Shown here: positions 1 to 64,000 of the stretch, one piece after another | How positions within the stretch are numbered: position 1 is the stretch's first letter | Layout of the letters: every line of letters starts with the position of its first letter | IMG/VR virus record: IMGVR_UViG_3300042350_004528 | Span: 234,834-298,833 of that record | Reading direction: 5' to 3' (one strand) | Length of the DNA: 64,000 nucleotides | Notes under the pieces: generated by a model | The model's database searches: none | What the model was told of the DNA's origin: nothing | The model's input: the letters and a program-made list of their open reading frames with translations, nothing else | Program-made: the position numbers and the translations under genes

Positions 1-984
1 TTTATACTCACCAGGCGCATCGGATAATTGTTCTTCTCTACCACAAATAATATCAACTGGATCACCAGAGTCAGGACGAATTACTAACTTACCGTCACGA
101 GCCATGATAGCTTCTTTGTTTGCTGGTAAGTATTCAGTAATCAACTTCCACAAATCAAATGTGTCAGATACAATTGATAGGATTCCATTCGGAAAATCTA
201 CCAACCAATCGGCAATCATTTGTTGTTCACCAACAGTAAAGATTTTTGTTGTTGATACAGAGTGTTCAGATGCGTTAACCGAGTTAATGCACACTTCGTC
301 TTTTGGTTCATTATAGAAATAACGAGCCCCTGGAATACAGATGATTGTATCTGAACCACGGAACGATGTTGCATGTCCCATTCCACTAGTCAACATATCC
401 CATGGTGATAAACCACGTGCTGAAAAGTCATGACACATAAAAGGAATTAACCAAGCTGTTGATGGGTCGGTTTTCATAACCCACTCAACAACATTACGTT
501 TGTATTGCAATGCTATTGTTGCTGATGTGGATGGTTTCCAAGCCAACGAACTGATAATTGTTTCCAAATACAATGTCAACCACGCAAACCCATCGACAGT
601 ATTGATGAAAGTCATGTGTGGAACATTTGGGTTTGTTTCAATACCTTCAGGTAGTGCTTTAACACGAATAGGTAAGTAACCTAATCTGTGTAGTGCAACG
701 AAGTGTGATGCATCGTAATCCATTCCAAGATACAATGACATATCTTTTCCAAAGTTAACCGCAACTTCCTCGGGTAAACTGAAAAAGTTCTCTTGAAATT
801 CATCATGTAACCATTTAACAACCAATTGTTGTCCGAATGAAACGATTTTTGACACGCCTTTAGGTGCATACTTAACACTACGTGGAATCCATGTGCCGTA
901 CAAACGGGTGGTTCCAGGAGCTAACATTTTCTTGTGACCGATCTTATATCCGTCAGTGTAAAATAAACTTGTTGGTTTGAACAT
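1..984 (-). CDS. Nicotinamide phosphoribosyltransferase-like protein (NAMPT / NARP1 Namat-like), 3' end truncated by the window edge
   Basis: Hand translation from ATG at 984: MFKPTSLFYTDGYKIGH...HDFSARG...ASEHSV...SIVSDTFDLW...LVIRPDSGDPVDIICG; NAMPT motifs; frame open to position 1 (absent from ORF track). Confidence 0.9.
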   Translation of the reverse strand, partial: MFKPTSLFYTDGYKIGHKKMLAPGTTRLYGTWIPRSVKYAPKGVSKIVSFGQQLVVKWLHDEFQENFFSLPEEVAVNFGKDMSLYLGMDYDASHFVALHRLGYLPIRVKALPEGIETNPNVPHMTFINTVDGFAWLTLYLETIISSLAWKPSTSATIALQYKRNVVEWVMKTDPSTAWLIPFMCHDFSARGLSPWDMLTSGMGHATSFRGSDTIICIPGARYFYNEPKDEVCINSVNASEHSVSTTKIFTVGEQQMIADWLVDFPNGILSIVSDTFDLWKLITEYLPANKEAIMARDGKLVIRPDSGDPVDIICGREEQLSDAPGEYK

Positions 985-1003
985 AATAATTATTATTTTG
1001 GGG

Positions 1004-1975
1004 TTAAAATACGTTTAATTGTTTAACTAATGAGTGAATTGTTTTGTGCCTTGAAAGCGTGTCAACGATAGTTCCGTCTTGAACATCCTTCACACTATTT
1101 GTTGTGTAGATACCATCAAAATATTCACTTAGGAAATCAAACCCAGCGCTGAAGATGCCATGAGTAACTATCAAATAGTTTTTACCGTGGTGTTTTGGGT
1201 GAACAGTACTTGATATTTTTCTGGCATCATTGACAGCTTTAGCGATTTCAATGAATGTTCTACCACCATCGCAGATGTCATCAATAATGAAAATATCTTT
1301 GTCGGCATCGTTTACTGAAATTGGTACGTTAGTGTAATCAATCTTACCAGTTTCAATATTACGATGTTTTGATGCGATGATAACTTCATGTCTATATTTG
1401 AGTTGTTCAGCACAATGAAACACTTTTTTCAAAGCACCAGCATCGGGTGATACTAAACGTACACCATCGAAATTCATGGAGTCCCAAATTTCAAATCCTT
1501 TTGATAAAAAGTAATCTTTAAATGCGAAATAAAGTAAAACGGTATTGTCCCGTTTCTCAAAGTTATTGATGCATGCCTCAAGAACATCTGAGTGTGGGTC
1601 AAGGACTGTTACCTTTTCGTAACCCTGTGAGTTAATGATTGGTGCGATTACGTTCTTAACATAATTGATACCACCTTCCGTAAACTTACGGTCGCTTCTA
1701 GCACCCATACAATAAGGAATGTAAAGACGAATACGATTAACACCAACCTCTTTTAACGCTTGTGTTGCACAGATAATAATTTCCAAATCCTGGAATGTAT
1801 TTAAACGAGATTTGATTGTTATACCTTGCGAATTATCTTTAAGTGAACAAAAGGTATTGTATCCATTTTCAACCAATCTCAATGATTGTTGTCCATCGGG
1901 AAAACGACTAATCTCATATTTGAATGATAGCTTATCGTTATCGTTATGGTTAACTAAATTTAAAAGTTCCGCCAT
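1004..1975 (-). CDS. Ribose-phosphate pyrophosphokinase-like protein (PRS / NARP1 Adps-like)
   Basis: Motifs RFPDGQ, YIPYCMGARSDR, LDPHSD, VSPDAGA, IIDDICDGGRTF, VTHGIFS. Confidence 0.9.
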   Translation of the reverse strand: MAELLNLVNHNDNDKLSFKYEISRFPDGQQSLRLVENGYNTFCSLKDNSQGITIKSRLNTFQDLEIIICATQALKEVGVNRIRLYIPYCMGARSDRKFTEGGINYVKNVIAPIINSQGYEKVTVLDPHSDVLEACINNFEKRDNTVLLYFAFKDYFLSKGFEIWDSMNFDGVRLVSPDAGALKKVFHCAEQLKYRHEVIIASKHRNIETGKIDYTNVPISVNDADKDIFIIDDICDGGRTFIEIAKAVNDARKISSTVHPKHHGKNYLIVTHGIFSAGFDFLSEYFDGIYTTNSVKDVQDGTIVDTLSRHKTIHSLVKQLNVF

Positions 1976-2000
1976 TTTTTTATTTTCTTTAAATGTTGTA

Positions 2001-2008
2001 CAAAGATA
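2001..2008 (-). promoter_or_regulatory. Bacteroidota-type sigma-A -7 element TAnnTTTG (representative copy)
   Basis: TATCTTTG on the minus strand upstream of 1975. The motif recurs in intergenic gaps upstream of minus-strand genes, e.g. 5240-5247, 9383-9390, 28924-28931, 30975-30982, 40535-40542, 46195-46202, 46295-46302, 63870-63877. Confidence 0.8.
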
Positions 2009-2032
2009 AGTTAAAATTTTTAAACCACCAAA

Positions 2033-2542
2033 TTATTTAATTTTTCCAATGATATCCAACATTCTTTCGAGTTGTGGATTCTTGTGGGCTGTGGACTCAT
2101 TTAAATTTGAAGTGCCCTTGGAGATGTTAACTGGTGCTATGTTCGCACCGCTACTGAGTAAGTCTTGTAATTCACTATCCGATAATTTTTCAGCATCTAT
2201 TTCTACAAATGTACGTGGGTCATACCTTCTACCACGAAAAGATATTGGTCTATCGTAAGACTGTTGATATGCTGTACTTGCGAATGGCATCATGGACGTC
2301 CCATTATTACCAATAGTTTCAGATCTAACCATGGTTGTTGCCCCAGTTAAAATATCACCACTAGTGCCAGTTTTTTTACTTATGAACTCCTGTGACGCAG
2401 CGCTAGTTTGCTTTGGGTTATTGTTCTTTATTTTTATCGCAGATACAGTTTCGTGATTTATAGTTGCACTCGAACTCTTGGGTTCGCCAGTTTGATTTAT
2501 CAACTTGATAAATTTTGCAAGTAATCTAAAAAGAATATTCAT
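2033..2542 (-). CDS. Hypothetical protein
   Basis: 169-aa ORF, co-oriented. Confidence 0.6.
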   Translation of the reverse strand: MNILFRLLAKFIKLINQTGEPKSSSATINHETVSAIKIKNNNPKQTSAASQEFISKKTGTSGDILTGATTMVRSETIGNNGTSMMPFASTAYQQSYDRPISFRGRRYDPRTFVEIDAEKLSDSELQDLLSSGANIAPVNISKGTSNLNESTAHKNPQLERMLDIIGKIK

Positions 2543-2650
2543 TTAATCTCTATCAAAAAATGTTGTAAATACCGATAAAATAAAAATACAAACGACAATA
2601 CCAATAACTATTATCGCTGTGACTTGAGCTGCTGGGTGTAAACTTTCCAT
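2543..2650 (-). CDS. Small single-TM membrane protein (35 aa)
   Basis: Hand translation MESLHPAAQVTAIIVIGIVVCIFILSVFTTFFDRD*; fills the gap between neighbours. Confidence 0.55.
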   Translation of the reverse strand: MESLHPAAQVTAIIVIGIVVCIFILSVFTTFFDRD

Positions 2651-2662
2651 ATTATTAATTTT

Positions 2663-3217
2663 TTAATTATCAAACCAAACTATCATTCTAGAAACATAAC
2701 CATTTTCCTCAAAGGTTTTCATGGCCGATAGCAAAACCACATACTCAATAGGTGCACCAAAATCATACTCAGATGATGAGCAATATTTAGTGTAGCGATT
2801 GATTGCGGTTTCAAATTCTTTTGTGGTTAACCAAGTGTGTGAGTGCCAATCAGGATGTTCGACCCAACAAGGTTTATCATTTCTGTCCTTGATTATTTTA
2901 AGACGACCACTCTCAGCCCATCTCATCGCAGTTTCTAATGTAACGCTATTCTCAGATGGCGAATCACTTATGTAACAAACAGAATCGTTCCTCGAATAGT
3001 AACCAAGTTCCTCAAATGGTGGTAATCCTTTAGGTAATAATCCATTTTTATGATTGGATCTAACACCCTGTGAGATAAAGCCAAACATATCATAGTTTCT
3101 ACCTGGATTAATGGCACCAGCAAAATCACGCCAATATGCTGGTTTACCAGTTTTTTTAGCTTCTTTTAATTCTTCTTTTGTGGTGTACTCAAGGTACATA
3201 TGAATATCACATCCCAT
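2663..3217 (-). CDS. Conserved phage hypothetical protein (MGCDIH...HSHTWLT family)
   Basis: MGCDIH start, RNYDMFG, GLP, HSHTWLT, C-terminal VWFDN; pattern typical of phage proteins. Confidence 0.7.
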   Translation of the reverse strand: MGCDIHMYLEYTTKEELKEAKKTGKPAYWRDFAGAINPGRNYDMFGFISQGVRSNHKNGLLPKGLPPFEELGYYSRNDSVCYISDSPSENSVTLETAMRWAESGRLKIIKDRNDKPCWVEHPDWHSHTWLTTKEFETAINRYTKYCSSSEYDFGAPIEYVVLLSAMKTFEENGYVSRMIVWFDN

Positions 3218-3232
3218 ATTATTTTCTATTAG

Positions 3233-3306
3233 TGGGCCCTGCTGGGTTCGAACCAGCGACCACCTGATTATGAGTCAGACGCTCTAACCGACTGAGCTAA
3301 GGGCCC
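3233..3306 (-). tRNA. tRNA CAT, Ile2-like (lysidine type)
   Basis: GGGCCCT acceptor, TCTGA-CTCATAA-TCAGG anticodon arm, body resembles bacterial ileX; no encoded CCA. Confidence 0.85.
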
Positions 3307-3336
3307 TAATTTTATACAAAGATAGTAATTAATTTT

Positions 3337-3840
3337 TTATTTTCCAAATCCAGTATCGGTAAAAAATCTGAGCGTCTCGGCCATAAATGTATTTGTATCA
3401 AAATTTGGGTCGAATGTTAAATTATCATCCACAATAATATTATCATCCTCATCAACTTTATATTGGTACATTTCAAAACTGTTTGGGGTAGTTTTTATAG
3501 GATCAACTTTAATAATATCACCCTCAAATTGAACCCCACATAGTTCACAAAAATGTACAACTTTATAACTATTCGTATCAGGCATTGGGATTAGAATGTC
3601 TTTATGTGTTAAACTCATCGCCTTTGAACCATCTTCATTTGTGTGATTGCAACTCAATTTTATCTCATAAATTTGTTTTTCATACGAAGTTATGTGATTA
3701 TTTTTCGATTCGATTAAAATATCAACTTTTTTCTTGAGCTCTCGTTCAATGGAGTTTAGATCTCGAGTAACCTTTTCTTTATTAATCTCAAGTTCGATTA
3801 TTTTTTTACGGCCCTCTATAAACGGATTCTTTGATTCCAT
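3337..3840 (-). CDS. Hypothetical protein (coiled coil + CxH...CxxC)
   Basis: 167-aa ORF. Confidence 0.6.
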   Translation of the reverse strand: MESKNPFIEGRKKIIELEINKEKVTRDLNSIERELKKKVDILIESKNNHITSYEKQIYEIKLSCNHTNEDGSKAMSLTHKDILIPMPDTNSYKVVHFCELCGVQFEGDIIKVDPIKTTPNSFEMYQYKVDEDDNIIVDDNLTFDPNFDTNTFMAETLRFFTDTGFGK

Positions 3841-3845
3841 AAAGA

Positions 3846-4280
3846 TTAACCATTTGTATTTTTTAATTCTAATTCATAATATTTTACCATCAGAGATGCG
3901 CTGGCATAATTGGTGGCAAGTGGTATGTTATGTACATTACATATCCTCAAAAGCATGCTCACATCCACCTGATGTGGGTGGGCTTCAAGTGGGTCGATGA
4001 AAAAAACAACACCGTCAATTTTACCGTTAACAATCATAGATGCTATCTCCGCATCACCACCGTAAGGCCCAGAGTTTAACTTGGTTACATTCGTCAAACC
4101 AGCGTGTTCAACGTGTTTACCTGTGGTTCCAGTAGCATATATGTTTACGTTGTTTTTAAAGAAATCGAGACGTTTCATAATGAATGAGACCATATCCGCT
4201 TTCTTACCATCATGTGCGATAATAGCAACATTAAGTTTTTTCCGATTCTCTTTGTCAGCTAAAAATTTATTCAACAACAT
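3846..4280 (-). CDS. mgsA: Methylglyoxal synthase
   Basis: IAHDGKK, ATGTTG, SGPYGGD, FFIDPL, HPHQVDV, PLATN motifs. Confidence 0.95.
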   Translation of the reverse strand: MLLNKFLADKENRKKLNVAIIAHDGKKADMVSFIMKRLDFFKNNVNIYATGTTGKHVEHAGLTNVTKLNSGPYGGDAEIASMIVNGKIDGVVFFIDPLEAHPHQVDVSMLLRICNVHNIPLATNYASASLMVKYYELELKNTNG

Positions 4281-4282
4281 AA

Positions 4283-4804
4283 TTAAAATTTAATTCTAAG
4301 ACCCATTTTTTGCATAGCCAATAATGCCTCGGCGTTACCCATAGCATCATCAACGGGATTGTGAGTATGTTTTGTTTTTCTATACAAACGTTTCCACTCC
4401 TGGTTCTTACTAGCATCCTTAACCAAACCACAATACAAATCACCGATACGTCTGCCAGAAAACCCGAATGGGTTTCTACCGCAGTACTTATGCATGTACC
4501 AGTTAATCCACTGCCAATCAAAGGCTAAGTTATCGCTGATAAAGGTTGGTTTACCTTCGGAATTTTTAACTAACCATTTTTCGAACTCGCTCATAACCTC
4601 ATATGGTTCCCCAAACTGTTCATGCTCAGACCTTGAAAACCCACTGACAGCTAACGCATCTGGTTTGTATTGATCAGTTAATGGTCTGATCTTACCATAA
4701 AACGTTTTTGATGTGTCGGACACTTTAACAACACCGAAACATACAATTGAATGTGTACCAACTAATTCACCATCAGCCTCAACATCCACTACAAAATAAC
4801 TCAT
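4283..4804 (-). CDS. DEDDh 3'-5' exonuclease (RNase AS/Rv2179c-like)
   Basis: VDVEADG, SDNLAFDW, HTHNPVDDA. Confidence 0.8.
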   Translation of the reverse strand: MSYFVVDVEADGELVGTHSIVCFGVVKVSDTSKTFYGKIRPLTDQYKPDALAVSGFSRSEHEQFGEPYEVMSEFEKWLVKNSEGKPTFISDNLAFDWQWINWYMHKYCGRNPFGFSGRRIGDLYCGLVKDASKNQEWKRLYRKTKHTHNPVDDAMGNAEALLAMQKMGLRIKF

Positions 4805-5235
4805 ATCTTTACTAATTTTTTAATTTCTCTGTCAATATCGCGCTTTTTAATTGTCTCGCGTTTATCGTAATTCTTTTTACCCCTAGCAATAGCGATTCTA
4901 CATTTTATCTTACCAGAACCATTCAAGTAAAACCAAAACGGAACGATTGTTAAACCTTTTGTCAAACTGTTCTGAATCTTTCGGATTTCTGTTCTGTGTA
5001 AAAGTAATTTTTTATCACGATTCTCATCATGACCAAAAAATTCGCTATTTGTGGTTATTTTAAAATTTTTGATGAACATTTCGTCATCCTTGATATAGCA
5101 AAACGCATCAACTATGCTAATTTTACCATCCTTAATTGCTTTAACTTCAGAGCCAAAAAGAATAATACCAGCCTCATACTCTTGAAGGTATTCATAATCA
5201 AATTTTGCTTTTCTATTTGTAACTAAAGTTTTCAC
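4801..5235 (-). CDS. smpB: SsrA-binding protein SmpB
   Basis: NRKAKFDY, EAGIILFGSEVK, RDKKLLLH, GKKNYDKRETIKKRD. Confidence 0.95.
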   Translation of the reverse strand: MKTLVTNRKAKFDYEYLQEYEAGIILFGSEVKAIKDGKISIVDAFCYIKDDEMFIKNFKITTNSEFFGHDENRDKKLLLHRTEIRKIQNSLTKGLTIVPFWFYLNGSGKIKCRIAIARGKKNYDKRETIKKRDIDREIKKLVKI

Positions 5236-5321
5236 AATACAAATATAGTAAATGATTTGAATAAAAACAAAAAAACCCCGTAATTTTTTACGGGGTTTAG
5301 TTTATTCGATGATACGCTCGA

Positions 5322-5957
5322 TTAAAAGTAAGTTTGTTCGAAATACAATACTTCAAATTTGTTCTCTTCGTTAATTAATTCAATTGCATTAATTAAATCA
5401 TTATATTCAACGACAGATTCTTTTTGACCAGTTCTATAAGTTTGTAAGAAATCAAATGTAGTTAAGTCATTCCCGAATAGTTTTGAAGATGTTGTGTTGT
5501 ACTTCATCATCAAACCTAACTCTAACTTATAAGCTTCTCTAACTATCTCACATAATCCAGAGAAAGTTCTCTTAGTATCAACTGATGGTATAGTTGGGAT
5601 AATATTAAATCCAACCATATACTCTTGTAACCCTTTAGCGTGTACTAATTCGGTATCAGCCTCAGCGTCAAAGAAAGCGCCAGCTTTTTTATAGTTTCTA
5701 TCGTGACACCAGTTAGCGGCGTTTCTATAAAAATAATGGGCTTCATATTCATCGGCAATTCTACTAGTCAATTCAGCGACAGTTTCGCCAGGTAAGTTAT
5801 ACAACATTTGGCCCTCATCTTCCATCGGTTCAACGGAAACAGCAACGGGGGTGACATCTTCAGCATCTGGTGTCATTGTAACCTCAGCCTCAGGTAATTT
5901 ATTATCCCTTGCAATGTTCATAATCTTACTTTTCATTTCTTCTTTTGTAACATTCAT
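5322..5957 (-). CDS. ftnA: Ferritin with acidic N-terminal extension
   Basis: EYEAHYFY, FFDAEADTELVHA, EAYKLE, Q...E ferroxidase-type pattern. Confidence 0.8.
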   Translation of the reverse strand: MNVTKEEMKSKIMNIARDNKLPEAEVTMTPDAEDVTPVAVSVEPMEDEGQMLYNLPGETVAELTSRIADEYEAHYFYRNAANWCHDRNYKKAGAFFDAEADTELVHAKGLQEYMVGFNIIPTIPSVDTKRTFSGLCEIVREAYKLELGLMMKYNTTSSKLFGNDLTTFDFLQTYRTGQKESVVEYNDLINAIELINEENKFEVLYFEQTYF

Positions 5958-6002
5958 GATTAAATCTTTTACATAAATAGTTTGATTTTATAATAAATCC
6001 CC

Positions 6003-6770
6003 TTACAAATCATTAAATAACTTGATCATATCCGAGATATCAACAACACCCTTTTTCTGAATCACATGAGTTGCACATTCGTTTGCAAAGAAAATGCTAG
6101 TCTCAACATGCCTTGTTTTAATTAACGCAGCGGTGAACGCGGCGATAAAAGTATCACCAGCCCCAGCCACATCCCTAACATCAACCTTTTTTGTTGGATA
6201 GTTATTGCCATTAAGGTCACAACCATCACCACCTTTAGTGATTAATAATTTATTACTTATCTTATTGATAACGTTATTATTATGCGCTGGGTTCTTACTT
6301 TCTGAATGATTAACTTTGATATATGTTGCATTAGTTATCCACGACCCGAAAGGTTTCTTAGTGTCAACTGTCGATATGTTGCTATTCGCTATGATATACT
6401 CAATCATCTCTGTCGTTAAAAATCCCTTGTCGTAATCGGATATAATAACAGCATCATAGTTAGCAAACTCAACGCTTGATATTTTACTGAAAACCAGCGG
6501 TTCAACAACATCACCATCATCAACTCTCAATAAAATGTAATTGGATTTCTCATCTACATAACGAGTCTTAACCATGTTTGTTTCTTGGTAAATAAAATCA
6601 ACATCAATACCCAATGATTTTAAATTAGCAACAACATTACCAGCCATACCTGGATTAGTTTTGGTATCGATTGGTTTAAATACTGGTGTGGGGGCTTCTG
6701 GGTTTAACCTGGAACACTCTCCATAGATAAATTTATCTATACAAATTTCACCGATAACTAAAATTTTCAT
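6003..6770 (-). CDS. PfkB-family kinase, RfaE/HldE-like heptose-7-phosphate kinase domain
   Basis: RLNPEAPTPV, GMAGNV, ISDYDKG, DVAGAGDTF; start placed at MKILV. Confidence 0.85.
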   Translation of the reverse strand: MKILVIGEICIDKFIYGECSRLNPEAPTPVFKPIDTKTNPGMAGNVVANLKSLGIDVDFIYQETNMVKTRYVDEKSNYILLRVDDGDVVEPLVFSKISSVEFANYDAVIISDYDKGFLTTEMIEYIIANSNISTVDTKKPFGSWITNATYIKVNHSESKNPAHNNNVINKISNKLLITKGGDGCDLNGNNYPTKKVDVRDVAGAGDTFIAAFTAALIKTRHVETSIFFANECATHVIQKKGVVDISDMIKLFNDL

Positions 6771-6952
6771 ATTAAATAACAAAATTGCGATTCTTTTTCT
6801 GAAGACCTAACCTGATGAATTATACCTCGGTCTGTCCTCACAACTAATTTATTTTCTTTTGGTAGCACTTCTAAAACTACACCTGTTTTATGTTCACCGA
6901 GGAACGAGAAATTAACTGGATCCCCAACTTTATAGTCCGAAATCTTTTTCAT
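6767..6952 (-). CDS. Small SH3/KOW-like hypothetical protein
   Basis: YKVGDPV...GVV pattern, 61 aa. Confidence 0.5.
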   Translation of the reverse strand: MKKISDYKVGDPVNFSFLGEHKTGVVLEVLPKENKLVVRTDRGIIHQVRSSEKESQFCYLI

Positions 6953-7597
6953 TTAATCCCACCAACCTCTAATGTCTCTGTTTAATAACTTGAACAAAAT
7001 ATCCTGAGCCCTTTTTTCGTTGTAGTGACTAAGATTCATCGCCAATCTTCTTTTATATTCATCTTTGGTTAATTCAAAAATTTGATGTTTTTTATTGGCC
7101 AAAACTTTCCTAACAGCAGCTTTATGTTGATTAAAATACTCGTCATATCTCTCAGAGACCTCAACAATTTCTAGTTCCTTGTAATCAGGTTTATCATCCA
7201 TATCCAACCAATTGTAATTTGATTCGTGATAATCCATGTATTCCATTGAATAATATTCTTCTTGAATTTTATCAATAAGCCTAACACATAACATCATTCT
7301 TTGAGCATCGTATTTGGCTGATGTATGGATATCCCTATCACCAATATATTTGGATTGATTTTTAAGTTTAAACTTTAATATCTCCCAGATAAAATGATCA
7401 TCCCAATCCCTATCTTTCCAGATAACTGGGAACCATCTGACTAAATTTTTAATGTTACGCGAAAATTCCCTGAATCTCCACCCCAGGTTTTTCCAATAAT
7501 AATCGTAAGTTTTATCCCATAAAACTTTTAATTTATTGGGTTCCTTAACATTTTCATCAGTATCAAAATCAATATTTAGTTTATGGCTATTTCTCAT
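6953..7597 (-). CDS. Conserved phage hypothetical protein
   Basis: WFPVIWKDRDWD and C-terminal GWWD motifs. Confidence 0.7.
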   Translation of the reverse strand: MRNSHKLNIDFDTDENVKEPNKLKVLWDKTYDYYWKNLGWRFREFSRNIKNLVRWFPVIWKDRDWDDHFIWEILKFKLKNQSKYIGDRDIHTSAKYDAQRMMLCVRLIDKIQEEYYSMEYMDYHESNYNWLDMDDKPDYKELEIVEVSERYDEYFNQHKAAVRKVLANKKHQIFELTKDEYKRRLAMNLSHYNEKRAQDILFKLLNRDIRGWWD

Positions 7598-7978
7598 TCA
7601 GTTAAATAATTTAAGTTTTGTGTGTTTAAATGTTTTCTTTGTGTAAATACTTACTCGGCGTTTAAAACAACGGAATCTAATTTTCAACTCATCAATACCA
7701 TCAACACCAGCACAAACTGTTTTGTGAAACTTTAGTAGTTCTCTGATCATTTGTGGCCTCTTCTTAGCTGACTTTAAAAAGACATCGTTAAACTTACCAA
7801 AGTGCTTAATTTCGTACTTGCAACCATCAAAGTCAGCCACATTGTATGTGATGGAAAATTGATGGTCTGTGACCATAATTGATGTGGTGTCAGGTACATT
7901 TGACGTAATCCAAACGGTTAACCCATCTTCCGTATGAAAGATAGATTTGGAAACTTTTTGATTTACATTACTTTCCAT
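7598..7978 (-). CDS. Hypothetical protein
   Basis: 126-aa ORF. Confidence 0.55.
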   Translation of the reverse strand: MESNVNQKVSKSIFHTEDGLTVWITSNVPDTTSIMVTDHQFSITYNVADFDGCKYEIKHFGKFNDVFLKSAKKRPQMIRELLKFHKTVCAGVDGIDELKIRFRCFKRRVSIYTKKTFKHTKLKLFN

Positions 7979-7986
7979 TTTTATAT

Positions 7987-8595
7987 TTATATTAGATGTT
8001 TCAATATTTTTTCTTTAATACCAGATTGTTTTATACCCTCGAAATCTCTAGGCGTCCAGACAAAATTTTCTAAACCCCAATCGCGATCAAATGGGCCATA
8101 TGAACTATTCTCAACATGTATACCCATGTGTAAATCATCAACAGCGACCCAATGAGTAACTTCTGGATGATCTCTTAACCAACGAAGGATTTCAAAATGT
8201 CTTTCTTGCTCCCTATCAGAGGTTCGAGTCCACGGAAAATCGTTATGGTCAGGGACAAACCCTTCCTCTAACCAATTTGTAAAATGAAACACCTCTGTTC
8301 CATCAATTGGTCTTTTAATAATACCTTTAGATTCATAGTAGTCACCTAATTCTTCAATTGTCGCGTGTAATCGCCAATCGGAACTAACAACAATTTCAGC
8401 GCCAGTTTCTTCAAGTATTTCATTGAGCACTTTAACAGCTTTATCGTCAAAATTATCGAACCTATATTCAACAGGAATCTCTTTCGAGGTCATGGACAAC
8501 TTTCTACCACCCCACTTTTCTTGTTTTTTGTATCGACTACCCCAATTGTTTGACAAACAAATGACCCCGTCATTATCTAAAAATATAACTTTCAT
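7987..8595 (-). CDS. HAD domain protein, Swiss-Army-Knife RNA repair type (HAD_SAK_2-like)
   Basis: FLDNDGV, IVVSSDWR, WVAVDD. Confidence 0.8.
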   Translation of the reverse strand: MKVIFLDNDGVICLSNNWGSRYKKQEKWGGRKLSMTSKEIPVEYRFDNFDDKAVKVLNEILEETGAEIVVSSDWRLHATIEELGDYYESKGIIKRPIDGTEVFHFTNWLEEGFVPDHNDFPWTRTSDREQERHFEILRWLRDHPEVTHWVAVDDLHMGIHVENSSYGPFDRDWGLENFVWTPRDFEGIKQSGIKEKILKHLI

Positions 8596-8596
8596 C

Positions 8597-9169
8597 TTAA
8601 TAATTTAAATCAATGATATCTTTTTCCAACATTGCTTTTGCAATTTCATAGTAATGTTGGTTAAACCCATCTTTATTTCTTGGTGATGGTAATACATGCA
8701 CAAAATGATTACGTTGCCCGTAAAGCATATCAGAATCATCATCTATGATGATATAGTTTTCAACACCAGACTTATCCATGTACTCTTGCTGTACAACTTC
8801 ATCCCAATTAATATGGTGGAATTGTAGATCGTTATTTAGGTAATACTCTATCTCCATTCCTCGCGGAATTGAATAACCTTTGGCTCTCATACTAGGCGTG
8901 ATGCCAATGATTTTACCTGCCATCTCTTCCATCTCCCAAACCTTTCTCATAAAGTCTATACCACCGTGTCTCCAGGTTGAACTAACGACAATTTCGGCGC
9001 CAGTTTCAAGAATTAATTTGTTCATTAACTCTTTACTCCAAGAGCAAAATGTTTGATAATGATCTTTGCGGCCATCTTCCCAAACCCATTCTTTGTATTG
9101 ACACTCACCACTTCGATAAGCATTCTCGCAGTTCAACACACCGTCTATGTCAAGGAATATTACTTTCAT
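8597..9169 (-). CDS. HAD domain protein (HAD_SAK_2-like), tandem paralog
   Basis: FLDIDGVLN, IVVSSTWR, RGMEI, YIIIDDDSDML. Confidence 0.85.
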   Translation of the reverse strand: MKVIFLDIDGVLNCENAYRSGECQYKEWVWEDGRKDHYQTFCSWSKELMNKLILETGAEIVVSSTWRHGGIDFMRKVWEMEEMAGKIIGITPSMRAKGYSIPRGMEIEYYLNNDLQFHHINWDEVVQQEYMDKSGVENYIIIDDDSDMLYGQRNHFVHVLPSPRNKDGFNQHYYEIAKAMLEKDIIDLNY

Positions 9170-9378
9170 TTTTTATCATTTGATGAGAGTGAAGAATAAC
9201 CGAGCAAACCAATTAATACTTTGATACCAAGAGCTTGCCAAAACCCAATCTTTACTAAGATAGTGGGCATAGCTGGAACCAAACAAAAGTTCCATAACCA
9301 CATTATAGGTAACGCCAAGATAACCGCTAAAAGAAGCAGTAATCCGATCACAATCAAGAACGCTAATAATTTTTCCAT
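9166..9378 (-). CDS. Small membrane protein
   Basis: Two hydrophobic segments, MWLWN...IGFWQALG. Confidence 0.65.
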   Translation of the reverse strand: MEKLLAFLIVIGLLLLLAVILALPIMWLWNFCLVPAMPTILVKIGFWQALGIKVLIGLLGYSSLSSNDKK

Positions 9379-9421
9379 GTTACAAATATAATATTTTTTT
9401 ATTTAACAACAAAATTTATTT

Positions 9422-9751
9422 TTATTTTATAGTTACTTTTATGCTAACACCAATCGTATCTATTTGATAATCCGAATATATCTTGATTGTTTTTTCATTA
9501 TCTTCGTAGGTACCAGCATCACCATTAAAAAACAAAATAAACTTTTCACCAAAATAAACCTCGTTAGATTTATAATTTGTATCTTTATTGATTATCTCGT
9601 ACTTATATTCTAGTTTGTCTTTTTTATGATGGTTGTATAATAAAAAAGAAAATCCTATCAATATATGCACTGATAGGAACACACTTAAAATGAGTTTAAA
9701 ATTTTCTTTGAAAAATTCTAAGATTCGATTAGTTTTCGTCTCCTGGTTCAT
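9422..9751 (-). CDS. Hypothetical membrane-anchored protein
   Basis: N-terminal TM segment. Confidence 0.55.
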   Translation of the reverse strand: MNQETKTNRILEFFKENFKLILSVFLSVHILIGFSFLLYNHHKKDKLEYKYEIINKDTNYKSNEVYFGEKFILFFNGDAGTYEDNEKTIKIYSDYQIDTIGVSIKVTIK

Positions 9752-10274
9752 AATTCAATTGTTTAAGTATTATATAGTCGTTCGTTTGAATGTATAAGTT
9801 GTTTTTACGCATCAGGGTAATAAATGAGTCTAACGGACTTGTTAATGGGAAATATTCGATGACATCGGATGGTATCCCATAATTTATATAATTAAACCCA
9901 GATAATCTGCGATATTTCTTCTCTCTACCCATTTGTTTATAAGGTCGACCAGAATCATCAATAAAATTAAACTCTTCCCAGCCATCTGGATCGCGTTTAG
10001 GTATATCCCAAGTTTCCTCGTATTTTGGTAACTTTTCAATAACCTCATTCAATAATTCTGGGTTTTCACCACATTGTGTGACAGTACCCATTAGTTTGTA
10101 ATTTTTCGATTCCCCTGGATTAAATTCAAACAAGATGTTACCATCGCTGGTGATTTTGCCCCATGCGTGATCCATTGTGATGTTTTCTCTAGGTGAATCA
10201 ATCTCTATCAACAATAATTTGTTCTTTATTGTGTATACTTCAATTGGATTCCATATCGCTTTTAAGTCTTGCAT
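9729..10274 (-). CDS. Hypothetical protein
   Basis: 181-aa ORF. Confidence 0.55.
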   Translation of the reverse strand: MQDLKAIWNPIEVYTIKNKLLLIEIDSPRENITMDHAWGKITSDGNILFEFNPGESKNYKLMGTVTQCGENPELLNEVIEKLPKYEETWDIPKRDPDGWEEFNFIDDSGRPYKQMGREKKYRRLSGFNYINYGIPSDVIEYFPLTSPLDSFITLMRKNNLYIQTNDYIILKQLNYEPGDEN

Positions 10275-10275
10275 A

Positions 10276-10737
10276 TTAACTATTCTTTAATGTACTATCC
10301 CAAGCTACATAACAAACTAGATCGTAATTAACTTTACTGGCATCATTGTTCAATATATATGGTTCACTTGGTTTAAATTTAACGTATTCGAGTATATCCT
10401 CAGCGGGTAATAACTCACTAAGTTGTACTAATTGTTTTAAACTTAATGACTTAAAAACCAATTTACTCAACATCAAATTCTCTGGATGGAGTCTACTTGA
10501 GAAGTGATAAAAGATATTGTCTTTAGTTACTAAGTGTTCGTTTAAACAATAGTCAACCAAATACATGAACCTCAGATCTTTGAACCATTTCGGTATTGCC
10601 TGATCATTCACATCAATACCATGGACAATCTTAAATTGAATCTGGTCAATATAAACACCACGCTCAAATTTACCAGCAGTCAAGCCGTTAAATGATGGGT
10701 TTTTGGGATTCGTGGTTATGTAATTGTTTAAATCCAT
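10276..10737 (-). CDS. Hypothetical protein
   Basis: 153-aa ORF downstream of a TAnnTTTG element. Confidence 0.55.
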   Translation of the reverse strand: MDLNNYITTNPKNPSFNGLTAGKFERGVYIDQIQFKIVHGIDVNDQAIPKWFKDLRFMYLVDYCLNEHLVTKDNIFYHFSSRLHPENLMLSKLVFKSLSLKQLVQLSELLPAEDILEYVKFKPSEPYILNNDASKVNYDLVCYVAWDSTLKNS

Positions 10738-10764
10738 ACCACAAATATAATCAAAATTTTTTAA

Positions 10765-11388
10765 TTACAAAACTTTAATGACATTTTCTGGACTAATTGC
10801 ATGATAATTAGTGCCAACCGTTATTATCTTAATCCCATCAATCTCCATAATAATAGGTTTTGGGGCATCGTTTGATAAAATCATTAACTCGGAATCATGG
10901 GTGTAGCCACACTCAACCAAAGCGGTTGTTAGCCTATGAATAATATAAACGCTGAGGTAATAATCTAAAACTTTCATATGGTAATTATAATCAAGCTCCT
11001 TTTTACCCGTCATACTACCCTGTCCGCTACCATCACATTCTTTACAATCAACAATACTCTCGCAACATTCGCACTCAATCTTACCATCACCATCACATGC
11101 ATAACAATCATCGTATTCATCAATCATTGGAACCGTGTTCAACTTAGTAATTAAATCACCTAATTTTACTGGTACATTATTATCCAGTTTCTGGTTCTTT
11201 AATACAAATGAAAAATCTGGCATACCATCGGTTTTAATTGTGATCTCATCATCTGGTATTTGCTCTTTTGGTACCATAATTAAAAGTCGAGAGTCTGTTG
11301 CGCAATAATAATCTTCGTACTCAAAATACGCATTTAGTTTGTCCGCTGCAAACATTTTAGCTGCATCTAGTAATTTAATCTTACTCAT
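10765..11388 (-). CDS. Hypothetical protein with DnaJ-type Cys-rich zinc finger
   Basis: CYACDGDG...CECC...CKECDGSG; start placed at MSKIK. Confidence 0.65.
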   Translation of the reverse strand: MSKIKLLDAAKMFAADKLNAYFEYEDYYCATDSRLLIMVPKEQIPDDEITIKTDGMPDFSFVLKNQKLDNNVPVKLGDLITKLNTVPMIDEYDDCYACDGDGKIECECCESIVDCKECDGSGQGSMTGKKELDYNYHMKVLDYYLSVYIIHRLTTALVECGYTHDSELMILSNDAPKPIIMEIDGIKIITVGTNYHAISPENVIKVL

Positions 11389-11671
11389 GTTGTCTTTTAT
11401 TTTTAAATTCTTCAAGTTGTTTTTCCACAATTCTATTCCAATCCATTTCATCGTACTTTGAGCCAATGGTTCCAAAATCTTTCTTATACTCGAATATTTC
11501 TTTAACCATTAAATCTTTATCAATTGGTGTAAACTTGTCCCAGTTTGTTAATATCATATCAACCGTTCGGCTAACAATAGGGGTTCTTCTCCCTAATGCA
11601 TATCTAAAAGCTGATATCATTATAACAGAGTCGACTCTAAATATTTTTCTAAATCTCGGATCTTTCGTCAT
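11381..11671 (-). CDS. Conserved phage hypothetical protein
   Basis: SAFRYALGR motif. Confidence 0.6.
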   Translation of the reverse strand: MTKDPRFRKIFRVDSVIMISAFRYALGRRTPIVSRTVDMILTNWDKFTPIDKDLMVKEIFEYKKDFGTIGSKYDEMDWNRIVEKQLEEFKNKRQHE

Positions 11672-11672
11672 G

Positions 11673-12074
11673 TTATTCTCTATAATAATCGTTTTTTATA
11701 TGAATATGGCCATTATATATTGGTGAAAACCCATCGAAAGATTCAGCAGGTTCTTCCAATGCAAATCCCAGTAAAACCAATTTGACATCAAATTTATCGT
11801 TCACCGATGAGTAAACCAATTCTTTACCACAAAAAAATAAACAATTTTCTAAAAAATCTGGTATTATTTTTTTAAAATCGTAAGAAGCATCAAATGCTTC
11901 AATCACATCAATACCCACCCTATCAACAATATAATCAATTTTAACACCGAAATAATTTTTTCTAATCGATGTTAATGACTTAAGTGATAAAACATAAGCA
12001 CCCAGTTTACCTGTGAGTTTGTTTAATGGATCGTCTATATTAAAATTAGTATCAAGATAATGAAAAATATTCAT
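11673..12074 (-). CDS. Hypothetical protein
   Basis: 133-aa ORF. Confidence 0.5.
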   Translation of the reverse strand: MNIFHYLDTNFNIDDPLNKLTGKLGAYVLSLKSLTSIRKNYFGVKIDYIVDRVGIDVIEAFDASYDFKKIIPDFLENCLFFCGKELVYSSVNDKFDVKLVLLGFALEEPAESFDGFSPIYNGHIHIKNDYYRE

Positions 12075-12372
12075 GGTTTTTTATTACAATGTAATTTATA
12101 ATCTTATGTTTCAACACCAAATCGACAATATTTTTTTTCAAAACAAGTTTTTTAACTTTAGATTTGGATCCATCATATATGTGAAAATAAAAATCAAAGA
12201 TTTCTTTATCATAGTAATGGTAGGGCCCGATTAAATCCACCAACCCAGCTTTTTTTAGCGCCAGATAGTATTCCTCGATTTTTTCATAGTCACTTTCAGA
12301 TAACGGATTCTTTATGTTATCTAACAAAATTTTGTTGACAGAAACTTCTCTTTCTATTTCTAATACATCCAT
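12052..12372 (-). CDS. Hypothetical protein
   Basis: 106-aa ORF. Confidence 0.5.
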   Translation of the reverse strand: MDVLEIEREVSVNKILLDNIKNPLSESDYEKIEEYYLALKKAGLVDLIGPYHYYDKEIFDFYFHIYDGSKSKVKKLVLKKNIVDLVLKHKIINYIVIKNHEYFSLS

Positions 12373-12373
12373 A

Positions 12374-12970
12374 TTAAATTATTTGATCGATAACACCATT
12401 TTTCAAAGCTTCTTCTGCCGAAAAATACCAATCTTTTTTAAGATTTTTGATTTGGTCAAGTTGTTTCTGTTTCAGACGAGTACAATCAATTAAATGTGCG
12501 TCATAAACCATCATAATCCTTTTGGTTTCTTCAAGATTTTCCTTCAATATACTAAGTTTATCGTATGGCATTTGATCCAAACACTCATGATACATGTATG
12601 TCGATAACTTGTGTCCGTATCTTTTATCCCCAGATACTAATACAAGTAGAGCCATCGACATAGCAGAACCAAAACAATAAGTATAGACCTCGGTATTCGA
12701 ACTCTCTATTGCCGCGATTAAAGCAAAGCCATCATATACCGATCCCCCAAAGCTATTCACAATCAATTTTATTGGCTTACGTTCATAATCAACCAAATTC
12801 TCTTGGTTCTCGTCATCATACTCATTAATCTCAGCAATATATTGGATTATATCGCCTACGGAAGATTCATCTATCTCGCTACTTAGTGTGATCGTCCTTG
12901 ATGGATTTTCCCTATCAAAAGAAAAATACCTATTCTTCTTTTTGTTCTGGTTTTTTAATTTCATATTCAT
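12374..12970 (-). CDS. clpP: ClpP-like protease subunit (divergent copy)
   Basis: VNSFGGSVYDG, GSAMSMA (catalytic Ser), MYHE, FSAEEALKNGVID. Confidence 0.85.
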   Translation of the reverse strand: MNMKLKNQNKKKNRYFSFDRENPSRTITLSSEIDESSVGDIIQYIAEINEYDDENQENLVDYERKPIKLIVNSFGGSVYDGFALIAAIESSNTEVYTYCFGSAMSMALLVLVSGDKRYGHKLSTYMYHECLDQMPYDKLSILKENLEETKRIMMVYDAHLIDCTRLKQKQLDQIKNLKKDWYFSAEEALKNGVIDQII

Positions 12971-13268
12971 ATGTCAACCATGGTTTTTTTTGTTGGGTGT
13001 TTAGTGCCTCAACTATCTTATTATAATTTTCTTCATAAAATCTTTCACCGTCTTCCGAATTTGCCCAAAATAGAAATCCTGGTTCAGTCTGCGTCCTCCC
13101 CAGGATTTCTTTTGTTGCTCTTCTATCTTTTTTAAGAAATGAAATACTAACATAGTTCAGTATAAACTTCCCATCAGTCTTTGACCAATACGCCAGTTGG
13201 CCAAATTTTTGTTTGTTCTTTACTCTGGCATTTTCAATAATCTCTATTAAAAATTTAACATTTCCCAT
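12930..13268 (-). CDS. Hypothetical protein
   Basis: 112-aa ORF. Confidence 0.5.
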   Translation of the reverse strand: MGNVKFLIEIIENARVKNKQKFGQLAYWSKTDGKFILNYVSISFLKKDRRATKEILGRTQTEPGFLFWANSEDGERFYEENYNKIVEALNTQQKKPWLTYEYEIKKPEQKEE

Positions 13269-14650
13269 TAACTAGATTCTTCCATATCAACCACACCCGA
13301 GTCTTTAACTATACCCTCAAGAACCTTAAACTCAAAAGATTTGTGTTTGTAAATTCTAGGTACCAGACCAGATTCTAATCTGACACATACACCCTCACGG
13401 ATATGGGTATCATCGAGCATTGATTTACCTTTAGAATAAATATCAACAAGTTCAGTAATCTTGTCATTAAAATCCCTATCACCGTTTATACTTGGATAGG
13501 TTAATTCCATTTCAATTCTTCTGAAACGTGTTATCTCTGGAACATGTTTTACACCTATCTCATTACATCTTTTAACAACATCATCCCAAGTGTAATCAAC
13601 TGATTGGCCATCTGGGTTGGTCATTGTCATACGGTACACATAAAAGTCTTGTTGGGCTGTCGAACAACCATATGAGTAAACCATGTGCTTTTTATCGCCC
13701 ATGTTGGAATACTGTTTCGTGAATTCCTTATCACCCATTTTACTTGTATCAACAGATGGCATGATTGGCGTATTCTCATTCTCATAACCAACAATCTCAA
13801 GATAAACAGTCTCACCTTTTCTTAGATTACCTTTGAAAAGAGCGAAAGCTTTATCTCTTATGGTTGGATCATGGAATTGGGTTGCATTTGATTTAGCCTC
13901 CTCCAAAACAACTCTGCGTGTACCAGTTAAATAAGCCCATTCAGTCTCGTTTATCTTGATACCAAGCTTAATCAATAATCTTTCAAACCAATTTAAATCA
14001 CGGTCAACCAACACATGCCCAACTCTATGAGAAGTTCCGTGTAGTTTTTCTGTGATGACAACCAAATCCTCACGATTTATTTGATGTACATTCTTACCAA
14101 AATGTTCGGTATCAATATGTTCCTTGAACATAACCGAAGTTTTTGCCACTCTGGTTTTTTTACCTTGGTTTTGTTGAGCGGCTTTTATTGTGTTCGGGTT
14201 GATGTACTTATTACAAATTGGTACACCACCCCATTCATCAATCTCAAGACCCTCATCAACCAGACCAGTCACATAAATGAAACCAAAACTGTGTAATGGT
14301 GTCCAGAAACCATCTGAGATTTCCCCACGAAATCTCTGGGCCCTAACCCTACGGTTATCATCAAACATACCAGCTTTATCATCTGGGAATTTGTTCTTTG
14401 TTTTATCTCGATATAAGTTATTCGCATGGCAAAACTCATGAGATAACTGACCATCACATGGGAAGTATACCCCCCAATGATCTTCTTTGCAATCTAAACC
14501 AACCACCACTTGATTACCGTGGCATGTCGCTAATTGCACCTTATCCGCATTAGGATGCGGTCTAACGTTTTTAAGTTTTGTTACTATTCCTTTATACATA
14601 TTTTTTACTTTGATTCTACCATTACGTAAGTACCCTCTACCATACCCCAT
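13268..14650 (-). CDS. ATP-dependent RNA ligase with N-terminal OB/tRNA-binding-like domain (DRB0094/Rnl5-like)
   Basis: N-terminal HPNADKVQ...FPCDGQL, motif I TEKLHGTS, REGVCVR, YKHKSFEF. Confidence 0.8.
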   Translation of the reverse strand: MGYGRGYLRNGRIKVKNMYKGIVTKLKNVRPHPNADKVQLATCHGNQVVVGLDCKEDHWGVYFPCDGQLSHEFCHANNLYRDKTKNKFPDDKAGMFDDNRRVRAQRFRGEISDGFWTPLHSFGFIYVTGLVDEGLEIDEWGGVPICNKYINPNTIKAAQQNQGKKTRVAKTSVMFKEHIDTEHFGKNVHQINREDLVVITEKLHGTSHRVGHVLVDRDLNWFERLLIKLGIKINETEWAYLTGTRRVVLEEAKSNATQFHDPTIRDKAFALFKGNLRKGETVYLEIVGYENENTPIMPSVDTSKMGDKEFTKQYSNMGDKKHMVYSYGCSTAQQDFYVYRMTMTNPDGQSVDYTWDDVVKRCNEIGVKHVPEITRFRRIEMELTYPSINGDRDFNDKITELVDIYSKGKSMLDDTHIREGVCVRLESGLVPRIYKHKSFEFKVLEGIVKDSGVVDMEESS

Positions 14651-14886
14651 GAAGATTCTTCATGAAAGTAATATGTTTCTGGTACGTCTTTGTCTGTCAT
14701 AGGTCTTGTCAGATACCATAATTGTGACCCTTTCCAAGTGACATTTAACAATTTTTGACCTTTTGGTAAATGCAATGTGGCCTCACCGCCCCAGTTTTTA
14801 ACCCGAGAGTTATCAGTACAGGATGTAAATAAACAAACTGAAATAATGGCCGCCCAAATAGATGCGATGATAATAATTTTTCTCAT
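14605..14886 (-). CDS. Lipoprotein, hypothetical
   Basis: Signal peptide ending FTSC; start placed at MRKII. Confidence 0.65.
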   Translation of the reverse strand: MRKIIIIASIWAAIISVCLFTSCTDNSRVKNWGGEATLHLPKGQKLLNVTWKGSQLWYLTRPMTDKDVPETYYFHEESSWGMVEGTYVMVESK

Positions 14887-14985
14887 ATTATTTTTATTAA
14901 GGTACAAAGATAGTGATTATTTTTTTAATTCGCAAATAAAAAAACCCCACAGAGGGGGTTTTTTAAAAAAAAATTCATATTAAAT

Positions 14986-15312
14986 TTAAATAGAGAATAT
15001 TTCTGCGAGTTGATCTATGAATTTATTCTTTGGTACATAACCGCTTTTAGTAGCGATTTTTGCCCCATTCTTGTAATATAAAAGGGTTGGAATTCCTCTT
15101 ACATTATTTTTTGCAGCTAACTCTGGACAATTATCCACGTTAACTTTGCATATTTTAACGATACCAATTTGATCCGCAGTTTCTTCTAGAACTGGGGCTA
15201 AAGATTTACAAGGGCCGCACCATTCAGCGTAGAAATCAACCACTACCTTATCTTGACTTGAGATTATTTTTTCGAAATCGCTTTCATTTTCAATTGAAAT
15301 TACATTTGACAT
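14986..15312 (-). CDS. trxA: Thioredoxin
   Basis: DFYAEWCGPCK, VRGIPTL. Confidence 0.95.
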   Translation of the reverse strand: MSNVISIENESDFEKIISSQDKVVVDFYAEWCGPCKSLAPVLEETADQIGIVKICKVNVDNCPELAAKNNVRGIPTLLYYKNGAKIATKSGYVPKNKFIDQLAEIFSI

Positions 15313-15367
15313 ATTAATTTTATTAATTTTTTATTATTTTATACAACTATAAATATACAAATTTTGT

Positions 15368-16159
15368 TTATAATGATAAATCGTTTAATGAATAAATTCT
15401 TTTATAGCCAACATTATATCTTCGGTTATGTTCGCAATCCATAAGAAATGTGCATATACCAGCGTTGTTCAATTCAACAAAATTTTCATATCTATCATCA
15501 ACAAACCAATCGATACCAGATTTTTTTGCTACCTCAACTTTTGATTGGTCAAACCCGATACTATAAACTGGAACCGCTGGGAAATTCCACTTTTTTAACC
15601 ACTCTTCAGTCCATTCCCTGGGAATTGATCTTGATGTGATATAACAATGTGGCTCAAATGGTAGGTCTTTTGGGGTCACTTTGGGCTCAATGTTGAGCCA
15701 GAAATCCTTATCATCTCGCATTAATTCGAATTTTTCCTTAATATTTCTATCAAAATTCCAAAATAACACTGGTTCAATGATACCATGTCTTTTTGTCCAA
15801 GCGCCTAACCAATCAGCTAAAACTTCATCAATATCCAACCCTATCTTTGGTGGGTTAAGGTACCGATGTCGTCTATCATCACCTTGTGGGTGTATCTTAT
15901 AGAACTCGGTTAAAAAAGCTGCGTTTGTTAATACATGTGAAATATGTAACAATCCACTTTCAGGATCATGGTCTTCACCGTTCTTAAAAGCATTCAAGTG
16001 CCTCTCAAGTGATGCTATTACCTCAGACCATTGTAGGCCGTTCTCCCAATCCCTTTCGCCGTATATCTCAGCACCCTTCATAAGTGCTGTCGCTAACTGG
16101 TTATACGCAAATGGGGGAACCAGGTCATAGCGAGGTTTATCTTTTTTTTCTCTATTCAT
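15368..16159 (-). CDS. Fusion: dATP/dGTP diphosphohydrolase-like domain (DUF5664-like) + HAD 5'-nucleotidase-like domain
   Basis: N-terminal KPRYDLVP...GAEIYGERDW...DPESGLLHISH; C-terminal LDIDEVLADW...ITSR...FVDD. Confidence 0.75.
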   Translation of the reverse strand: MNREKKDKPRYDLVPPFAYNQLATALMKGAEIYGERDWENGLQWSEVIASLERHLNAFKNGEDHDPESGLLHISHVLTNAAFLTEFYKIHPQGDDRRHRYLNPPKIGLDIDEVLADWLGAWTKRHGIIEPVLFWNFDRNIKEKFELMRDDKDFWLNIEPKVTPKDLPFEPHCYITSRSIPREWTEEWLKKWNFPAVPVYSIGFDQSKVEVAKKSGIDWFVDDRYENFVELNNAGICTFLMDCEHNRRYNVGYKRIYSLNDLSL

Positions 16160-16161
16160 AG

Positions 16162-16743
16162 TTATTGATTAATGTTGAAGGCTCGATCATATGCCCCATC
16201 TAGTATAATCTTTTTATGGAGTTTCATTGTTATTTCAGCATCATATAAAGCATTATGTTGACCACCATTCTTATCCAAGCCAAGTATTAGGTGCCTATTT
16301 TTTTTAGGATCGTGATACCAAATCTTTAAAACTGTTGCCATATCATATGGTTGATATCCGTTAAAATTATTTGGTAATTTTCTGGACGGTTCTCCCATAA
16401 AATATAAATCCATGAATAAAACCCAATCAAAAGCTAAAGTATCACCCCAAAACTCAATATCCTTAAATTGTTTTAACCAAGTAACTAAAGCATCTGATAT
16501 TGTTTGTTTATCTTGTTTTATGGTGAAGGATTTATTCTCCTCGTCATTTTCAAAAAAATGAACGTATTCGGAATATGTGAGCTTGGGTATAACATTATCT
16601 TTAATCCATTGGTCACATTGTGATTCATCGTAGTCATTAAATTCAGCGTAAAATTTATGACCATTTTCTGTTATCATCCCTAAAGAAATGGGTGTGGTTG
16701 CTTTATGCAAACCAGTAAATTCAAAATCAAAAAATATTCTCAT
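16162..16743 (-). CDS. DEDDh 3'-5' exoribonuclease (Rv2179c-like), second copy
   Basis: FDFEFTG, WGDTLAFDW, QHNALYDA. Confidence 0.8.
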   Translation of the reverse strand: MRIFFDFEFTGLHKATTPISLGMITENGHKFYAEFNDYDESQCDQWIKDNVIPKLTYSEYVHFFENDEENKSFTIKQDKQTISDALVTWLKQFKDIEFWGDTLAFDWVLFMDLYFMGEPSRKLPNNFNGYQPYDMATVLKIWYHDPKKNRHLILGLDKNGGQHNALYDAEITMKLHKKIILDGAYDRAFNINQ

Positions 16744-16767
16744 GGTACAAATATAGGTTATTTATTT

Positions 16768-17184
16768 TTATTTAGCAACTTTATTTAATTTTAATACAAA
16801 TTCAGTTAAATCAGTCGTATTGTAATTAGCCATTTTCTCATCAATCGAACCATTAATAGAATCTTTAATTAAATTGTAATTTTCTTCTTTTAAAAATTTC
16901 AAAGACTCATCATCAGACCATATTTTATCGCCCCAGGGATGTATAAAAAATTGTTTCAAAGTCATATTGATTGTTGGTACTGGTTGTTTATGACCAGCAA
17001 CAATTTCAGGTATTCCTATTTCTTCGGTTAAGTAAAAAAATAGAATCGCTTTACGCTCACTAAGAATGGTGATTAATTCTTCCATCTTTGGAAGAGCTAA
17101 ACGATCGTGTATATTGCGATGATGATTAATCGTTCTATGTAAATCGTTTAGCTTTTCTACAACCTGTTCGTTTGTATAAAACAT
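16768..17184 (-). CDS. Hypothetical protein
   Basis: 138-aa ORF. Confidence 0.5.
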   Translation of the reverse strand: MFYTNEQVVEKLNDLHRTINHHRNIHDRLALPKMEELITILSERKAILFFYLTEEIGIPEIVAGHKQPVPTINMTLKQFFIHPWGDKIWSDDESLKFLKEENYNLIKDSINGSIDEKMANYNTTDLTEFVLKLNKVAK

Positions 17185-17185
17185 G

Positions 17186-17629
17186 TTAATCGATTATAGT
17201 TTCAATTGTATGGGGCACTACCCATCTAGCGCAGTCTTGGGGTAAGCGATGGATATGTTTATAGTTATTTATATAACCCATCATGTTTGCTGAACCGACA
17301 GCATTAGCTGAATGAACCATTACCTTACAAACAGGCGCACCATTCAACCACTGTTCAACTAACCATTTAGTGCAGTCCATACCAGTTTTTTCGGTGATGT
17401 TATCATAGTTCAATTGATAATTGTGATAAACATTTGTGTGCCATTCTTTCATCGCACTATCACCAAGATCATGATCAAGTGATATTAAATCAATATTCTC
17501 TAAACCAATTTCGGTTATTTTGGAAACAAACTCATCGTAGTCTCTGACAACAGTCCACTCGATTGTCATGTGTGTTGACGGGTTAGGTAAAGGCGTCCTA
17601 AGATCGTCTAAGTATATATTATATCTCAT
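17186..17629 (-). CDS. Cyclic-phosphate-processing receiver-like domain protein (cREC-like)
   Basis: YLDDLRTP, ISLDHDLG, TGMDCTKWL, VHSAN. Confidence 0.8.
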   Translation of the reverse strand: MRYNIYLDDLRTPLPNPSTHMTIEWTVVRDYDEFVSKITEIGLENIDLISLDHDLGDSAMKEWHTNVYHNYQLNYDNITEKTGMDCTKWLVEQWLNGAPVCKVMVHSANAVGSANMMGYINNYKHIHRLPQDCARWVVPHTIETIID

Positions 17630-18024
17630 AATTTTATCTCAAATCTATTTTTCATTATTTCTAATTTATCTTCTGGTACACCGTGTATGTTTTTACCACC
17701 ATGCCTATTTTCTACGATTAAAGATGTTACTTTGTAATCGTAGTATTTAGCTTTTTCGTAGTAGAAATCCATTTCCCATTCTTGGGTAAATGTGTTAGAT
17801 ACTATGATTATCGATGTATCGTTAGCCATAGCTTTTTCCGTTTGGATCATACACCAGTTGTGTGCCATTTTAATATCGGCTGGGTTAAACTTGTATTCTC
17901 CGTCCTTCATGAAATACATGTCAGCTTCAAAGTGAGCATATCCAGCACCCTTTGCACCGATTAAATCAGCGACTGTTGACTTACCACTTCCAGGCAATCC
18001 GCGTAATAATATTAAATCTTTCAT
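17626..18024 (-). CDS. P-loop kinase (AAA_33 / polynucleotide-kinase-like)
   Basis: RGLPGSGKST, EAD, VSNTFTQEWE, HGVPED. Confidence 0.85.
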   Translation of the reverse strand: MKDLILLRGLPGSGKSTVADLIGAKGAGYAHFEADMYFMKDGEYKFNPADIKMAHNWCMIQTEKAMANDTSIIIVSNTFTQEWEMDFYYEKAKYYDYKVTSLIVENRHGGKNIHGVPEDKLEIMKNRFEIKL

Positions 18025-18482
18025 TTTTTTACTTCTTTTGTTTTTATTTCTCTTAAATCTTCTGTTGGTACAATTGTTAAAACATCATACCTACCTCGTC
18101 TGCGATACATTTTATACGGTTCGGGTTCATCTGTAACAACCATCATTAATTTATCCTCAACCATCTTAATTAAATTGTCTCGTTTAACAACCAACCAAGA
18201 ATCATCAGTTTCGAATGAAATGTAATCAGCCATACCATATAACCAACCAGGTTTACCGTGAACATTTTCGATCTCAACCCAATGTATAGCTGGGTCAACA
18301 CTTGCATCCGAACGGCTAATTTTTTTCAAACCCTTTATATCAAACTTAATATTATCTATTTGAACATCCCAATGTTCATTAATATCTTGTTCGGTTGTTG
18401 GGTAAACAAGTTCGTGACCAGGTTTACTAACCAAATCAACAAACTCTTTTTCTTTTAATTTACCATCAGACAAAAACCCCAT
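18021..18482 (-). CDS. Hypothetical protein, possible PD-(D/E)XK nuclease fold
   Basis: HWD...FDIK and GWLYG patterns. Confidence 0.5.
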   Translation of the reverse strand: MGFLSDGKLKEKEFVDLVSKPGHELVYPTTEQDINEHWDVQIDNIKFDIKGLKKISRSDASVDPAIHWVEIENVHGKPGWLYGMADYISFETDDSWLVVKRDNLIKMVEDKLMMVVTDEPEPYKMYRRRGRYDVLTIVPTEDLREIKTKEVKK

Positions 18483-18961
18483 TACGCCAATCTAAACTGA
18501 TTTATAAATGTTCTAATTTTATAGTTAGTTTCACCACCAATAGCTTCAATAAACAAATCAATCTCTTCGTTAGTTGCGAATGGTTGCGGTTCTGGGTATT
18601 TTGTTTTATTAAAGATTCGTTCATCGATAATAAAAACAATCGCCGTTAACTGGTCACCCAAATCTGGTTCATAAAATGCCGCATGTGGAATACCCAGGTC
18701 TAATAAAGCCATCAAGTGTCTATTCATAGAACCAAACGGTAGGCCATCGTCAGTACTCATATTGGTATTTGTTGTACCACCATTCAGAATAATGAATGTC
18801 TTCCAATTATCAGCCCAATCTTTATAGATAGCTTCCATGTTTTTCACACCATCACAATTTCTACTATACTCAACAACAGCGTGTCCAAATTGGATGCCTT
18901 GTTGAATTGGTGATATATTATACGGAACCAACCCGTACATTCTAAGTTCTAATCTTTCCAT
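18482..18961 (-). CDS. Peptidyl-tRNA hydrolase 2-like protein
   Basis: QQGIQFGHA, ILNGG, EPDLGDQLTAI. Confidence 0.7.
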   Translation of the reverse strand: MERLELRMYGLVPYNISPIQQGIQFGHAVVEYSRNCDGVKNMEAIYKDWADNWKTFIILNGGTTNTNMSTDDGLPFGSMNRHLMALLDLGIPHAAFYEPDLGDQLTAIVFIIDERIFNKTKYPEPQPFATNEEIDLFIEAIGGETNYKIRTFINQFRLA

Positions 18962-19266
18962 TAAAAATCTAATTCAAGTTGTTTAAGTTCGGTATCAATT
19001 TCATTTAACACCAATTTATTGTATGATTTGGTTACATCGCGATCATTCAAATCAATAATAGTTGGCCCATCCTTTGATTTACCATGTGCCGCAGAAATCA
19101 ATTCATTATTCTTGTAAACGAAAACAATAGGTTGATACATCTCAAAATATTTTTGAGATTGCTCTGGTTGAGCTGGGTTACAAATATCCCAAAGGACTTT
19201 GGCGTTAGCTAATCTAACTAATTCAATCGCGTGAGCAGCATTTTTCGGTTTTCTGTATGTGTACAT
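18961..19266 (-). CDS. Hypothetical protein
   Basis: ORF; start placed at MYTY. Confidence 0.5.
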   Translation of the reverse strand: MYTYRKPKNAAHAIELVRLANAKVLWDICNPAQPEQSQKYFEMYQPIVFVYKNNELISAAHGKSKDGPTIIDLNDRDVTKSYNKLVLNEIDTELKQLELDF

Positions 19267-19310
19267 AATTTTTTTTACAAAGATAAGAATAAAATTTTTA
19301 ATATGCAAAT

Positions 19311-19826
19311 TTATGAAAAAGTTAAAATTATATCCTTAACGGTATCATCGTTTGTGTGTGTCCTGGCCGTTAATAACTTATACTTCTCAAAAAATGGGTC
19401 GTACTCTGATGAAAAATATTGATATTTATTCAACTCGTCTATATTTTTCGCAAAATATTCATTGACCATAATTCTTTCACTTGATGTGGTCTGCATAAGC
19501 ATTATGTAAACCAAGAAACCATCATCAGTTGTTAAAAAAACAACGTTATTTTTAAAATTGATTGATATGAAATTTAAAAAATCGTCATTAATCATACCCG
19601 AATATTTGAATGGGCATAATTTATACAGAACACCCATCTGGCCAATCAATATCGGTTGTATTTCTTGATTAAAAGAATTGGTGATAAATATATTATCACC
19701 ATTTTCTTCAAGGATTTTTGCAAAAAAAATATCCTTGAACACATTCTTATTTAAGTCAATATAATACTTTATGATTTTGTTAAAAGCCTCATCAAAAAAT
19801 TTTGGATCTTTCATTTTAACCATCAA
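19311..19826 (-). CDS. Hypothetical protein
   Basis: 171-aa ORF. Confidence 0.5.
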   Translation of the reverse strand: MMVKMKDPKFFDEAFNKIIKYYIDLNKNVFKDIFFAKILEENGDNIFITNSFNQEIQPILIGQMGVLYKLCPFKYSGMINDDFLNFISINFKNNVVFLTTDDGFLVYIMLMQTTSSERIMVNEYFAKNIDELNKYQYFSSEYDPFFEKYKLLTARTHTNDDTVKDIILTFS

Positions 19827-20917
19827 CTTATCGCATATATTCTTTTTCTAAAACGAATTAACAAGTCGTCAACAAATTTTCTATCAACAGAATTAGGTAG
19901 ATCTGATTTTGCGTAAAGGTCATCCAAAAGTGTGATTTTTGATTCCGCTTCGGCAAGAAGATCCTCATATTCAGCATCACCATTTCTTATTTTAAGTAAT
20001 TCCTCAGCATCTGGTCTTTTGACGATCACTTGTTTAAGTTCGGCAATCTCGGTTGCCATACGTATCAACCTAATACAGTGCATCATATTTTTTGAATCAT
20101 AACCCTTACCATGTTCTTGGTTTGTGTTATATCGATCGTCATTACGCTTTTCAACCCAATCCCAGTATTCCTTATAATCTTTACAGTAAGAAGTATAACC
20201 ATCCTTGTTATAGATAATTGTCGCAACTGGCTTTTCGCCAAATGGAATGGAACTTAATCTAACCTCATTCGATGTGTCATCATCATTGACGATGCCACGA
20301 TAACCGAGCCTAGAATTTTCTTTACTGGCGTAATGATCATAAAACATGGCGTATACATCTCTGGCATGTGGTACATTAACCAAACCACATTTGTTCTGTA
20401 CATAACCACTATTGTCCAAAAATGCTTTGAGTGGGATCGATTTATAACCATCGACAACATAGCAAAAATCCAATATAGATTTGCGCTCTTTGTCAACTGG
20501 GTTTACAATTTTTTTGTTTAACCCGCGAGCTTTTTTAATTTGTGCGACAGCGTACCCACCAAATGAATCGCGGCAAACTTTACTGATGAACTTATCCTTA
20601 TGTTGTAGAATCATATCAAACATTGGGTGTTTGTAAAGTATATTCTCTTCGGGCATATTGAATAACTCAATTATGTTTGGGTTTTGCGATTGTAATAATT
20701 GCAAGAACCTACCAATCTCATAGTAGACAGCATCATTTGTGGCATCCGAAACTTGTTCAATATAGTCATATCCCAGTACGTTATCAAGCGGTAAGTAGTA
20801 AACTCCACGATAATCGGTATCGGATGTTGGTTTGTGTGTACCATACGCCCTTGATCCAGATATTGTTTCAAACAATAAAAGTCCATTCGTTCTTAAATAA
20901 TCTATCGTTAATCGCAT
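19823..20917 (-). CDS. Pol-beta superfamily nucleotidyltransferase (RlaP/YcgL-like)
   Basis: SGSRAYG...SDTDYRGVY, NPNIIE, YDSKNMMHCIRL. Confidence 0.85.
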   Translation of the reverse strand: MRLTIDYLRTNGLLLFETISGSRAYGTHKPTSDTDYRGVYYLPLDNVLGYDYIEQVSDATNDAVYYEIGRFLQLLQSQNPNIIELFNMPEENILYKHPMFDMILQHKDKFISKVCRDSFGGYAVAQIKKARGLNKKIVNPVDKERKSILDFCYVVDGYKSIPLKAFLDNSGYVQNKCGLVNVPHARDVYAMFYDHYASKENSRLGYRGIVNDDDTSNEVRLSSIPFGEKPVATIIYNKDGYTSYCKDYKEYWDWVEKRNDDRYNTNQEHGKGYDSKNMMHCIRLIRMATEIAELKQVIVKRPDAEELLKIRNGDAEYEDLLAEAESKITLLDDLYAKSDLPNSVDRKFVDDLLIRFRKRIYAIS

Positions 20918-21393
20918 ATCATTTCTAATTTAAACCATTCGGGTATTTCTCTTTTTGTCCACTTAGCGAAATCGGCTTTAGCACCTATGTAATAATTTCG
21001 GTACGATTGAACCACCGAATAACCAACTTTATATTCGTCAGGCATAGCCATCGGTGGTGTTGTTGCACCAACATCCCTGGGTAACATTGGTACGTTCTTA
21101 GCGCACCATTCAATGATCGCTTCAGATTTATGTACCTTACCGTATCGGTATGTATATTCTTCACACAACGCTAAACCAATTTCACAAAGATACTCATAAT
21201 TCTCATCACTTTCTCTGACCCATTTTGCGCAGGGGTGGTTTTTGTGGCTAAGTTTGTATGGCGCTTCTGAACCAACCATCCAGCAAGCTCCACATAATAA
21301 TTGTGCTGTTTCAAGAATCATCTTCACAACATGCTTATCACAATGATATTCAGCAATTTTACGTGGGTTAGTGTCTAAAAAGAATATATTCAT
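20908..21393 (-). CDS. Pyrimidine-dimer DNA glycosylase-like protein
   Basis: MNIFFLD...HCDKHVVKMILETAQLL, HKNHPC, PPMAMPD, YRNYY. Confidence 0.7.
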   Translation of the reverse strand: MNIFFLDTNPRKIAEYHCDKHVVKMILETAQLLCGACWMVGSEAPYKLSHKNHPCAKWVRESDENYEYLCEIGLALCEEYTYRYGKVHKSEAIIEWCAKNVPMLPRDVGATTPPMAMPDEYKVGYSVVQSYRNYYIGAKADFAKWTKREIPEWFKLEMICD

Positions 21394-21557
21394 ACCTTAT
21401 TTTTCAACAAAGATACGCAAATATTTTTAATTCGCAAATTTTTTTGTAAAATTAGGGTATTTATGATTAAAAAGCGGTGACAGTTTGTCAGTAAGCATAA
21501 AATTAAATCTAACACATATGGACAGTGAGAGTTATAGGAGTGAAAAAAAGAGTGACA

Positions 21558-21770
21558 ATGGAGACCGTTGTGTTGATGCTGGCGACATTTTTCAACCCAC
21601 TTGGGTTCGATGCCCTATTCGCGTATGTAATGAAATTGACAGGTTCTTACTGGATTACGGATTTAATTTTTTACCTTATATCAGTTTCGTTATTTATATT
21701 ATACTTTTTCTTAAAGAAACGTTCTGATCATTCTTCTTCGTCAGTTTCGAAAAATCCATCTTTATCGTAG
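21558..21770 (+). CDS. Small two-TM membrane protein
   Basis: METVVLMLATFFNPLGFDAL...; preceded by a TATTTAT motif. Confidence 0.55.
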   Translation: METVVLMLATFFNPLGFDALFAYVMKLTGSYWITDLIFYLISVSLFILYFFLKKRSDHSSSSVSKNPSLS

Positions 21771-22093
21771 TCGTATTCAACACAAGGGTATGGCCTACCT
21801 CGTTCATCTAAGTATTGCCAAACACCGTCATCCTTTGTAATTTTTCCCATATATTCATCCCCTGGATGTTCAACCCATCTCCAATCTTTATTCTCAATAC
21901 CTTCAGGTAACTCTGGATTATCTATTGGTGGATCATATGCATTTACATTCGTGTGATGCCAATTACATGAGCATCCAATATCATCTGAGGAAGATATACA
22001 ATCATCACAAAAATAAGGGTTTGCACCACCAGAAAAACCTGGCATATAAACATATACGGCCATTTTACCGCAATCACATTTAGCTTTACTCAT
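21728..22093 (-). CDS. Cys-rich hypothetical protein
   Basis: CDC...CDDC...CSC...PC. Confidence 0.6.
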   Translation of the reverse strand: MSKAKCDCGKMAVYVYMPGFSGGANPYFCDDCISSSDDIGCSCNWHHTNVNAYDPPIDNPELPEGIENKDWRWVEHPGDEYMGKITKDDGVWQYLDERGRPYPCVEYDYDKDGFFETDEEE

Positions 22094-22482
22094 AAATGTA
22101 TCAAAACTTTTGATTGGTGAAATAAAGGTACAAATGCAACGTTTGTTAATGGATCAAAATCCTCAATTAATTCTGTATTAATATCATCAATTTCAATCCT
22201 ACAAACACCATCATTTGATTTGATTGTCTCTAAGTGATGTTTATTAAGTAGAGTGAGTCTGAATAAACCATTTTCATCCGCACCTTCATTTACCCAACCA
22301 ATGTTTTTAGGTTCCACCAATACAGGTTTAGCCCATTGAATTTGTTCACCTAATAGCTCATCAAAATTAGCAACAACTAAATTATCATTGATACAAAAAA
22401 CAAATAATTGATTATTAGAATCCTCTGATAATATATAATTCTCATCGTTAATCGTAACTAATTGTACTTCTTTTAATTTCAT
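22090..22482 (-). CDS. Hypothetical protein
   Basis: 130-aa ORF. Confidence 0.55.
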   Translation of the reverse strand: MKLKEVQLVTINDENYILSEDSNNQLFVFCINDNLVVANFDELLGEQIQWAKPVLVEPKNIGWVNEGADENGLFRLTLLNKHHLETIKSNDGVCRIEIDDINTELIEDFDPLTNVAFVPLFHQSKVLIHL

Positions 22483-22620
22483 TTACCGTATTCTTGCTTT
22501 AACATTTGTCTTACAAAGTGTTGTGTGGCTATCCTTTCAACATAACCACATAACAAATCAATTTCTTCATCAGTTAATTTTGTATCACATAAAAAATTAG
22601 ATAACTCCTCAATCACCTCA

Positions 22621-23073
22621 TTACTGATGTTGAGTTGGCGTAACCTGCTTAGGTTTTTTACCTCTATATTTCTTTTTTGTCGTGTTAGTTTTTTTAGCAA
22701 CGACTTCAGTTTTTGGTGAATCATTTGGTTCAGTTTTTTTATGTGTTTTATTAACAACTTTTTTTGGTACTGGGGTGAGAGTTACTTCCGTTGTTTGTGT
22801 TTTTGGTTTTTTCTTATAATACCTTTTTTTCTTTGGTTTTTCATCGGTAACCACAGGCCTATCATCAAAAACGTTCATTTTTAGTGTTATTTGATTTAAA
22901 TCATCCGATTTAAACTCACCCCTTAATACATTCTCGAACTCATTTTTAATATCAACACCGTGATATTTTTCCAATGTATCAACTGTTGATTGATTGATGT
23001 TTACTGTAACAGTTTTTTTAGGTTTCATACCTAAAATACGTCTAATAAAATTAGTTATATTATTCATAATCAT
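22621..23073 (-). CDS. Hypothetical protein with Lys-rich C-terminus
   Basis: 150-aa ORF with KKKRYYKKK and KKKYRGKK. Confidence 0.55.
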   Translation of the reverse strand: MIMNNITNFIRRILGMKPKKTVTVNINQSTVDTLEKYHGVDIKNEFENVLRGEFKSDDLNQITLKMNVFDDRPVVTDEKPKKKRYYKKKPKTQTTEVTLTPVPKKVVNKTHKKTEPNDSPKTEVVAKKTNTTKKKYRGKKPKQVTPTQHQ

Positions 23074-23115
23074 GTTTTTTTTGTAAATTTAAGAAAAAAA
23101 AATCAGAAAGTCAAG

Positions 23116-23565
23116 TCACTGAATGGTAAACATGGTGACCGATTGGTCTGGTTGATGCTTATCTAGTAAAACATCCAACCCACTTTCAATAAATTTAGAC
23201 ATTATTTTTTTTCTAACGAATATACCCAATTTCTTATGTGGGTAGAGATAAATCATCTTATTTGGTGTGAAGAATCTTTTATCTTGGCTAATATGTCCAC
23301 AAAAAATTAATTTATTCTTATGTAAAGACAGTTCGTTAAAAAAATCATCATCCAATTTATGACATATGGTATTCTGTTCTTTGGTTTGTGATAAAAGTAT
23401 ATTAAAATTATAGTAATTTAGATATGTTGAGATACCGCCACTTTCAAAACCTTTTAAAAATACGATAGATAATTGTTTTATTGGTTGATGTTGATACAAA
23501 TCTTCATTGAATAATAAATCATACAATTTCGGATCTATCTCAAAGTAATTTTTAGCAAGGATCAT
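23116..23565 (-). CDS. Hypothetical protein
   Basis: 149-aa ORF. Confidence 0.5.
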   Translation of the reverse strand: MILAKNYFEIDPKLYDLLFNEDLYQHQPIKQLSIVFLKGFESGGISTYLNYYNFNILLSQTKEQNTICHKLDDDFFNELSLHKNKLIFCGHISQDKRFFTPNKMIYLYPHKKLGIFVRKKIMSKFIESGLDVLLDKHQPDQSVTMFTIQ

Positions 23566-23906
23566 TAAAATTTAAAATTGAACTTATTTTCGAAATCTTT
23601 CTTTGTGACTGTATTAATACTCGAAACAATTTCATTTGGGATAACCACAATTATACCGTATGAACGGGAGAATTTTTCACAATACCCCATATATTTGTTG
23701 GTAATTTTTCGCCCCTCGATTAAATCAAAATATACTTTACCATTGATAATAAACTCTGGTTTCATCAAAACCGTTTCGGTAATAAAAAACACCTCGTTAT
23801 TTGGTTGTATCGTTAAACCATTGTCAACACACCACTGGTTTAATATGTGGTAATTACCCATCTGGCCTCGTTTAACACCCGTAAAAACTTTAAGTTTTTC
23901 TGACAT
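23565..23906 (-). CDS. Hypothetical protein
   Basis: ORF; start placed at MSEKL. Confidence 0.5.
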   Translation of the reverse strand: MSEKLKVFTGVKRGQMGNYHILNQWCVDNGLTIQPNNEVFFITETVLMKPEFIINGKVYFDLIEGRKITNKYMGYCEKFSRSYGIIVVIPNEIVSSINTVTKKDFENKFNFKF

Positions 23907-23978
23907 AGTGAATATTTTTTTTACAAATATAAATATAATCCAAAAAAATTCCATACCTTTGCGTGATATTTATGTAAA

Positions 23979-26063
23979 ATGGCACAAAAAGTATCATATA
24001 CAGGGGTTTTCTTGGACAAGGATTCAAGAGCCGTATTAGAAAAAGAGTTCAAATCGCAGGTTCCTGATGGATGGGAGTGGATTGCGCATCATATGACCAT
24101 AACTTTAGGGGAAATGGTTGATAAATCGGAATTGGGTAAACAAGTTGCCCTTAATATAGTTTCATTTGGTAAAGATGATAAAGTCATGGCAATTGGTGTC
24201 AAGGGTTACCCTAGTAAAAATGAAAAACCGCACATTACTTTAGCCGTTAATCGCGCTGAGGGTGGTAAACCTTATATGAGTAATTTAATTAAGGAATGGG
24301 TACCATACTCGATCGGTGCCATATTAACTGGTGTTGTCAGTGAATACCCGCCACAATCTAAAGAAACACTTAATGAAGCTTATGATATTAAATCATTACC
24401 GTTCTATAACGATGTTATCAATAAAAACGGTAAAATATATCAGGTTGGTGGGGCTGTTAGAGATTTGTATCTGGGTAAACAATCTAAAGACCTTGACATC
24501 GTTATTAGTGGAATACCAGCTAAGGAACTCGAAGATGTGTTGAAAAAATATGGTAAAGTTGATATGGTTGGTGCGTCATTTGGTGTTATTAAGTTCACAC
24601 CACCAGATGGTGAAGAAATTGATATTGCAATACCAAGAACTGAAAAGAAGAGTGGTGTTGGTTATCAGGGTTTTGATGTGTCGGCTGATCACACTCTCCC
24701 TATCGAAAAGGATCTTGAGAGAAGAGATTTCACAATAAATTCAATCGCTAAAGATAGTGATGGGAATGTTATTGATCCATTCGGTGGGTTAAAGGATCTT
24801 GATTCGAAGGTTATCAAATTAACAAACCCTAAGGCTTTTTCAGATGACCCATTAAGGATGTTAAGGGCGATTCAATTTGCGTCTAGGTTTGGTTTTAAAA
24901 TAGATGAGGAAACGTTTGATGCTATTAAAAAGAATGCGATGACTATTGACGAAATATCAAAAGAGAGAATATTGATAGAGTTTGATAAAATCGTAAACAA
25001 AGGTAATCCCAGAGTCGGAGCTGAGTTATTAGTTTCAAGTGGATTGTACAGGGGCATATTCGGTACCGAGTTTGATGGTGATTTTGAACCGTTTGACCAA
25101 GTAACTAGGAACAGTGAGTTCGCTTACTGGTTGATCCAATCGTTCACCGAACAACCAGACCAATACTATAAGAATATAATGAAAGGTGACATCGATACGG
25201 CTAGAGAGATATCAGCTTTGGCTTATATGTATAACAACTTACCTGGTAACGACAAAGCAAAACAAAGATTTGTTTATTTTAATATAAATAAGATATCACC
25301 ACAGATGTTTAATAGTAATTTCGTGAGAAGTATATTGAGTGATGTTATCAATGACTTTGATTCTCAAAAATACCCAGCTGGTTATTCGGATTTAAAAGTC
25401 AATGGTAATGATTTAATGGCAATGGGTTTAAAAGGTAAAGCTGTTGGTGATATGTTAAATAAATTAATCTCTGCAATATATTCTGATAAAATTGAAAATA
25501 CAAAGAATGGTTTGTTGGGTTTTGTTGAGAGGAATAAGGATATGTTAAATGAATCTGTTGGTGGTACAAATAAGAATAGAGTTGTGTTTTATGATTTTGA
25601 TGGTACTTTAATGGATAGTCCACTTCCTGACACAGGTAAACAAATCTATAAAGAAAAAACTGGTAATGTATACCCACATCAAGGTTGGTGGGGTCGTGCT
25701 GAGAGTTTGGATTTAAATGTCTTCGACATAAAAACAAATCCAGATGTTGAGGCTAAATTTAGAGCTGACTCATCGGATCCAAATACGCATGTTGTTTTAT
25801 TAACCAATAGGTTGTCAAAACTTGAGGAACCAATTAAAAAAGTTCTTGACAAACATAATATGGTATTCGATTTTTATTCTTTTAAAAATGATGGTCGTGA
25901 AAAGGGTGAACGTGTTTTGGATATTTTAGCCAAAGTATATCCGAATACGAATGAAATTGAATTTTATGATGACGATGAGCGACACATTCAAAATGTAAGA
26001 GATAATTTAATCGACACCGATTACGATTTCAAGGTGAATCAAGTTATTGATGGTAGATTATAA
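23979..26063 (+). CDS. Three-domain RNA end-repair protein: 2H phosphoesterase + CCA-adding/poly(A)-pol-type nucleotidyltransferase + HAD phosphatase
   Basis: HHMT and PHIT (2H); VGGAVRD...DLDIV, RRDFTINS, DDPLRMLRA (class II NTase); FYDFDGTL...LLTNR...FYDD (HAD). Confidence 0.85.
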   Translation: MAQKVSYTGVFLDKDSRAVLEKEFKSQVPDGWEWIAHHMTITLGEMVDKSELGKQVALNIVSFGKDDKVMAIGVKGYPSKNEKPHITLAVNRAEGGKPYMSNLIKEWVPYSIGAILTGVVSEYPPQSKETLNEAYDIKSLPFYNDVINKNGKIYQVGGAVRDLYLGKQSKDLDIVISGIPAKELEDVLKKYGKVDMVGASFGVIKFTPPDGEEIDIAIPRTEKKSGVGYQGFDVSADHTLPIEKDLERRDFTINSIAKDSDGNVIDPFGGLKDLDSKVIKLTNPKAFSDDPLRMLRAIQFASRFGFKIDEETFDAIKKNAMTIDEISKERILIEFDKIVNKGNPRVGAELLVSSGLYRGIFGTEFDGDFEPFDQVTRNSEFAYWLIQSFTEQPDQYYKNIMKGDIDTAREISALAYMYNNLPGNDKAKQRFVYFNINKISPQMFNSNFVRSILSDVINDFDSQKYPAGYSDLKVNGNDLMAMGLKGKAVGDMLNKLISAIYSDKIENTKNGLLGFVERNKDMLNESVGGTNKNRVVFYDFDGTLMDSPLPDTGKQIYKEKTGNVYPHQGWWGRAESLDLNVFDIKTNPDVEAKFRADSSDPNTHVVLLTNRLSKLEEPIKKVLDKHNMVFDFYSFKNDGREKGERVLDILAKVYPNTNEIEFYDDDERHIQNVRDNLIDTDYDFKVNQVIDGRL

Positions 26064-26120
26064 AAAAAGCCGAGAATATTCTCGGCTCTTTATTTTTAGA
26101 TCTGAATCTATCTATCGAAA

Positions 26121-26729
26121 TTAAACTATATCTGTTGATTCTAGCAAAGTGTAACTAAATTTGTTACCGTGTATTTTTGATGCTTTTCTACATATCTGCA
26201 TAAAAATATCGAAATCAATAACTCTTTTAAAAACCTGACACCCCTCAGACCAATTTTCAACCCAAGTTGAATCTCGACCAGCTTTGTGTATATTGATACC
26301 AAACATACCAGTATCTGTTACTGTTTCTTGAAAAGTTAAATCTCTATTAGCATCTCTGTAAACCGTAACATTGCCATTTCTTTGGCATAATGCGGAATAC
26401 TTTCCTTGATGTAAATCGATAGACCAAACACTTCTATATTGGCCTGGAACTAATCTAGCAACCCCTTTGTTATTGTGAAATTCCATAACGCCCTTCTTAC
26501 CAGGATCAGTTGTTGCATTCCAGCAGTAGAATTTCCAAGTGCCAGTTTCGTCTTTGTATGATATTGTCAAACAATCATCAAACACATTTGTTACTTTGTC
26601 AGCAACAGATGGTGTGTTTAACCTAACACCAACTATGTTGACATCATACGTTTTATTTTTATCATCGTTAAACCAAACATAATTTTTTGATTTAACAGCC
26701 CTCTCAATTTGTTCTCTCGTATAACACAT
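26121..26729 (-). CDS. Putative cell-wall enzyme (YkuD/L,D-transpeptidase-like His...Cys motif)
   Basis: GINIHKAG...WSEGCQV; lies next to lysis genes. Confidence 0.5.
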   Translation of the reverse strand: MCYTREQIERAVKSKNYVWFNDDKNKTYDVNIVGVRLNTPSVADKVTNVFDDCLTISYKDETGTWKFYCWNATTDPGKKGVMEFHNNKGVARLVPGQYRSVWSIDLHQGKYSALCQRNGNVTVYRDANRDLTFQETVTDTGMFGINIHKAGRDSTWVENWSEGCQVFKRVIDFDIFMQICRKASKIHGNKFSYTLLESTDIV

Positions 26730-26731
26730 AT

Positions 26732-27022
26732 TTAATCTCTAGTTGGGAAAATACCCTGAAGGGCGATGCATGTTTCCATGTACGGTTTACCTTGGTAAAT
26801 ATCACCAATATTTAACTGAACCAAATTACCGTGTTCATCTTTTGGTCTTAAATCTGGTAACGCAAATGTCGTAACACCATCGCCACCATAATATGTACCC
26901 AATAGAGCAAATAATGCTGTGTTTTGTGAAATTGATAATAATTGTCCGTGGCAGAAAGCCCAACCACGTGGTGCAAATGGGAATCCAAATTGTTGAATTT
27001 GCCCTAAAAATTGTTCATCCAT
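26732..27022 (-). CDS. Stand-alone tail-collar domain protein
   Basis: LGQIQQFGFPFAPRGWAFCHGQLLSI...LLGTYYGGDG...FALPDLR. Confidence 0.85.
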   Translation of the reverse strand: MDEQFLGQIQQFGFPFAPRGWAFCHGQLLSISQNTALFALLGTYYGGDGVTTFALPDLRPKDEHGNLVQLNIGDIYQGKPYMETCIALQGIFPTRD

Positions 27023-27053
27023 ATTTAATTTTTTTTATTTAATTTTATTTATT

Positions 27054-27344
27054 TTAAAATTTAGCATCTGCGATAAGTTTTTTTCGGTATAATGGTGTGG
27101 TTAACTTACTCTCATTAACATATTCACCGATTATTGCTATGTAATAAAGTGGTAACCCCATTGCCATAGCTTGGCTATTAAAGTCTGGTAAAGAAAAATT
27201 TTGCGCACTATCACCACCATAAGTATTTCCAATCACAGCGTACAACGCTTTACTTGATGGTTCCGCACGTGAACCATCACACGGGGCCCAGATCATTGGG
27301 TTTGGGGTGTAAGCAAACTGTCTTATTTCTCCAATTGTTATCAT
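27054..27344 (-). CDS. Stand-alone tail-collar domain protein (paralog)
   Basis: IGEIRQF...WAPCDG...LYAVIGNTYGGD...FSLPD. Confidence 0.75.
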   Translation of the reverse strand: MITIGEIRQFAYTPNPMIWAPCDGSRAEPSSKALYAVIGNTYGGDSAQNFSLPDFNSQAMAMGLPLYYIAIIGEYVNESKLTTPLYRKKLIADAKF

Positions 27345-28078
27345 TGTAATAAGTTATTAAATTTTTTGAAATATTTTAGTCTATCATCTAAACCATTTGT
27401 TCCACCATTAACTCTTTTTGTTACTGAAATAACAGTTGCATCGTCAGCTCCTCTATCACAGATAGTCCATAGTTTATTGCTATTAAAAAAATATGCCGCA
27501 GACATCATTGGGTATTTTGTTGCAACCAAATCTGGATTGGCGACACAATCTTCACCGCAGAACTTAGAAAATTTACCATAATTTGCCCTACCAGTTAATT
27601 GTATATAACCTCTTCCTTTAAATCTTACACCATCACCTGGTTGTGTGTTACCAAGATCTTTTCTACCCTCATATGCAGCACCTGACGCAAATTCAACAAC
27701 CCATTTAAAGTTACCAGATTCGTGTGCACATTGCGCTAAAAAGTGAGCTAATCTTAAATTAGTTGTTATATTAAATTTTGCGGCTGTATCTGGTATCTGA
27801 GCTAAAACGTTATCTGGTATTTGTCCTTTTAATTTATCAAGATTTAAACCAGAGTTGTTTGAAATAACTGTTTCAGTTTTTTTAGGTTCTGGAAACATTT
27901 TACCCCAGGTTATATCACCCACAATACCATCATCAAGTAATCCATTGGCTTTCTGCCATGCTTTCACAGCGGCCTCAGTTTTTGGGCCAAAAGTCCCAAG
28001 TGCTTTACCAGCATCTACACCCAAAAAGTTCTGTAATTTTTTTACATCTTCACCTTTTGATCCAATCTTTAACAACAT
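27341..28078 (-). CDS. Endolysin: peptidoglycan-binding domain + GH19
   Basis: LKIGSKGEDVKKLQ...DGIVG; HFLAQCAHES, FKGRGYIQLTG, VTKRVNGG. Confidence 0.9.
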   Translation of the reverse strand: MLLKIGSKGEDVKKLQNFLGVDAGKALGTFGPKTEAAVKAWQKANGLLDDGIVGDITWGKMFPEPKKTETVISNNSGLNLDKLKGQIPDNVLAQIPDTAAKFNITTNLRLAHFLAQCAHESGNFKWVVEFASGAAYEGRKDLGNTQPGDGVRFKGRGYIQLTGRANYGKFSKFCGEDCVANPDLVATKYPMMSAAYFFNSNKLWTICDRGADDATVISVTKRVNGGTNGLDDRLKYFKKFNNLLQ

Positions 28079-28138
28079 ACTTCTTTATTTTATTATAAAT
28101 AGTATGAGATAAATAAAAGTAATAAAAAATTAGATTTG

Positions 28139-28209
28139 AGCTGGTAGTTGGAATCGAACCAATCTCTATAAGTTTTGCAGACTTATTGCACTCCATGTAC
28201 ATTACCAGC
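28139..28209 (-). tRNA. tRNA-Cys(GCA)
   Basis: TAAGT-CTGCAAA-ACTTA, U73. Confidence 0.85.
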
Positions 28210-28216
28210 ATATTAG

Positions 28217-28287
28217 CACGGGTGGAAGGATTCGAACCTCCATCGCTGGTTTTGGAGACCAGCATTCTACCATTGAAATACACCCGT
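28217..28287 (-). tRNA. tRNA-Trp(CCA)
   Basis: CTGGT-CTCCAAA-ACCAG. Confidence 0.9.
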
Positions 28288-28293
28288 ATATTG

Positions 28294-28363
28294 TGGACAC
28301 AGTGGGAATCGAACCCAAACGATCTCCTTGCAAGGGAGTCGACCTGCCTTCGGTATCTGGCCC
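28294..28363 (-). tRNA. tRNA-Ala(TGC), atypical
   Basis: CTCC-CTTGCAA-GGAG, G3:U70 kept, irregular acceptor and D arm. Confidence 0.7.
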
Positions 28364-28366
28364 ATA

Positions 28367-28453
28367 TGGCGGAGAGCGGAGTACTCGAAACTCATACCCG
28401 AAAGTACCACTCGCTTAGCAGGCGGTGACAGCACCCTGGCTGTGTCACTCTCC
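28367..28453 (-). tRNA. tRNA-Ser(GCT), atypical, CCA encoded
   Basis: CGC-CTGCTAA-GCG, long variable arm, G73, 5-bp D-stem. Confidence 0.75.
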
Positions 28454-28458
28454 ATTTG

Positions 28459-28534
28459 TCGGGAAAGCTGGATTCGAACCAGCGATCTCTCGCGTCCAAG
28501 GCGAGCGAGGATGACCTGACTCCTCCATTTCCCG
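28459..28534 (-). tRNA. tRNA-Pro(TGG)
   Basis: CTCGC-CTTGGAC-GCGAG, C1-G72, A73. Confidence 0.9.
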
Positions 28535-28539
28535 TTTTG

Positions 28540-28612
28540 TAGGGTAGACAGGGTTCGAACCTGCGACCCCGTGCTCCCAAAGCACGTGCGCTACCAACTG
28601 CGCTACTACCCT
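28540..28612 (-). tRNA. tRNA-Pro(TGG), second copy
   Basis: CGTGC-TTTGGGA-GCACG, A1-U72. Confidence 0.9.
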
Positions 28613-28619
28613 ATGTTTG

Positions 28620-28705
28620 TCGGAGTGGAGGGATTCGAACCCCCTGAGTTTCCAATGTGCCAGATTTACAGTCTGGTGCCCATCCGCCGTCTGAGCAGCA
28701 CTCCG
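28620..28705 (-). tRNA. tRNA-Tyr(GTA)
   Basis: CCAGA-CTGTAAA-TCTGG, long variable arm, C1-G72. Confidence 0.9.
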
Positions 28706-28720
28706 AAATGATATAAAACA

Positions 28721-28752
28721 AAAAACCCTGAGATTTTGTCCCAGGGCTTCTA
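28721..28752 (-). terminator. Intrinsic terminator of attenuator A
   Basis: CCCTGGGA-CAAAA-TCTCAGGG followed by a U tract; its 5' arm (TAGAAGCCCTG) is complementary to 28801-28811 in the leader ORF. Confidence 0.85.
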
Positions 28753-28785
28753 CTATTTTATATAATTAGTTTCCAAAAAAAATCG

Positions 28786-28884
28786 TTAACTAAAAGACAA
28801 TAGAAGCCCTGTTCCAGCTGGATATGCTGGAGCTGCTGGACAACTATACGGCCATGCCACGATATTTTTGTTCAAATTTTTCAT
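28786..28884 (-). CDS. Leader peptide A (32 aa) MKNLNKNIVAWPYSCPAAPAYPAGTGLLLSFS
   Basis: Hand translated; codons 10-23 are all Ala/Trp/Pro/Tyr/Ser(AGT)/Cys, the species in the downstream array. Confidence 0.8.
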   Translation of the reverse strand: MKNLNKNIVAWPYSCPAAPAYPAGTGLLLSFS

Positions 28885-28985
28885 TTTGTCTTTATAAATA
28901 GTGTGTTCTTTTAAAAAGTGATACAAATATAAGCACAGTTTTTTAAATAAGCAAGTTTTTTTAAAAATTAATCATAAATTTCTGT

Positions 28986-29029
28986 TATATCGGTCATGTG
29001 ATACAAATATATCGGTCATGTGATACAAA
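28986..29029. repeat. 22-bp tandem duplication
   Basis: TATATCGGTCATGTGATACAAA x2. Confidence 0.9.
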
Positions 29030-29051
29030 CCAGGCGCTTACCACTCACAAT

Positions 29052-29129
29052 TGGGGCGAACGATGAGGTTCGAACTCACGACCTCCTGAACCACAATCAG
29101 GCGCTCTAACCAACTGAGCTACGTCCGCC
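29052..29129 (-). tRNA. tRNA-His(GTG) with encoded G-1, C73 and CCA
   Basis: CCTGA-TTGTGGT-TCAGG. Confidence 0.92.
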
Positions 29130-29139
29130 ATGTAATCCC

Positions 29140-29982
29140 CTACCTGTTGGTGGGGATTAAGTTATTTAAATATTCTCTATTTTGAGTAAAGATTGGTGTT
29201 TCGACATCCAATTCCCAAGCGCTTCTGGTGTAAACATCCTTTGGATCAATCACAACCGTATCACGATTGACTTCCGCATTGGCACTTTTACGAACAAACG
29301 TCTTTTCAATTTTTCTGATTATACCACCACGTTTTTCTCTTGGTGAGTAATCATTCCAATTTGTACCAGCCTGAAATATCAATTCTTGCATACCATCGGT
29401 CTTAACCCCATGTAATTGTTTTGGTGAGTATAAACTCTGAGCGACCGATGAAATTGAATTTCTGGTCGCATCTTGTTGTCTCCAGATGAAATAATTCTCA
29501 ACCTCAACTTTTTGTGGGATTTGAAATACCCTGGCATCAAACATAGCCAATTTAGGTTCGCTGGCGTATCTTTTATCCGTCACAGACTTTCTCTCGATAA
29601 CATGTAGATTCTTAATATAACGATCCATTCTCAATTTATTAAAGATGGCTGTTGCCATTGAGGCTGAAACGCTCGCCATTTTCTGTAAGTTATTATCGAA
29701 CCAAGCTTGTGTGCCCTCATCTTCAAAATCGGTGATCAAAATTGAAATCTCATCTGATTGCACATACGCAAACTTAGCACCCATAATGTTTTTACATAGA
29801 TATGCCGCTGTCTCATCCATATCATCAATCAAATCCAAATCAAATGGCCTTCTCAAACCTTTTGTATAGGTGTGAAAAGCCTTACCATCAATTCTGATAA
29901 TGGTGTAACCTCTTCTTGGTAATGAAATACGAGTTCTATCCTCATAGTTCGATTTCATTCTGTCTCCTAATGCGTCTTTCAT
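29140..29982 (-). CDS. thg1: Thg1-like tRNA(His) guanylyltransferase / 3'-5' polymerase
   Basis: RIDGKAFHTYT, YVQSDEIS, FDARVF, WRQQDATRNSIS. Confidence 0.92.
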   Translation of the reverse strand: MKDALGDRMKSNYEDRTRISLPRRGYTIIRIDGKAFHTYTKGLRRPFDLDLIDDMDETAAYLCKNIMGAKFAYVQSDEISILITDFEDEGTQAWFDNNLQKMASVSASMATAIFNKLRMDRYIKNLHVIERKSVTDKRYASEPKLAMFDARVFQIPQKVEVENYFIWRQQDATRNSISSVAQSLYSPKQLHGVKTDGMQELIFQAGTNWNDYSPREKRGGIIRKIEKTFVRKSANAEVNRDTVVIDPKDVYTRSAWELDVETPIFTQNREYLNNLIPTNR

Positions 29983-30413
29983 TTTATTTCTTGGTTAATT
30001 TTATATTCTTCTTCTGTTGCTATTCTAATTGGTACGAACAGCGCATACCCATCATCATCCTCAAAATGGTTACAATCGTCTTCATAAGTCATATTAAACT
30101 TAGTTCGATTGTAGATGAACTTGTTTTGTTTGACATCCCATTTTGCTATGGTGGCTCTCCTATGATCACCCGCATAAAACTGACCGTCAACCAAATTTTT
30201 TTTCTGAATAGCCCCAGCGCCAATTAATTTTGGTACATAAAAGTTATTCCACTCATCAGTTTCAACTCGTGGTAATTCGGGTATATCATTAACACCAGCG
30301 AATGGTTTTAATGTCTCCCAATATTCACGAATACGTTGTTCCCTTTCAGCTTTTTCAATTTCTCGTTTAGCTTTCAGTTCAGCGAATATCATATCTTTAT
30401 CAATCTGTTCCAT
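29979..30413 (-). CDS. Hypothetical protein
   Basis: 144-aa ORF. Confidence 0.6.
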
Positions 30414-30427
30414 AACAAATCATTTTG

Positions 30428-30512
30428 CGGAGAGGGAGGGATTCGAACCCCCGTTACCTTTCGGTAAAACGGTTTTCAAGACCGCCGCGATCAACCGCTC
30501 TGCCACCTCTCC
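30428..30512 (-). tRNA. tRNA-Ser(TGA)
   Basis: GCGGT-CTTGAAA-ACCGT, long variable arm, G73. Confidence 0.92.
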
Positions 30513-30561
30513 AATATTTCACAAATATAAGAATAAAAATGTTAATTAACAAGTTTATTTT

Positions 30562-30638
30562 TGGTAGGCATGGTAGGACTCGAACCTACGACCTTCTGCG
30601 TATCAGACAGACGCTCTAACCAACTGAGCTACATGCCT
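30562..30638 (-). tRNA. tRNA-Ile(GAT), CCA encoded
   Basis: TCTGT-CTGATAC-GCAGA. Confidence 0.92.
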
Positions 30639-30645
30639 ATATTTG

Positions 30646-30719
30646 TACACCCTGATGGATTCGAACCACCGACCCCCTGCATGTAAGGCAGGTGCTCTAA
30701 CCAACTGAGCTAAGGATGC
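30646..30719 (-). tRNA. tRNA-Val(TAC)
   Basis: CCTGC-CTTACAT-GCAGG. Confidence 0.92.
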
Positions 30720-30725
30720 AAATTG

Positions 30726-30799
30726 TGACCCCATCGGGACTCGAACCCGAAACCTTCGCATTAAAAGTGCGAAGCTCTAACCAATTGAGCTACGAGGTC
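30726..30799 (-). tRNA. tRNA-Lys(TTT)
   Basis: TCGCA-CTTTTAA-TGCGA. Confidence 0.92.
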
Positions 30800-30808
30800 A
30801 TATAAAAC

Positions 30809-30837
30809 AAAAAACCCAGGTGGTTTACCTGGGTTTT
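30809..30837 (-). terminator. Intrinsic terminator of attenuator B
   Basis: AAAACCCAGGT-AAACC-ACCTGGGTTTT + U tract; AACCCAG is complementary to CTGGGTT in leader B (30885-30891). Confidence 0.85.
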
Positions 30838-30862
30838 CTTTTCTAACTCTATGTTCTTTAGT

Positions 30863-30949
30863 TTAACATAAATTAGGCAATACTAACCCAGCCCAGTTTT
30901 TCACCGAGATATGTTTAATTGACTTAATAATGTTAACCATTGTGTTCAT
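30863..30949 (-). CDS. Leader peptide B (28 aa) MNTMVNIIKSIKHISVKNWAGLVLPNLC
   Basis: Codons 5-17 dominated by Val/Ile/Lys/Ser(TCN)/His, matching downstream tRNAs. Confidence 0.75.
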   Translation of the reverse strand: MNTMVNIIKSIKHISVKNWAGLVLPNLC

Positions 30950-31022
30950 TTTACTGATTTTTAAATATATAGTGCAAAAGTAAGCAAAGTTTTTTAAATA
31001 TGCAAGTTTTTTCAAAAAAAAA

Positions 31023-31415
31023 TTAAAAAATTTCTCTTTTACCTCTAGATACTGGCTCCAAACCTTTATTTCTGTCAATATAGATCCAGTCATATTCAAC
31101 CAAACCGAACTCATTGAGATGGTCTAATACGGTCTCAATACTATATTCTTTACATGAATAAATGTCAAATTGAACCAAACTTGGTGTATTTGCATCCCAA
31201 ATATGAATCGCAGCATGTGAGGTTGCAAGGGTTATTGTCCCAGTAATACCCTCATTACCTGGCTCGTCAACATAAATGGACGTTGGGCCAGCAACGACAA
31301 CCATACCAACTTTATTTACCAACGAGGTTAACCATGCGTCTAAAACCTCTTCCTTCTTTGGTGGATTTAAAACGTATCCACGGACGATTAAATGCAAGTG
31401 ATTTGGATTGAACAT
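31023..31415 (-). CDS. speD: S-adenosylmethionine decarboxylase proenzyme-like
   Basis: HLHLI, GITG...LATSHAAIHIW, DIYSC. Confidence 0.8.
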   Translation of the reverse strand: MFNPNHLHLIVRGYVLNPPKKEEVLDAWLTSLVNKVGMVVVAGPTSIYVDEPGNEGITGTITLATSHAAIHIWDANTPSLVQFDIYSCKEYSIETVLDHLNEFGLVEYDWIYIDRNKGLEPVSRGKREIF

Positions 31416-31479
31416 TTTCTATAATATTTACTGAAATAAATATTAAGAATTAGCGTTAAAAACAAAAAAACCGAATTAT

Positions 31480-31863
31480 TTATTCGGTTTTTGCGTTATT
31501 TTTGAATTTTGGTTTTAATGATTTTTTATCAATTTCCATTGTAAAATGGTATCGTAATAAATCATCATCCGTATAATCACCTGACGATGAAAAATTTAAA
31601 GACTTAATGTCAAAACTAAAACCACCGATGATTTCACCAGTGGGGTCAAGGTATTCTAATTCAATTCTCGATAAATTAAATAAATCGGTTGGAATAATAT
31701 GGTCATTAACTGTTTCATAACAAGATGTTTCAAACATTAATCTATCACCATCATTATATAGTTTATATTTTGAAAATAAGTAGGGGTGAATCTCAACACC
31801 AACCGTTTTAATTAACCAGCGATTTGTTTTTTTCGGTTCAATTGGGAATTTTTCGATATTCAT
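31480..31863 (-). CDS. Hypothetical protein, possible short tail-tube (gp19-like) paralog
   Basis: EPKKTNRW and LEYLDPTG resemble tail-tube motifs recalled from related phages. Confidence 0.4.
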   Translation of the reverse strand: MNIEKFPIEPKKTNRWLIKTVGVEIHPYLFSKYKLYNDGDRLMFETSCYETVNDHIIPTDLFNLSRIELEYLDPTGEIIGGFSFDIKSLNFSSSGDYTDDDLLRYHFTMEIDKKSLKPKFKNNAKTE

Positions 31864-31884
31864 GATTAAATTTTATTTTTTTTA

Positions 31885-33537
31885 TTATAAACTGTAAATT
31901 CCAAAAGGCGTAATTAAATAATCAATGATTTTATTTTTTAAATGAGTCATAGCTTCTTCGGGACGATTTACTATTGGCTCGTTATGAACATTAAATGAAG
32001 TATTTACCAAACAACCAAAACCTGTTTGATTTTTATAAGATTTCAAAATATGATAAAATAATGGATTTGAATTTTTAGTTACAATTTGAATACGTGCCGT
32101 TTTGTCCACAGGATGGACAACAGTTGGTAACTTATCTTTCCATTCATCTCGTGTTTCAAAACATAATGTCATAAACTCAGCGGCATATCTAGATTTATTC
32201 ACTATAAACAATCGATTAGCATCCTCATCTATTACTGCTGGCGCAAAAGGCATAAAATCGTTACGTTGTAACTTATCATTAATTAATTTATAAGTTTCGG
32301 GGTGAGTGGCGTCACAAATAATACTTCTATTACCTAAAGCTCTAGGGCCGTGTTCAAATTTGCCCTGAAATAATCCTAATATTTTTTTATTAAGTAATAA
32401 AACAGTAATAAAATCTATATTAAAAGGAATATAATTATATGTTCCTAAAATATTTTTTGCCGCTTCATCTACGTGTTCTTTATCATACTCATTCCCAAAA
32501 AACACATTATTTAATCTAAAAGGTTTAAAATCAGGATGAAGTTGTTTAATCGTTCCTAAAACACACCCTAAAGCTAACCCCTCATCACCCATTGGGGGGG
32601 CTATAAATACTTCATCCACCCATTCTAGTTCATTAATTAATTTATTCATTTTTACATTAGCAAAAATACCTCCAGCCATTGCCACTTTTTTAACATGAGG
32701 ATATTTTTGATGTAAATTATTAAGTATTTTTAAGATTTTTTCCTCAAATACTTTCTGTCCAGTATAAGCAATGTTTTTAATAGTTTCATGATTCTTCCAA
32801 TATCGAGAACCCATTGATTTAAAAAAGTTTTGATAAGTTTTTAAAAAAACATTTCCCCCAGCTAAATCACTATCATCAGAAAAAGGTGAAATTTCTGTTT
32901 GAAGACCATCAATTTTAATAACTTCGTTAAAAGCATCATATATTTCAGGTATTAGTCCTCCATGCCCAGCCATACCCACTACTTTACCTTCATCTTTTAA
33001 TCTTTTAAATCCTATTAATTCTGTAATAGCGGCATAAAATAGTCCTAAAGAATCTCTATTTAATAAAATCCCATCGATATACTCTAAATTACCATTTTTA
33101 CCTAAATAATACTTAGCTGAATGATTTTCTCCTGAACCATCAATAGCCACAACTAATGTATCTTCTTGAAAGTTAGATAAGTAATATGCTGTATTAATAT
33201 GAGAATCGTGGTGTTCGATTTTAATATATTTTTCTTTTTCTAAATTAAAATTAATGGTCATTTTAAAAATATCTCTGATTATTTCGTAATCGTAAAAACT
33301 AGTGAAATAATTTACTTTTCCTAAATCTACATCATGTTTAACTATTAATTCAGTAAGAGAAGCTAAAGGATATCTAAAATAATTATTTTCAAAATCTTTA
33401 TAAGGTTTAATCCTATTTAATCTTTCTTCCTCTAAGACTACTTTTAAATCGCCATTTTCAAAATAAGCTAACCCACAGCTGTGAGAACCACCAATAATTC
33501 CTAATATTCGATAGGAAGAATTTTCGTACAATTTCAT
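31885..33537 (-). CDS. Carbamoyltransferase (NodU/CmcH family)
   Basis: EEERLNRIK, EHHDSH, DGSGE, EGKVVGMAG, GGIFANVK, GDEGLALG, EHGPRALGNRSI, FMPFAP, NTSFNVHNEPIV. Confidence 0.92.
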   Translation of the reverse strand: MKLYENSSYRILGIIGGSHSCGLAYFENGDLKVVLEEERLNRIKPYKDFENNYFRYPLASLTELIVKHDVDLGKVNYFTSFYDYEIIRDIFKMTINFNLEKEKYIKIEHHDSHINTAYYLSNFQEDTLVVAIDGSGENHSAKYYLGKNGNLEYIDGILLNRDSLGLFYAAITELIGFKRLKDEGKVVGMAGHGGLIPEIYDAFNEVIKIDGLQTEISPFSDDSDLAGGNVFLKTYQNFFKSMGSRYWKNHETIKNIAYTGQKVFEEKILKILNNLHQKYPHVKKVAMAGGIFANVKMNKLINELEWVDEVFIAPPMGDEGLALGCVLGTIKQLHPDFKPFRLNNVFFGNEYDKEHVDEAAKNILGTYNYIPFNIDFITVLLLNKKILGLFQGKFEHGPRALGNRSIICDATHPETYKLINDKLQRNDFMPFAPAVIDEDANRLFIVNKSRYAAEFMTLCFETRDEWKDKLPTVVHPVDKTARIQIVTKNSNPLFYHILKSYKNQTGFGCLVNTSFNVHNEPIVNRPEEAMTHLKNKIIDYLITPFGIYSL

Positions 33538-33539
33538 AA

Positions 33540-34220
33540 TTAATCTAATTCTTTTATAATTTCTTTTTTATTAAAATCATATTTCCACCAAGAATTTTCA
33601 CCAGGTGTAGAAATGTATGACACATGAGTCATGTGCGCTTTTTTTACACACATTTGTTTATATTTATTTTGGTTTGTAATTCTGTTAGACCATTGAGCGT
33701 CAGTTGACGCGAGATATTGGGTGATGCCTTGAATATCGTTAGCGGCAATAGTGTGATAAGGGTGTTCTAACCAAATGTGTCTCCTAATTCCAGTAAAAAA
33801 CCAACCAGTAAACGACACTTCAAATTCATCTGGTAGGGCATCCATTTCATATGTTTTAAAAAATTTATTATATTTTTCCATCAAAGGAAGTTGCCCTCCC
33901 TGACAATGTATCCATTGTTTGCCTTGAGAATGAATTGTTGCTAAATAACTATTTTGCCTAACACACGACCACCCTGTAACTATTTCGTGTCTATGTAACG
34001 CTTCTTCTAAATAGGCAAAATTTTCAGGACTAATAATAACATCATCAGAAACAATAAAATAATTATCATAATTTGTTTCTTCAATGAAGGAAGGAATATG
34101 TGTATTGAGTTCATATTCCCTAAACCCCTTAAACCAAACTTTAGGGACTTTTAATTTTGAGATGGCGTGTTTTATGATTTCTTCATCTCTAACACTCATT
34201 ATCATTAAACAATTTTTCAT
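33540..34220 (-). CDS. Putative glycosyltransferase (GT-A-like)
   Basis: SDD motif, position in the sugar island. Confidence 0.5.
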   Translation of the reverse strand: MKNCLMIMSVRDEEIIKHAISKLKVPKVWFKGFREYELNTHIPSFIEETNYDNYFIVSDDVIISPENFAYLEEALHRHEIVTGWSCVRQNSYLATIHSQGKQWIHCQGGQLPLMEKYNKFFKTYEMDALPDEFEVSFTGWFFTGIRRHIWLEHPYHTIAANDIQGITQYLASTDAQWSNRITNQNKYKQMCVKKAHMTHVSYISTPGENSWWKYDFNKKEIIKELD

Positions 34221-34900
34221 AATTTATTCGAAAAAAATCCTAAAATATCTTCAATAATTTCTAAAGAATTTTTATTAACAATTCCATCTGGGTTATAAAA
34301 ATAATCGGGAACGCTCTCCGTACCAAATTTTCCCACATTATACCCAGCATAAAATTGATTGAAATCACTACCCCAAGGTAAATAAGCTGTAACCCAATCA
34401 TATTTTTTTGTTTCGTGCAGATAACCATTAATGATAGAAATGTTACAATTATGTTCTTTTCTAAATCTATCTATTACGCACATCCAAACGTGAAGCTCTT
34501 CTGGGTTTTCACTGTGTAACGTAAAATTAACTAATTTATATCTTAAATCTAGCTTGTCTTCAAGTAAGATCTCTCTAGTATGTGGATTAAGAATTTTAAC
34601 CTCATAAGGGACAAATCCTTTATAAAACCACCTTAAATACGAATGATTTGGTATATTGGCGGCTTCCCAAAGAATTTTAAAATCTTCTGAATTTATTATT
34701 TCCTCTTCAATTGACTTTGAACCTGAGGCGTTGTAATTGTACTTTAATTTTTTTACAACTTTGGTTTTTTCAATAGATATTTCTACACGAAATTCATTAA
34801 GTTTATTATCATCATCGTGTACATGAACACATAAACCATCTCGGTAATCTACCATAAATCTATAATTCATATTTTTGTTTTTAAAATTTATTTTATCCAA
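34217..34900 (-). CDS. Hypothetical protein (sugar island)
   Basis: 227-aa ORF. Confidence 0.55.
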   Translation of the reverse strand: MDKINFKNKNMNYRFMVDYRDGLCVHVHDDDNKLNEFRVEISIEKTKVVKKLKYNYNASGSKSIEEEIINSEDFKILWEAANIPNHSYLRWFYKGFVPYEVKILNPHTREILLEDKLDLRYKLVNFTLHSENPEELHVWMCVIDRFRKEHNCNISIINGYLHETKKYDWVTAYLPWGSDFNQFYAGYNVGKFGTESVPDYFYNPDGIVNKNSLEIIEDILGFFSNKL

Positions 34901-35618
34901 AGCAACTCATTGTGCTATAATTTTTCATTTCAAATATATAATTAACCCTAATATCCGAAGGATCCATTTCAATAGTCCTGTTCGTATTACAAGCCATGGC
35001 AATAGCGGACGTTGCTGTTAAATTACCTAAAAAATGGTCACAAGAAGCTATTGCTGTTGTCATATCTTTTAATAAAGGTAAATATAGCATAGGTATTTTA
35101 TTAAAAAAAGGAGAAGTTGTATATTGTTCGATATATGAACAAACAAAGTAAGCTTTATCTTTCCAATATTCAATGTAATTTAAATAATATTGAATAGTAT
35201 CTAAATGCGGTAAAGGTTTAAAATTTCTATTTATTAATAATAAGTCTTTGAATGCGCTGTCTTTTTTAACCTCTAACCAAGAATAATTAAAAGGTATTTC
35301 AATGTTTGGGTTAATATAATTGCGGAGGTACAATTCATTCCACGATGCTGTGAACAAATTTGGGTCGGTTCTAAATCTGGTGAGATCAATATCTATTTCT
35401 TGGTTCGCCCAAATTTCAAAGTTATTAACATAAGATTGATTTGATACTATGGGGGATAATTCATTAAAACTATTTTCTACCCCCGAAGCAAATACTTCAT
35501 GGTCGTGATTACAAATATATATGTTAAATTTTTCCCCTGTGGTTTCAAAAAGATATTTGGGTAAAATTAAAGCGTGAATAAAATCACCTAGTTTTCCACC
35601 AATTAATATATTTCTCAT
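34893..35618 (-). CDS. Putative GT9/heptosyltransferase-like protein
   Basis: GGKLGDFIH, IASCDHFLGNLT. Confidence 0.55.
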   Translation of the reverse strand: MRNILIGGKLGDFIHALILPKYLFETTGEKFNIYICNHDHEVFASGVENSFNELSPIVSNQSYVNNFEIWANQEIDIDLTRFRTDPNLFTASWNELYLRNYINPNIEIPFNYSWLEVKKDSAFKDLLLINRNFKPLPHLDTIQYYLNYIEYWKDKAYFVCSYIEQYTTSPFFNKIPMLYLPLLKDMTTAIASCDHFLGNLTATSAIAMACNTNRTIEMDPSDIRVNYIFEMKNYSTMSCFG

Positions 35619-35869
35619 TTTTTACCGTACATTTTAGTTGCACCTTGTTTATATAATTTTTGTTGTTTTCCAGTTGCCACCATTTCATTAATACTTTCAT
35701 CAATTTCTTGTATTAAATCTGTTCGATATGTGTTAGCAACATTTGTAACTCGAGTAGCATCTGCTATTTGTTTATCGGAGGCATTGGGATCACGTTTAAT
35801 GTCTTCGGCCATCCAAATACGAATATTAGCTATTGTAAGTTTGTCAATTAAATTTCCTATTGTTTCCAT
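35615..35869 (-). CDS. Small helical protein (DUF4254-like)
   Basis: TIGNLIDKLTI...R...IQEID. Confidence 0.6.
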   Translation of the reverse strand: METIGNLIDKLTIANIRIWMAEDIKRDPNASDKQIADATRVTNVANTYRTDLIQEIDESINEMVATGKQQKLYKQGATKMYGKK

Positions 35870-35872
35870 AGT

Positions 35873-36496
35873 TTATTTTTTAATGTAAATATAATTATAT
35901 TCTACAGTTTTATCCAATTTATAACCAATTAAATCCATATAATCATTATAAGATTCTAAATATATATAATTTTCAAGTATAACAACTTTAGGATTATATT
36001 TAGTATGATTAAATCCTTTCATTACTTCTAATTCCCAGCCTTCTGTATCAATAATTAGAATATCTATTTCTTGTTCTAATTTAGCTTCTTCTAAAACTAA
36101 ATCTAAAGTAGTAATATTAACATTAATATTCTGAATAAAACCAGGATCTCCTTCTTTATCTATATATTCTTGTTTTATGTTAATTGATGAAAAAGATTCA
36201 TAAGTTAAATCTCCATCTTCAGGATATCTCCATTTTGTTATTTGAAAGTTAGCGTTTTCTTCAATGTAATCAGCACAAGCATAAGGATATATTTCATTTC
36301 CTACTTTTTTATGAAATTCTACAAAATATGGGTTTGGTTCAACACTAATACATCTCCATCCATCTTCCCTAAATATTTTTGAAAAACTAAGTATTTCAGG
36401 GTGTGCTGCTCCTACTTCAACTAATATTCCTTTAGATTTAAAAAATCTACTATATTGATCTTTTACAATATCATCTATATCAAATTCAGCGTACAT
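35873..36496 (-). CDS. FkbM-family methyltransferase
   Basis: VEVGA, VEPNP, IDTEGWELEVMKG. Confidence 0.85.
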   Translation of the reverse strand: MYAEFDIDDIVKDQYSRFFKSKGILVEVGAAHPEILSFSKIFREDGWRCISVEPNPYFVEFHKKVGNEIYPYACADYIEENANFQITKWRYPEDGDLTYESFSSINIKQEYIDKEGDPGFIQNINVNITTLDLVLEEAKLEQEIDILIIDTEGWELEVMKGFNHTKYNPKVVILENYIYLESYNDYMDLIGYKLDKTVEYNYIYIKK

Positions 36497-36497
36497 A

Positions 36498-37721
36498 TTA
36501 TTTTCCTCCTATAATTTCAAAACGTGGGCAAGGTACAATAAATTGCCCACCATTATTTAAATAATCTTGTTCACGAGAAACAAACTCATTAATAAAATGC
36601 CAAGGTAATACTAACATATAATCTGGTGGTGACTGTCTCATTTCTTCTTCTGAAATAATTGGAATGTTGGTTCCAATGGTTTTTAATCCAAATTTATAAG
36701 GACTGCGTTCAACCATAGCGGAGATTAAACTGCTATCTAAACCAAAATATTGAAGTAATGTATTTCCTTTAGTAGAGGCGCCATAGCCATAAACTGTTTT
36801 TCCTTTAGCCACCTCTTCTTTAATAAACGCTACCGTTTGTTCTTTTAAAGCATCAATATCTTTCTGAAATTGTTCCCACACTTCAGGAGACTCGACATCA
36901 AATTTTTCTTCTAACGATAAGATAGATTCCATTCTAAATTGGCAAACATCTCTTAAAGGAGAAGTTCCAAATGAAGTGATGGGGGCGTTATCTTTTTGAA
37001 CATAAACTCTAAAACTACCTCCGTTTACATCATTTAGTTCACAATCCACCACTTTTAAATTATGTTTAGCGAATAAATTTTTAATTGTTTTTAAAGAATA
37101 GTAATATCTATGCTCGTGGCATATATTATCAAACGCTAACTGTTTTACCATTAATGGTGTATAACTTAATTGAAGTACCCAAACACCATCATCCGCCAAA
37201 ATTTCATTTATATCGTTAATAAATGGATGTGGGTCGGATAAATCATAAAACATAGCAATAGTTGTAATTACTTTAGCTTTTTTATCACCATATCCTGTTT
37301 TTTGATAGGCGTCATAACTAAAATAATCTTGAATTACTGTGCCATATTTACTAGATTCATTATAAAAAGTATCATCACAAGGATCGATCCCTAATTTAAT
37401 AAATTCGTTAGGAATTTGTCTCATCATCGTTCCATCATTACAGGCAATATCTAACCACACATCATCTTTTTTATATTTAATTCTAGAACATATTTCATTA
37501 ACAATATTACCAAGTTCTTTGGTCATAGTTGCGTTGATACCAGAACGATACCAATATTTACCCCACATTGTTTCATTTGGGGCATCCTCAATTAATCTAA
37601 CAGCTCCCGTCACCTCTTCTATTTGAAGGTCAAGACTGTATTTATTTTTACCATCATAATCGGTATCTGATTTAATAAAATCAGAGACATAATGGGAACC
37701 AATTTCTAATATTTTTTTCAT
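36498..37721 (-). CDS. NDP-sugar C-methyltransferase-like class I SAM-dependent methyltransferase
   Basis: YWYRSG, LDIACNDG, FDNICHEH, YGASTKGNTLLQ, VLPWHF. Confidence 0.88.
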   Translation of the reverse strand: MKKILEIGSHYVSDFIKSDTDYDGKNKYSLDLQIEEVTGAVRLIEDAPNETMWGKYWYRSGINATMTKELGNIVNEICSRIKYKKDDVWLDIACNDGTMMRQIPNEFIKLGIDPCDDTFYNESSKYGTVIQDYFSYDAYQKTGYGDKKAKVITTIAMFYDLSDPHPFINDINEILADDGVWVLQLSYTPLMVKQLAFDNICHEHRYYYSLKTIKNLFAKHNLKVVDCELNDVNGGSFRVYVQKDNAPITSFGTSPLRDVCQFRMESILSLEEKFDVESPEVWEQFQKDIDALKEQTVAFIKEEVAKGKTVYGYGASTKGNTLLQYFGLDSSLISAMVERSPYKFGLKTIGTNIPIISEEEMRQSPPDYMLVLPWHFINEFVSREQDYLNNGGQFIVPCPRFEIIGGK

Positions 37722-37780
37722 TTTTTTTATAAATTTTGTATAACTTAAAATTAAGTTAAAATAATTGATAAGTAAAGTAT

Positions 37781-38248
37781 TTAATACAATTTTTTATATT
37801 TAATTATAGAATCACTACAAACACCATAACAACCAGAAACGTCATCGTTATTTAATTCTGGTAAAACCGCAACGCTTTTTTTAATTGGTTGTTTACCAGG
37901 GTAAGCCCAAATATAACCTTTACTTGTTATGGTCAGTGTATCATGTTCATGCCAAAAATAATGTAGATATGCCCCTCTCGAGTCCAACTCATTAAATCTT
38001 TCAATTACAACTATATCTTTACAGTGTAACCATAATTTGCTGTGATGCTTCTCCAACCAATCAATATCTAATTGGTATTGTGGTTGATCGTGACCCAAAA
38101 AAAGTTTGTTGTTATGTAATCTAACATCAATTTTACAATCAAATCCCAAATTGATTGCGTTTTCTATATATGAGGGGTTATTCTCATATTCCTTTTGTAC
38201 GCCATCTAAATTACCTCTGTGGGATATAAGTTTCACAATTTTAACCAC
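37781..38248 (-). CDS. GDPD/PI-PLC-like phosphodiesterase
   Basis: ISHRGN, EN, LGHD, WLHCK. Confidence 0.7.
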   Translation of the reverse strand: MVKIVKLISHRGNLDGVQKEYENNPSYIENAINLGFDCKIDVRLHNNKLFLGHDQPQYQLDIDWLEKHHSKLWLHCKDIVVIERFNELDSRGAYLHYFWHEHDTLTITSKGYIWAYPGKQPIKKSVAVLPELNNDDVSGCYGVCSDSIIKYKKLY

Positions 38249-38251
38249 ATT

Positions 38252-38701
38252 CTATTTTAGGGCCTCAAATTCCATTTCTTCTGGAGTTAATAAACCCTTA
38301 TTATATTTCTGAACTCGATCGAAATACCTTTGTTTTACTTTACTAGATATTGGTATCGGGTTACCTTCTTCGTCAATTCTAACAAATTTAATATTTGTGT
38401 ATGTCACAATTTCTTGTGTGCCCGTGTGAACATTGTGTTTTCTAACTTCAATATATAGGGATAACGATGTTTTACCAAACTCTAAAACTTTACCATAAAT
38501 TTTAAGCAAATTATTAACCTTAACTGGTTTTTTAAAAACCAGTTGATCAATCATAATAGTAACAACTCTTGGGGTATCACAAATCTGAGCGGCGTAAGCT
38601 GCTGATGCGTCATCTATTAATGACACCAAAGTACCCCCGAACATATTATCATGGACTCCAATGTCGCCTTTTTTACAGATATACGTTGTGATTAATTCCA
38701 T
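38252..38701 (-). CDS. Acyl-CoA thioesterase (HotDog fold)
   Basis: NMFGGTLVSLIDDA, FKKPVK, FVRIDEEG; start placed at MELIT. Confidence 0.85.
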   Translation of the reverse strand: MELITTYICKKGDIGVHDNMFGGTLVSLIDDASAAYAAQICDTPRVVTIMIDQLVFKKPVKVNNLLKIYGKVLEFGKTSLSLYIEVRKHNVHTGTQEIVTYTNIKFVRIDEEGNPIPISSKVKQRYFDRVQKYNKGLLTPEEMEFEALK

Positions 38702-38776
38702 GCGACAATAGTAATAAAAAATGTGGATAAAACAAATAAAAAAAGGGTAAAATATTTTACCCTTTTTAAATTTCTG

Positions 38777-39152
38777 TGGAGTCGGAGGGATTCGAACCCT
38801 CGTCTCGTTTAGCCATTCAATAATTCTCATTCACATGCTTAGTTCATTTTTCTAAACAAACAAAATATTTGTCTTCACTAACCCAGAAGTTCAATAAAAC
38901 TGGAATACCTTTTTTGGAGTTCCCACCTCCCACCTGGCATCTAAGGGTTTTTGCAGTTTTAACTGACAGTTGTTGGCTTACGCCAATTCGTAGTCTGCAA
39001 ACTCAACTGGCTGACCGTTCAACACGATGTTGCCTTCAGCGTCAATGTAGCTTTCGCCATCTGAAATTGTGTATAGGTTATTTAAGTGTTTCCGATACTA
39101 ACACCACATGCAAATTAAAGAACGAATCTACCGATCGATTCCAGTCGACCCC
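38777..39152 (-). ncRNA. ssrA: tmRNA; tag ORF 39058-38978 = GESYIDAEGNIVLNGQPVEFADYELA*
   Basis: 5' GGGGTCGACTGGAATCGA; 3' T-arm GAGGGTTCGAATCCCTC + CGACTCCA with G3:U70. Confidence 0.92.
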
Positions 39153-39183
39153 ATATGTATAAATACCGTAATATTTTACTTTG

Positions 39184-39267
39184 TACCGAGGATGGGAGTC
39201 GAACCCACACGGCCTTTTGGGCCAAGGGATTTTAAGTCCCTCATGTCTACCATTCCATCACCTCGGC
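39184..39267 (-). tRNA. tRNA-Leu(TAA)
   Basis: AGGGA-CTTAAAA-TCCCT, long variable arm. Confidence 0.92.
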
Positions 39268-39318
39268 ATTACGATGATTTACACCACAATATTACGAAAT
39301 TATTTTTAAAAAACAAAA

Positions 39319-39891
39319 TTATTTTCTAAATAGAAACGCATTTTTTATTCCAGGTATCATTGATTCAGAATAAAATGAAATATTTTCTTTTAAACCGTAA
39401 TATGTTTTAAAATTAATCACGTTATCTTCATTATCTTTTTTTATTGAAAATAAAAATGGTGCGTGTGTTTCAAATTCTTTTATTTCATATGTTAAATTAT
39501 ATTTTTTGATTAAATCGTTAACAGCGGTTACCGATCCAGTAAAATAATAATCAACATCAAAACCTAATGATGTTATATCATAACCAATTATTACAAAATT
39601 TAAATTATCATCATTATTGAGATAATCAGCGTAAATTTTTATACCCACAATATTTTCATGTTCATCTGTTTTAATCGCATATTGTTTAAATACTGGTTTA
39701 TCTAATATATTAAACATAGCATTAATATCATGAACTCTACTTTGTAAGTCATCAATATTGTCTATCAAATAATATTGGCTGTTAAGTTTTTCAGTTGTGG
39801 TTAAAAACTTAGCAAAGTTATTATCCCCAGTTGATGCCTTTACATCACCATTCAGATCAATGTAAAAATCTTTGAAGTCTGTTATTTCCAT
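39319..39891 (-). CDS. Hypothetical protein
   Basis: 190-aa ORF. Confidence 0.55.
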   Translation of the reverse strand: MEITDFKDFYIDLNGDVKASTGDNNFAKFLTTTEKLNSQYYLIDNIDDLQSRVHDINAMFNILDKPVFKQYAIKTDEHENIVGIKIYADYLNNDDNLNFVIIGYDITSLGFDVDYYFTGSVTAVNDLIKKYNLTYEIKEFETHAPFLFSIKKDNEDNVINFKTYYGLKENISFYSESMIPGIKNAFLFRK

Positions 39892-39928
39892 AAAACAAAT
39901 ATAAACAATTTTTTTTAAAAAACAAATG

Positions 39929-39999
39929 TTGTCGGGGGTGGATTCGAACCACCGTAAACTCCTTCAAAGGGAGTTGTCCTGCCGCTAGACGACCCGACA
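39929..39999 (-). tRNA. tRNA-Gln(TTG)
   Basis: ACTCC-CTTTGAA-GGAGT, U1-A72. Confidence 0.9.
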
Positions 40000-40005
40000 A
40001 TTTAG

Positions 40006-40091
40006 TACCTGGAGAGGGATTCGAACCCTCACGCCCCTTTCAGAGCACTGGATTTTAAGTCCAGCGTGACTACCAGTTCCACCATCCAGGC
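40006..40091 (-). tRNA. tRNA-Leu(TAA)
   Basis: CTGGA-CTTAAAA-TCCAG. Confidence 0.92.
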
Positions 40092-40096
40092 ATTTG

Positions 40097-40177
40097 TACC
40101 CTCGGTCGGATTCGAACCGACACGCCTCGCGACACTGGTTTCTAAGACCAGCGGGTCTACCGTTCCCCCACGAGGGC
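40097..40177 (-). tRNA. tRNA-Leu(TAG)
   Basis: CTGGT-CTTAGAA-ACCAG. Confidence 0.92.
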
Positions 40178-40182
40178 ATTTG

Positions 40183-40255
40183 TGGCTTTAACAGGATTCG
40201 AACCCATACTTTATCGTCCGTAGCGATAAGTGCTATCCAGTTACACCATAAAGCC
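40183..40255 (-). tRNA. tRNA-Arg(ACG)
   Basis: TATCG-CTACGGA-CGATA. Confidence 0.9.
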
Positions 40256-40262
40256 ATAAAAT

Positions 40263-40295
40263 AAAAAACCCTGAGTTGCTTAGCACCCCAGGGTT
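40263..40295 (-). terminator. Intrinsic terminator of attenuator C
   Basis: AACCCTGGG...CTCAGGGTT + U tract immediately upstream of tRNA-Arg. Confidence 0.8.
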
Positions 40296-40320
40296 GATTT
40301 TTCATAGTTAAAATCTTTGT

Positions 40321-40401
40321 TTACATATGAACATAGCTTACCCCAGGCTCTTTTGTCAAGAGTTGTAATTGTAACTGGCGTTGTAAGCTTAGTGTTCTCA
40401 T
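40321..40401 (-). CDS. Leader peptide C (26 aa) MRTLSLQRQLQLQLLTKEPGVSYVHM
   Basis: 11 of codons 4-15 are Leu/Gln/Arg(CGC), matching downstream Leu(TAA,TAG), Gln, Arg(ACG). Confidence 0.8.
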   Translation of the reverse strand: MRTLSLQRQLQLQLLTKEPGVSYVHM

Positions 40402-40442
40402 GTCTATATAAATATGTTCGTTTTTAAAAAAGTGCAACTATC

Positions 40443-40524
40443 GGACTAACCTTTACAAACTTTCCGAAGAAAGCTTTTGGGGTTGAACCAAATTTAACCA
40501 GAGTTAGTTGCTGAATTTAGTCCC
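40443..40524 (-). ncRNA. Stem + TTCAGCAA motif small RNA candidate
   Basis: GGACTAA/TTAGTCC closing stem, TTCAGCAA after the 5' arm, starts just after a TAnnTTTG promoter. Confidence 0.55.
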
Positions 40525-40580
40525 AATTGCGATACAAAGATAAGAAATGTTTTTTTAATAAACAAGTATTTTTGAAAATT

Positions 40581-41621
40581 TTATTTATTATATCTGTTGA
40601 ATGAGTTTTGCGATATTTCAATACACTCTGGCTTACCCACAAACTCATTCAAGTTAAGCGCATCGGTATAGCTCATAGCAGATTTAAGATAGTGTGAAAA
40701 ATTTTCAACCCAACCTGGTATTGTATATTCAACTTTTTGTTTTTTGACAATACCCTCGGATGTTTTAATGTCACTCTTACCCCAATCTCTTTGAACCTCT
40801 TTGGTTGACATACCTCTGAATGATTTATACAACGGTATATCGCAATCCAAATAATTTCTGGCTATTTGCGAATATTGATCAATAATTTCACCACTATCAT
40901 TTGTAGTTGTCCCAGAACTTTCCAAAGCCTTATTGAAAATAGAACCCAACATGACGTAATCCGCACCGAGTGCCAATGCTTTGATAACATCCGAATATTT
41001 TTTAAAGCCGCCGTCAGCAACAATTTTGGCTGGTTCCATTAATGTACACGATTCAGAATATACTTCTCGAATCAGGGATGCCATAGGGAAACCGATACCA
41101 GTTTGTACGGTTGTTAAACAACCACCACCGTTACCAATACCAATTCTAACATAGTCAGCGCCAGCAATGGACAAATCAACATATGTTTGTGGGTTAGCAA
41201 CATTTCCAGCCATTATAACTAGTTCGGAGCGGTATTTGTTTTTCGCTTCATTTACAGCATCTATCAAAGCTGGCATGTGCCCATTTGCCACATCAATCAA
41301 AGCATACATTGTTGCACCACGATTATAACTATCGGGTGTGTTTTGTAAAAAAATTTGTTTAAACTCAGTCAATCCATATGACCTCCAACAAACTGGTGAT
41401 GTTGATATATCATCACTATAACTATGTGGTTTCCTAGGTAGGATTACCCTGATATGATTATTAATAAAGAAATCAGCATTTTCATCACTAACCACAGTAT
41501 CCATTGGTGCGGTAAAAATTGGCAACATATCCATATTGTCCAAAATCTCGATTTCGGATCTGGTGTTGATTCTTGTTCTAACCGCAGGTTTAATCAGGAT
41601 GTCATCAAAGTCAATTTTCAT
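40581..41621 (-). CDS. IMP dehydrogenase / GMP reductase family protein
   Basis: FDDILIKP, TAPMDTV, IDVANGH, GNVAN, IGIGNGGGCLT, IVADGG, VMLGS, FRGMST, SAMSY. Confidence 0.9.
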   Translation of the reverse strand: MKIDFDDILIKPAVRTRINTRSEIEILDNMDMLPIFTAPMDTVVSDENADFFINNHIRVILPRKPHSYSDDISTSPVCWRSYGLTEFKQIFLQNTPDSYNRGATMYALIDVANGHMPALIDAVNEAKNKYRSELVIMAGNVANPQTYVDLSIAGADYVRIGIGNGGGCLTTVQTGIGFPMASLIREVYSESCTLMEPAKIVADGGFKKYSDVIKALALGADYVMLGSIFNKALESSGTTTNDSGEIIDQYSQIARNYLDCDIPLYKSFRGMSTKEVQRDWGKSDIKTSEGIVKKQKVEYTIPGWVENFSHYLKSAMSYTDALNLNEFVGKPECIEISQNSFNRYNK

Positions 41622-41648
41622 TCTTTTTCGTGTTTAATAAAAAATAAT

Positions 41649-42257
41649 TTATAAAATATAAAAGTCGTTTACTTCGTGCCTTCTAATTTTACGGTAACCA
41701 AATGAAGTTAAGTATTCTTCAATTTCGGGATCGTTAAAATTGTTTTCAATGCAAAACAATCTGACATTCCATTTTGCGATATCAAAACCCTTTAAAACAT
41801 TTAATTCCGTACCCTCGGTATCAATTGATATAAAATCGATACGATTTATCCAATTAAAATCAGAAATTATATTATCTAAAGTGCGTTCGGGTACTTTAAT
41901 TACATTTATTTGCGGATTATAAATAGCATGAGATAAAATTAATCTTTCATCAATTTCCAACCCACTTATCGCCGTTTGGTTACCACCATCTAGAGTAACT
42001 ACATTAAATTCTACTTCTTTATTATTATGTAACCCAACCGCACAATGAACTGTATTTGCACGATTTTGTTGAAGTAATGGAATCATTTTTGGATTGGCTT
42101 CCACACAAATACATTTCCAACCATTTTGTTCAAAATGATAAGTATTAGACAAATCTATACCATCGGTAGCACCAATGTCTATACAAATACCTTTATATGT
42201 TGGGTCAAAATATTTAGCGATAAAAACATCTTCGCCAAATTGTGAATAAGAGTGCAT
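41649..42257 (-). CDS. FkbM-family methyltransferase
   Basis: YSQFGED, IDIGATDG, VEANP, IDTEGTELNVLKG. Confidence 0.9.
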   Translation of the reverse strand: MHSYSQFGEDVFIAKYFDPTYKGICIDIGATDGIDLSNTYHFEQNGWKCICVEANPKMIPLLQQNRANTVHCAVGLHNNKEVEFNVVTLDGGNQTAISGLEIDERLILSHAIYNPQINVIKVPERTLDNIISDFNWINRIDFISIDTEGTELNVLKGFDIAKWNVRLFCIENNFNDPEIEEYLTSFGYRKIRRHEVNDFYIL

Positions 42258-42324
42258 ATTTTTAGTGATTTTTTTTAATTAAAAATTATAAAACCCCCAA
42301 GCTATTAACCTGGGGGTTTTGAAC

Positions 42325-42675
42325 TTAGATACCGTAACGTTCCATCAATCGGCCAACGGTTCTTGCCGATACACCCAAGGCTTCTCCTGTTCTTGTTTTA
42401 ACATAATCGTTTTGTTTCAAGATACGAGAAAAAGTTTTCTTGTTGATAGACGAGATGTATTGTGCACGATTGTACATATTTGTTGGCACAACACGTTCAA
42501 TAACGACTTCACCCTTTCGGTTTTTGGTTACATTATATTCGTAACCAGAGTTGTTATTGGTAATTGCGTTAACGGTGTTAACGACTTCGTTGCGATTGGC
42601 TCCAGAGAGTTTCATCGACTCACCAGCGACCATCGACTTGATGGCGGCTGACAAGGTTTTGTTGGTGTTAGACAT
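42325..42675 (-). CDS. Small protein with C-terminal Fis-type HTH
   Basis: TRTGEALGVSARTVGRLMERYGI. Confidence 0.6.
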   Translation of the reverse strand: MSNTNKTLSAAIKSMVAGESMKLSGANRNEVVNTVNAITNNNSGYEYNVTKNRKGEVVIERVVPTNMYNRAQYISSINKKTFSRILKQNDYVKTRTGEALGVSARTVGRLMERYGI

Positions 42676-42742
42676 AAATAATGATTTTATAAGACAATAA
42701 TAAGAAAGAAAGTTTGAAATACCAAATATTGGTGAAAAAAAG

Positions 42743-42816
42743 TTGGCGGGATGGGACTTGAACCCATGACCTTGACCTTATAAGAGTCCTGCGCTAACCA
42801 ACTGCGCCACCCGCCA
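42743..42816 (-). tRNA. tRNA-Ile(TAT)
   Basis: GGACT-CTTATAA-GGTCA, A73. Confidence 0.85.
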
Positions 42817-42823
42817 GTCGAAT

Positions 42824-42898
42824 TGGAGCGGTAAGACAGAATCGAACTGTCGTCCTCAGCTTGGAAGGCTGATGTAATAGCCACTATACGACTACCGC
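42824..42898 (-). tRNA. tRNA-Gly(TCC), CCA encoded
   Basis: TCAGC-CTTCCAA-GCTGA, U73. Confidence 0.92.
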
Positions 42899-43175
42899 AA
42901 GATGCCTCATTCTGGGGTTTGATTGAGGTCTAGTTACATCGGTTTCTTTCGCTGTTTCAAGAACCTGCCGCACTTCTGCTGGTAAAACCCGTCAACACTA
43001 CTCGGCGGAGATGTGTCGCTCTCCGTTACTCCGACCCCCAGCATTTTAACTATAAAGGCTCATTACCACCCTATGAGCGGATGATTGCTCTCCAGTACAG
43101 TTTTCGGTTACCATCTGGGTATTAACCGTGATCCTTTAGTGAGATCCAAACACTCTGAGTACCCCTTACTCGTTG

Positions 43176-43248
43176 AGCGGTAGACAGGATTCGAACCTGC
43201 GACCCTCACCTTGGCAAGGTGATGCTCTACCAACTGAGCTACTACCGC
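43176..43248 (-). tRNA. tRNA-Gly(GCC)
   Basis: TCACC-TTGCCAA-GGTGA. Confidence 0.92.
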
Positions 43249-43362
43249 TTAAAAGACAGCCCACAACGTCCACATTATACCGTTGGTGGGGAATGACGAC
43301 CAGTCAAGTTGTGGTTCTTACTTTATGTCGCCTGCAACAGGTGCCACCCACTTCTGTCTTAG

Positions 43363-43452
43363 CACTCGACATGGGAATCGAACCCACCACCCTTAGCGCA
43401 CCACTGTTATGGTGATTCGAACACCGCTACTAAGGGCTGACCCCAATCGAGT
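43363..43452 (-). ncRNA. tRNA-like RNA with two T-loop hairpins and no D arm or anticodon
   Basis: ACTCGAT/GTCGAGT acceptor; GGTG-TTCGAAT-CACC and GTGGG-TTCGATT-CCCAT. Confidence 0.6.
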
Positions 43453-43665
43453 AAGTTGGGGAACCTATTTACAAGCTTTTGGTTCCCCGATTGATCAAGT
43501 TATTTAATTATTTTAACCTCAAATAAGGCATTCACATCGCCAATAAAGGGGATCGGCTTTAAGGTTTAACCGCCATAACTCTCAGATACGCTCGTCATGT
43601 GACTCTTTCTCCGTTTATTTTAAGATGCACGGATCCCTCTCTGATGGGAGTACAAAACATCTGCT

Positions 43666-43743
43666 TGGTTGCGGGAACGGGATTCGAACCCGTGTAATTC
43701 GGCTTATGAGACCGAGCTGGAACCAACTCCAGTCCACCCCGCA
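43666..43743 (-). tRNA. tRNA-Met(CAT), atypical, CCA encoded
   Basis: TCGGT-CTCATAA-GCCGA; fMet-like 5' end, extended D-stem. Confidence 0.85.
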
Positions 43744-44285
43744 GTAATGAAAGGCTCTGAATCGTCCCTGCGCCATTCTCAGGAGAGCCTTTCGGTTTTA
43801 AATAGATTCGGCGATCGATTATTCCCACTGATATACCTAAGATTCGTTAGATCATAGTAACCATCCACAATGGGCCTATACTCTTACACTCCGTCCGTAT
43901 TTACTCACCTAATCAAATGCGTCATAGGTATTTCAGATACAGCGTTCAGTGCTACCCTCAGGACTTCTTCACCCTACCCCCATAGTTACGTGGCAGATCT
44001 CGCTCGGAAGAAAAGAGCGTGTATCGTAGAATTGTCCAGTATTTCTACGACTTGTGGATTACAACACGACCAATTAAGGCCCCTTACCCTCTCAATCCAT
44101 AATGAGGGACTCGGTCATACTCGTTCCCAACGTATCCGACTGAACTTCCCCATGTCGGTAAACCCCGTTTATTAGAGGTTATACGAATTTCACTTCTTGT
44201 GTGACCTTCCCCATAGCCTTGGAGCCTTCTAGCCAGGTTCACACACCATAACGGATGAGTACGTCCGTTAATCGTGGGGTCTTTT

Positions 44286-44377
44286 GCTGATTAAAGGGAA
44301 TTGAACCCAATCCTCCAGCCCTGTCCACTTCTATCCTGAAGCAACTAGGGCCAGTGTGCCCATTACACTATAACCAA
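44286..44377 (-). ncRNA. tRNA-like RNA with a 24-nt insert replacing the anticodon loop
   Basis: TTGGTTA/TAATCAG acceptor, GTGT/ACAC D-stem, GGCCCT/AGGGCT stem, GGG-TTCAATT-CCC T-arm. Confidence 0.6.
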
Positions 44378-44426
44378 TCGAGAGTTTCGAACCTCTCAGA
44401 CTCAAGTTAATTACTCTTGAGTTTTG

Positions 44427-44498
44427 TAGCGGGGGTGGGAATCGAACCCACGACCTCCAGGTTATGAGCCTGGCGAGCTACCTCTGCTCTACCCCGCA
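44427..44498 (-). tRNA. tRNA-fMet(CAT)
   Basis: U1xU72 mismatch, A11-U24, CCAGG-CTCATAA-CCTGG. Confidence 0.88.
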
Positions 44499-44504
44499 AT
44501 GTTG

Positions 44505-44576
44505 TACTCCCTACGGGAATCGAACCCGTCTTTTCAGGATGAAAACCTGATGTCCTAACCGATAGACGAAAGGAGC
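44505..44576 (-). tRNA. tRNA-Glu(TTC)
   Basis: TCAGG-TTTTCAT-CCTGA. Confidence 0.92.
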
Positions 44577-44953
44577 GTAAATTGATGATTCGACCACATT
44601 TCTTACCAGAGCGGAACTAAGGGGTCTATTGGTACCGTACCCTCATGCACTCGATTGGGATTGCAGCCCCGTGAGTCTCCCGATGCGCCAGATTGTCTTT
44701 CCTATACTTTCGCTAACCTATCTGTTATTGGGTTCTGGCAGTGTCCCAGTTAGCATACTCCCATAGTACTTTTTCCTCATCAATTCTTTTTTTTTGCCTT
44801 TACCTTTCAAAGACTAAGTAGGTTTAGTTGCGGACTTTCACGTCTTATGCGTCCATAAGACTCCTTCCTCTGAGTGCTTCTCTTTTTACAGTCTTTAAAC
44901 TATCAAGGTACGTTATCTCAGTTTTCAACACAAAACCACTGTGTTAGCAATCG

Positions 44954-45027
44954 CGATCCCGATAGGATTCGAACCTATGACCTACTGCTTAGAAGGCAGT
45001 TGCTCTATCCAGCTGAGCTACGGGATC
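44954..45027 (-). tRNA. tRNA-Arg(TCT)
   Basis: ACTGC-CTTCTAA-GCAGT. Confidence 0.92.
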
Positions 45028-45036
45028 GTAAATTTC

Positions 45037-45098
45037 GGGTTGATCTTTTTAGTCGGATTTACAAGTCTGATTTTTTAAGATTTGCTGAACTCAACCCC
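45037..45098 (-). ncRNA. Stem + TTCAGCAA motif small RNA candidate
   Basis: GGGTTGA/TCAACCC closing stem, TTCAGCAAA, internal CAGACTTGTAAATCC resembling the Tyr anticodon arm with one extra nt. Confidence 0.55.
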
Positions 45099-45116
45099 AA
45101 TAAGTAAATAAAACAC

Positions 45117-45235
45117 AGGATGCGTTTATACGTGCTCTAACCAACTGAGCTATCGACCTCATACGAAGCCGAGTGGGACTCGAACCCACGACCCCGAGGT
45201 TGACATCCTAAAGTTTAATTTGCGGAATGCATCCT
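45117..45235 (-). ncRNA. Circularly permuted tRNA-like RNA (YrlA/Y-RNA-like)
   Basis: AGGATGC/GCATCCT terminal stem + TTCCGCAAA; T-arm precedes D-arm; acceptor stem closed by a GTAT loop. Confidence 0.75.
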
Positions 45236-45249
45236 CTTTGTTTTATTTG

Positions 45250-45321
45250 CGGTCTATGCGGGAATCGAACCCGCCTCACCGCCGTGACAGGGCGGCATCC
45301 TAGCCGATGAACGAATAGACC
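45250..45321 (-). tRNA. tRNA-Asp(GTC)
   Basis: CCGCC-CTGTCAC-GGCGG, G73. Confidence 0.92.
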
Positions 45322-45327
45322 GTTTAG

Positions 45328-45449
45328 AGCCCAGAGCTGGATTCGAACCAGCGCCTTTTTTTTCCATAAAAAATTGTTAGATAGTGATTTGCTGAAATCA
45401 TCCACACTGGATGACTCTTTTTTTAATGCTACCGCTACACCATCTGGGC
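45328..45449 (-). ncRNA. tRNA-like RNA with anticodon arm replaced by a hairpin + TTCAGCAA module
   Basis: GCCCAGA/TCTGGGC acceptor, D-loop-like segment, TCATCCA-GTG-TGGATGA hairpin + TTTCAGCAAA, GCTGG-TTCGAAT-CCAGC. Confidence 0.7.
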
Positions 45450-45453
45450 TTTG

Positions 45454-45527
45454 CTCCCCCGTCAGGGCTCGAACCTGAGACCTACTGATTAACAGTCAGT
45501 TGCTCTAACCAGCTGAGCTACAGAGGA
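45454..45527 (-). tRNA. tRNA-Asn(GTT)
   Basis: ACTGA-CTGTTAA-TCAGT. Confidence 0.92.
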
Positions 45528-45710
45528 ATATTTGATGGTGTCACAACTATATACCATCAGCTACGGAACCCTTCTGTTAATAAGTAAGTAGGAGATTTAA
45601 AAATCTCGTCCGTATCAAATCCACGCCATTGGTTACGTTGTCTCACGACAAGAGGCTTTACCAAGGCAAAGTTTTAATTTTTTCACCAATATGTCAAAGA
45701 ACAATCTTTG

Positions 45711-45783
45711 AGCCACATGACGGGATCGAACCGCCGACCTACTGATTACAAATCAGTTGCTCTACCAGCTGAGCTAATGTGGC
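45711..45783 (-). tRNA. tRNA-Thr(TGT)
   Basis: ACTGA-TTTGTAA-TCAGT. Confidence 0.92.
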
Positions 45784-45788
45784 ATCTG

Positions 45789-45861
45789 TGGTGCGGGGAG
45801 GAATCGAACCTCCGACACAGGGATTTTCAGTCCCTTGCTCTACCAACTGAGCTACCGCACC
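45789..45861 (-). tRNA. tRNA-Phe(GAA)
   Basis: AGGGA-CTGAAAA-TCCCT. Confidence 0.92.
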
Positions 45862-46001
45862 AAGTAAAGATAATGGTTGGATTCCCGTTACACCCAACTC
45901 TGTACTGCTTCTTGAGTTTTACAAGCGCTTGGCAGAGGGAGCTGATTTCTTCGGCCCAAACTCGCTTGTCGACAGCTTATTTGGAGAAACCCATTATCTT
46001 C

Positions 46002-46100
46002 GTAGCGTATGTGGGATTCGAACCTAAACCAACTATTCATGCTTCGTTGGCCACCTGTACACGGGCTCATGACTGCGCCGTGCTCTCCAAGAGTACGCTA
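46002..46100 (-). ncRNA. tRNA-like RNA (acceptor + T-loop, non-canonical core)
   Basis: TAGCGTA/TACGCTA acceptor, GG-TTCGAAT-CC T-loop, internal TCATG/CATGA stem; no 7-nt anticodon loop found. Confidence 0.5.
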
Positions 46101-46334
46101 TGTATTTTAAAAGTTACAATTCATCGGAATGTGTTTGTTTTCCATTAAAAGTAGAGTTTGTATTATTTGCCGAATACATTCCCGAATTGTGGTACAAAAG
46201 TAAGAACAAAATTTTTAACCTGCAAATACTTTTGAAACTTTTTTCATTTTTTTTCAAAGAACTTATTTTAACGCTTGCTCTCGCAATTGTGGTACAAATG
46301 TAAGAACGAAACTTCAAACTCGCAAACTTTCAAC

Positions 46335-46369
46335 AAAAAAAAACCCGAACTTTTGGTTCGGGCTTTCTA
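46335..46369 (-). terminator. Intrinsic terminator of attenuator D
   Basis: GCCCGAAC-CAAAA-GTTCGGGT + long U tract; TAGAAAGCCCG is perfectly complementary to 46401-46411 in leader D. Confidence 0.88.
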
Positions 46370-46391
46370 CTATGGTTTACACAATGAATAA

Positions 46392-46469
46392 TTACACCAA
46401 TAGAAAGCCCGTAGATGAGTCCTCGCCTCTTCCAAAGAATCTATTCGTTGTATTTATCACTCTTTTCAT
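46392..46469 (-). CDS. Leader peptide D (25 aa) MKRVINTTNRFFGRGEDSSTGFLLV
   Basis: 14 of codons 3-17 are read by tRNAs in the 42743-45861 array. Confidence 0.8.
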   Translation of the reverse strand: MKRVINTTNRFFGRGEDSSTGFLLV

Positions 46470-46604
46470 TGAATGTTTTATAAGTTTTGTATAAATATAG
46501 GTAACTTTATAAAAAAGTCAAGTTTTTGAAAAAAAATATTTTTATCTACGATAAATACTTTATTATTGGTTGATATAACTTATATTTAAGTTATATTTTT
46601 TTTA

Positions 46605-47591
46605 ATGAAAAAAGCTTTAATTACTGGAATTACTGGTCAAGACGGGTCTTACTTGGCAGAATTTTTATTATCTAAAAACTATGAAGTACATGGTACTATA
46701 AAAAGAAACTCAATTAATGAAAATAATTTTGAGCGAATAATTCATATTAAAGATAATATTATACTACACTATGCGGATTTAACTGATTTATCTTCATTAT
46801 TATTAGTTTTACAAAAAGTAAAACCAGATGAGGTTTATAATTTAGCGGCACAATCGGACGTTAGAGTATCTTTTGATCAACCAATTTACACAATCCAAGC
46901 AACTGGTGTTGGGACGATTAATTTGTTAGAAGCTATTAGGCAATTAAACATATCGCCAAAAATTTATCAAGCATCTTCATCAGAAATGTTTGGTAATTCG
47001 ATTGATTCTGATGGGTATCAGAGAGAAACGACACCCATGCATCCCGTTTCACCTTATGGGTGTGCTAAAGTATTATCTTATAATATATGTAGAAATTATA
47101 GAAATGCTTATCATATGCATATATCAAATGGTATTCTTTTTAATCACGAGTCTCCTAGAAGAGGTACTAATTTTGTTACAAATAAAGTATGTAAGGAAGC
47201 CGTCAAGATTTATTTAGGGTTATCTAAAGAATTAAGATTAGGTAATTTAAATGCGACAAGGGATTGGGGCCACGCTAAGGATTATGTTAAAGCTATGTGG
47301 TTAATCTTACAACAAGACAAACCAGATGATTTTGTTTGCTCAACAGGTATATCACATTCGGTTAAAGATTTAGTTGAATATGTTTTTAGTAAATTGGGGT
47401 TAGATTGGACTCAATATGTTAAAGAAGATGCTGAGTTTTTACGAACAGAAGAGTTAAACAATTTAAAAGGTGATTGTACAAAATTAAAAATAAAAACTGA
47501 GTGGGCGCCAACATATTCTTTTGAAAAAATGTTAGATGAAATGATTAATTATTGGTTGGTGAGGTACAACAACGTAATCGATACAAAATAA
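46605..47591 (+). CDS. gmd: GDP-mannose 4,6-dehydratase
   Basis: ITGITGQDGSYLA, YNLAAQSDV, YQASSSEMFG, SPYGCAK, FNHESPRR, RDWGHAKDYV. Confidence 0.96.
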   Translation: MKKALITGITGQDGSYLAEFLLSKNYEVHGTIKRNSINENNFERIIHIKDNIILHYADLTDLSSLLLVLQKVKPDEVYNLAAQSDVRVSFDQPIYTIQATGVGTINLLEAIRQLNISPKIYQASSSEMFGNSIDSDGYQRETTPMHPVSPYGCAKVLSYNICRNYRNAYHMHISNGILFNHESPRRGTNFVTNKVCKEAVKIYLGLSKELRLGNLNATRDWGHAKDYVKAMWLILQQDKPDDFVCSTGISHSVKDLVEYVFSKLGLDWTQYVKEDAEFLRTEELNNLKGDCTKLKIKTEWAPTYSFEKMLDEMINYWLVRYNNVIDTK

Positions 47592-47614
47592 CATTTTTAT
47601 AAAATTTTATACAC

Positions 47615-48415
47615 ATGAATTTAGTTGTTGGAAATACTAGTCAATTATTCCCATATTTTAAAGAATATGATCCAAATATACTTGGTGTGTCTTCACGTAA
47701 TTTTAATTACGATGATTTAAAAAAATATAATTTTGATAAAGCGTTTTTGGTATTTGCCGAACAACAAATTCACTTAAACGAATCTGTTGATTTTTTTAGT
47801 AAGACTAATGTTGATTATACATTAGAAGTTATTAATAAATTAAAACAAAATACAAACACAATAATCATTTATTTATCATCCGATATGTGGGATTTATGTG
47901 AAGGTGGTATTACATTAAACACGCCGTTTAAAAACAGAAAAACTTCATATATTATTTCAAAAGAAATGTTAAAAAAAGAAGTTGAGGAGTTAAGGTTAAA
48001 AGAAGGTTTAGATATAAGAATCGTATACCCATTTAATTTTAATTCGCCATACAGAAGGCCAAATTTTGTTTTTTATAAATTTATGGATATAATAATAAAT
48101 AAAAATAAAATCCAAGTTGGTGACTTAGATTTTGAACGCGATATCGTACACCCAAAAATTATTGTGGACAGAAGTTTTAATTGTATTGGTGATGAAATAG
48201 TAGGTTCTGGAGTTTTAACACATGTCAAAACATTTTATTCTGAAATACTTAAACATTTTGGGTTTGATTATAATGAGTATGTTACAGAACATTTTGATAA
48301 TTTTCCAAATGTGAGGAAAACTTTTTACTACGAAACTCAAAATAAATACCTAAATTTATTGGATGATACGATCAAGGATATTGAAAAATACATACACATT
48401 AATACAAAAATATAA
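47615..48415 (+). CDS. NAD-dependent epimerase/dehydratase-like (extended SDR)
   Basis: YxxxK (YIISK), YPFNFNS, RDIVH; follows gmd. Confidence 0.65.
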   Translation: MNLVVGNTSQLFPYFKEYDPNILGVSSRNFNYDDLKKYNFDKAFLVFAEQQIHLNESVDFFSKTNVDYTLEVINKLKQNTNTIIIYLSSDMWDLCEGGITLNTPFKNRKTSYIISKEMLKKEVEELRLKEGLDIRIVYPFNFNSPYRRPNFVFYKFMDIIINKNKIQVGDLDFERDIVHPKIIVDRSFNCIGDEIVGSGVLTHVKTFYSEILKHFGFDYNEYVTEHFDNFPNVRKTFYYETQNKYLNLLDDTIKDIEKYIHINTKI

Positions 48416-48446
48416 AAATTCAAAGGGTTAGTTAAATAAAATATTT

Positions 48447-48914
48447 TTATCTACAATAATTATCTGCTGCGCATGACGCCGCCCAGGCATGTGGTTTACC
48501 AACCGCATCGTAACCCATAGACTTAGCATATCCAATACCAGCTTCGTATAGTTGGTTTGATTTTTCATTCTGTTTTGAATTGTAATCAACATGGACTGTT
48601 ATCTTTTTATCGATACCTTTAAGTTGATCCGCAACCTCAACCGATTTCACAACCTCGTTCCACAATTTGGGTTGCATGTTTGCAATTGGGTTATGATTCC
48701 TGGCTCTGGGTTCAGATTCTTTTTTATAGATAACGTGTACACCATGACCAATCTCATATAAACAAACCGTTGTGACATAGTTAATCTTAGCCCCAACTTC
48801 TTGTGAATCGCAGCCAATGTATATTTCACTCTTTGGGTATCTCTCAACCCAATTCTTTACATACTCAAATAAGTTTTCAATAGTTTTACCGTCTGTTTGT
48901 TTAAAATTTTTCAT
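48447..48914 (-). CDS. RNase H-like YkuK (DUF458) family protein
   Basis: YIGCDSQ, EVVKS, VHVDYN, KPHAWAASCAAD. Confidence 0.85.
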   Translation of the reverse strand: MKNFKQTDGKTIENLFEYVKNWVERYPKSEIYIGCDSQEVGAKINYVTTVCLYEIGHGVHVIYKKESEPRARNHNPIANMQPKLWNEVVKSVEVADQLKGIDKKITVHVDYNSKQNEKSNQLYEAGIGYAKSMGYDAVGKPHAWAASCAADNYCR

Positions 48915-48927
48915 AAAATATTAACCT

Positions 48928-50523
48928 TTAATACTCAAAGGTCGTGAATCCCATCATTCCCTCCGAATCTTTTACAAAATTAATGTGTTGCGCTTTACCA
49001 TCCTTATGGATAATAACGTGTGATTGTAACCAAGAACTTGGGCCATTATTATAACCAACCCTTAACTTTGTTGATGTTCCAACAGCCAAAGCACCATCTT
49101 TTCTACCTGGTGAATGGTAATGCCCGATTACAATCTTTGTGTTTAAATTTCGATACTGTTGCAACGAACCTCTGGATCCGTTTGACCCAATATCACCATG
49201 TTGCCCTAATTCCCAGTTTTTTACCCTGTATGAGTCGTTTCTACCTAAAGTTTTATACTTGGGGTACTTCTCATTTATCAAAGCTGGGATTACACCCTTA
49301 ACAGCATGTGGGTTCTCAGCATATTGGCCCAAGAGTATATCTGAGAGTTGCATATACAATCTTGAATTTTTCGGTGTTGGTTGTTTTTTCCAATCCTCAT
49401 TCTTCAACCAACGATCCAAAAAATCATCGTGATTACTTCTCACAACAACCACATTATTATACTTTTCAAAGTCTTTTAACCCATCCATCATCATATCAAG
49501 TTCTCTCTTTAAATCGTTGGTTCCGTTTATTTCTTTACCATATTGTATAAACGGATCTTTCATTTGATGATGACTTATTGAATCGCCATCAAAAACATCA
49601 TGTAAAATCACATGGTTTGGTGTCAATTTATTCATAAAATCATGCGTGACAGATAAAACATTATGATCATGGCTACCATAGTGTAGGTCACCCAAAATAA
49701 TCGCTTCAATAGTATCTATTTTTTCAACATCACCAGATTTAACAGAATAACATAAATCTGTGAAATCACCAGTCTTATCATCGGCTGTGACTTGTCTAAC
49801 ATAAAAAGTATCTTTATCCTTTATCTCAACAATCGCAAAACCGTAAGTATGATGAAACTCACCTTTTTTACCTGACTTAGAGTCCGTGTAATTCATTTTG
49901 GTTACAGCACCAGTTGTTAACATCATTTTAGGTTTATTACCCTCTAAAACTGGAATCATTTCCATTTGAACTTTTGGTGCGCCAAAAACACAAGAATTAA
50001 TACCACTCATGCCCTGCAATCCGCTCATTGGATTTGTTGCTGTGGGTTGAATTTTGATATCAGACATAATCGCCAAATATTTGTGTAGGTTATGTCTATT
50101 CGCATCCAGATACGGTAATACAGCATCATCCCAAGTATCAAAATCTCTGTCTGTAAATACGGATGTTGGATTTTTGTATCTACCAGCAATCACGTGAATG
50201 TCGGCATTTAAAAATTCAGCATAGGCTTTTATATTTTTTAATAAACCATTGTGTACTGGGGTGTCATTTTGCGCCCAAGTTATAATAAACTTATTCTGTT
50301 CTTTGTTTAACTGTTTTTGTTTTGCCAATTCATATTGCTCAGAAACAACATCAACTTTTTCTTTAAAGTTTAATTTTTCAGAGCACCATTTTCTAACCGT
50401 TCTTTCAGACTTACCAAAAAGTTCCATTAAAGCTTTCATTCTATCATCCCAGGCTAACTCTTTGTTAACGTAAATGTTTTTAGCTTTTTCTATTTGTTCT
50501 TCTGTTAATTCATTAAATTTCAT
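48928..50523 (-). CDS. Phage protein with N-terminal HTH and metallophosphoesterase-like C-terminal domain
   Basis: GKSERTVRKW; GDLHYG, HDVFDG, RSNHDDFL, HGDIG, GHYHSP. Confidence 0.7.
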   Translation of the reverse strand: MKFNELTEEQIEKAKNIYVNKELAWDDRMKALMELFGKSERTVRKWCSEKLNFKEKVDVVSEQYELAKQKQLNKEQNKFIITWAQNDTPVHNGLLKNIKAYAEFLNADIHVIAGRYKNPTSVFTDRDFDTWDDAVLPYLDANRHNLHKYLAIMSDIKIQPTATNPMSGLQGMSGINSCVFGAPKVQMEMIPVLEGNKPKMMLTTGAVTKMNYTDSKSGKKGEFHHTYGFAIVEIKDKDTFYVRQVTADDKTGDFTDLCYSVKSGDVEKIDTIEAIILGDLHYGSHDHNVLSVTHDFMNKLTPNHVILHDVFDGDSISHHQMKDPFIQYGKEINGTNDLKRELDMMMDGLKDFEKYNNVVVVRSNHDDFLDRWLKNEDWKKQPTPKNSRLYMQLSDILLGQYAENPHAVKGVIPALINEKYPKYKTLGRNDSYRVKNWELGQHGDIGSNGSRGSLQQYRNLNTKIVIGHYHSPGRKDGALAVGTSTKLRVGYNNGPSSWLQSHVIIHKDGKAQHINFVKDSEGMMGFTTFEY

Positions 50524-50526
50524 ATT

Positions 50527-50907
50527 TTATCTTTTTAAATTCTCAATTCTAATATAAGTATCTTCAAATTCTTTTATGAGCGTTTGATGCTCGTCTATTA
50601 ATCCGTTTATATCATTTAGTTTATCAAACCATAATTTAGTTATAGTACCTCTACCCCACCCTTCTTTACTTTCACTAAGAGCACCGAATAATGTTGGCTC
50701 AATCATAGCTAATAAATCTCTTTGGTTGTCTATGATTTCGGCACGTTTTATTGATAACGCACCTTGTAAATTTATTAATTGGTTTGATACCACTTCCAAT
50801 TCAACCTCTTTTTTTGTTTTTGGGTTTAGCTTTGTAATATCAACACCACGTGCTTTTAATATTCTCAAGAACCATTCGGTCATCGCAAATAATAGTTTTG
50901 TAGTCAT
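50527..50907 (-). CDS. Hypothetical protein
   Basis: 126-aa ORF. Confidence 0.55.
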   Translation of the reverse strand: MTTKLLFAMTEWFLRILKARGVDITKLNPKTKKEVELEVVSNQLINLQGALSIKRAEIIDNQRDLLAMIEPTLFGALSESKEGWGRGTITKLWFDKLNDINGLIDEHQTLIKEFEDTYIRIENLKR

Positions 50908-50957
50908 TGTATAAAGTTAGTTTTTTGTTGTTTAATGTATCGCAATCCACCAAATTT

Positions 50958-51365
50958 TTAATCAGTTAAAAGTTCTGCTGATTGGCTTGGTTGTTCTTGA
51001 TTTATTCTAGGTAACTTTCGATAAACGTTATCAAAACGCTTATCTAATTGTTTTTCGAATTCTCGCATGACATCATCAATCCTATCATGAATATGTTTTG
51101 ATTCCTGATGAATTTGATTATGTATGTGATCGAATTCTCTTGTCATGTCATTTCTGACATCTTTTATTATTTCATTGTTTTTACGATCATAGTTCTCAAA
51201 TTCGCGATAAACAACATCGAATCGAGTACCAACATCCGCACGAAAACCCTCTAGCTCAGAGACCTTTCGCTTTAAACTAACAATCGCCCAGATGCCCGCA
51301 CCTAAGCCGATTACCGCAACCGTAGATAAAACGGTCACTAAGATTGTAGCTATTATTGTATCCAT
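50958..51365 (-). CDS. Membrane-anchored coiled-coil protein
   Basis: N-terminal TM followed by heptad-like region. Confidence 0.6.
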   Translation of the reverse strand: MDTIIATILVTVLSTVAVIGLGAGIWAIVSLKRKVSELEGFRADVGTRFDVVYREFENYDRKNNEIIKDVRNDMTREFDHIHNQIHQESKHIHDRIDDVMREFEKQLDKRFDNVYRKLPRINQEQPSQSAELLTD

Positions 51366-51520
51366 ATAATTTCTGTTTTTAAAAATATTTTATTTTATAT
51401 GGTAGATCGCGATACATTTCACAACACAAACAATATTAAACAATATTTTGAAATAAAACAACATTCGGGCAAAAAAAAATCCGACTCTATGGTCGGATTT
51501 TTAATTAAAGTCTATTTTTA

Positions 51521-51787
51521 TTATTCTGTCGGTGTATCACCACTCGTCTCATTTTTGTTCTTTTTAAATGAAAACTTGTCAAGAGTATCACTACCCATAC
51601 CAATTGCTGTAATCACCAATACAGCATCCACTAAAGTGTCTGATGGTGAAAATCCAGAATGTGATAATGAATTTACTACCATGGAAACACAAAGAAAAAC
51701 CGCTCCCATAAATGCAATAACTGGTTTCACTGATGTTGATCCTCTCTCGTCTTTAAATAAATCGATAACCCATTTTTTAAATGTCAT
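51521..51787 (-). CDS. Two-TM small membrane protein (holin-like candidate)
   Basis: DERGSTSVKP followed by two hydrophobic helices. Confidence 0.55.
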   Translation of the reverse strand: MTFKKWVIDLFKDERGSTSVKPVIAFMGAVFLCVSMVVNSLSHSGFSPSDTLVDAVLVITAIGMGSDTLDKFSFKKNKNETSGDTPTE

Positions 51788-51863
51788 AATTGTATTGTTT
51801 TTGTTTGTTTATTTTACCCATATATAAATATTTTCATAAACTGGTAAAACACAAAAAATACAA

Positions 51864-52124
51864 TTATTCTTTTTCAGGTACAATCACATCTTTAATCTTT
51901 CTAAGTGTGATTGAAATAGCTTCAGATTCCTCGACAGAAAAAACACCAGATGCTTGGGCATACCTCAAAGCTGAGTGTATTGTAATCAATACATCGTGTA
52001 CCGATTTAGCATTTAATCTTTCGATATATTGCTCAAATTCTTCTTCGTTATTATATGCTAACACACCAAACAAAACACCCATTGGTTTTTGCTCTTCTGT
52101 GATATTTTCATTTTCCTTACTCAT
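51864..52124 (-). CDS. Hypothetical protein
   Basis: 86-aa ORF. Confidence 0.6.
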   Translation of the reverse strand: MSKENENITEEQKPMGVLFGVLAYNNEEEFEQYIERLNAKSVHDVLITIHSALRYAQASGVFSVEESEAISITLRKIKDVIVPEKE

Positions 52125-52797
52125 ATGTTGTAAAAAAGTTTACGCCTAAAACATGAAACATCGTATCTTCATATCTTTCAGACCTGGTTGTATGAAAGTG
52201 TCCATAAAACCAATGTTTTATTTTATTGTTTTCGTTTAAAATATTATACATTTCATTGAAACGATTCCTCTCATCGGTTAAATCTTGTATGAGTTTAGAA
52301 TCATAACTGGCGAATGATAGAACGAGGCTATTAAAAGTTTGTGGAAAAACAAAATGTGGCGCACTGTGCGTTATCACCGTATCAATGTCCCTAAACTCCG
52401 ATAATTTTTCGGAATCAAAATTAAAAACCTCGTCTTTCCACCAGCTCACATTTTCAGTTCGTTGTAATCTATCAATTGATATCGCACCGCCAACCAATAG
52501 TATTCTTTTACCCTCAATTTCTAATACGGTATAATCTGGAAGTAATTTAATATTACTCCAATTATAATCTCCATTAAAAAATTTTGGATCATCGTGATTA
52601 CCTCTTATTGCATATAGAGTAACATTATTGTATGCTAATTCGGTATTGAGATATTCCATATCATCTATAAAAGATGATCTAAACCCAGCGCCAAAATCAC
52701 CAACCTGTATAAGATTGATGGGCTCCTGTGTTTCATTTCTTTTGGAGAAATAATAAATCTCTTGGAAGTCTCCATGTATATCACCTAATAGTACCAT
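52117..52797 (-). CDS. Calcineurin-like metallophosphoesterase
   Basis: GDIHG, VGDFG, RGNHD, THSAP, YGHFH. Confidence 0.9.
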   Translation of the reverse strand: MVLLGDIHGDFQEIYYFSKRNETQEPINLIQVGDFGAGFRSSFIDDMEYLNTELAYNNVTLYAIRGNHDDPKFFNGDYNWSNIKLLPDYTVLEIEGKRILLVGGAISIDRLQRTENVSWWKDEVFNFDSEKLSEFRDIDTVITHSAPHFVFPQTFNSLVLSFASYDSKLIQDLTDERNRFNEMYNILNENNKIKHWFYGHFHTTRSERYEDTMFHVLGVNFFTTYE

Positions 52798-52817
52798 GGG
52801 ACAAATATAGATATTGT

Positions 52818-53078
52818 TTAAGAAATAAACAACTCTTTTTTCTTTGTTTTTTTGTGAACCTTATCGGCGTAACTTTTCATTGGTACCGATCTCTTAAAAA
52901 GACTTTCAGATTTTTTATAACGTATTTCCATCACACTAATATATAAAGATGGTAAATAAACTAAGTAGAATATCGCAACAAATTTTTCAACACCATGGTC
53001 AAGCAAAAGTACAAACGGTGAGAATATGATCATCAGATCAAGTATGCATTTAATAGTCTCAAAATTCTTTTTTATCAT
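52818..53078 (-). CDS. Small membrane protein
   Basis: Two hydrophobic segments. Confidence 0.5.
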   Translation of the reverse strand: MIKKNFETIKCILDLMIIFSPFVLLLDHGVEKFVAIFYLVYLPSLYISVMEIRYKKSESLFKRSVPMKSYADKVHKKTKKKELFIS

Positions 53079-54238
53079 GCTGAAACAACTCTTCTAACTT
53101 TACCTTCAAGAAAGGCTTTATAATTAGGGCCTCTAAGAATAAGAATCTCGTTACCCTCTCGTTTAAAACGGAAAATCCCAGCAGCTTCTGCTGAGTCCAA
53201 TAAAGTTTGTAGATAACCTTGTTTATGTTTTAAGTTATTTGCTTCAAAGAAGTCGTCCAGGATCGGTTTTTTAGCTGTGCTAATGAAACTAATTAAGTCT
53301 AAGATAATTTTGTTTTTGTTTGGTGTACTGAATGAATATGAGAAGTTTGGATTATCTGTTTTCCAAAATACAAAGTTTTTGTTAAAAGGGTCTATTTGTA
53401 TAACACTGGTATCAATATATTTTTTTAATAACGAAAATACTGTTTTTCTAAAAAATTTCTCGGCGATAACTTCATGCGTTGGGATTCGGTAAATTTCAAA
53501 AAAAGTGTTTAATAAAACCTCACCCTTTCTATTTTTAACATCGACAATAATTTTATTACTATCGTTCGGAAAAACCAAACATTCGATGTATATTGATGGC
53601 TCTTTAACACTTTCCCAGGTTATTAATAATTTACCATCTTTACTCAAAGATTTAATCGCTTTCCAACCACCAATATCAGTTTTCATCTCATAATTTAAAA
53701 ACTTATCATCAAATACATTTTTAATTATCAAATCAACCCTTTTCGGGTTTTGTGTTTTTTCTACTTTTGCTGCAATTGGGATGTTTGGTGTTTGCCTTTG
53801 TGTCGGTTCTTTTGTAATAGGGATATTTGAAGCCTTATTTGGTGTGTTTGATTTAGGTTGTTGTGAGTTTAATTGACCATCTATCTCATCAAACAACTCA
53901 ATAATTGGGTTGTAATTTTCTTTAATTAAAGGGAGGTTAAGTTCATACCCATCATAATAATTTGTTGATGTGAGGTCAAGTTCGGATTCGTTTATACTAA
54001 AACCAAACTCACCTAAAACCCCACCGATTCTTTCACCAACTAATTCATCCAAAAATTCAATGACGGAGCTGTGCGTTGTAAAGTTTTCTGTGATATTTTC
54101 TATCTCATCCAAAGTTATAACCTCGGAATAAGTTCCATATCTACCACTTAAGGTCAAATTAAGACGATTATTGTCCTGTCTACCCTCAGTTAAAATCTTA
54201 TTAATTAAATTCTTTCTATACAGATCAGCTCTTTTCAT
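53075..54238 (-). CDS. Hypothetical protein
   Basis: 387-aa ORF preceded by a TATTTAT motif. Confidence 0.65.
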   Translation of the reverse strand: MKRADLYRKNLINKILTEGRQDNNRLNLTLSGRYGTYSEVITLDEIENITENFTTHSSVIEFLDELVGERIGGVLGEFGFSINESELDLTSTNYYDGYELNLPLIKENYNPIIELFDEIDGQLNSQQPKSNTPNKASNIPITKEPTQRQTPNIPIAAKVEKTQNPKRVDLIIKNVFDDKFLNYEMKTDIGGWKAIKSLSKDGKLLITWESVKEPSIYIECLVFPNDSNKIIVDVKNRKGEVLLNTFFEIYRIPTHEVIAEKFFRKTVFSLLKKYIDTSVIQIDPFNKNFVFWKTDNPNFSYSFSTPNKNKIILDLISFISTAKKPILDDFFEANNLKHKQGYLQTLLDSAEAAGIFRFKREGNEILILRGPNYKAFLEGKVRRVVSA

Positions 54239-54314
54239 TAAAAATGAATTTACTTATAAATAGTTTAAAAAATCCATTTATACTCTCAAAATTTTTTTTT
54301 ATTATTGTTTCTAT

Positions 54315-54524
54315 ATGAGAATAATAATCAAAGAATTACCAAAGATAAATCACATATATCTATTTGATCAAACAATGCGCCCACTCTTTATGGACATTGT
54401 AAGTAAAAGGAATACAAAATCTTATATAAAAAAAATGATAAAAAAGTACGATATTATTGATTTTGATTTTGTTTCTGCGATAGATTTATCAAATACTACC
54501 GATAGTTTTAGGGGCCATATTTGA
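54315..54524 (+). CDS. Hypothetical protein
   Basis: 69-aa ORF diverging from 54238. Confidence 0.4.
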   Translation: MRIIIKELPKINHIYLFDQTMRPLFMDIVSKRNTKSYIKKMIKKYDIIDFDFVSAIDLSNTTDSFRGHI

Positions 54525-56181
54525 TAATAGAAACAGTACCATTGCTGTTATTTTCCATAATTTGCTTGGTTTCTTGGCTGATTTTTGTGTCATCAATACA
54601 GATTGCGACAATATGAGGTAATTTACTCAATCCAACTGGTATTTTATCCAACTTAAGGTTCATATGAACATCCACGAGAAACAAATCATTACAGTTTGTT
54701 ATATCCTCTTTTATTTCCCTTAAATCGCAACTCGATGCGGTTAATCTAACTAGTTTTTTAAGTTTACCGATGTTAGCGGGTAGTTGTTTGAGTTTTTGGT
54801 TATTATCCAAAACCAACTCAGTCAATTTTTCACATTCACCAAGATCGCCAATTTCTCTGATATCACATCCAGCACAATCAAGATACTCCAAAGATTTTAA
54901 CTCGGAGAACCACTCAGGTACTGAGGTAATTTTCTTGTTGTTTCTAAATTTAATCTTTTTTAGGTTTTTCAAGTCTTTAATCGACTCTGGTAAAAAAGTT
55001 ATACCACAGTCACTTAAATCAAGACTTTTTATACTAGTAATCTCACCTATTTTTTCAAGATATTCCGATTCAATTTTATGACCAGAAAAATCAACGGTTT
55101 CTGGTTTAGATTCCTTGAATATTTTGATGATCTCATCTCCAAAGCCAAGATTCAATAAATATTTAATATCATCAACCTGTTTGTTGTTTTTCTTTTGGCG
55201 ATACGCTAAGACACGCTTAATGATGTAGTTTCTAAAATACAATTTAATATCTTTATTGTTGAAAAGAAATTCATTGATGTTTATACTTTTATCGTTCGCA
55301 TCCATATATTGATTATCCTCAAAATGGAATTGTAGGCGATATTCGGGGTGTTTTGATATGGCTTTTTTGGAACCATACCCTTTCTTAATTAAAACGAATA
55401 ATTCACCTCGGCTATGATAACTATCAAACATATTACCATAACGAGTACCAGCAGTGCACCAGGTTGTGTATTTACCAAACTCAATATTTGCTTGGCGATC
55501 ATGGGTGATTACTATAACCCATTCACTATTTTCAAAAACAAGTTCAGCTTTACCCTCGACTTTCTTATTATCGACAAAATTTTGGATACAGGTTATTTCT
55601 TTATGGTCTAAAGTATGAATCGAATCATCGCCAGTATCGGTACTCATATATGGTTTAACCATATTAACAAATTCATTGATGTCTTTAAATCGATTAATAT
55701 CGCGATTCTCAACAGAAAGTACATTTGTTTTCTTTAAGAATGAAAATACCTCTAGTGCTTCAATAACTTTAGATTGCAAATCCTCAAAAAAGTTTTGGTA
55801 TTCTGGTCTTATCTCAGCGACCGAATTTTCTTTGCTTGCTAGATAAGCATCATCAATTCTATCTCTAATGATATTTTTATACAAGTTAATAAACCAACTA
55901 ACGTATTCTTTATTATGGCTTGGGTCACACTCAACAAAAAAGTTAAATAATAACTCCATTGGGGTTTTACCTTCCAAATATGTACCGTTTCTTTGATATT
56001 GGTTGCGATAAAACTCCATAAATAAATTATCACCGTCATACATTTTAACAGAGTCAACAACAAACTCTTTATCTGGGACTACATGTTTACCATAGATATT
56101 TTTATCAACGGCCTTTTTATGATATTTCTTAAAGATATCAAAAACGTACTCTAATCGTGTTTTCTTGTCCTGTTCAGTCAT
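54508..56181 (-). CDS. Protein with central TTWCTA-type phage domain and C-terminal leucine-rich repeats
   Basis: LDLSDCGITFLPESIKDLKNL, LDCAGCDI, LVLDNNQKLKQLPANIGKLKKL repeats. Confidence 0.8.
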   Translation of the reverse strand: MTEQDKKTRLEYVFDIFKKYHKKAVDKNIYGKHVVPDKEFVVDSVKMYDGDNLFMEFYRNQYQRNGTYLEGKTPMELLFNFFVECDPSHNKEYVSWFINLYKNIIRDRIDDAYLASKENSVAEIRPEYQNFFEDLQSKVIEALEVFSFLKKTNVLSVENRDINRFKDINEFVNMVKPYMSTDTGDDSIHTLDHKEITCIQNFVDNKKVEGKAELVFENSEWVIVITHDRQANIEFGKYTTWCTAGTRYGNMFDSYHSRGELFVLIKKGYGSKKAISKHPEYRLQFHFEDNQYMDANDKSININEFLFNNKDIKLYFRNYIIKRVLAYRQKKNNKQVDDIKYLLNLGFGDEIIKIFKESKPETVDFSGHKIESEYLEKIGEITSIKSLDLSDCGITFLPESIKDLKNLKKIKFRNNKKITSVPEWFSELKSLEYLDCAGCDIREIGDLGECEKLTELVLDNNQKLKQLPANIGKLKKLVRLTASSCDLREIKEDITNCNDLFLVDVHMNLKLDKIPVGLSKLPHIVAICIDDTKISQETKQIMENNSNGTVSIIKYGP

Positions 56182-56260
56182 ATTGTTCTATTTTGGATAC
56201 AAATGTAGGGTAAAAATGTTTAATAAGCAAATTTTCTTTAAAAAAAATGTATTTATCTAT

Positions 56261-56455
56261 ATGATAATTATTGATGTCAAAAAAACGGGTGGATTAGACC
56301 GAGCCCTTAAAAAGTACAAATATAAAGTTGCTAAGATAAAAATGATTGATGATTTGCGTGAAAAACAAGATTTTACAAAAAAATCTGTAAAAAGACGTGA
56401 TGAAATTAAAAAAGCAACATACATCCAAAAGAAAAAACAAGAAGAATTAGGTTAA
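56261..56455 (+). CDS. rpsU: Ribosomal protein bS21
   Basis: MIIIDVKK...LDRALKKYK...LREKQDFTKKSVKRR; start placed at ATG 56261. Confidence 0.85.
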   Translation: MIIIDVKKTGGLDRALKKYKYKVAKIKMIDDLREKQDFTKKSVKRRDEIKKATYIQKKKQEELG

Positions 56456-56887
56456 TTTACCCTCGAAAAGGTTTTTACCCATCTCATCTTGTTTAATGAA
56501 TGTCTTAACCAGGGAACCTGCTCTTGCATTAGCCTCATCTTCAATCTCACCCCCAATGTCTTGTACTGGATATTCAATTCTACCTTCTTGGTGCTGTAAT
56601 TGATGTACAAGTTCGTGTGCAATACTTCTTAAAATATCACCCAACATTCTGTTTTTACCGTACACAACAACCAACTTATCATCATCTCTATAATATGCTG
56701 TTGTTTTAACCCCATTTGATTCGCGATCAAAAACTATTTTACATGTAAACTTATCAGCTAACCCTAGTTCATTACAACAAAAATTGAGAAATTTATTTGT
56801 CGTGGCTATTTTCTTATCATCAAATGATAGGTCTTCATCCACCAATAACTCAAATTTTTCTTTTAATAAAGTTTCAAATAATTTCAT
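56447..56887 (-). CDS. Hypothetical protein with HExxH metallopeptidase-like motif
   Basis: AHELVHQLQ...EDEAN; start placed at MKLF (TAATG overlap with upstream gene). Confidence 0.65.
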   Translation of the reverse strand: MKLFETLLKEKFELLVDEDLSFDDKKIATTNKFLNFCCNELGLADKFTCKIVFDRESNGVKTTAYYRDDDKLVVVYGKNRMLGDILRSIAHELVHQLQHQEGRIEYPVQDIGGEIEDEANARAGSLVKTFIKQDEMGKNLFEGKLT

Positions 56888-57762
56888 TATAATAGATTGT
56901 TTATATTTCGTTCGATGTAACATGTATCAAATAACGGATCGACATTATTATCTAATTCAATAAAGTTTTTAGCATTCAGCGCAACATAACCTTGTTTGAC
57001 CATGTTGGTAACTAAATAATCATATCCATCCCAAATTATTTCAACACTCTCCATAGTTTCGAGAGGCAAGAAATAACTATCATTATATTTGGTTTTAATA
57101 TTAGTTGCTATTATTCTTTCAATAGGGCTGAACACCATTAAATATTTATCTAAATTAGTGTTATCATTACTTTTTGCTATTATTTTATATATTATACCAG
57201 CATCATTAACGGTTAAACCAGTTGGTAAAAAAACTAAATGATGATAATCTTCGGATGTATTTAAATCTATAACCACAATGTTCTGCTTTGCCGCTTGAGT
57301 TAGGTCACCAAAAATTACATCATAAGTATTATATGTATCGCCACTAATAACTTCTTGTGTCCAACCACTTGTTATCAATTGATAGCTATGGTTAGATACA
57401 CCTATTGAATATTGCGGGCCATTTAATTCAACATCATTTATATCAATATTAAATGAGCCACCATCCCCCATGCCAATTGTGGCGATTGTACCATTTAGTG
57501 TGTAACCAGTTATTGCCGCACCCTCAGCTAATTTATACCAGTTGCTTAAAGTTGTTGCTGGTAATGTTTTTAACAACCAAACTCCATTTTGATCTGGGTC
57601 TGGATCACTTGTTACAGCAACGGTCATACCCAAATAAGGGTAAGGTAAAGAGTTGTTTGTTAGCTCAGATAATGTTACTACCGTAGCTCTCGCATCTAAC
57701 GGCCCCGCAATTAACGCTTCAAAGTTAGCAGAAAAATTAAAAACACCAGGTACTCTAGCCAT
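56887..57762 (-). CDS. Putative virion structural protein
   Basis: GPLDAR...YLGMTV N-terminal pattern; Thr/Gly/Asn-rich. Confidence 0.5.
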   Translation of the reverse strand: MARVPGVFNFSANFEALIAGPLDARATVVTLSELTNNSLPYPYLGMTVAVTSDPDPDQNGVWLLKTLPATTLSNWYKLAEGAAITGYTLNGTIATIGMGDGGSFNIDINDVELNGPQYSIGVSNHSYQLITSGWTQEVISGDTYNTYDVIFGDLTQAAKQNIVVIDLNTSEDYHHLVFLPTGLTVNDAGIIYKIIAKSNDNTNLDKYLMVFSPIERIIATNIKTKYNDSYFLPLETMESVEIIWDGYDYLVTNMVKQGYVALNAKNFIELDNNVDPLFDTCYIERNINNLL

Positions 57763-57764
57763 AA

Positions 57765-59159
57765 TTAAAATACTAATCTAATTCTTCTAGCACCAGCGGC
57801 TAACCCAGTGTGTGTGTACCTAGTGTAATTAACACTATTACCTTGAATAGTATTTGTTACAGCACTTGTGCTAAATTCACTTATTTTATTTGCCGAATCA
57901 AATTGGTTTGAAACCACGTTAAAATAATTAACCGCAACCAAAGGTCTAGCAGTTGTCCAAGCAACTGGTATCTCAAATTTATGCTTAACAGAATTATCTT
58001 CTGGTTCCGCAACAAAAAGAATCTCAATATTATTACTGTACAACATTGACACTAAAGTTTGTTTTGTCAACGTGTTAATGTTAACTGTTGTTCCAAACAA
58101 AGGATAAACACCCTCAAATAAAGCGTTTGCGTTAACCGTACCAGCATTTGTAAAATTAGTATCGATAAAGTTTGATCCGTCATCATAAACTGGTTGTTGA
58201 CCAACATTATAATCGACAGCAAGTTGCCATTGATTTAGACCTTGAACAACTACATAATTATTTATTGTGGTGCTGTCAGTTAATGAGCTACTAACATTAG
58301 TAATCGTACCAACAATACCTTGACCCGTATAATTGTAATCAATTGGGTTACCCATGTATTTAACTGGTTGGCCTGTCACTGTCGATTGGCCTCTGGTATA
58401 TCCAGCGTTAAGTGTTAAATTATTTGTGTAGCCAATTTCGATTAGAGAAGCGTTAAACGGCGCCCCTTCACTTAAAGATGCTGAGCTATAAAATATCGTT
58501 GGTGCTATTGCTGGATAAAATATTTCTTGTATAATTTCGTGTATCGTCTTACCACCAACAAACGGGCTCGAATTTATCGTTATACCACCGACCGTTTTTT
58601 TAACTGGGTTTGGGTTTTCAAAAGTAAACGCTGGAGCCAAATCGATTACAATCGTGCCACCACCAGCTTGTTCTAAAATTTCTGTAATATTTGTAGTTCC
58701 ACCTGTTGTTGCATTTGTGGTACCACCTGTTATTTCAGTATCGCCACCAGATGCGTTTATGGTTACAATTGTTTTGCCACTGATAGGATCGTCTGTTACT
58801 GTAACATTATCACCAACAAAATTTAATACAGTTCGCTCTACTAATGGTATACCTTCGTCTTCAATTGTAACATAACCGCCAGGTACTCCAGTTCCAATTT
58901 GTCTCCAAACTGTATATGTGGTTGGGCCTTCTGTATAAGATGTGATAAAATTACCAGAACCATACTGATTATACACATATTCAGTATGTGTCATTTCGCA
59001 GTAGTAAATTATACCAACCGCGTCAATTTTTCTCAACACATATTGACCCTCTAAATAACCTTTTTTAGTCCACTCCGCGATATTAAGGTAGACTAAGTTA
59101 CCATCTAATTCGGTGTGACTTAAAGGCCTGGGTAAATTGTTTCTTAAAATTAATGACAT
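57765..59159 (-). CDS. Putative virion structural/fibre protein
   Basis: RPLSHTELDGNL start, T/G/N-rich beta-type composition. Confidence 0.55.
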   Translation of the reverse strand: MSLILRNNLPRPLSHTELDGNLVYLNIAEWTKKGYLEGQYVLRKIDAVGIIYYCEMTHTEYVYNQYGSGNFITSYTEGPTTYTVWRQIGTGVPGGYVTIEDEGIPLVERTVLNFVGDNVTVTDDPISGKTIVTINASGGDTEITGGTTNATTGGTTNITEILEQAGGGTIVIDLAPAFTFENPNPVKKTVGGITINSSPFVGGKTIHEIIQEIFYPAIAPTIFYSSASLSEGAPFNASLIEIGYTNNLTLNAGYTRGQSTVTGQPVKYMGNPIDYNYTGQGIVGTITNVSSSLTDSTTINNYVVVQGLNQWQLAVDYNVGQQPVYDDGSNFIDTNFTNAGTVNANALFEGVYPLFGTTVNINTLTKQTLVSMLYSNNIEILFVAEPEDNSVKHKFEIPVAWTTARPLVAVNYFNVVSNQFDSANKISEFSTSAVTNTIQGNSVNYTRYTHTGLAAGARRIRLVF

Positions 59160-59244
59160 TTATCGTGTATGCTTGGATATTCTTAAATTATTATCTATCC
59201 ATAAATAGTTCGATACACGATAAATGTCACCACAAATTCATATC

Positions 59245-59910
59245 TTATTTTTTCTTTCTTTCAAGAATCGAGTCAATCATACCATATTCTTTAGCTTCTG
59301 GTGATCTCATCCAATAATCCCTCTCAGAATCTTTATATACTTTGTCATAATCCTGGCCAGTATGTTTAGATATGATCTCATAAAGTTCGGTTTTTAACTT
59401 ACCAATTTCCTTTGCTGTGATTTCAATATCAGTGGCTTGACCCTCAGCGCCCCCCAAAGGTTGGTGGATCATTATTCTTGAGTGGGGTAAGGCATATCTT
59501 TTACCCTTTGCCCCAGCACAAAGTAACACAGCGGCCATAGATGCGGCTAAACCCGTACATATTGTTGATATTTCTGGTTTAATATACTGCATTGTATCGT
59601 AAATACCCAAACCAGCATAAACAGAACCACCAGGTGAGTTTACATAGATCTGAATTGGGGCTTCTTTGTCAATTGATTCCAGGTATAATAACTGAGCTTC
59701 TATAATATTGGAAACTCGATCATCAATCGCCGTACCCAAAAATATAACTCTTTCCATCATTAATCTGGAAAACACGTCAATTTGAGCGACATTTAATTCG
59801 CGTTCTTCCATAATGTATGGAGTAACCGAACTCCTGTAATCACTTAATGTGATACTTGAAATACCCATATGCTTCGTTGCATAGTTTTTAAAATCGTTAC
59901 CAATATTCAT
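59245..59910 (-). CDS. clpP: ATP-dependent Clp protease proteolytic subunit
   Basis: DVFSRLM, YVNSPGGSV, GLAASMA, MIHQPLGG, ERDYWM. Confidence 0.96.
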   Translation of the reverse strand: MNIGNDFKNYATKHMGISSITLSDYRSSVTPYIMEERELNVAQIDVFSRLMMERVIFLGTAIDDRVSNIIEAQLLYLESIDKEAPIQIYVNSPGGSVYAGLGIYDTMQYIKPEISTICTGLAASMAAVLLCAGAKGKRYALPHSRIMIHQPLGGAEGQATDIEITAKEIGKLKTELYEIISKHTGQDYDKVYKDSERDYWMRSPEAKEYGMIDSILERKKK

Positions 59911-59937
59911 ATTTGTTTTTTTATAAATTTAATTAAT

Positions 59938-61614
59938 TTAGTTTAAATAATCAACCCACATTTTATGATTTACACCCATTTTTTCACAAAAAGATTCAAA
60001 AGTTTTTTTCGAATAAACAAATCTAAAATTAACACTAGAGGCTAAGTTATTATTGTTATTCTGAAAAGCTTGTGTGAAATTACTATGTGTGTATTTCATT
60101 TTGAGATTATTATCGTTAGTTATTCTAACCCTTTCGTATGCTGACATAGTGATTGGATTAAAGTATATTGTTGATATTACGTTTTTGTTTTTAACAATGT
60201 TAAAAGATAATTTAATACTATCAAAATTAAAAACGCCGTGTCTAATAAAATTAAAATCTTCTTCTGGTATTTTATTAATGTTTCTTAAAGAATAATTAAC
60301 ACTTATCTTTTCGTCTTTTTTAAAATATCTACCAAACCTTTTTAGTGTTTTATCATCAATTTTATAAGTACCAATGGCTACCGCTTCGAATAAACAATTT
60401 GCAATTTTTTTAAGTATTACTTCACAGTTTTTATAAGTCCATGTTGTGAGAAGAGTATTCTCATGATTGTTTATTTTTATTTTTATACCAAAAAATTCAA
60501 ATATTTTAAGCACCTTAAATATGTGGCCATCACCAGAATCTTTAAAACGTGAAATATCATAATAGTTTAGATTGTACATTTTAGAGTATTTTTCCATTAA
60601 ATCATACTCAGCGATTTCATTATTACTTGTAAAAAGTGTTGGTTTAAACACATTTTGATTTAACTTACCGCCATTAAATTCATAAGCTAGTCTTAATTCG
60701 GTATAATCAATCCCATTTAACGCATGTGCATAACTTGTGGGATAACCAGCGCCATTTGGTTTTAAAAGGAATTCGTTTTCCTGGTTAACAATCAAACGCT
60801 TATACTTAAAAAGCAAACTGAAAAGTAATTCTTTGTCTTTGATTTTATAATAATCACTCATGTAATCGACTATACCCAGTCCACGATATTTAGCTTTGTT
60901 TCTATTAAAAATATGTTGAAAATAGTATATAAAATTATATGAGATAATATCTATACTGTTTACCTTAAGATAATTTAAAAATGGGAACAACTCTAAAGCG
61001 GATGTATTTGGTGGGGTATATATAGGTTCCTCATCAAAAAAAGTTTTAACAATTGCTTTATAATCATTTGTTAGATTATGATAACCCAATTTACCATAAA
61101 ACAACCTTATTGCCGTGTCCATATTCAAGTTATTTCTACTATCACTGATCATGCAATTTAGTATTCGAGATGTCTCCATATTTGAGACATTTTTACGAAT
61201 AAAGGTAGAATACCTTTTACCCATTTTTGATTTCCTATAAACACTGTAATCACCAGTTGTTTTATTAATTGTTAAGATCCTGGATGTTTTGGTTGTGATT
61301 TTAAATCTTTTGTATTTCAACTTTTTAACTGGCACCAATGTTTTGGCGAAAAGATATTGTTTTAACGATATCGTGTTGTTGGTTAAATTTTCTGAAACAA
61401 CAAAAGTTTCCCGATAAACGGTAACCTCACCATTGTTAGCCATTTCTTTTTTAAACTCATCCGAATCGACCTCAATGTGTTTTTGTCGCTCAAACGTGTG
61501 CTCAGATCCCCCCTCATCTTCCGAAAAAATTGCCTGAATGGTTGATACCACTGTTTCGGTTACTGATTTTGTAAGCTTCTCATCAACAAATTTGTAATGA
61601 ATGATTTCTTCCAT
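59938..61614 (-). CDS. Hypothetical protein
   Basis: 558-aa ORF. Confidence 0.6.
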   Translation of the reverse strand: MEEIIHYKFVDEKLTKSVTETVVSTIQAIFSEDEGGSEHTFERQKHIEVDSDEFKKEMANNGEVTVYRETFVVSENLTNNTISLKQYLFAKTLVPVKKLKYKRFKITTKTSRILTINKTTGDYSVYRKSKMGKRYSTFIRKNVSNMETSRILNCMISDSRNNLNMDTAIRLFYGKLGYHNLTNDYKAIVKTFFDEEPIYTPPNTSALELFPFLNYLKVNSIDIISYNFIYYFQHIFNRNKAKYRGLGIVDYMSDYYKIKDKELLFSLLFKYKRLIVNQENEFLLKPNGAGYPTSYAHALNGIDYTELRLAYEFNGGKLNQNVFKPTLFTSNNEIAEYDLMEKYSKMYNLNYYDISRFKDSGDGHIFKVLKIFEFFGIKIKINNHENTLLTTWTYKNCEVILKKIANCLFEAVAIGTYKIDDKTLKRFGRYFKKDEKISVNYSLRNINKIPEEDFNFIRHGVFNFDSIKLSFNIVKNKNVISTIYFNPITMSAYERVRITNDNNLKMKYTHSNFTQAFQNNNNNLASSVNFRFVYSKKTFESFCEKMGVNHKMWVDYLN

Positions 61615-61686
61615 ACTTTGATTTATTTCAGCAAATATAAGGAAGAATTTTTAATAAACAAAAAAAAATGGGGGAAATTTCCCCCA

Positions 61687-62070
61687 TTATTTAATCTCGA
61701 CAGTCACACTTTTTGTTTCTTCTTTTTTTCTCAATGGTACTTTGATTTTAAGTAACCCATTTTCCATTTTAGCTTCAGTTTTACTCAGATCGTGTGAGCT
61801 TGATAAGTAGTAACTGTATGAATTATCAACATAGCGCTTAACAAAACCTTCAGCGTTTTTAATATTAGTTTTAACAATTAATGTCCTACCAGAAACCTCA
61901 ATTGATAAATGTTCTTTATCCAATCCTGGTAAAGGTAATTCCGTTAAAAACTCCTTGTCGCTTGGAATGTCATAAGATGTTCTAAAATCCTCATTGAAGA
62001 TGTTAAATAATTCATCAAAGCTTTGCCATAAATTCTTTTGGCTTCTCATGTTTGTTCTTAGTGTGTTCAT
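61687..62070 (-). CDS. Small heat-shock protein (Hsp20)
   Basis: LPGLDKEHLSIEV, AKMENGLLKIKVP. Confidence 0.85.
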   Translation of the reverse strand: MNTLRTNMRSQKNLWQSFDELFNIFNEDFRTSYDIPSDKEFLTELPLPGLDKEHLSIEVSGRTLIVKTNIKNAEGFVKRYVDNSYSYYLSSSHDLSKTEAKMENGLLKIKVPLRKKEETKSVTVEIK

Positions 62071-62171
62071 ATTTTTTTATTTTTAAATTTTTATTATACT
62101 GAAAATAAATTTACCAATTAAATGCCAAATTAATTTAAAAGACATTTTGTCTTAATTTGGTTAATTTAAAT

Positions 62172-62200
62172 AAAAAAGGACTGACAAAATGCCAGTCCTT
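62172..62200 (-). terminator. Intrinsic terminator closing the TROVE-like transcript
   Basis: AAGGACTGGC-ATTTT-GTCAGTCCTT + U tract. Confidence 0.8.
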
Positions 62201-62206
62201 AATTTC

Positions 62207-62266
62207 TGAGTGGGGGTCTATTGTATTTGGCTTTTCAATTTAAATAACAATTGCTGTAACCACTCA
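62207..62266 (-). ncRNA. Stem + TACAGCAA motif small RNA candidate
   Basis: TGAGTGG/CCACTCA closing stem, TTACAGCAA after the 5' arm. Confidence 0.6.
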
Positions 62267-62276
62267 CATTAAATTC

Positions 62277-62440
62277 GAGGTACTATCGGAATCGTTTGAA
62301 TCTTAAAGTGATCCGTCCTAGCTGGGTAAAACTTCCTTAGCTAAGGGAAGAGTTGGTTATGGCATCCGAAGATCCATAAACCTTTCTGTATAGCATAATT
62401 AATATTTAGTTAATTTTGCTGCAATTATTCCCAATACCTC
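62277..62440 (-). ncRNA. Stem + TGCAGCAA motif RNA candidate
   Basis: GAGGTA..GGAAT / ATTCC..TACCTC terminal helix with internal hairpins; starts a few nt after the stop of the TROVE-like gene. Confidence 0.6.
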
Positions 62441-62446
62441 AATATT

Positions 62447-63847
62447 TTAAGCTGTAATAGGCTCGTAACGTGCACTATGTACAGTTTTATTCATGATGCT
62501 GATTGGTGACATATCCTCACCAGTCAACAATGATTTTAAAATTGCTGGAGAAAACCCACTCACCAATGCAGTACCGTTGTCGGTAGTCTGAACTGGGTAG
62601 TTTCCACCATTTCTGCTTTGAATGTTCCAGAATACCAATTTTGGCATTGTGTAACCAGCGGACTCGTATTGTTCACGAATCATATCCAAAGCGCTGTTTT
62701 TATAACGAGTTGCTGAATTGAACTCCATATCTGACATAATCAGAATAGTTGTTGGCATCTCAGACTCTGGTAAGCTGAATTTTTTAGCTTGATTCAAGAT
62801 CAAATTAAAAACCGCTTCCAAATTTGTACTCATACCCCAGTCAGCTCTCGCCAATTGCATGTGGCGATCACTTAAGTTACCGTTAAGGTATTGCAATTGT
62901 GGGTTTTCACTAAAAGTTATGAAAGCGTCTTTAAACTTACCTTCATTTCTTTCTGAAATGTAAAGACCCAAAGAGATACAAACATCCATACATGTAACGT
63001 TAGCGTTACCACCAGCTGGTGAACTCATTGATCCAGATACATCGCATACTGGTAAAACTCGCTCATTGTTACCTTCCATGTAATTAGGGAGTGAAGCCCA
63101 TTGCTTCATAGCCATGGTTTTGTCCCCTCTAACTAATGTTTTCAACACATCATATGGATATACCGCAGATGCGTTTACCTTAGTATCGCCAGTTTTGTAG
63201 GCTGTAAAACGTTCAGCATCGTGTTTACCAAATGCTTTAGTATAACGAGCCATAGCAACAGATGGTACGTGTTCATATGTAACAACACCCCATTGATTTG
63301 AGCACATAAGTTGTTCAACCACCTTGGTTTTTTCAACCAACATCTTACGATATTGTTTAGGTGATAGCTTCATATAACGCTCCAATGCGATTGCTTCTTT
63401 ACCTTTACGAGGCATCCATTTAGCGCAAAGACCATTATTTTCGTTAAGAGCATTAACGATAAGGTTTTTTGCCTGGGTATCCAATGAGGTGCCAAATAAC
63501 ACTAAAAGATCGTCCCAACGTCCATATTCTGGAACGTATGATAGGTTTTTAGCCAAAGCCTCGTTATGGTTTTCAACCAAATAAAGCATTAAATCCTTGA
63601 AAATTTGACGCTCACCCGCACCACCACGAACGTCACGAGCCCAGAACATAGTTCTAAGAGCGGTTAATGGACTTTCGTTGAAAGCTTTTGAAAAGTTAGC
63701 GATTAATCTTCCCTTATCTTGACCACGCATCGCACCGATGGTGAAAAATAAATCAACACAAGCGTTCAATGATGAACTGTTAGTAACCATTCCGTTTTCG
63801 GTTACATTGTCTCTTGTTCTAAGAGCATTTACTAATGAGTTTGCCAT
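62447..63847 (-). CDS. DUF2828-type TROVE/Ro60-like protein with C-terminal vWA domain
   Basis: FWARDVRGGAGER, YGRWDDLL, AKWMPR; MIDAS DVSGS, SDMEFN, VFWNI, VSGFSP. Confidence 0.8.
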   Translation of the reverse strand: MANSLVNALRTRDNVTENGMVTNSSSLNACVDLFFTIGAMRGQDKGRLIANFSKAFNESPLTALRTMFWARDVRGGAGERQIFKDLMLYLVENHNEALAKNLSYVPEYGRWDDLLVLFGTSLDTQAKNLIVNALNENNGLCAKWMPRKGKEAIALERYMKLSPKQYRKMLVEKTKVVEQLMCSNQWGVVTYEHVPSVAMARYTKAFGKHDAERFTAYKTGDTKVNASAVYPYDVLKTLVRGDKTMAMKQWASLPNYMEGNNERVLPVCDVSGSMSSPAGGNANVTCMDVCISLGLYISERNEGKFKDAFITFSENPQLQYLNGNLSDRHMQLARADWGMSTNLEAVFNLILNQAKKFSLPESEMPTTILIMSDMEFNSATRYKNSALDMIREQYESAGYTMPKLVFWNIQSRNGGNYPVQTTDNGTALVSGFSPAILKSLLTGEDMSPISIMNKTVHSARYEPITA

Positions 63848-63981
63848 ACAATAGGTTTTAATTAGGGTACAAAAGTAATAAAGATTTTTTAAATAGTCAA
63901 GTTTTTGGGCGTTTTTTTTTCAATTTTTTTTCAAACGCTACTTTAACCTCCTCATTTATAGAGTATAAGAGTCCACCATCT

Positions 63982-64000
63982 AATGATACGGCGACCACCG
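63982..64000 (+). other. Illumina P5 adapter sequence (assembly artefact)
   Basis: Exact AATGATACGGCGACCACCG at the window end. Confidence 0.92.

What the first reader, a model, noticed from the sequence alone, without database searches (positions are those of the whole stretch)
28139..46500. Four codon-matched leader-peptide attenuators gate a complete 20-amino-acid phage tRNA set (candidate tRNA-depletion sensor)
Seen: every multi-tRNA array (28139-28705, 30428-30799, 39929-40255, 42743-45861) is preceded on the same strand by promoter-like motif -> 25-32 codon ORF -> intrinsic terminator. Each ORF has a 12-15 codon block whose codons match the anticodons of its own array (A 14/14; B 11/13, or 12/13 counting the downstream His tRNA; C 11/12; D 14/15), down to isoacceptor (AGT vs TCN Ser, CGC vs AGA Arg, ATA Ile, GGA+GGC). 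In A, B and D the ORF 3' part pairs with the terminator 5' arm. Together the four units cover all 20 amino acids. Established: this is the geometry of trp/his-type ribosome-mediated attenuation, and host defences such as PrrC, PARIS/AriB and some retrons cleave tRNAs. Inference: stalling on depleted or cleaved tRNAs frees the antiterminator and induces exactly the replacement tRNAs. I know of no description of this in phages, but could not search the literature.
Basis: partly seen in the sequence, partly recalled or inferred. Interest (0 to 1): 0.97.

Follow-up and report, generated by a model that had tools for sequence, protein, structure and literature searches.

The report
Codon-matched leader attenuators before phage tRNA arrays
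Each tRNA gene cluster of this large phage sits behind a tiny reading frame, written in the codons those same tRNAs read, plus a stop-transcription hairpin, so the phage probably makes more of a tRNA set only when decoding of its codons slows; the same unreported device occurs in cultured Cellulophaga phages.

Summary
On the minus strand, four units of promoter, 25-32 codon ORF and intrinsic terminator precede tRNA arrays A-D.

- **Codon match.** The best 12-codon window of each ORF matches its own array at 12, 10, 11 and 12 codons, against 4 or fewer for any other array. Random repartition of the tRNAs never reached this (0 of 100,000).
- **Alternative pairing.** In all four units, C included, the 3' part of the ORF pairs with the terminator's 5' arm (-24.5, -11.7, -14.5 and -22.4 kcal/mol).
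- **Other phages.** Leaders picked by structure alone track their own arrays (0 of 200,000 permutations). Examples include cultured Cellulophaga phages phi40:1, phi38:1 and phi4:1, where the leaders are unannotated or buried in "hypothetical proteins".
- **Best explanation.** This is ribosome-mediated transcription attenuation used as negative feedback on tRNA supply.

Caveats:
- Unit D has two strong promoters between its terminator and its array.
- Array B has an internal promoter.
- tRNA-Ala and tRNA-Ser(GCT) are degenerate.
- Only C has a 1:2-type hairpin.
- The anticodon-nuclease trigger is untested.

Ten literature searches and Rfam gave no precedent. I rate it a new variant of a known mechanism, of high interest, and testable in culture.

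The parts
28924..28954 (-). Promoter of unit A (TTG-N20-TAtaTTTG, Bacteroidota -33/-7 type)
   Evidence: Motif scan: 23 such motifs on the minus strand against 3.4 expected. Sequence checked.
28786..28884 (-). Leader ORF A, 32 codons (MKNLNKNIVAWPYSCPAAPAYPAGTGLLLSFS). Codons 10-23 are the block read by array A.
   Evidence: The ORF is 100% conserved in the ~97% identical relative L151.
28796..28812 (-). Antiterminator 5' strand of unit A, inside the ORF 3' part. It pairs with 28741-28756.
   Evidence: -24.5 kcal/mol, z -5.3 against shuffles. Co-transcriptional folds.
28716..28756 (-). Antiterminator 3' strand plus intrinsic terminator A (13-bp stem, T-run), ending 11 nt before tRNA-Tyr
28139..28705 (-). 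Array A: Tyr-GTA, Pro-TGG x2, degenerate Ser-GCT (28367-28453), degenerate Ala-TGC (28293-28362), Trp-CCA, Cys-GCA
30975..31005 (-). Promoter of unit B
30863..30949 (-). Leader ORF B, 28 codons (MNTMVNIIKSIKHISVKNWAGLVLPNLC). The block is codons 5-17. Its antiterminator 5' strand is 30884-30892.
   Evidence: In L151 the block changes are TCA>TCG and CAT>CAC, each still read by the same tRNA.
30804..30839 (-). Terminator B. Its 5' arm at 30828-30836 is the antiterminator partner.
   Evidence: (-11.7 kcal/mol, z -3.0)
29052..30799 (-). Unit B body: Lys-TTT, Val-TAC, Ile-GAT, internal promoter at 30522-30552, Ser-TGA, a 144-aa ORF, a Thg1-like tRNA-His guanylyltransferase (29140-29982) and tRNA-His-GTG (29052-29128)
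40535..40565 (-). Promoter of unit C, followed by a ~110-nt structured spacer (40402-40532) that ends in a T-run
   Evidence: The spacer's fold z-score is only -1.25 and it is unexplained.
40321..40401 (-). Leader ORF C, 26 codons (MRTLSLQRQLQLQLLTKEPGVSYVHM). The block is codons 4-15. Its antiterminator 5' strand is 40339-40350. The block also pairs with this strand, giving a 1:2-type hairpin.
40263..40295 (-). Terminator C (5' arm partner at 40284-40295), 7 nt before tRNA-Arg
   Evidence: (antiterminator -14.5 kcal/mol, z -2.2)
39929..40255 (-). Array C: Arg-ACG, Leu-TAG, Leu-TAA, Gln-TTG
46492..46521 (-). Promoter of unit D (TTGACT-N-TAtaTTTA). A near-identical promoter precedes the homologous leader in L133.
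46392..46469 (-). Leader ORF D, 25 codons (MKRVINTTNRFFGRGEDSSTGFLLV). The block is codons 3-17. Its antiterminator 5' strand is 46397-46412.
   Evidence: -22.4 kcal/mol, z -6.2
46332..46372 (-). Antiterminator 3' strand plus terminator D
46195..46325 (-). Two further strong promoter motifs (46295-46325 and 46195-46225), downstream of terminator D and upstream of array D
   Evidence: They make attenuator D at most a partial control.
42743..45861 (-). Array D: Phe, Thr-TGT, Asn, Asp, Arg-TCT, Glu, Met x2, Gly-GCC, Gly-TCC, Ile-TAT. GC-rich spacers separate the tRNAs and a YrlA-like RNA lies at 45099-45221. The unit ends at a terminator at 42290-42320.

Best explanation
Each unit is a ribosome-mediated (leader-peptide) transcription attenuator whose output is the tRNA genes that decode the leader.

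Proposed sequence of events:
1. Host-type RNA polymerase starts at a Bacteroidota-type promoter and transcribes a 25-32 codon ORF.
2. If aminoacyl-tRNAs for the block codons are plentiful, the ribosome runs through the ORF's last ~9 codons. This occludes the 5' strand of the antiterminator, so the downstream GC hairpin plus U-run forms and transcription stops just before the first tRNA.
3. If any tRNA species of the block is scarce (depleted, cleaved or uncharged), the ribosome stalls inside the block. The ORF 3' segment stays free and pairs with the terminator's 5' arm as soon as that arm is made. The terminator cannot form and the array is transcribed.

Because the products relieve the stall, each unit is a closed negative-feedback loop, a homeostat for a subset of isoacceptors. 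It works with OR logic over all species in the array.

Shown here: the anatomy, the codon statistics, the alternative pairings, and the co-variation of leader codons and pairing strands with arrays and terminators across phages.

Inferred: that the leaders are translated, the kinetic coupling, the direction of regulation, and the physiological trigger.
For: Within the window:
- Diagonal-only codon match, 12/10/11/12 against 4 or fewer, p < 1e-5.
- Every tRNA species of each array except Met in D has a cognate codon in its leader: 6/6, 4/4, 4/4 and 9/10.
- Box choice follows the array's isoacceptor: AGT against TCA/TCG for Ser, CGC against AGA for Arg, ATT/ATC against ATA for Ile. Across phages 42 of 55 such codons fit, against 30.5 expected, z 3.7.
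- The match is frame-specific over 16 leaders from the window and its relatives.
- Terminators are confirmed.
- Folding the transcript up to the terminator loop gives the antiterminator in A-D. This holds as long as the ribosome mask sits in the early or middle part of the block.

Across phages:
- Antiterminator energy against shuffles has a median z of -3 over 19 leaders.
- Own terminator arm against other arms averages -14.4 against -8.5 kcal/mol.
- Structure-only selected sORFs match their own arrays at 333 of 734 codons, against 216 +/- 18 when permuted, 0 of 200,000.
- Coverage of own array species is 155 of 181, against 117 +/- 7 when permuted.

Independent designs:
- The S-I-H-T leaders of L062, L074 and L084.
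- L103, with 21 of 21 block codons matched.
- L116, a 47-codon leader matched 100% to a 23-tRNA array.
- L133, homologous to unit D. It lacks Phe and Asn both in its array and in its leader, and has Ala in both.
- Cellulophaga phage phi40:1, three units including one 16/16 block. phi38:1 is 99.9% identical over this region.
- Cellulophaga phage phi4:1, with block QRLHLQELEQP before Pro Glu Gln His Leu Leu Arg.
Against: - No expression, ribosome-profiling or 3'-end data were available.
- Full-length MFE folds always prefer the terminator, so the model depends on co-transcriptional kinetics.
- With a simple footprint at the stop codon, part of the antiterminator strand of A and B remains free.
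- A, B and D lack a 1:2 hairpin.
- Unit D has two promoters after its attenuator, and array B has an internal one.
- Transcription-translation coupling in Bacteroidota is not established here.
- Two crAss-like phages and three Proteobacteria phages with large arrays show no such leaders, so the device is not general to phage tRNA arrays.
Confidence: 0.75

Rival explanations
1. The anatomy is the same, but the physiological role is a dedicated counter-defence alarm. Host anticodon nucleases or other tRNA-cleaving defences deplete specific isoacceptors, and the matching unit is then induced to replace them.
For: The window is rich in RNA-repair and tRNA-maintenance genes:
- RNA ligase (13268-14650).
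- An RlaP-family protein (19823-20917).
- A CCA-adding enzyme fused to a HAD RNA-repair domain (23979-26063).
- A Thg1-like enzyme.
- tmRNA and a Y-RNA-like RNA.

Splitting the tRNAs into several separately sensed units suits isoacceptor-specific damage.
Against: - Nothing in the sequence distinguishes nuclease damage from general host tRNA decay, codon-usage mismatch or loss of charging.
- The 72-kb Cellulophaga phages carry the device, but no repair-gene set was examined there.
- Newly made phage tRNAs would also be cleaved unless they are resistant, and that was not analysed.
Confidence: 0.3
2. The units act as a temporal or translation-capacity switch rather than as tRNA-specific feedback. 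Read-through is the default, and termination simply reports that translation is running well (early infection). The codon match then only ensures that the phage's own tRNAs do not distort the read-out.
For: A, B and D fold into the antiterminator when no ribosome is present. Extra constitutive-looking promoters lie inside units B and D.
Against: A general capacity sensor would not need array-specific codon sets, isoacceptor-level codon choice or near-complete coverage of each array's species. It would also not need co-variation across phages.
Confidence: 0.12
3. The logic is opposite or the mechanism is different. Stalling could uncouple the ribosome from the polymerase and promote termination or decay (Rho or RNase), giving positive feedback. 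Alternatively, the terminated leader transcripts or peptides could act in trans.
For: A stall at the last two or three block codons would cover the antiterminator strand. Trans-acting attenuator RNAs and leader peptides are known elsewhere, for example rnTrpL and peTrpL in Sinorhizobium (PMC6614838 and PMC7298713, listed).
Against: - The antiterminator strand lies downstream of the block, and the pairing strands co-vary with the terminator arm. That is what the classical direction predicts.
- The peptides keep their composition but not their order within a family. SIHTISITSSH, SIHTTSIISST and SIHTISISTSSS are examples. This argues against a peptide function.
- The leaders are AT-rich and short, so they are poor Rho substrates.
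Confidence: 0.06
4. The match is chance or an annotation artefact. The sORFs are untranslated, and the hairpins merely terminate upstream genes or insulate the arrays.
For: The ORFs are short. Two tRNAs needed for the 14/14 count in A are sub-threshold.
Against: - p < 1e-5 within the window and p < 5e-6 across phages.
- A promoter lies between each upstream gene and its leader.
- The match is frame-specific.
- The device recurs in three unrelated Bacteroidota phage lineages.
Confidence: 0.02

Closest known systems
Leader-peptide attenuators of amino-acid biosynthetic operons (trp, his, leu, thr, pheA; the multi-amino-acid ilvGMEDA and thr leaders)
   Same: - A short promoter-proximal ORF with a cluster of regulatory codons.
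- An intrinsic terminator.
- A mutually exclusive antiterminator whose 5' strand lies just downstream of the regulatory codons.
- Blocks covering several amino acids, as in the ilv and thr leaders.
- Unit C also has a 1:2-type hairpin.
   Different: - The regulated genes are tRNAs, not enzymes.
- The block encodes up to 19 different amino acids, one or more codons per tRNA species in the array, rather than a run of one to three amino acids.
- Codon choice follows isoacceptors.
- A, B and D lack the 1:2 hairpin.
- The host is a phage of Bacteroidota.
- There is no sequence-family membership: the best Rfam matches are Phe_leader at E 0.27 and Thr_leader at E 0.07, far below the gathering scores.
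pheST (phenylalanyl-tRNA synthetase) attenuator of E. coli (from my own knowledge)
   Same: Ribosome-mediated attenuation applied to a gene of the translation apparatus, so that decoding capacity feeds back on its own supply.
   Different: It controls an aminoacyl-tRNA synthetase for one amino acid. It does not control the tRNA genes themselves, and it is not in a virus.
T-box riboswitches
   Same: Both sense tRNA status, use a terminator/antiterminator choice, and regulate genes that restore decoding capacity.
   Different: A T-box binds one uncharged tRNA directly through a specifier codon and the T-box sequence, without a ribosome. Here there is an ORF with many codons and no T-box match in Rfam.
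Phage tRNA sets as compensation for host tRNA loss or anticodon nucleases (T4 and T5 type counter-defence; from my own knowledge)
   Same: The same cargo (large tRNA sets plus RNA-repair enzymes) and the same presumed purpose of sustaining translation during infection.
   Different: I found no description of a sensing or feedback element upstream of the arrays in those systems. The three Proteobacteria phages examined, two of them T5-like (family Demerecviridae), showed none.

Membership tests
Ribosome-mediated (leader-peptide) transcription attenuator, as a mechanistic class | A short ORF with start and stop codons between the promoter and the regulated genes | tested here: met
   There are four ORFs of 25-32 codons, each 22-133 nt downstream of a promoter motif. 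The ORFs are preserved in relatives.
Ribosome-mediated (leader-peptide) transcription attenuator, as a mechanistic class | A cluster of regulatory codons that corresponds to the regulated function | tested here: met
   Own-array match is 12/10/11/12 of 12 codons, against 4 or fewer for other arrays. 0 of 100,000 random partitions reach this, and across phages 0 of 200,000 permutations do.
Ribosome-mediated (leader-peptide) transcription attenuator, as a mechanistic class | An intrinsic terminator between the leader ORF and the regulated genes | tested here: met
   A, B and D are found by the consensus scan. C is found by folding, -13 to -16 kcal/mol plus U6. In D the terminator is separated from the array by 482 nt that contain two promoters.
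Ribosome-mediated (leader-peptide) transcription attenuator, as a mechanistic class | An antiterminator helix that is mutually exclusive with the terminator and is freed by a ribosome stalled at the regulatory codons | tested here: met
   Energies are -24.5, -11.7, -14.5 and -22.4 kcal/mol, with z from -2.2 to -6.2. Own arms pair better than other arms, -14.4 against -8.5.
Ribosome-mediated (leader-peptide) transcription attenuator, as a mechanistic class | An anti-antiterminator or pause hairpin (1:2) that gives termination when the leader is not translated | tested here: inconclusive
   It is present in C, where the block pairs with the antiterminator strand. It is not seen in A, B or D, which default to the antiterminator.
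Ribosome-mediated (leader-peptide) transcription attenuator, as a mechanistic class | The leader is translated, and read-through rises when the cognate aminoacyl-tRNA is limiting | not testable with these tools
   This needs Ribo-seq, Term-seq or reporters.
Rfam leader families (Trp_leader, His_leader, Leu_leader, Thr_leader, Phe_leader) | A covariance-model score at or above the family's gathering threshold | tested here: not met
   There is no hit at gathering. The best sub-threshold hits are Phe_leader at 23.6 bits against 55 and Thr_leader at 26 bits against 55.
T-box riboswitch | A match to the T-box leader model (specifier loop and T-box sequence) | tested here: not met
   There is no T-box hit at gathering on the whole window or at E up to 1 on the leader regions of units A, C and D. 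Leader B was covered only by the gathering-threshold scan.

The most novel reading that the evidence does not exclude
Many phages of Bacteroidota, from 72-kb podoviruses to ~300-kb jumbo phages, run their tRNA genes as modular closed-loop homeostats. Each array carries a 'bar-code' leader that lists the codons of its own tRNAs, so the ribosome itself reports which isoacceptors are running short, including after attack by host tRNA-cleaving defences. Only the matching replacement set is then induced. This would be the first case of tRNA genes controlled by leader-peptide attenuation, and the first virus-encoded sensor of decoding capacity.
Probability: 0.6. Interest if true: 0.93.

Novelty: new variant of a known kind. 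Interest (0 to 1): 0.9.

Why it matters
- **A new output for a known mechanism.** I found no description of tRNA genes regulated by leader-peptide attenuation. How phages control their tRNA cargo, and why they carry it, are open questions.
- **What a confirmed sensor would show.** A codon-bar-coded sensor would mean that phages measure decoding capacity isoacceptor by isoacceptor and top it up on demand.
- **A bioinformatic read-out.** The leader composition says which tRNAs a phage treats as one functional set.
- **Possible link to defence.** It may connect tRNA cargo to tRNA-targeting host defences.
- **Synthetic biology.** The units are compact, programmable sensors of tRNA availability.
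- **Immediate testability.** The device is present in the cultured pairs Cellulophaga baltica with phi38:1 or phi40:1, and with phi4:1. Infection RNA-seq for phi38:1 already exists (PMC5335546).

Tried and rejected
- **Full-length MFE folds**, with and without ribosome masks. The terminator wins in nearly every state, so this is uninformative for a kinetic switch. I replaced it with folds truncated before the terminator's 3' arm.
- **Rfam**, at gathering and at E up to 1. No leader, T-box or other cis-regulatory family was found.
- **DNA similarity of the window's A/B region to 50,697 phage records.** Only generic tRNA and Thg1 matches came back, with no close cultured relative. The same held for the L116 and L103 leader regions.
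- **Thg1-anchored loci.** Most relatives have no tRNAs next to Thg1. A tRNA-Ile(UAU) DNA pattern was far more productive.
- **Negative cases.** crAss-like phages cr111_1 and cr116_1 and Vibrio phage Thalassa, Pantoea phage AAS21 and Stenotrophomonas phage Bhz51 have arrays without leaders, so the device is not universal.
- **L046 and L055**, tRNA-rich relatives, show no convincing leaders.
- **A 'permuted tRNA' in array D.** This idea was rejected in favour of a YrlA-like Y RNA.
- **The structured spacer between promoter C and leader C.** The fold is not significant, z -1.25.
- **Literature.** Ten full-text searches gave no precedent. The Holmfeldt 2013 Cellulophaga phage paper is not held. 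The phi38:1 RNA-seq paper mentions no leaders or attenuation.
- **Not done.** I did not scan bacterial genomes for host versions of the device.

Full report
**What is there**

The window belongs to a 298.8-kb IMG/VR contig with phage hallmarks. These include an endolysin-like protein, a CCA-adding enzyme fused to an RNA-repair HAD domain, a Thg1-like enzyme, an RNA ligase and an RlaP-family protein.

ARAGORN finds 27 tRNAs, and Rfam adds a tmRNA. All lie on the minus strand.

Array A also contains two degenerate tRNAs that standard thresholds miss:
- Ser-GCT at 28453-28367.
- Ala-TGC at 28362-28293. It scores 25.8 bits in Rfam against a cut-off of 29, and its acceptor stem lacks G3:U70.

**The leaders**

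Upstream of each array (at higher coordinates) there is an ATG-initiated ORF of 32, 28, 26 or 25 codons. It is followed 27-39 nt later by a GC-rich hairpin and a U-run.

In A, B and C the U-run starts only 13-20 nt before the first tRNA. Terminators A, B and D are among the four best minus-strand hits of the independent consensus scan. C has a longer loop, so that scan misses it, but it folds at -13 to -16 kcal/mol.

Each leader is preceded by a TTG-N17-21-TAnnTTT(G/A) motif. This motif occurs 23 times on the coding strand against 3.4 expected, whereas sigma-70-type sites are not enriched. From established knowledge it is the -33/-7 promoter type of Bacteroidota. The same motif stands in front of the leaders of most related loci and in crAss-like and Cellulophaga phages.

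**Is the codon match more than chance?**

Yes. I used wobble rules: G34 reads Y, U34 reads R or the whole four-fold box, C34 reads G, and A34 reads U/C/A.

| Test | Result |
|---|---|
| Best 12-codon window against own array | 12, 10, 11, 12 |
| Best 12-codon window against any other array | 4 or fewer |
| Rank among the window's 382 ATG sORFs of 20-45 codons | first or joint first for each leader |
| Random repartition of the 26 tRNAs, summed score | 18.8 +/- 3.6 against 45 observed (0 of 100,000) |
| Array tRNA species with a cognate codon in own leader | 6/6, 4/4, 4/4, 9/10 |
| In-frame match over 16 leaders (window plus relatives) | 337 of 501 codons, against 176 and 190 in the other frames |

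- AGT in leader A against TCA/TCG in B.
- CGC in C against AGA x3 in D.
- ATT/ATC in B against ATA in D.
- GGA plus GGC in D.

Across phages, 42 of 55 such codons fall in the box served by the array, against 30.5 expected from local synonymous usage (z 3.7). That is supportive, but the power is modest.

**Alternative RNA structures**

Full-length transcripts fold into the terminator in almost every state, which says little about a kinetic switch.

I therefore folded the transcript as it exists when the polymerase has made the 5' arm and the loop. In that state a long helix forms between the ORF's last ~9 codons (-28 to -3 nt from the stop codon) and the terminator's 5' arm.

| Unit | Antiterminator energy (kcal/mol) | z against shuffles |
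|---|---|---|
| A | -24.5 | -5.3 |
| B | -11.7 | -3.0 |
| C | -14.5 (with two G-U pairs) | -2.2 |
| D | -22.4 | -6.2 |

So unit C has the pairing too. The helix persists when a footprint is placed on early or middle block codons, and it is lost when the footprint covers the ORF 3' end.

Only C shows a block-to-antiterminator (1:2) hairpin. A, B and D default to the antiterminator when untranslated. With a simple footprint at the stop codon, part of the A and B strand is still exposed, so the timing of ribosome and polymerase matters.

**Related phages**

I collected 229 loci: 147 from IMG/VR (anchored on Thg1 and on a tRNA-Ile(UAU) pattern) and 80 from metagenomes, of which two are crAss-like phage records. 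I then selected sORFs by structure alone. The criteria were an ATG ORF of 16-50 codons that ends no more than 80 nt before a hairpin plus T-run, which in turn lies no more than 60 nt before a tRNA.

For the 25 non-identical candidates:
- Own-array matches total 333 of 734 codons, against 216 +/- 18 after permuting arrays (0 of 200,000).
- Coverage of own array species is 155 of 181, against 117 +/- 7.

Distinct designs:
- S-I-H-T leaders before Ser/His/Thr/Ile arrays (L062, L067, L074, L084).
- I-S-T-F-C-G-N leaders (L097, L111, L122, L138).
- L103, with 21 consecutive matched codons before a 12-tRNA array.
- L116 and L130, where a 47-codon leader matches a 23-tRNA array at 100%.
- L120, L143 and L144.
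- L161, an A-like W-A-S-P-Y leader before Tyr Pro Gln Ser.
- L133, a homologue of unit D with the same promoter. Its array has Ala but no Phe or Asn, and its leader likewise.

Within a family, the composition of the block is kept while the order of residues changes. This is expected for selection on codons rather than on a peptide.

The ORF 3' segments change together with their terminator arms. Own arms average -14.4 kcal/mol against -8.5 for foreign arms, and the own arm usually ranks 1-3 of 16.

In the 96-97% identical relative L151, leader A is unchanged. The block changes in leader B are TCA>TCG and CAT>CAC, each still read by the same tRNA.

**Cultured phages**

Cellulophaga phage phi40:1 (KC821612.1, host Cellulophaga baltica) has three such units:
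- Leader at L230:3070-3147, inside the annotated gp066, before Lys Ile Gly Met Asp Thr Val Arg and Ile-TAT.
- Leader at L230:4530-4619, unannotated, with a 16/16 block before Tyr Ser Ser Asn Trp Phe Cys.
- Leader at L230:5772-5861, inside gp070, before Pro Glu Gln His Leu Arg.

The model phage phi38:1 is 99.9% identical over this region, and Calle_1 to Calle_3 are 96.4% identical.

The unrelated 146-kb phage phi4:1 has a leader with block Q R L H L Q E L E Q P before Pro Glu Gln His Leu Leu Arg. It also has a second unit whose start codon is not ATG.

By contrast, I found no leaders in two crAss-like phages or in three Proteobacteria phages with 20-27 tRNAs.

**How it most likely works**

Fast translation of the leader occludes the antiterminator strand and the terminator forms. 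A stall at any block codon leaves that strand free, the terminator is pre-empted, and the array is transcribed. Since the products decode the block, each unit is a negative-feedback loop on a subset of isoacceptors.

- Shown: the anatomy, the statistics, the alternative pairings and the co-variation.
- Inferred: translation of the leaders, the kinetics, the direction of control and the trigger.

The neighbouring RNA-repair genes make tRNA damage a plausible trigger, but the sequence cannot distinguish it from host tRNA decay or loss of charging.

**Limits**

- Two strong promoters (46295-46325 and 46195-46225) lie between terminator D and array D.
- An internal promoter (30522-30552) precedes tRNA-Ser(TGA), the Thg1-like gene and tRNA-His in unit B. 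The attenuators therefore modulate expression rather than gate it exclusively.
- Leader C is separated from its promoter by an unexplained ~110-nt element that ends in a T-run.
- The '20 amino acids' claim depends on a tRNA-Ala without the canonical identity pair.

**Comparison with what is known, and novelty**

Mechanistically this is leader-peptide attenuation. The closest known cases are the multi-amino-acid ilv and thr leaders, and pheST as a translation-apparatus target.

It is not a member of any Rfam leader family or of the T-box family.

Ten full-text searches found no description of leader-peptide control of tRNA genes, in phages or elsewhere. The phi38:1 transcriptome paper does not mention it. 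The searched library lacks most subscription journals, so absence of a precedent is not proven.

**Verdict**

The counter-defence trigger is untested. I rate the finding a new variant of a known mechanism, of high interest.

Noticed in passing
window 45099-45221 (-): A Y-RNA-like (YrlA) match at 45.9 bits, E 3e-8, below the gathering score of 69. Its tRNA-like domain looked at first like a circularly permuted tRNA inside array D. A DUF2828/DUF7788 protein is encoded at 62447-63847.
   Followed up: partly
window 38774-39152 (-): A phage-encoded tmRNA (78.8 bits) lies directly after a lone tRNA-Leu(TAA) at 39183-39267 and is followed by a terminator at 38740-38767.
   Followed up: no
window 13268-14650, 19823-20917, 23979-26063, 29140-29982: A set of RNA-repair and tRNA-maintenance genes: an RNA ligase, an RlaP-family nucleotidyltransferase, a CCA-adding enzyme fused to a 'Swiss-army-knife' HAD RNA-repair domain, and a Thg1-like tRNA-His guanylyltransferase placed just upstream of tRNA-His.
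   Followed up: partly
window 42899-43174, 43249-43665, 43744-44425, 44577-44952, 45862-46180 (-): Long spacers in array D have 43-46% GC against ~33% for the genome, have no Rfam match, and contain tRNA-like T-arm pieces. Their nature is unknown.
   Followed up: partly
window 28293-28453 (-): The two degenerate tRNAs of array A are Ser-GCT, and Ala-TGC with a C3.U70 mismatch instead of G3:U70. Leader A nevertheless contains six Ala codons and an AGT codon, which suggests these tRNAs are or were functional.
   Followed up: partly
window 40402-40532 (-): A ~110-nt element between promoter C and leader C has two interleaved long-range complementarities and a terminal T-run. The fold z-score is only -1.25 and no Rfam family matches.
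   Followed up: partly
window 28985-29045 (-): A tandem direct repeat of ~22 nt (TTTGTATCACATGACCGATATA) lies between tRNA-His and promoter A. It repeats the -7 box and start region of the phage promoters.
   Followed up: no
window, whole minus strand: There are 23 promoters of the type TTG-N17-21-TAnnTTTG with a shared A/T-rich spacer, against 3.4 expected. This points to a Bacteroidota host and use of the host RNA polymerase.
   Followed up: partly
L230 (Cellulophaga phage phi40:1, record positions 35281-35358, 36741-36830, 37983-38072) and L234 (phi4:1, L234:4597-4665): In published genomes the leaders are either unannotated or buried in 'hypothetical proteins' (gp066, gp070, gp075) whose annotated TTG starts lie inside the promoter. 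In several of them the ATG follows the -7 box by only 4 nt, so the mRNAs may be leaderless.
   Followed up: partly
window 31885-37721 and 46605-48415: Auxiliary metabolic genes lie between the arrays: a carbamoyltransferase, a C-methyltransferase, an AdoMet decarboxylase-like protein, an IMPDH/GMP-reductase-like protein, and a GDP-mannose 4,6-dehydratase with an epimerase. An LRR protein is encoded at 54508-56181.
   Followed up: no

Follow-up and report, generated by a model that had tools for sequence, protein, structure and literature searches.

A short leader upstream of a seven-gene tRNA array in a large uncultivated phage appears to act as a ribosome-mediated transcription attenuator that monitors how much is available of the tRNA species encoded by its own operon, a reading to which we assign a probability of about 80%. 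The initial annotation had interpreted this element, here called module A, as a leader-peptide attenuator, and its interpretation is supported by all sequence-level features of the locus, by sister modules, by a diagonal matrix of leaders against arrays, by leaders that co-vary with their tRNA sets and by an antiterminator pairing that co-varies with the terminator. We further consider it likely that in a clade of large phages, whose hosts are probably Bacteroidota, every tRNA operon is gated by a leader that lists the downstream tRNAs codon by codon, which would constitute a demand-driven and self-limiting sensor of the tRNA pool.

The tRNA-rich region and the anatomy of module A

The stretch of DNA analyzed as a whole (64,000 nucleotides; hereafter the window) is part of an uncultivated, A+T-rich large-phage contig, IMGVR_UViG_3300042350_004528 (298,833 bp, IMG/VR). 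ARAGORN called 27 tRNA genes in the window, all on the minus strand, and Rfam placed a tmRNA on the same strand at gathering score; with the two non-canonical genes described below, the total used here is 29. Four leader modules (A, B, C and D) lie upstream of 28 of these 29 genes, and the sole gene without one, tRNA-Met (3232-3306), has a promoter match (3317-3347) directly upstream. Phage genes surround the tRNA genes, including one for a Thg1-like tRNA-His guanylyltransferase, a label that cultured-phage homologues carry as their annotation. The Thg1-like gene (29140-29982, minus strand) stops 11 nt before tRNA-His (29052-29128, minus strand), and both are downstream of array B, whose leader has a His codon. 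The phage tmRNA (38774-39152, minus strand; Rfam, 78.8 bits) directly follows a tRNA-Leu(UAA) gene in the unit headed by the candidate attenuator of module C. Between 26000 and 47000, Rfam at gathering score returned nothing besides tRNAs and the tmRNA, and sub-threshold matches were uninformative. The search for a close cultured relative found none, as the tRNA region matched only generic tRNA segments in cultured-phage records, and a Thg1 protein search of such records gave scattered hosts and no host inference.

The motif TTG-N20-TAnnTTTG, which we take to be a Bacteroidetes-type -33/-7 promoter, has 17 matches in the window where 2.5 are expected, and 16 of these lie on the minus strand, which is the coding strand; this promoter type makes a host from the Bacteroidota probable. 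The same excess supports the reading of TATATTTG as a promoter element; TATATTTG is present upstream of the leader together with the TATTTATA motif, both of which the initial annotation had listed (Table 1). A 25-nt promoter consensus is found in the window only at modules A, B and C, once each. From the module A promoter, transcription would start near 28918. Motifs resembling TATTTATA in their A/T-richness lie 10-15 nt before the start codon in other modules and, since one precedes every leader start codon, TATTTATA may belong to a translation start region that operates without a Shine-Dalgarno sequence. Between tRNA-His and the module A promoter lies a tandem direct repeat of ~22 nt, with two copies of TTTGTATCACATGACCGATATA (28985-29032, minus strand), that resembles the promoter's -7 and start region and is present as a single copy in a close relative (contig L106).

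Table 1. Positions of module A, array A and the sister modules in the window
Feature	Coordinates	Strand	Description
Promoter, module A	28924..28954	-	TTG 28954-28952, 20-nt spacer, TATATTTG 28931-28924; exact TTG-N20-TAnnTTTG match
5' untranslated region	28885..28917	-	A/U-rich; holds TATTTATA motif at 28900-28893
Leader ORF	28786..28884	-	32 codons + TAA; ATG 28884, TAA 28788-28786
Sensor block, codons 10-23	28816..28857	-	14 consecutive codons readable by the downstream Tyr, Pro, Ser(GCU), Ala(UGC), Trp and Cys tRNAs
Possible segment 1, codons 11-16	28837..28854	-	Could pair with segment 2 as protector or pause structure; tentative
Segment 2, predicted antiterminator 5' strand, codons 25-30	28796..28812	-	Perfect 11-mer 28811-28801
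Segment 3, common to predicted antiterminator and terminator	28741..28756	-	Perfect 11-mer 28752-28742
Predicted intrinsic terminator	28712..28746	-	5' arm 28746-28739, loop 28738-28734, 3' arm 28733-28726, U-tract from 28725
Array A (regulated)	28138..28705	-	Seven tRNA genes
tRNA-Tyr	28705-28619	-
tRNA-Pro, first	28612-28539	-
tRNA-Pro, second	28534-28458	-
Non-canonical, putative tRNA-Ser(GCU)	about 28453-28366	-
Non-canonical, putative tRNA-Ala(UGC)	about 28364-28292	-
tRNA-Trp	28287-28216	-
tRNA-Cys	28209-28138	-
Module B	30802..31013	-	Promoter 31005-30975, leader ORF 30949-30863, terminator 30839-30809
Module C	40256..40573	-	Promoter 40565-40535, structured 5' element 40533-40432, leader ORF 40401-40321, terminator about 40295-40258
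Module D	46331..46521	-	Promoter-like site 46521-46492, leader ORF 46469-46392, terminator 46362-46335

Codons 10-23 of the leader read exactly as they had been listed by the initial annotation, and its ORF, coordinates and count of four Pro codons were likewise confirmed. This block translates to AWPYSCPAAPAYPA (Ala-Trp-Pro-Tyr-Ser-Cys-Pro-Ala-Ala-Pro-Ala-Tyr-Pro-Ala), with 5 Ala, 4 Pro, 2 Tyr, 1 Trp, 1 Cys and 1 Ser(AGT) codons. Comparison of codons with the array also bears out the statement that all six tRNA species are represented (6/6), proline by four codons for two tRNAs. A search of a protein database with the 46-aa extended leader ORF gave no match.

Module A ends in a hairpin with a folding energy of -16.3 kcal/mol, and an independent scanner places a terminator at 28751-28721; exact matches to its tail, GGGTTTTTTRTTTTAT, occur in the window only at modules A, B and C. 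The tRNA-Tyr gene begins seven nucleotides past the last base of the terminator motif. An internal promoter in this interval was considered and rejected, as it spans only 7 nt and holds no match to TTG-N20-TAnnTTTG; with neither room nor motif for a promoter after the terminator, array A must be transcribed through it.

The array order Tyr-Pro-Pro-Ser-Ala-Trp-Cys that had been given for the downstream genes is right, with the qualification that two of its members are non-canonical and bear putative Ser and Ala identities. Only five of the seven tRNAs were called by ARAGORN and by Rfam at gathering score, leaving a gap of 170 nt made up of two conserved cloverleaves with GCU and UGC in their anticodon loops. 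The Ala(UGC) gene scores 25.8 bits against the tRNA cut-off of 29; it is found in five other contigs with three compensatory pairs, the G-U where the alanine identity pair is expected is invariant, the acceptor stem is interrupted by a one-base bulge, and an A bulges out of the anticodon stem. In the Ser-like gene, which has a long variable arm, nine compensatory pairs were counted across four sequences; an extended anticodon stem with a bulged A is a feature of both genes. The aberrant tRNA-Ala pattern was absent from 185,579 cellular genomes and gave no lead to a host or prophage. Independent support for the Ala and Ser(AGY) identities comes from the rule, developed below, that leader codons correspond to the tRNAs of the operon.

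Correspondence between leader codons and tRNA arrays

Codons of the array A set make up 17% of the codons in the window's long ORFs, and against this background a run of 14 out of 14 has a probability of ~2e-11 per position, or ~3e-6 over the 127,918 positions in six frames. Leader A is the sole locus in the 64-kb window, across all six frames, with at least 11 of 14 such codons. We considered and rejected an origin of the block from tRNA gene fragments, as the signal is codon-periodic and in frame.

Each of the other three leaders in the window is likewise enriched for codons of its own array. The sensor block of module B is rich in Val, Ile, Lys, Ser-UCN and His codons and lies upstream of Lys-Val-Ile-Ser(UGA), with tRNA-His further down its unit; that of module C consists of Leu, Gln and Arg(CGC) codons upstream of Arg(ACG)-Leu(UAG)-Leu(UAA)-Gln, followed by Leu(UAA) and the tmRNA; and the leader of module D has 13 consecutive matching codons (Ile-AUA, Asn, Thr, Arg-AGA, Phe, Gly, Glu, Asp) upstream of a large Phe...Ile(UAU) cluster. 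Two more promoter-like sites (46325-46295 and 46225-46195) lie between the module D terminator and the first tRNA, and another (30552-30522) lies inside array B between tRNA-Ile and tRNA-Ser, so attenuation would not be the sole input everywhere.

The correspondence is specific to cognate pairs. In a matrix of leaders by arrays for eight modules, scored by the best 12-codon window, diagonal values are 10-12 and off-diagonal values 1-10, apart from orthologous pairs; the highest off-diagonal values fall on modules with overlapping arrays, and the diagonal sum was reached by only 2 of 40,320 permutations. Across 17 non-redundant modules, the leaders hold at least one codon for 146 of the 151 tRNA species of their units, where the limits of the transcription units and the wobble rules are the analyst's choices and orthologous modules in the counts are not independent observations. 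Binomial probabilities per module range from 1.6e-2 to 9e-8, large tRNA sets having little discriminating power (the background for L132 is 0.84). A blind scan of ~110 loci for a short ORF, a terminator and a tRNA recovered only the matched leaders and one further site, in L042, which consists of the tails of two overlapping reading frames.

Related uncultivated phages contain at least 13 more distinct modules. The leader A ORF is identical in two metagenome contigs (L106 and L107) and has an orthologue in L099/L108. L099, at about 80% protein identity, holds orthologues of modules A, B and C in which leader and array change together: its array A reads Tyr, Pro, Ser(UGA), Ser(GCU), Ala, Trp, Cys, with Ser(UGA) where the window has its second Pro tRNA, and leader A of this contig has three UCN codons and two Pro codons versus four in the window, while its module B has an Ile(UAU) tRNA in the array and an AUA codon in the leader, both of which the window's module B lacks. 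The first ~8 residues and a Gly-x-Gly-Leu-like tail of the leader are conserved between the window and L099. An exact search for the promoter pattern in IMG/VR gave 19 matches, mostly unrelated, with L099 as the informative one; in another contig, L097, the same promoter stands directly before a tRNA with no leader.

More distant phages, reached through Thg1, the aberrant tRNA-Ala and a small protein encoded between array B and tRNA-His, share the same build with unrelated leader sequences. L120 combines the array Cys-Met-His-Ser-Leu-Leu with a leader of Met, Leu, Cys, His and Ser codons; L074 has an Ile, Leu, Ser, Thr array and a leader with Ser, Ile, Thr and His codons; and in L132, which has a unit of 19-20 tRNAs, the first ~30 leader codons are all decodable by the unit and touch all 19 species. 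Synteny based on Thg1 covered 80 loci, most of them without nearby tRNAs, and only L074 was informative.

Several further elements adjoin these modules and arrays. Some modules, but not module A, have a structured element of 70-100 nt right after the promoter (40432-40533 and 46125-46205 in the window; 10982-11056 and 1424-1524 in L099). A long stem closes this element, and inside it lie a UUCAGCAA-like motif and a hairpin that shows compensatory changes between the window and L099 (z = -2.4 and -4.5). The big cluster at ~42900-46100 (minus strand) has G+C-richer spacers of 130-680 nt between its tRNAs, for example at 45327-45449, 45040-45160, 44286-44377 and 46000-46095. These spacers hold tRNA-like halves split by inserts with a common UUCAGCAA motif; ARAGORN in intron mode called two 'intron-containing' tRNAs among them, Rfam gave no match, and the spacers could represent tRNA introns, a small mobile element or structured RNAs of a new kind. 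A conserved motif, TCTTTGACATATTGG, adjoins tRNA genes in the window (45686-45700), in L115 (about 4570 and 6990), in L113 and in L114, and could serve as another type of promoter or as a signal for processing.

The predicted RNA switch and competing explanations

The 11-nt complementarity on which the initial annotation had based an antiterminator is present: CAGGGCTTCTA (28811-28801, codons 25-28) is perfectly complementary to TAGAAGCCCTG (28752-28742), a stretch that overlaps the terminator 5' arm. The resulting duplex between segments 2 and 3, with 11 perfect base pairs and ~15 in total, has a predicted energy of -24.5 kcal/mol (z = -5.1), and the unconstrained minimum-free-energy fold of 28935-28706 uses this long-range pairing (z = -3.25), with 0 of 200 shuffled sequences as stable. 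Module D has its own 11-nt perfect pair (46411-46401 with 46369-46359). In all nine modules analyzed, the best leader pairing with the terminator 5' arm lies just 3' of the sensor block and inside the ORF, at -11.7 to -24.9 kcal/mol, and the terminators fold at -14.7 to -17.2 kcal/mol. A MAFFT alignment of ten modules misaligns the antiterminator strand, and covariation was therefore assessed through matrices of cognate versus non-cognate duplexes: cognate pairs of leader and terminator arm beat 20,000 of 20,000 random reassignments among the nine modules even though their sequences differ, so the antiterminator pairing co-varies with the terminator. A pairing between segments 1 and 2 is predicted inside the sensor block in seven of the nine modules; it is weak, and its cognate specificity is marginal (663 of 20,000 permutations).

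These elements suggest a mode of operation familiar from attenuators. Transcription would begin at the TTG/TATATTTG promoter and a ribosome would load on the 32-codon leader. With all needed tRNAs available and charged, the ribosome would run into segment 2 and on to the stop codon; segment 2, whether occupied or later re-paired with segment 1, would leave segment 3 free for segment 4, the terminator would form, and the polymerase would stop seven bases short of tRNA-Tyr. Scarcity of any single one of the six species would stall the ribosome in the sensor block, and the free segment 2 would pair with segment 3 first, preventing the terminator and allowing the seven tRNA genes to be transcribed. 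Since the tRNA products would relieve the stall, the arrangement would form a homeostatic negative feedback loop with OR logic over the tRNAs of the operon. We infer from this arrangement that the leader is translated, that ribosomes stall on it, in which direction the operon responds and what part segment 1 plays. A ribosome that had reached the stop codon in module B or C would leave segment 2 physically uncovered. Leader A carries one sensor codon each for Trp, Cys and Ser(AGY), and such single codons would confer low sensitivity unless the tRNA were nearly absent.

Among the competing explanations, the one that fares best is that the leader is translated and senses the same tRNAs, while the stalled ribosome alters the processing or stability of the tRNA precursor, through RNase access or tmRNA-linked cleavage, or only couples to the polymerase, with the hairpins incidental. 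The terminator lies 7-45 nt from the first tRNA, which would bring processing and termination physically close; a phage tmRNA is encoded in unit C; and the weakness of the pairing between segments 1 and 2 points the same way. However, every module has a strong hairpin followed by a U-tract, and the competing pairing always follows the sensor block immediately and varies in step with the arm of the terminator, features that would be superfluous for processing alone, and we regard this explanation as improbable.

It is more improbable still that the leader is just a small phage gene of the usual kind, followed by a terminator of its own, with the tRNAs being expressed by constitutive leak-through and the codon match arising by coincidence or as a side effect of selection on the peptide. 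Short ORFs followed by terminators are common, and the N-terminal residues and tail conserved in L099 would fit this view. Chance is nevertheless excluded by the permutations and the six-frame scan, the center of the peptide is not conserved between orthologues and changes with the tRNA set, the same rule linking codons to arrays holds in 17 modules with unrelated peptides, and the conserved tail coincides with the RNA pairing strand.

Equally hard to sustain is a protein- or RNA-binding switch in which a phage or host factor, or an uncharged tRNA in the manner of a T-box, selects the hairpin on an untranslated RNA: alternative hairpins alone would also fit a riboswitch and modules C, L099-A and L099-C have the extra structured 5' element, but module A has no such element, Rfam gave no match to a T-box or any riboswitch between 26000 and 47000, and an RNA that is not translated would not retain an open frame with in-frame start and stop and a codon-periodic match to tRNAs in 17 modules.

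Relation to known regulatory systems

Transcription attenuation controlled by a stalled ribosome of the kind we propose for module A would bear on several questions. It would offer a simple and testable explanation of how phages rich in tRNA genes set the dose of their tRNAs, and it might allow the phage to react to mismatched codon usage, to the disappearance of host tRNAs in the course of infection or to anticodon nucleases of the host, with a possible link to host tRNA-targeting defenses. Leader codons would predict the decoding identity of non-canonical tRNA genes missed by standard finders, thereby providing a new annotation tool, and the modules would be compact programmable parts that act as codon-specific sensors of tRNA availability.

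The control of bacterial tRNA genes is generally regarded as global and as exerted at the promoter. Operons for tRNA and rRNA are subject to growth-rate and stringent control by ppGpp and the initiating NTP and, like the phage modules, fit tRNA synthesis to translational demand; that control acts at initiation, globally and without regard to tRNA species, whereas the phage element would act after initiation and on one operon. In the full text of ~8.4 million papers and preprints, which excludes subscription-only literature, we found no description of leader-peptide attenuation of tRNA genes, and the one co-occurrence that was checked proved to be unrelated; a tRNA-gene attenuator that senses its own tRNAs is thus probably novel.

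T-box riboswitches also sense tRNA status and place a terminator/antiterminator switch before translation-related genes. They bind uncharged tRNA through a specifier codon and the T-box bulge without translation; the phage element, by contrast, is an ORF, and the Rfam T-box model had no match between 26000 and 47000. The leader-peptide attenuator of a translation component is exemplified by pheST of E. coli, which encodes phenylalanyl-tRNA synthetase and whose pheM leader reads tRNA charging. It controls a synthetase protein in response to one amino acid, whereas the phage modules would control tRNA genes through a sensor that enumerates them.

The closest likeness is to the attenuators of amino acid operons (trpL, hisL, leuL, thrL, ilvL and pheL), in which a short ORF with regulatory codons precedes a terminator before the first gene and an antiterminator shares the terminator 5' arm. 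Their regulatory codons overlap a possible segment 1, and some leaders are multivalent, thr responding to Thr and Ile and ilv to Ile, Leu and Val. The phage modules have the same build of short ORF, codon block, terminator and antiterminator, and module A displays four features of the class: a short ORF after a promoter, a block of regulatory codons, a terminator before the first gene and an antiterminator formed with the distal part of the ORF. Searched at the gathering threshold between 26000 and 47000, a range that includes module A, the curated Rfam leader families gave no match, the best sub-threshold one being His_leader on module C (17.8 bits against a cut-off of 49). Unlike trpL-type attenuators, the phage modules are encoded by phages, several per genome, and would regulate tRNAs instead of enzymes, such that the sensed molecule would be of the same kind as the product; and where trpL-type leaders have a run of codons for one to three amino acids, the phage sensors cover up to 6-19 tRNA species with one to five codons each. 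If our reading is correct, leader-peptide attenuation would extend from metabolism to the decoding machinery itself.

Follow-up and report, generated by a model that had tools for sequence, protein, structure and literature searches.

Leader-peptide attenuation is a classical mechanism, known from the amino-acid operons (trpL, hisL, leuL, thrL, ilvL, pheL; Rfam leader families such as RF00506), where a promoter-proximal short ORF with a run of regulatory codons is followed by alternative 1:2, 2:3 and 3:4 RNA structures and an intrinsic terminator upstream of the regulated genes, and where efficient translation gives termination. There is evidence for such attenuation upstream of amino-acid biosynthesis operons in flavobacteria (PMC9723704). 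T-box riboswitches also sense tRNA status and control read-through of a terminator upstream of translation-related genes, but they bind uncharged tRNA directly through one specifier codon and need no ribosome. Large clustered sets of tRNA genes are known from phages (T4, T5, mycobacteriophages, huge phages), and it has been proposed that these replace host tRNAs that become limiting or are destroyed during infection, for instance by tRNA-targeting defences (PMC10264068, PMC11464382). Here we describe a 28-codon ORF and a terminator located just upstream of tRNA genes in what looks like a jumbo phage, in which the codons of the putative leader are those read by the downstream tRNAs. In contrast to the amino-acid operons, the regulated genes would be tRNAs plus a Thg1-like enzyme instead of biosynthetic enzymes, the regulatory run is a mixture of five amino acids, one for each downstream tRNA, rather than a repeat of one, and the element is phage-borne. 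Full-text literature searches, which did not cover all journals so that a prior description cannot be excluded, gave no report of codon-matched leader-peptide control upstream of tRNA genes or phage tRNA arrays.

Anatomy of the unit upstream of tRNA-Lys

The window analysed here comprises 64,000 nucleotides (positions 234,834 to 298,833 of IMG/VR record IMGVR_UViG_3300042350_004528) and forms the last 64 kb of a single 298,833-bp contig with 34% G+C, which is found in lake-water metagenomes. All 27 tRNAs called by ARAGORN lie in this window on the minus strand, together with a tmRNA. The unit under study, unit B, consists of the following features, all on the minus strand.

31005-30975, minus strand: promoter, with the -33 TTG at 31005-31003 and the -7 box TACTTTTG at 30982-30975.
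30949-30863, minus strand: leader ORF of 28 codons (MNTMVNIIKSIKHISVKNWAGLVLPNLC) plus a stop codon at 30865-30863.
30937-30899, minus strand: sensor codons 5-17 (V N I I K S I K H I S V K), which would form the 5' strand of the 1:2 hairpin.
30891-30885, minus strand: antiterminator 5' strand CTGGGTT (codons 20-22), with an adjacent alternative register, CTGGGC, at 30896-30891.
30876-30843, minus strand: inner hairpin of the antiterminator, formed by 30876-30865 pairing with 30855-30843 and spanning the stop codon.
30839-30809, minus strand: predicted intrinsic terminator with a 13-bp stem (5 G-C), a 5-nt loop and a U6 tract, with a hairpin free energy of about -18 kcal/mol.
30799-30562, minus strand: tRNA-Lys(UUU) 30799-30725, tRNA-Val(UAC) 30719-30645 and tRNA-Ile(GAU) 30638-30562 (68-76 bits).
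30552-30522, minus strand: internal promoter directly upstream of tRNA-Ser, a full match to TTG-N20-TATATTTG.
30512-29052, minus strand: tRNA-Ser(UGA) 30512-30427, ORF144 30413-29979, a Thg1-like gene 29982-29140 and tRNA-His(GUG) 29128-29052.

The promoter of unit B matches TTG-N20-TAnnTTTG, a Bacteroidota-type motif carried by about 70 near-identical promoters in this genome. Outside the window, at 186000-217000 of the contig, and at the contig ends, these promoters (TTGCAnnTTAAATTTATT...TTATCTTTG) drive small genes on both strands, probably as an early-gene region, and the first and last 100 bp or so of the contig repeat the same promoter, which suggests terminal redundancy or circular permutation. 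In flavobacteria the sigma-A -7 box sits at -12 to -5, and the median 5' UTR in Flavobacterium psychrophilum, which has no Shine-Dalgarno sequence, is 24 nt (PMC9723704). By this rule transcription would start near 30970, giving an inferred 5' UTR of 21 nt. The initial annotation, which had proposed an attenuator with a Val/Ile/Lys/Ser/His leader extending its control to Thg1 and tRNA-His, correctly described the codons, the 7-bp leader/terminator complementarity and the separate promoter element near tRNA-Ser, and its interpretation is supported. Only 9 nt separate the U-tract from tRNA-Lys, so no promoter can sit downstream of the terminator, and the Lys, Val and Ile tRNAs can only be reached by read-through. 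The U-tract 'TTTTTTG' could in principle double as a -7 box, but there is no -33 TTG at the right distance.

No terminator is predicted on the minus strand between 30809 and 28751. ORF144 follows tRNA-Ser by 13 nt and overlaps the start of the Thg1-like gene (PF04446, 93.1 bits against a cut-off of 29.2, E = 1.7e-26; 145 viral relatives), and tRNA-His follows the latter by 11 nt. Therefore, read-through transcripts should reach tRNA-His, although Ser, Thg1 and His also have an independent input from the 30552 promoter and their dependence on the attenuator may be small. AdoMet_dc transcripts can also run into the terminator of unit B. The phage tRNA-His gene already encodes G at position -1, and the adjacent Thg1-like enzyme may therefore work in tRNA 5'-end repair rather than in G-1 addition. 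Just downstream of tRNA-His, at about 29030-28986 (minus), lies a tandem direct repeat of about 22 nt (TTTGTATCACATGACCGATATA, two copies) that resembles the -7 region of the promoter of a sister unit, unit C, and may be a relic of promoter duplication.

Codon match between leaders and tRNA arrays

Unit B is one of four units in the window with the same layout of a promoter, a 25-32-codon ORF, a stop codon 24-34 nt before a terminator, and a tRNA array. The three sister units are as follows.

46521-46338, minus strand: unit A, with a promoter-like site at about 46521-46494, leader 46469-46392 and terminator 46368-46338, upstream of Phe, Thr, Asn, Asp, Arg(UCU), Glu, Met, Met, Gly, Gly, Ile(UAU).
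40401-40263, minus strand: unit D, with leader 40401-40321 (rich in Arg, Leu and Gln codons) and a terminator at about 40295-40263, preceding Arg(ACG), Leu(UAG), Leu(UAA) and Gln(UUG).
28954-28721, minus strand: unit C, with promoter 28954-28924, leader 28884-28786 and terminator 28751-28721, preceding Tyr, Pro, Pro, Ser(GCU)-like, Ala(UGC)-like, Trp, Cys.

Leader codons that the downstream tRNAs can read were counted using strict wobble rules, with the genome's own codon usage as background. The matches were 17/24 for unit A (p = 4e-3), 12/27 for unit B (p = 2e-3, with 5.1 expected), 13/31 for unit C (p = 9e-5) and 10/25 for unit D (p = 1e-4), with a combined p of 4e-10, while every off-diagonal pairing of a leader with another unit's array was non-significant. 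In unit B, eleven of the matching codons are contiguous (codons 7-17), and the +1 and +2 frames give only 2/27 and 4/27; these shifted frames were non-significant in all nine units tested for this. Within codons 2-19 of leader B, upstream of the antiterminator strand, the count is 11/18 (p = 9e-5) against 1/9 from codon 20 to the end, although it should be noted that the boundary of this zone was chosen after seeing the data, which was not the case for the whole-leader p-values. Furthermore, leader B carries Asn codons (AAC x3, AAT) without a tRNA-Asn in the array, and GTT (codon 5) needs extended U34 wobble to be read.

The match holds at isoacceptor level. Leader A uses ATA and AGA, alongside tRNA-Ile(UAU) and tRNA-Arg(UCU), and both GGA and GGC, leader B uses ATT and ATC alongside tRNA-Ile(GAU), and leader D uses CGC alongside tRNA-Arg(ACG). 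Leader C contains four Ala codons and one AGT that no annotated tRNA explained, and inspection of the 170-nt gap in array C then revealed two genes that ARAGORN had missed: a tRNA-Ser(GCU)-like gene with a long variable arm at 28452-28366 (minus) and a tRNA-Ala(UGC)-like gene at 28362-28294 (minus). The latter scores 25.8 bits in Rfam, below the cut-off of 29, and its acceptor stem pairs fully, with G3:U70, only if one 3'-strand base is bulged; both are conserved, with compensatory changes, in L129, one of the related phage loci that we compared (denoted L, with further phage records denoted G). With these, codons 11-23 of leader C all correspond to a tRNA in the array by amino acid, of which 11 of 13 are read under strict wobble, because GCT needs extended U34 reading.

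Two further consensus promoters (46325 and 46225) lie between terminator A and tRNA-Phe, so that array A may not depend only on its attenuator. This region (46325-45862, minus) also holds a tRNA-like element of about 100 nt (about 46100-46002, with a GGTTCGAATCC T-arm) and a hairpin RNA of about 135 nt closed by a long stem at about 45998-45866, none of which has an Rfam match, whereas a Y RNA-like (YrlA) match of 45.9 bits, below the cut-off of 69, lies inside array A at 45099-45221 (minus). Between the 40565 promoter and leader D, a structured RNA of about 95 nt ending in a U-run (40532-40434, minus), of unknown function and highly conserved in L130, may be transcribed together with leader D. 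The phage-borne tmRNA (38774-39152, minus; Rfam 78.8 bits), which ARAGORN did not call in the window, lies just downstream of array D and a further tRNA-Leu, and has a homologue in L130.

Related phages with rearranged arrays have correspondingly changed leaders. L129 and L136 (ORF144 81% and 78% identical) carry the array Lys, Ile(UAU), Ile(GAU), ORF144, His, Val, and their leader keeps the V/I/K/S/H codon set in a different order and gains ATA codons. Array C of L129 has tRNA-Ser(UGA) and only one tRNA-Pro, and its leader has three UCN codons and fewer Pro codons. In L132 (94% nucleotide identity), leader B differs by three synonymous changes (TCA>TCG, CAT>CAC, TTA>TTG) and M4I, while leader C is identical over all 99 nt. 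The start codon, the ORF length (27-28 codons) and the stop-to-terminator distance (24-26 nt) are conserved in L131/L132/L129/L136. The single His codon is retained (CAT or CAC) in all four B-family versions and, like the L129/L136 arrangement, in which His and Val follow ORF144 directly without Thg1 in between, supports common control of tRNA-His. The B family, however, has only four sequences from two lineages. In L136, a tRNA with anticodon CUA, a likely amber suppressor also carried by L094 and L174 (G004), lies directly upstream of unit B.

More distant phages carry the same device with other codon sets. L061, L066 and L073 have an S/I/H/T leader upstream of Ser, His, Thr and Ile tRNAs, and G003 has two leaders, one for Ser/Gln/Pro/His/Arg (p = 2e-5) and one for 13 other species (p = 1e-4), for which swapping gives p of about 1. 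G002, L093 and L100 have 'one-of-each' leaders upstream of 13-21 tRNAs (18 in L093, 21 in G002). For eight non-redundant units, the true leader-array assignment is the single best of 40,320 permutations. A recurring motif, GTTCTTTGA(C/A)ATATTGG-like, lies between the attenuator terminator and the first tRNA, and also between tRNAs, in several relatives (L093, L100, L073, L170; about 46262 in the window), and could be a processing site or a promoter element.

Not all relatives carry such units. Of 80 loci collected through Thg1, most have no tRNAs nearby; L013, L045 and L054 have arrays but no leader unit, and the apparent unit of L041 is just the C-terminus of a protein followed by a terminator. 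In the closest Thg1 relatives (L001-L007) ARAGORN calls no standard tRNA nearby, L004-L006 having only one call of undetermined type. G004 (50 tRNAs), G001 and G005 showed no such units either. A megablast of 4.6 kb around the site against GenBank phages gave no match, and a search of IMG/VR for the exact pattern of terminator end plus tRNA-Lys start returned only the L129 contig.

Predicted RNA structures

When folded without the terminator's 3' arm, every one of the nine units forms an outer helix between leader codons about 18-25 and the terminator's 5' arm, enclosing an inner hairpin that spans the stop codon. In unit B, CUGGGUU pairs with AACCCAG at 30835-30829, and together with the nested hairpin this yields -18.1 kcal/mol. 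The motif AAGAACATA is invariant in the B family, and the sixth pair of the antiterminator helix runs C-G (L129, L136), U.G (L132), U-A (window). The 7-bp complementarity of B is matched or beaten by 1-2% of shuffled ORFs. Against such shuffled ORFs, z-scores are -4.7 to -5.7 for A, -5.1 to -5.7 for C, -2.7 to -2.9 for B and -1.7 for D, compared to -1.0 to +2.2 for seven control pairs of small ORF plus terminator elsewhere in the genome. Unit B has one of the two weakest antiterminators, with 7 bp at -11.7 kcal/mol against a terminator of -18 kcal/mol. Moreover, its outer strand ends 18 nt before the stop codon, at the edge of a ribosome footprint, so that a terminating ribosome would not cover it directly, while in the other units the strand ends 0-9 nt from the stop or overlaps it, and in unit D it ends 15 nt before it.

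Before segment 3 is transcribed, the ORF can fold back on itself into a 1:2 hairpin, in which codons 4-16 of leader B pair with codons 18-31. The layout is the same in L129, with a different apical helix (CUCGGU:ACUGGG in the window against UCGUGA:UCACGA), and this pairing would also explain why the non-cognate GTTAAC (Val-Asn) is conserved. However, the fold of leader B in the window is no more stable than that of shuffled sequences (z = -1.05, against z = -3.5 for L129), and a register difference of 1-3 nt between the two lineages prevented a column-wise covariation count. Equilibrium folding with a masked ribosome always kept the terminator, because equilibrium energies cannot model a kinetic switch. 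Rfam gave no hit over 30800-31010 even at E <= 1, neither to a T-box nor to an amino-acid leader family, and only unit A gave a sub-threshold Thr_leader hit (26 bits against a cut-off of 55).

In DNA sequencing runs, unit B was invariant in the two runs X18 and X19, while unit C had one terminator variant that was not compensated. RNA runs mostly contained conserved tRNA words from other organisms, and the contigs gave no coverage of the leader. The only sign of transcription found for this phage is an identical 224-nt contig from a riverine metatranscriptome (31079-31302), which lies inside the AdoMet decarboxylase-like gene and not in the leader, and for which DNA carry-over is not excluded.

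A putative attenuator sensing tRNA supply

In the absence of expression data, these findings make it most likely that unit B is a ribosome-mediated transcription attenuator that senses decoding capacity and autoregulates a phage tRNA array, and we hold this view with fairly good, but not full, confidence. In this model, in which translation of the leader, ribosome stalling and conditional read-through are inferred, if aminoacyl-tRNAs for Ile, Lys, Ser, His and Val are plentiful, the ribosome would run to the stop codon, melt the hairpin spanning it and occupy segment 2, upon which the 13-bp terminator forms and transcription ends about 160 nt in. If any of these tRNAs is limiting, the ribosome would stall within codons 7-15 and open the 1:2 hairpin, leaving CUGGGUU and the stop-region hairpin free to pair with the terminator's 5' arm and the spacer upstream of it, so that RNA polymerase reads on into tRNA-Lys, Val and Ile, and should continue into Ser, ORF144, Thg1 and tRNA-His. 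Since the products are the tRNAs that relieve the stall, this would be a negative feedback loop, for which shortage of tRNA species, rather than of amino acids, is inferred to be the most sensible natural signal.

We must however take into account that a ribosome cannot tell a missing tRNA from an uncharged one, and that the same hardware could respond to amino-acid starvation, overall translation capacity or the stage of infection, acting as a timer or stress switch. The 'one-of-each' leaders of L093 and G002 do look like general sensors, and without translation the 1:2 and 3:4 structures would default to termination. Conversely, the leaders are partitioned by array down to isoacceptor level (ATA against ATT/ATC, AGA against CGC, UCN against AGY), which a general sensor would not need, and as making more tRNA does not cure amino-acid starvation, the regulated genes would fit a tRNA-supply signal better. 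We therefore regard a general signal as unlikely.

Even less likely is that the terminator is an ordinary end of the AdoMet_dc gene or of a small-ORF transcript, with the tRNAs made by constitutive leak-through, the small ORF an unrelated or untranslated micro-gene, and the codon match a coincidence in an AT-rich genome where Ile, Lys and Asn are common. Ile, Lys, Val and Ser are indeed common here (background 0.19), the B antiterminator is short, and the arrangement of promoter, small ORF and terminator occurs 8 times elsewhere in the genome with no tRNAs downstream. Yet the match is computed against the genome's own codon usage, is frame-specific, and recurs in all four units and in at least five other phage lineages with different amino-acid sets, and the control small ORFs lack complementarity to their terminators. 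The peptide sequence is not conserved while the codon set is, and a consensus promoter about 160 nt upstream of a strong terminator, with tRNAs 9 nt beyond it, makes little sense as a plain gene end. Antitermination by a phage or host protein, or by an RNA (N/Q-like, or T-box-like binding of uncharged tRNA), appears equally improbable. Jumbo phages encode many unknown proteins, and structured RNAs of unknown function lie next to units A and D, but the signal is confined to one reading frame bounded by a conserved ATG and stop codon, and a T-box reads a single specifier codon, not a run of 11 mixed codons.

A more far-reaching possibility, which we put forward only tentatively, is that these leaders form a previously undescribed regulatory class of codon-matched sensors that let giant phages keep their tRNA arrays silent until particular host tRNAs run out, whether through host shut-off, codon demand or anticodon-nuclease defences such as PARIS, PrrC, Septu or Schlafen-like systems. 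Only the array that replaces the missing species would then be induced, which would amount to an inducible, self-limiting counter-defence, modular by array and widespread in jumbo phages of Bacteroidota.

Why phages carry tRNAs has been debated for more than 50 years, with codon compensation, host tRNA decay and evasion of tRNA-cleaving defences all proposed, while the regulation of these tRNAs is almost unknown. A leader whose codons list the tRNAs encoded just downstream would give a direct readout of what the phage is sensing, namely a shortage of those particular decoders, and makes the question testable with simple reporters. It also offers a way to find cryptic tRNAs, as leader C did for two that the tRNA finder missed. 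As such, it would extend leader-peptide attenuation from amino-acid metabolism to the tRNA pool itself, and would provide natural, modular sensors for individual tRNA species.

Follow-up and report, generated by a model that had tools for sequence, protein, structure and literature searches.

In a 64,000-nucleotide window of an uncultured freshwater jumbo phage (IMG/VR record IMGVR_UViG_3300042350_004528), four tRNA genes, Arg(ACG), Leu(UAG), Leu(UAA) and Gln(UUG), lie on the minus strand directly behind a short Leu/Gln/Arg-rich reading frame and a terminator hairpin (Table 1). The window is the last 64 kb of a single 298,833-bp contig with 34% G+C, whose DNA occurs in many lake and freshwater metagenomes, and all 27 tRNA genes and a tmRNA of the contig are found in the window on the minus strand. 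The closest matches to a flanking IMPDH/GMP-reductase-like gene are uncultured huge phages, a crAss-like phage and Prevotella Lak megaphages. A near-identity search of the region in the GenBank phage collection found only a tRNA-sized hit.

Table 1. Coordinates within the window of element C, its tRNA array and the three sister elements.
Feature	Positions	Strand	Details
Putative Bacteroidota-type promoter	40535-40565	minus	TTG at 40565-40563 and TAtcTTTG at 40542-40535, 20 nt apart
Structured RNA, about 95 nt, followed by U6	40434-40530	minus	Long hairpin with a T-arm-like inner stem-loop, between promoter and leader ORF
Leader ORF of C	40321-40401	minus	26 codons, ATG at 40401, TAA at 40323-40321; MRTLSLQRQLQLQLLTKEPGVSYVHM
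Regulatory codons 4-15	40357-40392	minus	L S L Q R Q L Q L Q L L
Region 1	40375-40389	minus	Predicted to pair with region 2 (protector helix)
Region 2	40335-40347	minus	First 8 nt at 40347-40340, CCUGGGGU
Outer antiterminator helix (predicted)	40347-40340 with 40294-40287	minus	CCUGGGGU with ACCCUGGG, 8 bp including two G-U pairs
Inner antiterminator helix (predicted)	40301-40331	minus	UUCAUA at 40331-40326 (codons V-H-M) with UAUGAA at 40306-40301, 6 bp
Intrinsic terminator	40256-40295	minus	5' arm 40295-40283, loop 40282-40280, 3' arm 40279-40267, U-tract 40266-40256
tRNA array of C	39928-40255	minus	Arg(ACG) 40255-40182, Leu(UAG) 40177-40096, Leu(UAA) 40091-40005, Gln(UUG) 39999-39928
Sister attenuator A	46338-46469	minus	Leader 46469-46392, MKRVINTTNRFFGRGEDSSTGFLLV; terminator 46368-46338; upstream of the Phe-Thr-Asn-Asp-Arg(UCU)-Glu-Met-Met-Gly(GCC)-Gly(UCC)-Ile(UAU) region
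Sister attenuator B	30809-30949	minus	Leader MNTMVNIIKSIKHISVKNWAGLVLPNLC; terminator 30839-30809; abuts Lys-Val-Ile(GAU)-Ser(UGA)
Sister attenuator D	28721-28884	minus	Leader MKNLNKNIVAWPYSCPAAPAYPAGTGLLLSFS; terminator 28751-28721; abuts Tyr-Pro-Pro-(Ala?)-Trp-Cys
Possible tRNA-Ala(UGC)	28293-28362

Codons 4-15 of the leader read exactly as given in the first-pass annotation, which had noticed a Leu/Gln repeat mirroring the array, and are almost all Leu, Gln or Arg(CGC). Twenty-five bases after the stop codon begins a hairpin in which 12 of 13 positions are paired (-15.9 kcal/mol), and its U-tract ends one base before tRNA-Arg(ACG). The four tRNA genes were identified with ARAGORN and are supported by Rfam tRNA hits of 56-62 bits; the remaining three follow with 4-5-nt spacers, and the next ORF (190 aa) has no Pfam match. 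A simple terminator scan missed this hairpin, which has an interior mismatch and an inner 3-bp stem, but it was recovered by folding. The whole 146-nt leader folds with z = -4.0 against dinucleotide shuffles. Both pairings noted by eye in the first-pass annotation, GGGGT/ACCCT and TTCATA/TATGAA, exist, and the first extends to 8 bp.

Most leaders in the window and in related loci are preceded by a TAnnTTTG box, several also by a TTG about 20 nt further upstream, and the CTTG...TAnnTTTG arrangement of C is shared with sister leaders B and D. This appears to correspond to the housekeeping promoter form of Bacteroidota such as Bacteroides and Flavobacterium, and a Bacteroidota host and transcription by host RNA polymerase are thus inferred from the promoter form and from relatives. 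The structured RNA between promoter and leader (-25.6 kcal/mol) matches no Rfam family. It is present in the window phage and in the related contigs L070 and L001 but absent in the related contigs L002 and L083, where the promoter sits directly before the leader. This proximal promoter is degenerate in the window phage, and how much transcription reaches the leader is uncertain. The motif TTCNGCAA shows a genomic strand bias that comes from one giant repeat-rich gene, and only the copies in the tRNA region are relevant.

Ten of 25 leader codons of C are decoded under strict wobble by the four downstream tRNAs, eleven if U34 of tRNA-Leu(UAG) also reads CUC. These tRNAs cover 0.105 of the codons in the long ORFs of this genome (binomial P = 1.2e-4). 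Within the run, one codon (AGC, Ser) has no cognate phage tRNA, and CTC needs the relaxed wobble. Each of the three sister elements also consists of a short ORF, a terminator and a tRNA array, and their leaders are likewise enriched in codons read by their own arrays: 17 of 24 codons for A (array coverage 0.418, P = 3.9e-3), 11 of 27 for B (0.174, P = 3.7e-3) and 8 of 31 for D (0.093, P = 6.1e-3). The four leaders each match their own array best once array coverage is taken into account. Interestingly, the match reaches the isoacceptor level. C uses CGC, which makes up only 5% of Arg codons in this genome and is read by tRNA-Arg(ACG), while A uses AGA three times and has tRNA-Arg(UCU). Similarly, A has ATA and tRNA-Ile(UAU), and B has ATT/ATC and tRNA-Ile(GAU).

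A protein search with the flanking gene brought in 67 related viral contigs, in which a simple detector (tRNA array head, terminator within 45 nt, short ORF ending 15-45 nt before it) found 36 elements in about 20 contigs. In these the leader follows the array. Examples include MKNISTFQQQQQFP before Gln(UUG)-Gln(CUG), a leader with TSSSRSSRK before Arg plus four Ser, one with ILPLISRPSIRRS before Ser-Arg(UCU)-Pro-Ile(UAU)-Met-Leu(UAA), one with EMDLQLL..LED before Glu-Asp-Met-Leu, and a 34-codon leader with at least one codon for each member of a 15-tRNA array. For 14 non-redundant leader/array pairs the mean cognate fraction is 0.33, against 0.15 +/- 0.03 when arrays are permuted, and none of 200,000 permutations reached the observed value (P <= 5e-6). 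Among Leu, Arg, Ser and Ile codons where the array holds only some isoacceptor classes, 53 of 78 are decodable against 36.5 expected (z = 4.2), using the synonymous codon usage of the window genome as a proxy for all phages.

Orthologous elements have changed together with their arrays. The phage of contigs L001 and L069 has tRNA-Ser(UGA) in its Tyr-Pro array, and its D leader carries additional TCN codons. It also has one Pro tRNA instead of two and fewer Pro codons in the leader, and Ile(UAU) sits in its array B, whose leader has an ATA codon. L002 and L083 lack Ile(UAU) in array A and lack ATA. The match is not perfect everywhere, since the L001 A leader has ATA at codon 3 without Ile(UAU) in its array. 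Beyond the close relatives, the published 462-kb huge phage LR756500.1 has a leader ending in MKTLSTYPLGQAQTLGTPPITG and a stop codon before Ala-Leu-Pro-Tyr-Gln-Gly-Thr-Gly, and MKAISVHIIHIWEHLLEEVNINIM with a stop codon before His-Glu-Val-Trp; the region around its homologous IMPDH-like gene has no tRNAs. Prevotella phage Lak-A1 has a leader containing GMHPVCGMVHMFPCGGGRPM plus a terminator 11 nt before a His-Pro-Arg-Arg-Gly-Cys-Met region.

Five further sequence variants of C were found: L070/L080, L001 (same as L069 and L072), L077, L002 (same as L068) and L083, whereas L081 is identical to the window. A strict pattern scan of viral contigs returned only the two contigs already known, and a metagenome scan added L070/L080, L081 and L083, its other matches being unrelated chance hits. 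In the alignment of the six variants the ATG, the TAA, the block TTACAACGCCAG, the CGC codon, CTGGGG, the 15 nt around YVHM-stop and AACTATGAA are invariant, and L002 and L083 have a 3-nt in-frame deletion. The regulatory stretch keeps its composition while the order changes (LQRQLQLQLL, LQRQQLLQLL, LQRQQLLQPLQ), and the C-terminal peptide changes (TKEPGVS, KMGAGEC, QKGSGEC) where the RNA pairing is maintained. The terminator is the same 13-position stem in both clades, with three pairs changed on both sides (A-U/C-G, C-G/G-C, C-G/U-A), one conserved interior mismatch and 92% of cells paired, against 20-59% in slid controls. However, the two C clades represent few independent evolutionary events.

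Folding of the transcript up to the terminator loop, before the 3' arm exists, gives a 1:2 helix in this phage, in which nt 13-27 pair with nt 55-67 (-13.2 kcal/mol, or -19.1 in its extended form) and the terminator arm is left free. With a ribosome footprint placed so that the A site is at any of codons 1-13, the predicted MFE fold is an antiterminator made of the outer and inner helices (-13.8 kcal/mol). If pairs spanning the ribosome are forbidden, the permissive window is codons 1-15, exactly the window containing the Leu/Gln/Arg run, and the antiterminator is lost for stalls further downstream. The same relation holds for A, B and D, with cognate codons inside the permissive window and non-cognate codons after it. 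All six C variants give the antiterminator for A-site positions 1-13 or 1-14, although in the L001, L002 and L083 clade the outer helix is shifted by one position.

Within family C the antiterminator pairing is kept in 97% of cells but without covariation, and is thus supported by conservation only. All 12 bases of the inner helix are invariant, although the peptide just upstream of it varies. Across 17 different elements, each ORF 3' region is most complementary to its own terminator arm, ranking first in 12 of 17, with a mean of -13.3 against -8.0 kcal/mol for permuted pairs (P <= 1e-5); for C the values are -14.5 against a mean of -9.7. The first-pass annotation had judged the antiterminator of C to be weaker and its switch geometry possibly different from that of A and D, which is partly right. 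C does have the weakest antiterminator of the four, -13.8 kcal/mol for the 2:3 structure alone or -16.7 for the folded segment, against -25.8 for A (a helix of 11 bp or longer), -23.1 for B and -43.7 for D on the same kind of segment. Its geometry is nevertheless the same four-region design, with a 1:2 helix that the annotation did not mention. The antiterminator of C is also weaker than its terminator, so at equilibrium the terminator always wins (P about 0.99) and the switch must be kinetic.

Element C is, with high confidence, best explained as a ribosome-mediated leader-peptide transcription attenuator that gates a phage tRNA array, although there is no direct RNA or ribosome evidence, and translation of the ORF, transcription-translation coupling in the probable Bacteroidota host, and the direction and size of the response are inferred. 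In this proposal, transcription starts near 40530 and runs into the leader ORF. If charged tRNA for its codons, host plus phage, is plentiful, the ribosome runs on over region 2 to the stop codon, the terminator (3:4) forms and RNA polymerase stops in the U-tract. If any of these tRNAs is scarce, the ribosome stalls within codons 1-15, breaking the 1:2 helix and leaving region 2 free to pair with the 5' arm of the terminator as that arm emerges (2:3), and the array is transcribed. The net result would be a negative feedback on the supply of exactly those tRNAs. Contigs from four metatranscriptomes contained the phage tmRNA (exact matches at 38818-39144 and 38910-39152) and some mRNA but did not cover the leader, and hits on tRNA-Leu carried mismatches and belong to other organisms.

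Other explanations appear unlikely. The one that survives best is a translation-coupled attenuator sensing general translation capacity, with the codon match as a by-product, for example of leaders evolving from local sequence. Any stall in codons 1-15 would give the same structural outcome, and some leader codons are non-cognate. However, this is contradicted by the array- and isoacceptor-specific codon choice, by the invariant rare CGC in C while A uses AGA, and by the leader changes that accompany the arrival of a tRNA in an array, as with Ser(UGA). It is also doubtful that the leader acts mainly as a released small RNA or a micropeptide. Attenuator-derived sRNAs and leader peptides with trans functions are known in Sinorhizobium (rnTrpL/peTrpL; PMC6614838; PMC7298713), and the stretch around YVHM-stop is invariant, but the peptide C-terminus varies where RNA pairing is kept, and leader content changes with array content, which a fixed trans function would not predict. 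This reading does not exclude cis attenuation and could coexist with it. A processing or stability element for the pre-tRNA, such as an RNase entry site or a 5' protective structure, could be suggested by its position at the tRNA 5' end, where RNase P must cut, and by the other structured RNAs of the region. Nevertheless, the hairpin has the full form of an intrinsic terminator, a GC-rich stem followed directly by a U-tract, which recurs before every array head, and this reading explains neither the ORF nor the codon match. Least likely is an ordinary insulating terminator behind a chance ORF, which the strong terminator, its dominance at equilibrium and the absence of transcript evidence for regulation would allow, but which is contradicted by the promoter-like site between the upstream gene and the ORF, the in-frame conservation, the codon match here and in many phages, and the specific complementarity of each ORF 3' end to its own terminator arm.

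The element meets the structural criteria of classical leader-peptide attenuators such as trpL, hisL, leuL and pheL, on computational evidence alone for the antiterminator, and is closest to the multivalent leaders ilvL (Ile/Val/Leu codons) and thrL (Thr/Ile codons), in which several amino acids are sensed by one leader. It differs from these in that the regulated genes are tRNAs and not enzymes, the codons are matched to the anticodons of the downstream genes, up to about 15 different amino acids are sampled by one leader, and the element is phage-encoded with Bacteroidota-type promoter features. It does not belong to the Rfam leader families, since the best hit on C is His_leader (RF00514) at a noise-level 17.8 bits (cut-off 49, E = 1.1) and Thr_leader (RF00506) scores 26 bits on A (cut-off 55). 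The pheST (pheM leader) attenuator of E. coli likewise regulates a component of the translation apparatus in response to charged tRNA, but it controls a synthetase, senses a single amino acid and is cellular. T-box riboswitches also couple the status of a specific tRNA to terminator read-through by a competing antiterminator, but bind uncharged tRNA directly through a specifier codon, with no translation; no T-box hit was found at E <= 10 in 40250-40580. The Bacteroid-trp RNA motif, a predicted Trp leader attenuator upstream of trp genes, may indicate that such control is plausible in this host phylum, but was not among the hits reported on this region. The tRNA clusters of phages T4, T5 and other tRNA-rich phages are probably also transcribed as polycistronic precursors, interspersed with small ORFs and other small RNAs. 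No leader-peptide or terminator switch matched to these arrays, and no attenuator in front of tRNA genes, was found in full-text literature searches, whose coverage was incomplete, and prior description cannot be excluded.

The presence of the same design in published huge-phage genomes and in a gut Lak megaphage indicates that this is not a curiosity of one metagenomic contig. It is likely, although not established, that huge and jumbo phages of Bacteroidota carry a general, codon-resolved demand sensor for tRNA supply, in which each array is preceded by a leader sampling the very codons its tRNAs read. A shortage of any of them, from host shut-off, a codon-usage mismatch in a new host or host tRNA-cleaving defences, would switch on exactly that array, and sufficiency would switch it off. 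Leaders could then be used to predict array content, including non-canonical tRNAs that gene finders miss, and they also represent compact, modular sensors of the availability of specific tRNAs. Within the literature searched, this would be the first attenuation system controlling tRNA genes, extending to tRNA genes and to viruses a mechanism known for about fifty years from amino-acid operons, and would imply functional transcription-translation coupling during infection of Bacteroidota. Why phages carry tRNAs, and when they use them, is an open question, for which codon-usage compensation, replacement of a degraded host pool and escape from anticodon nucleases have been proposed. A leader that reads the same codons as the array it gates would make these ideas directly testable, and would mean that the phage measures decoding speed codon by codon and answers with the matching tRNAs, made on demand.

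Downstream of array C and a further tRNA-Leu(UAA) lies a phage-encoded tmRNA. Contigs matching it exactly occur in river and freshwater metatranscriptomes, with reads ending at its predicted 3' end (38773/38774), and it is thus present in RNA libraries from nature. Between the promoter and leader C sits a structured RNA of about 95 nt, of which a sister copy also occurs. It is characterized by a closing stem (CAATTsGG.../...CCGATrrTTG), an ATTCNGCAA motif and, in the C copy, a T-arm-like hairpin. This RNA is flanked by near-duplicates of the -7 box (TCTTTGTA ... CTTTTTTA) and is absent at the same site in the related contigs L002 and L083. It looks like an insertion into the promoter. No Rfam match was found for it. 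Two near-identical promoter-like repeats (TTCTTACwTTTGTACCACAATT) were also identified downstream of the terminator of attenuator A and upstream of tRNA-Phe; if active, they would bypass attenuator A or drive the intervening small RNAs.

Positions of additional features associated with the tRNA arrays and their leaders
Feature	Position	Strand	Rfam score
tmRNA	38774-39152	-	78.8 bits
Structured RNA of about 95 nt, C copy	40434-40530	-	
Structured RNA, sister copy	about 46100-46195	-	
YrlA-like sequence within array A	45099-45221	-	45.9 bits (cut-off 69)
Weak tRNA, possible tRNA-Ala(UGC), in array D	28293-28362	-	25.8 bits (cut-off 29)
tRNA-like gene with long insertion	45327-45449	-	
tRNA-like gene with long insertion	44286-44377	-	
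Two promoter-like repeats	46200-46335	-	
A leader of the L001 phage	L001, about 3960-4040		

Of interest is also a sub-threshold match to the Y-RNA-like family YrlA inside tRNA array A. The sequence reads like a permuted tRNA, with the T-arm and 3' acceptor placed before the 5' acceptor and D-arm. Two tRNA-like genes carry long insertions in the anticodon region, and their identity is uncertain. In array D, a weak tRNA located between Pro and Trp scored below the Rfam cut-off and was called tRNA-Ala(UGC) by ARAGORN only at a relaxed threshold. Interestingly, leader D has five Ala codons, three of them GCA, and the leader thus predicts this otherwise doubtful tRNA.

The co-variation between leaders and arrays is not perfect, as the A leader of the related phage L001 (MKITTNTTNRFFGRGEDSSKGFLLV) has ATA at codon 3, although tRNA-Ile(UAU) lies in array B of that phage and not in array A. 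Leader plus terminator elements whose peptides list the amino acids of the downstream tRNA array also occur in LR756500.1, a published 462-kb huge phage, and in the gut Lak megaphage Prevotella phage Lak-A1 (MK250016.1). Examples of these elements include a peptide ending in MKTLSTYPLGQAQTLGTPPITG before Ala-Leu-Pro-Tyr-Gln-Gly-Thr-Gly, the complete peptide MKAISVHIIHIWEHLLEEVNINIM before His-Glu-Val-Trp, and a peptide containing GMHPVCGMVHMFPCGGGRPM before His-Pro-Arg-Arg-Gly-Cys-Met.
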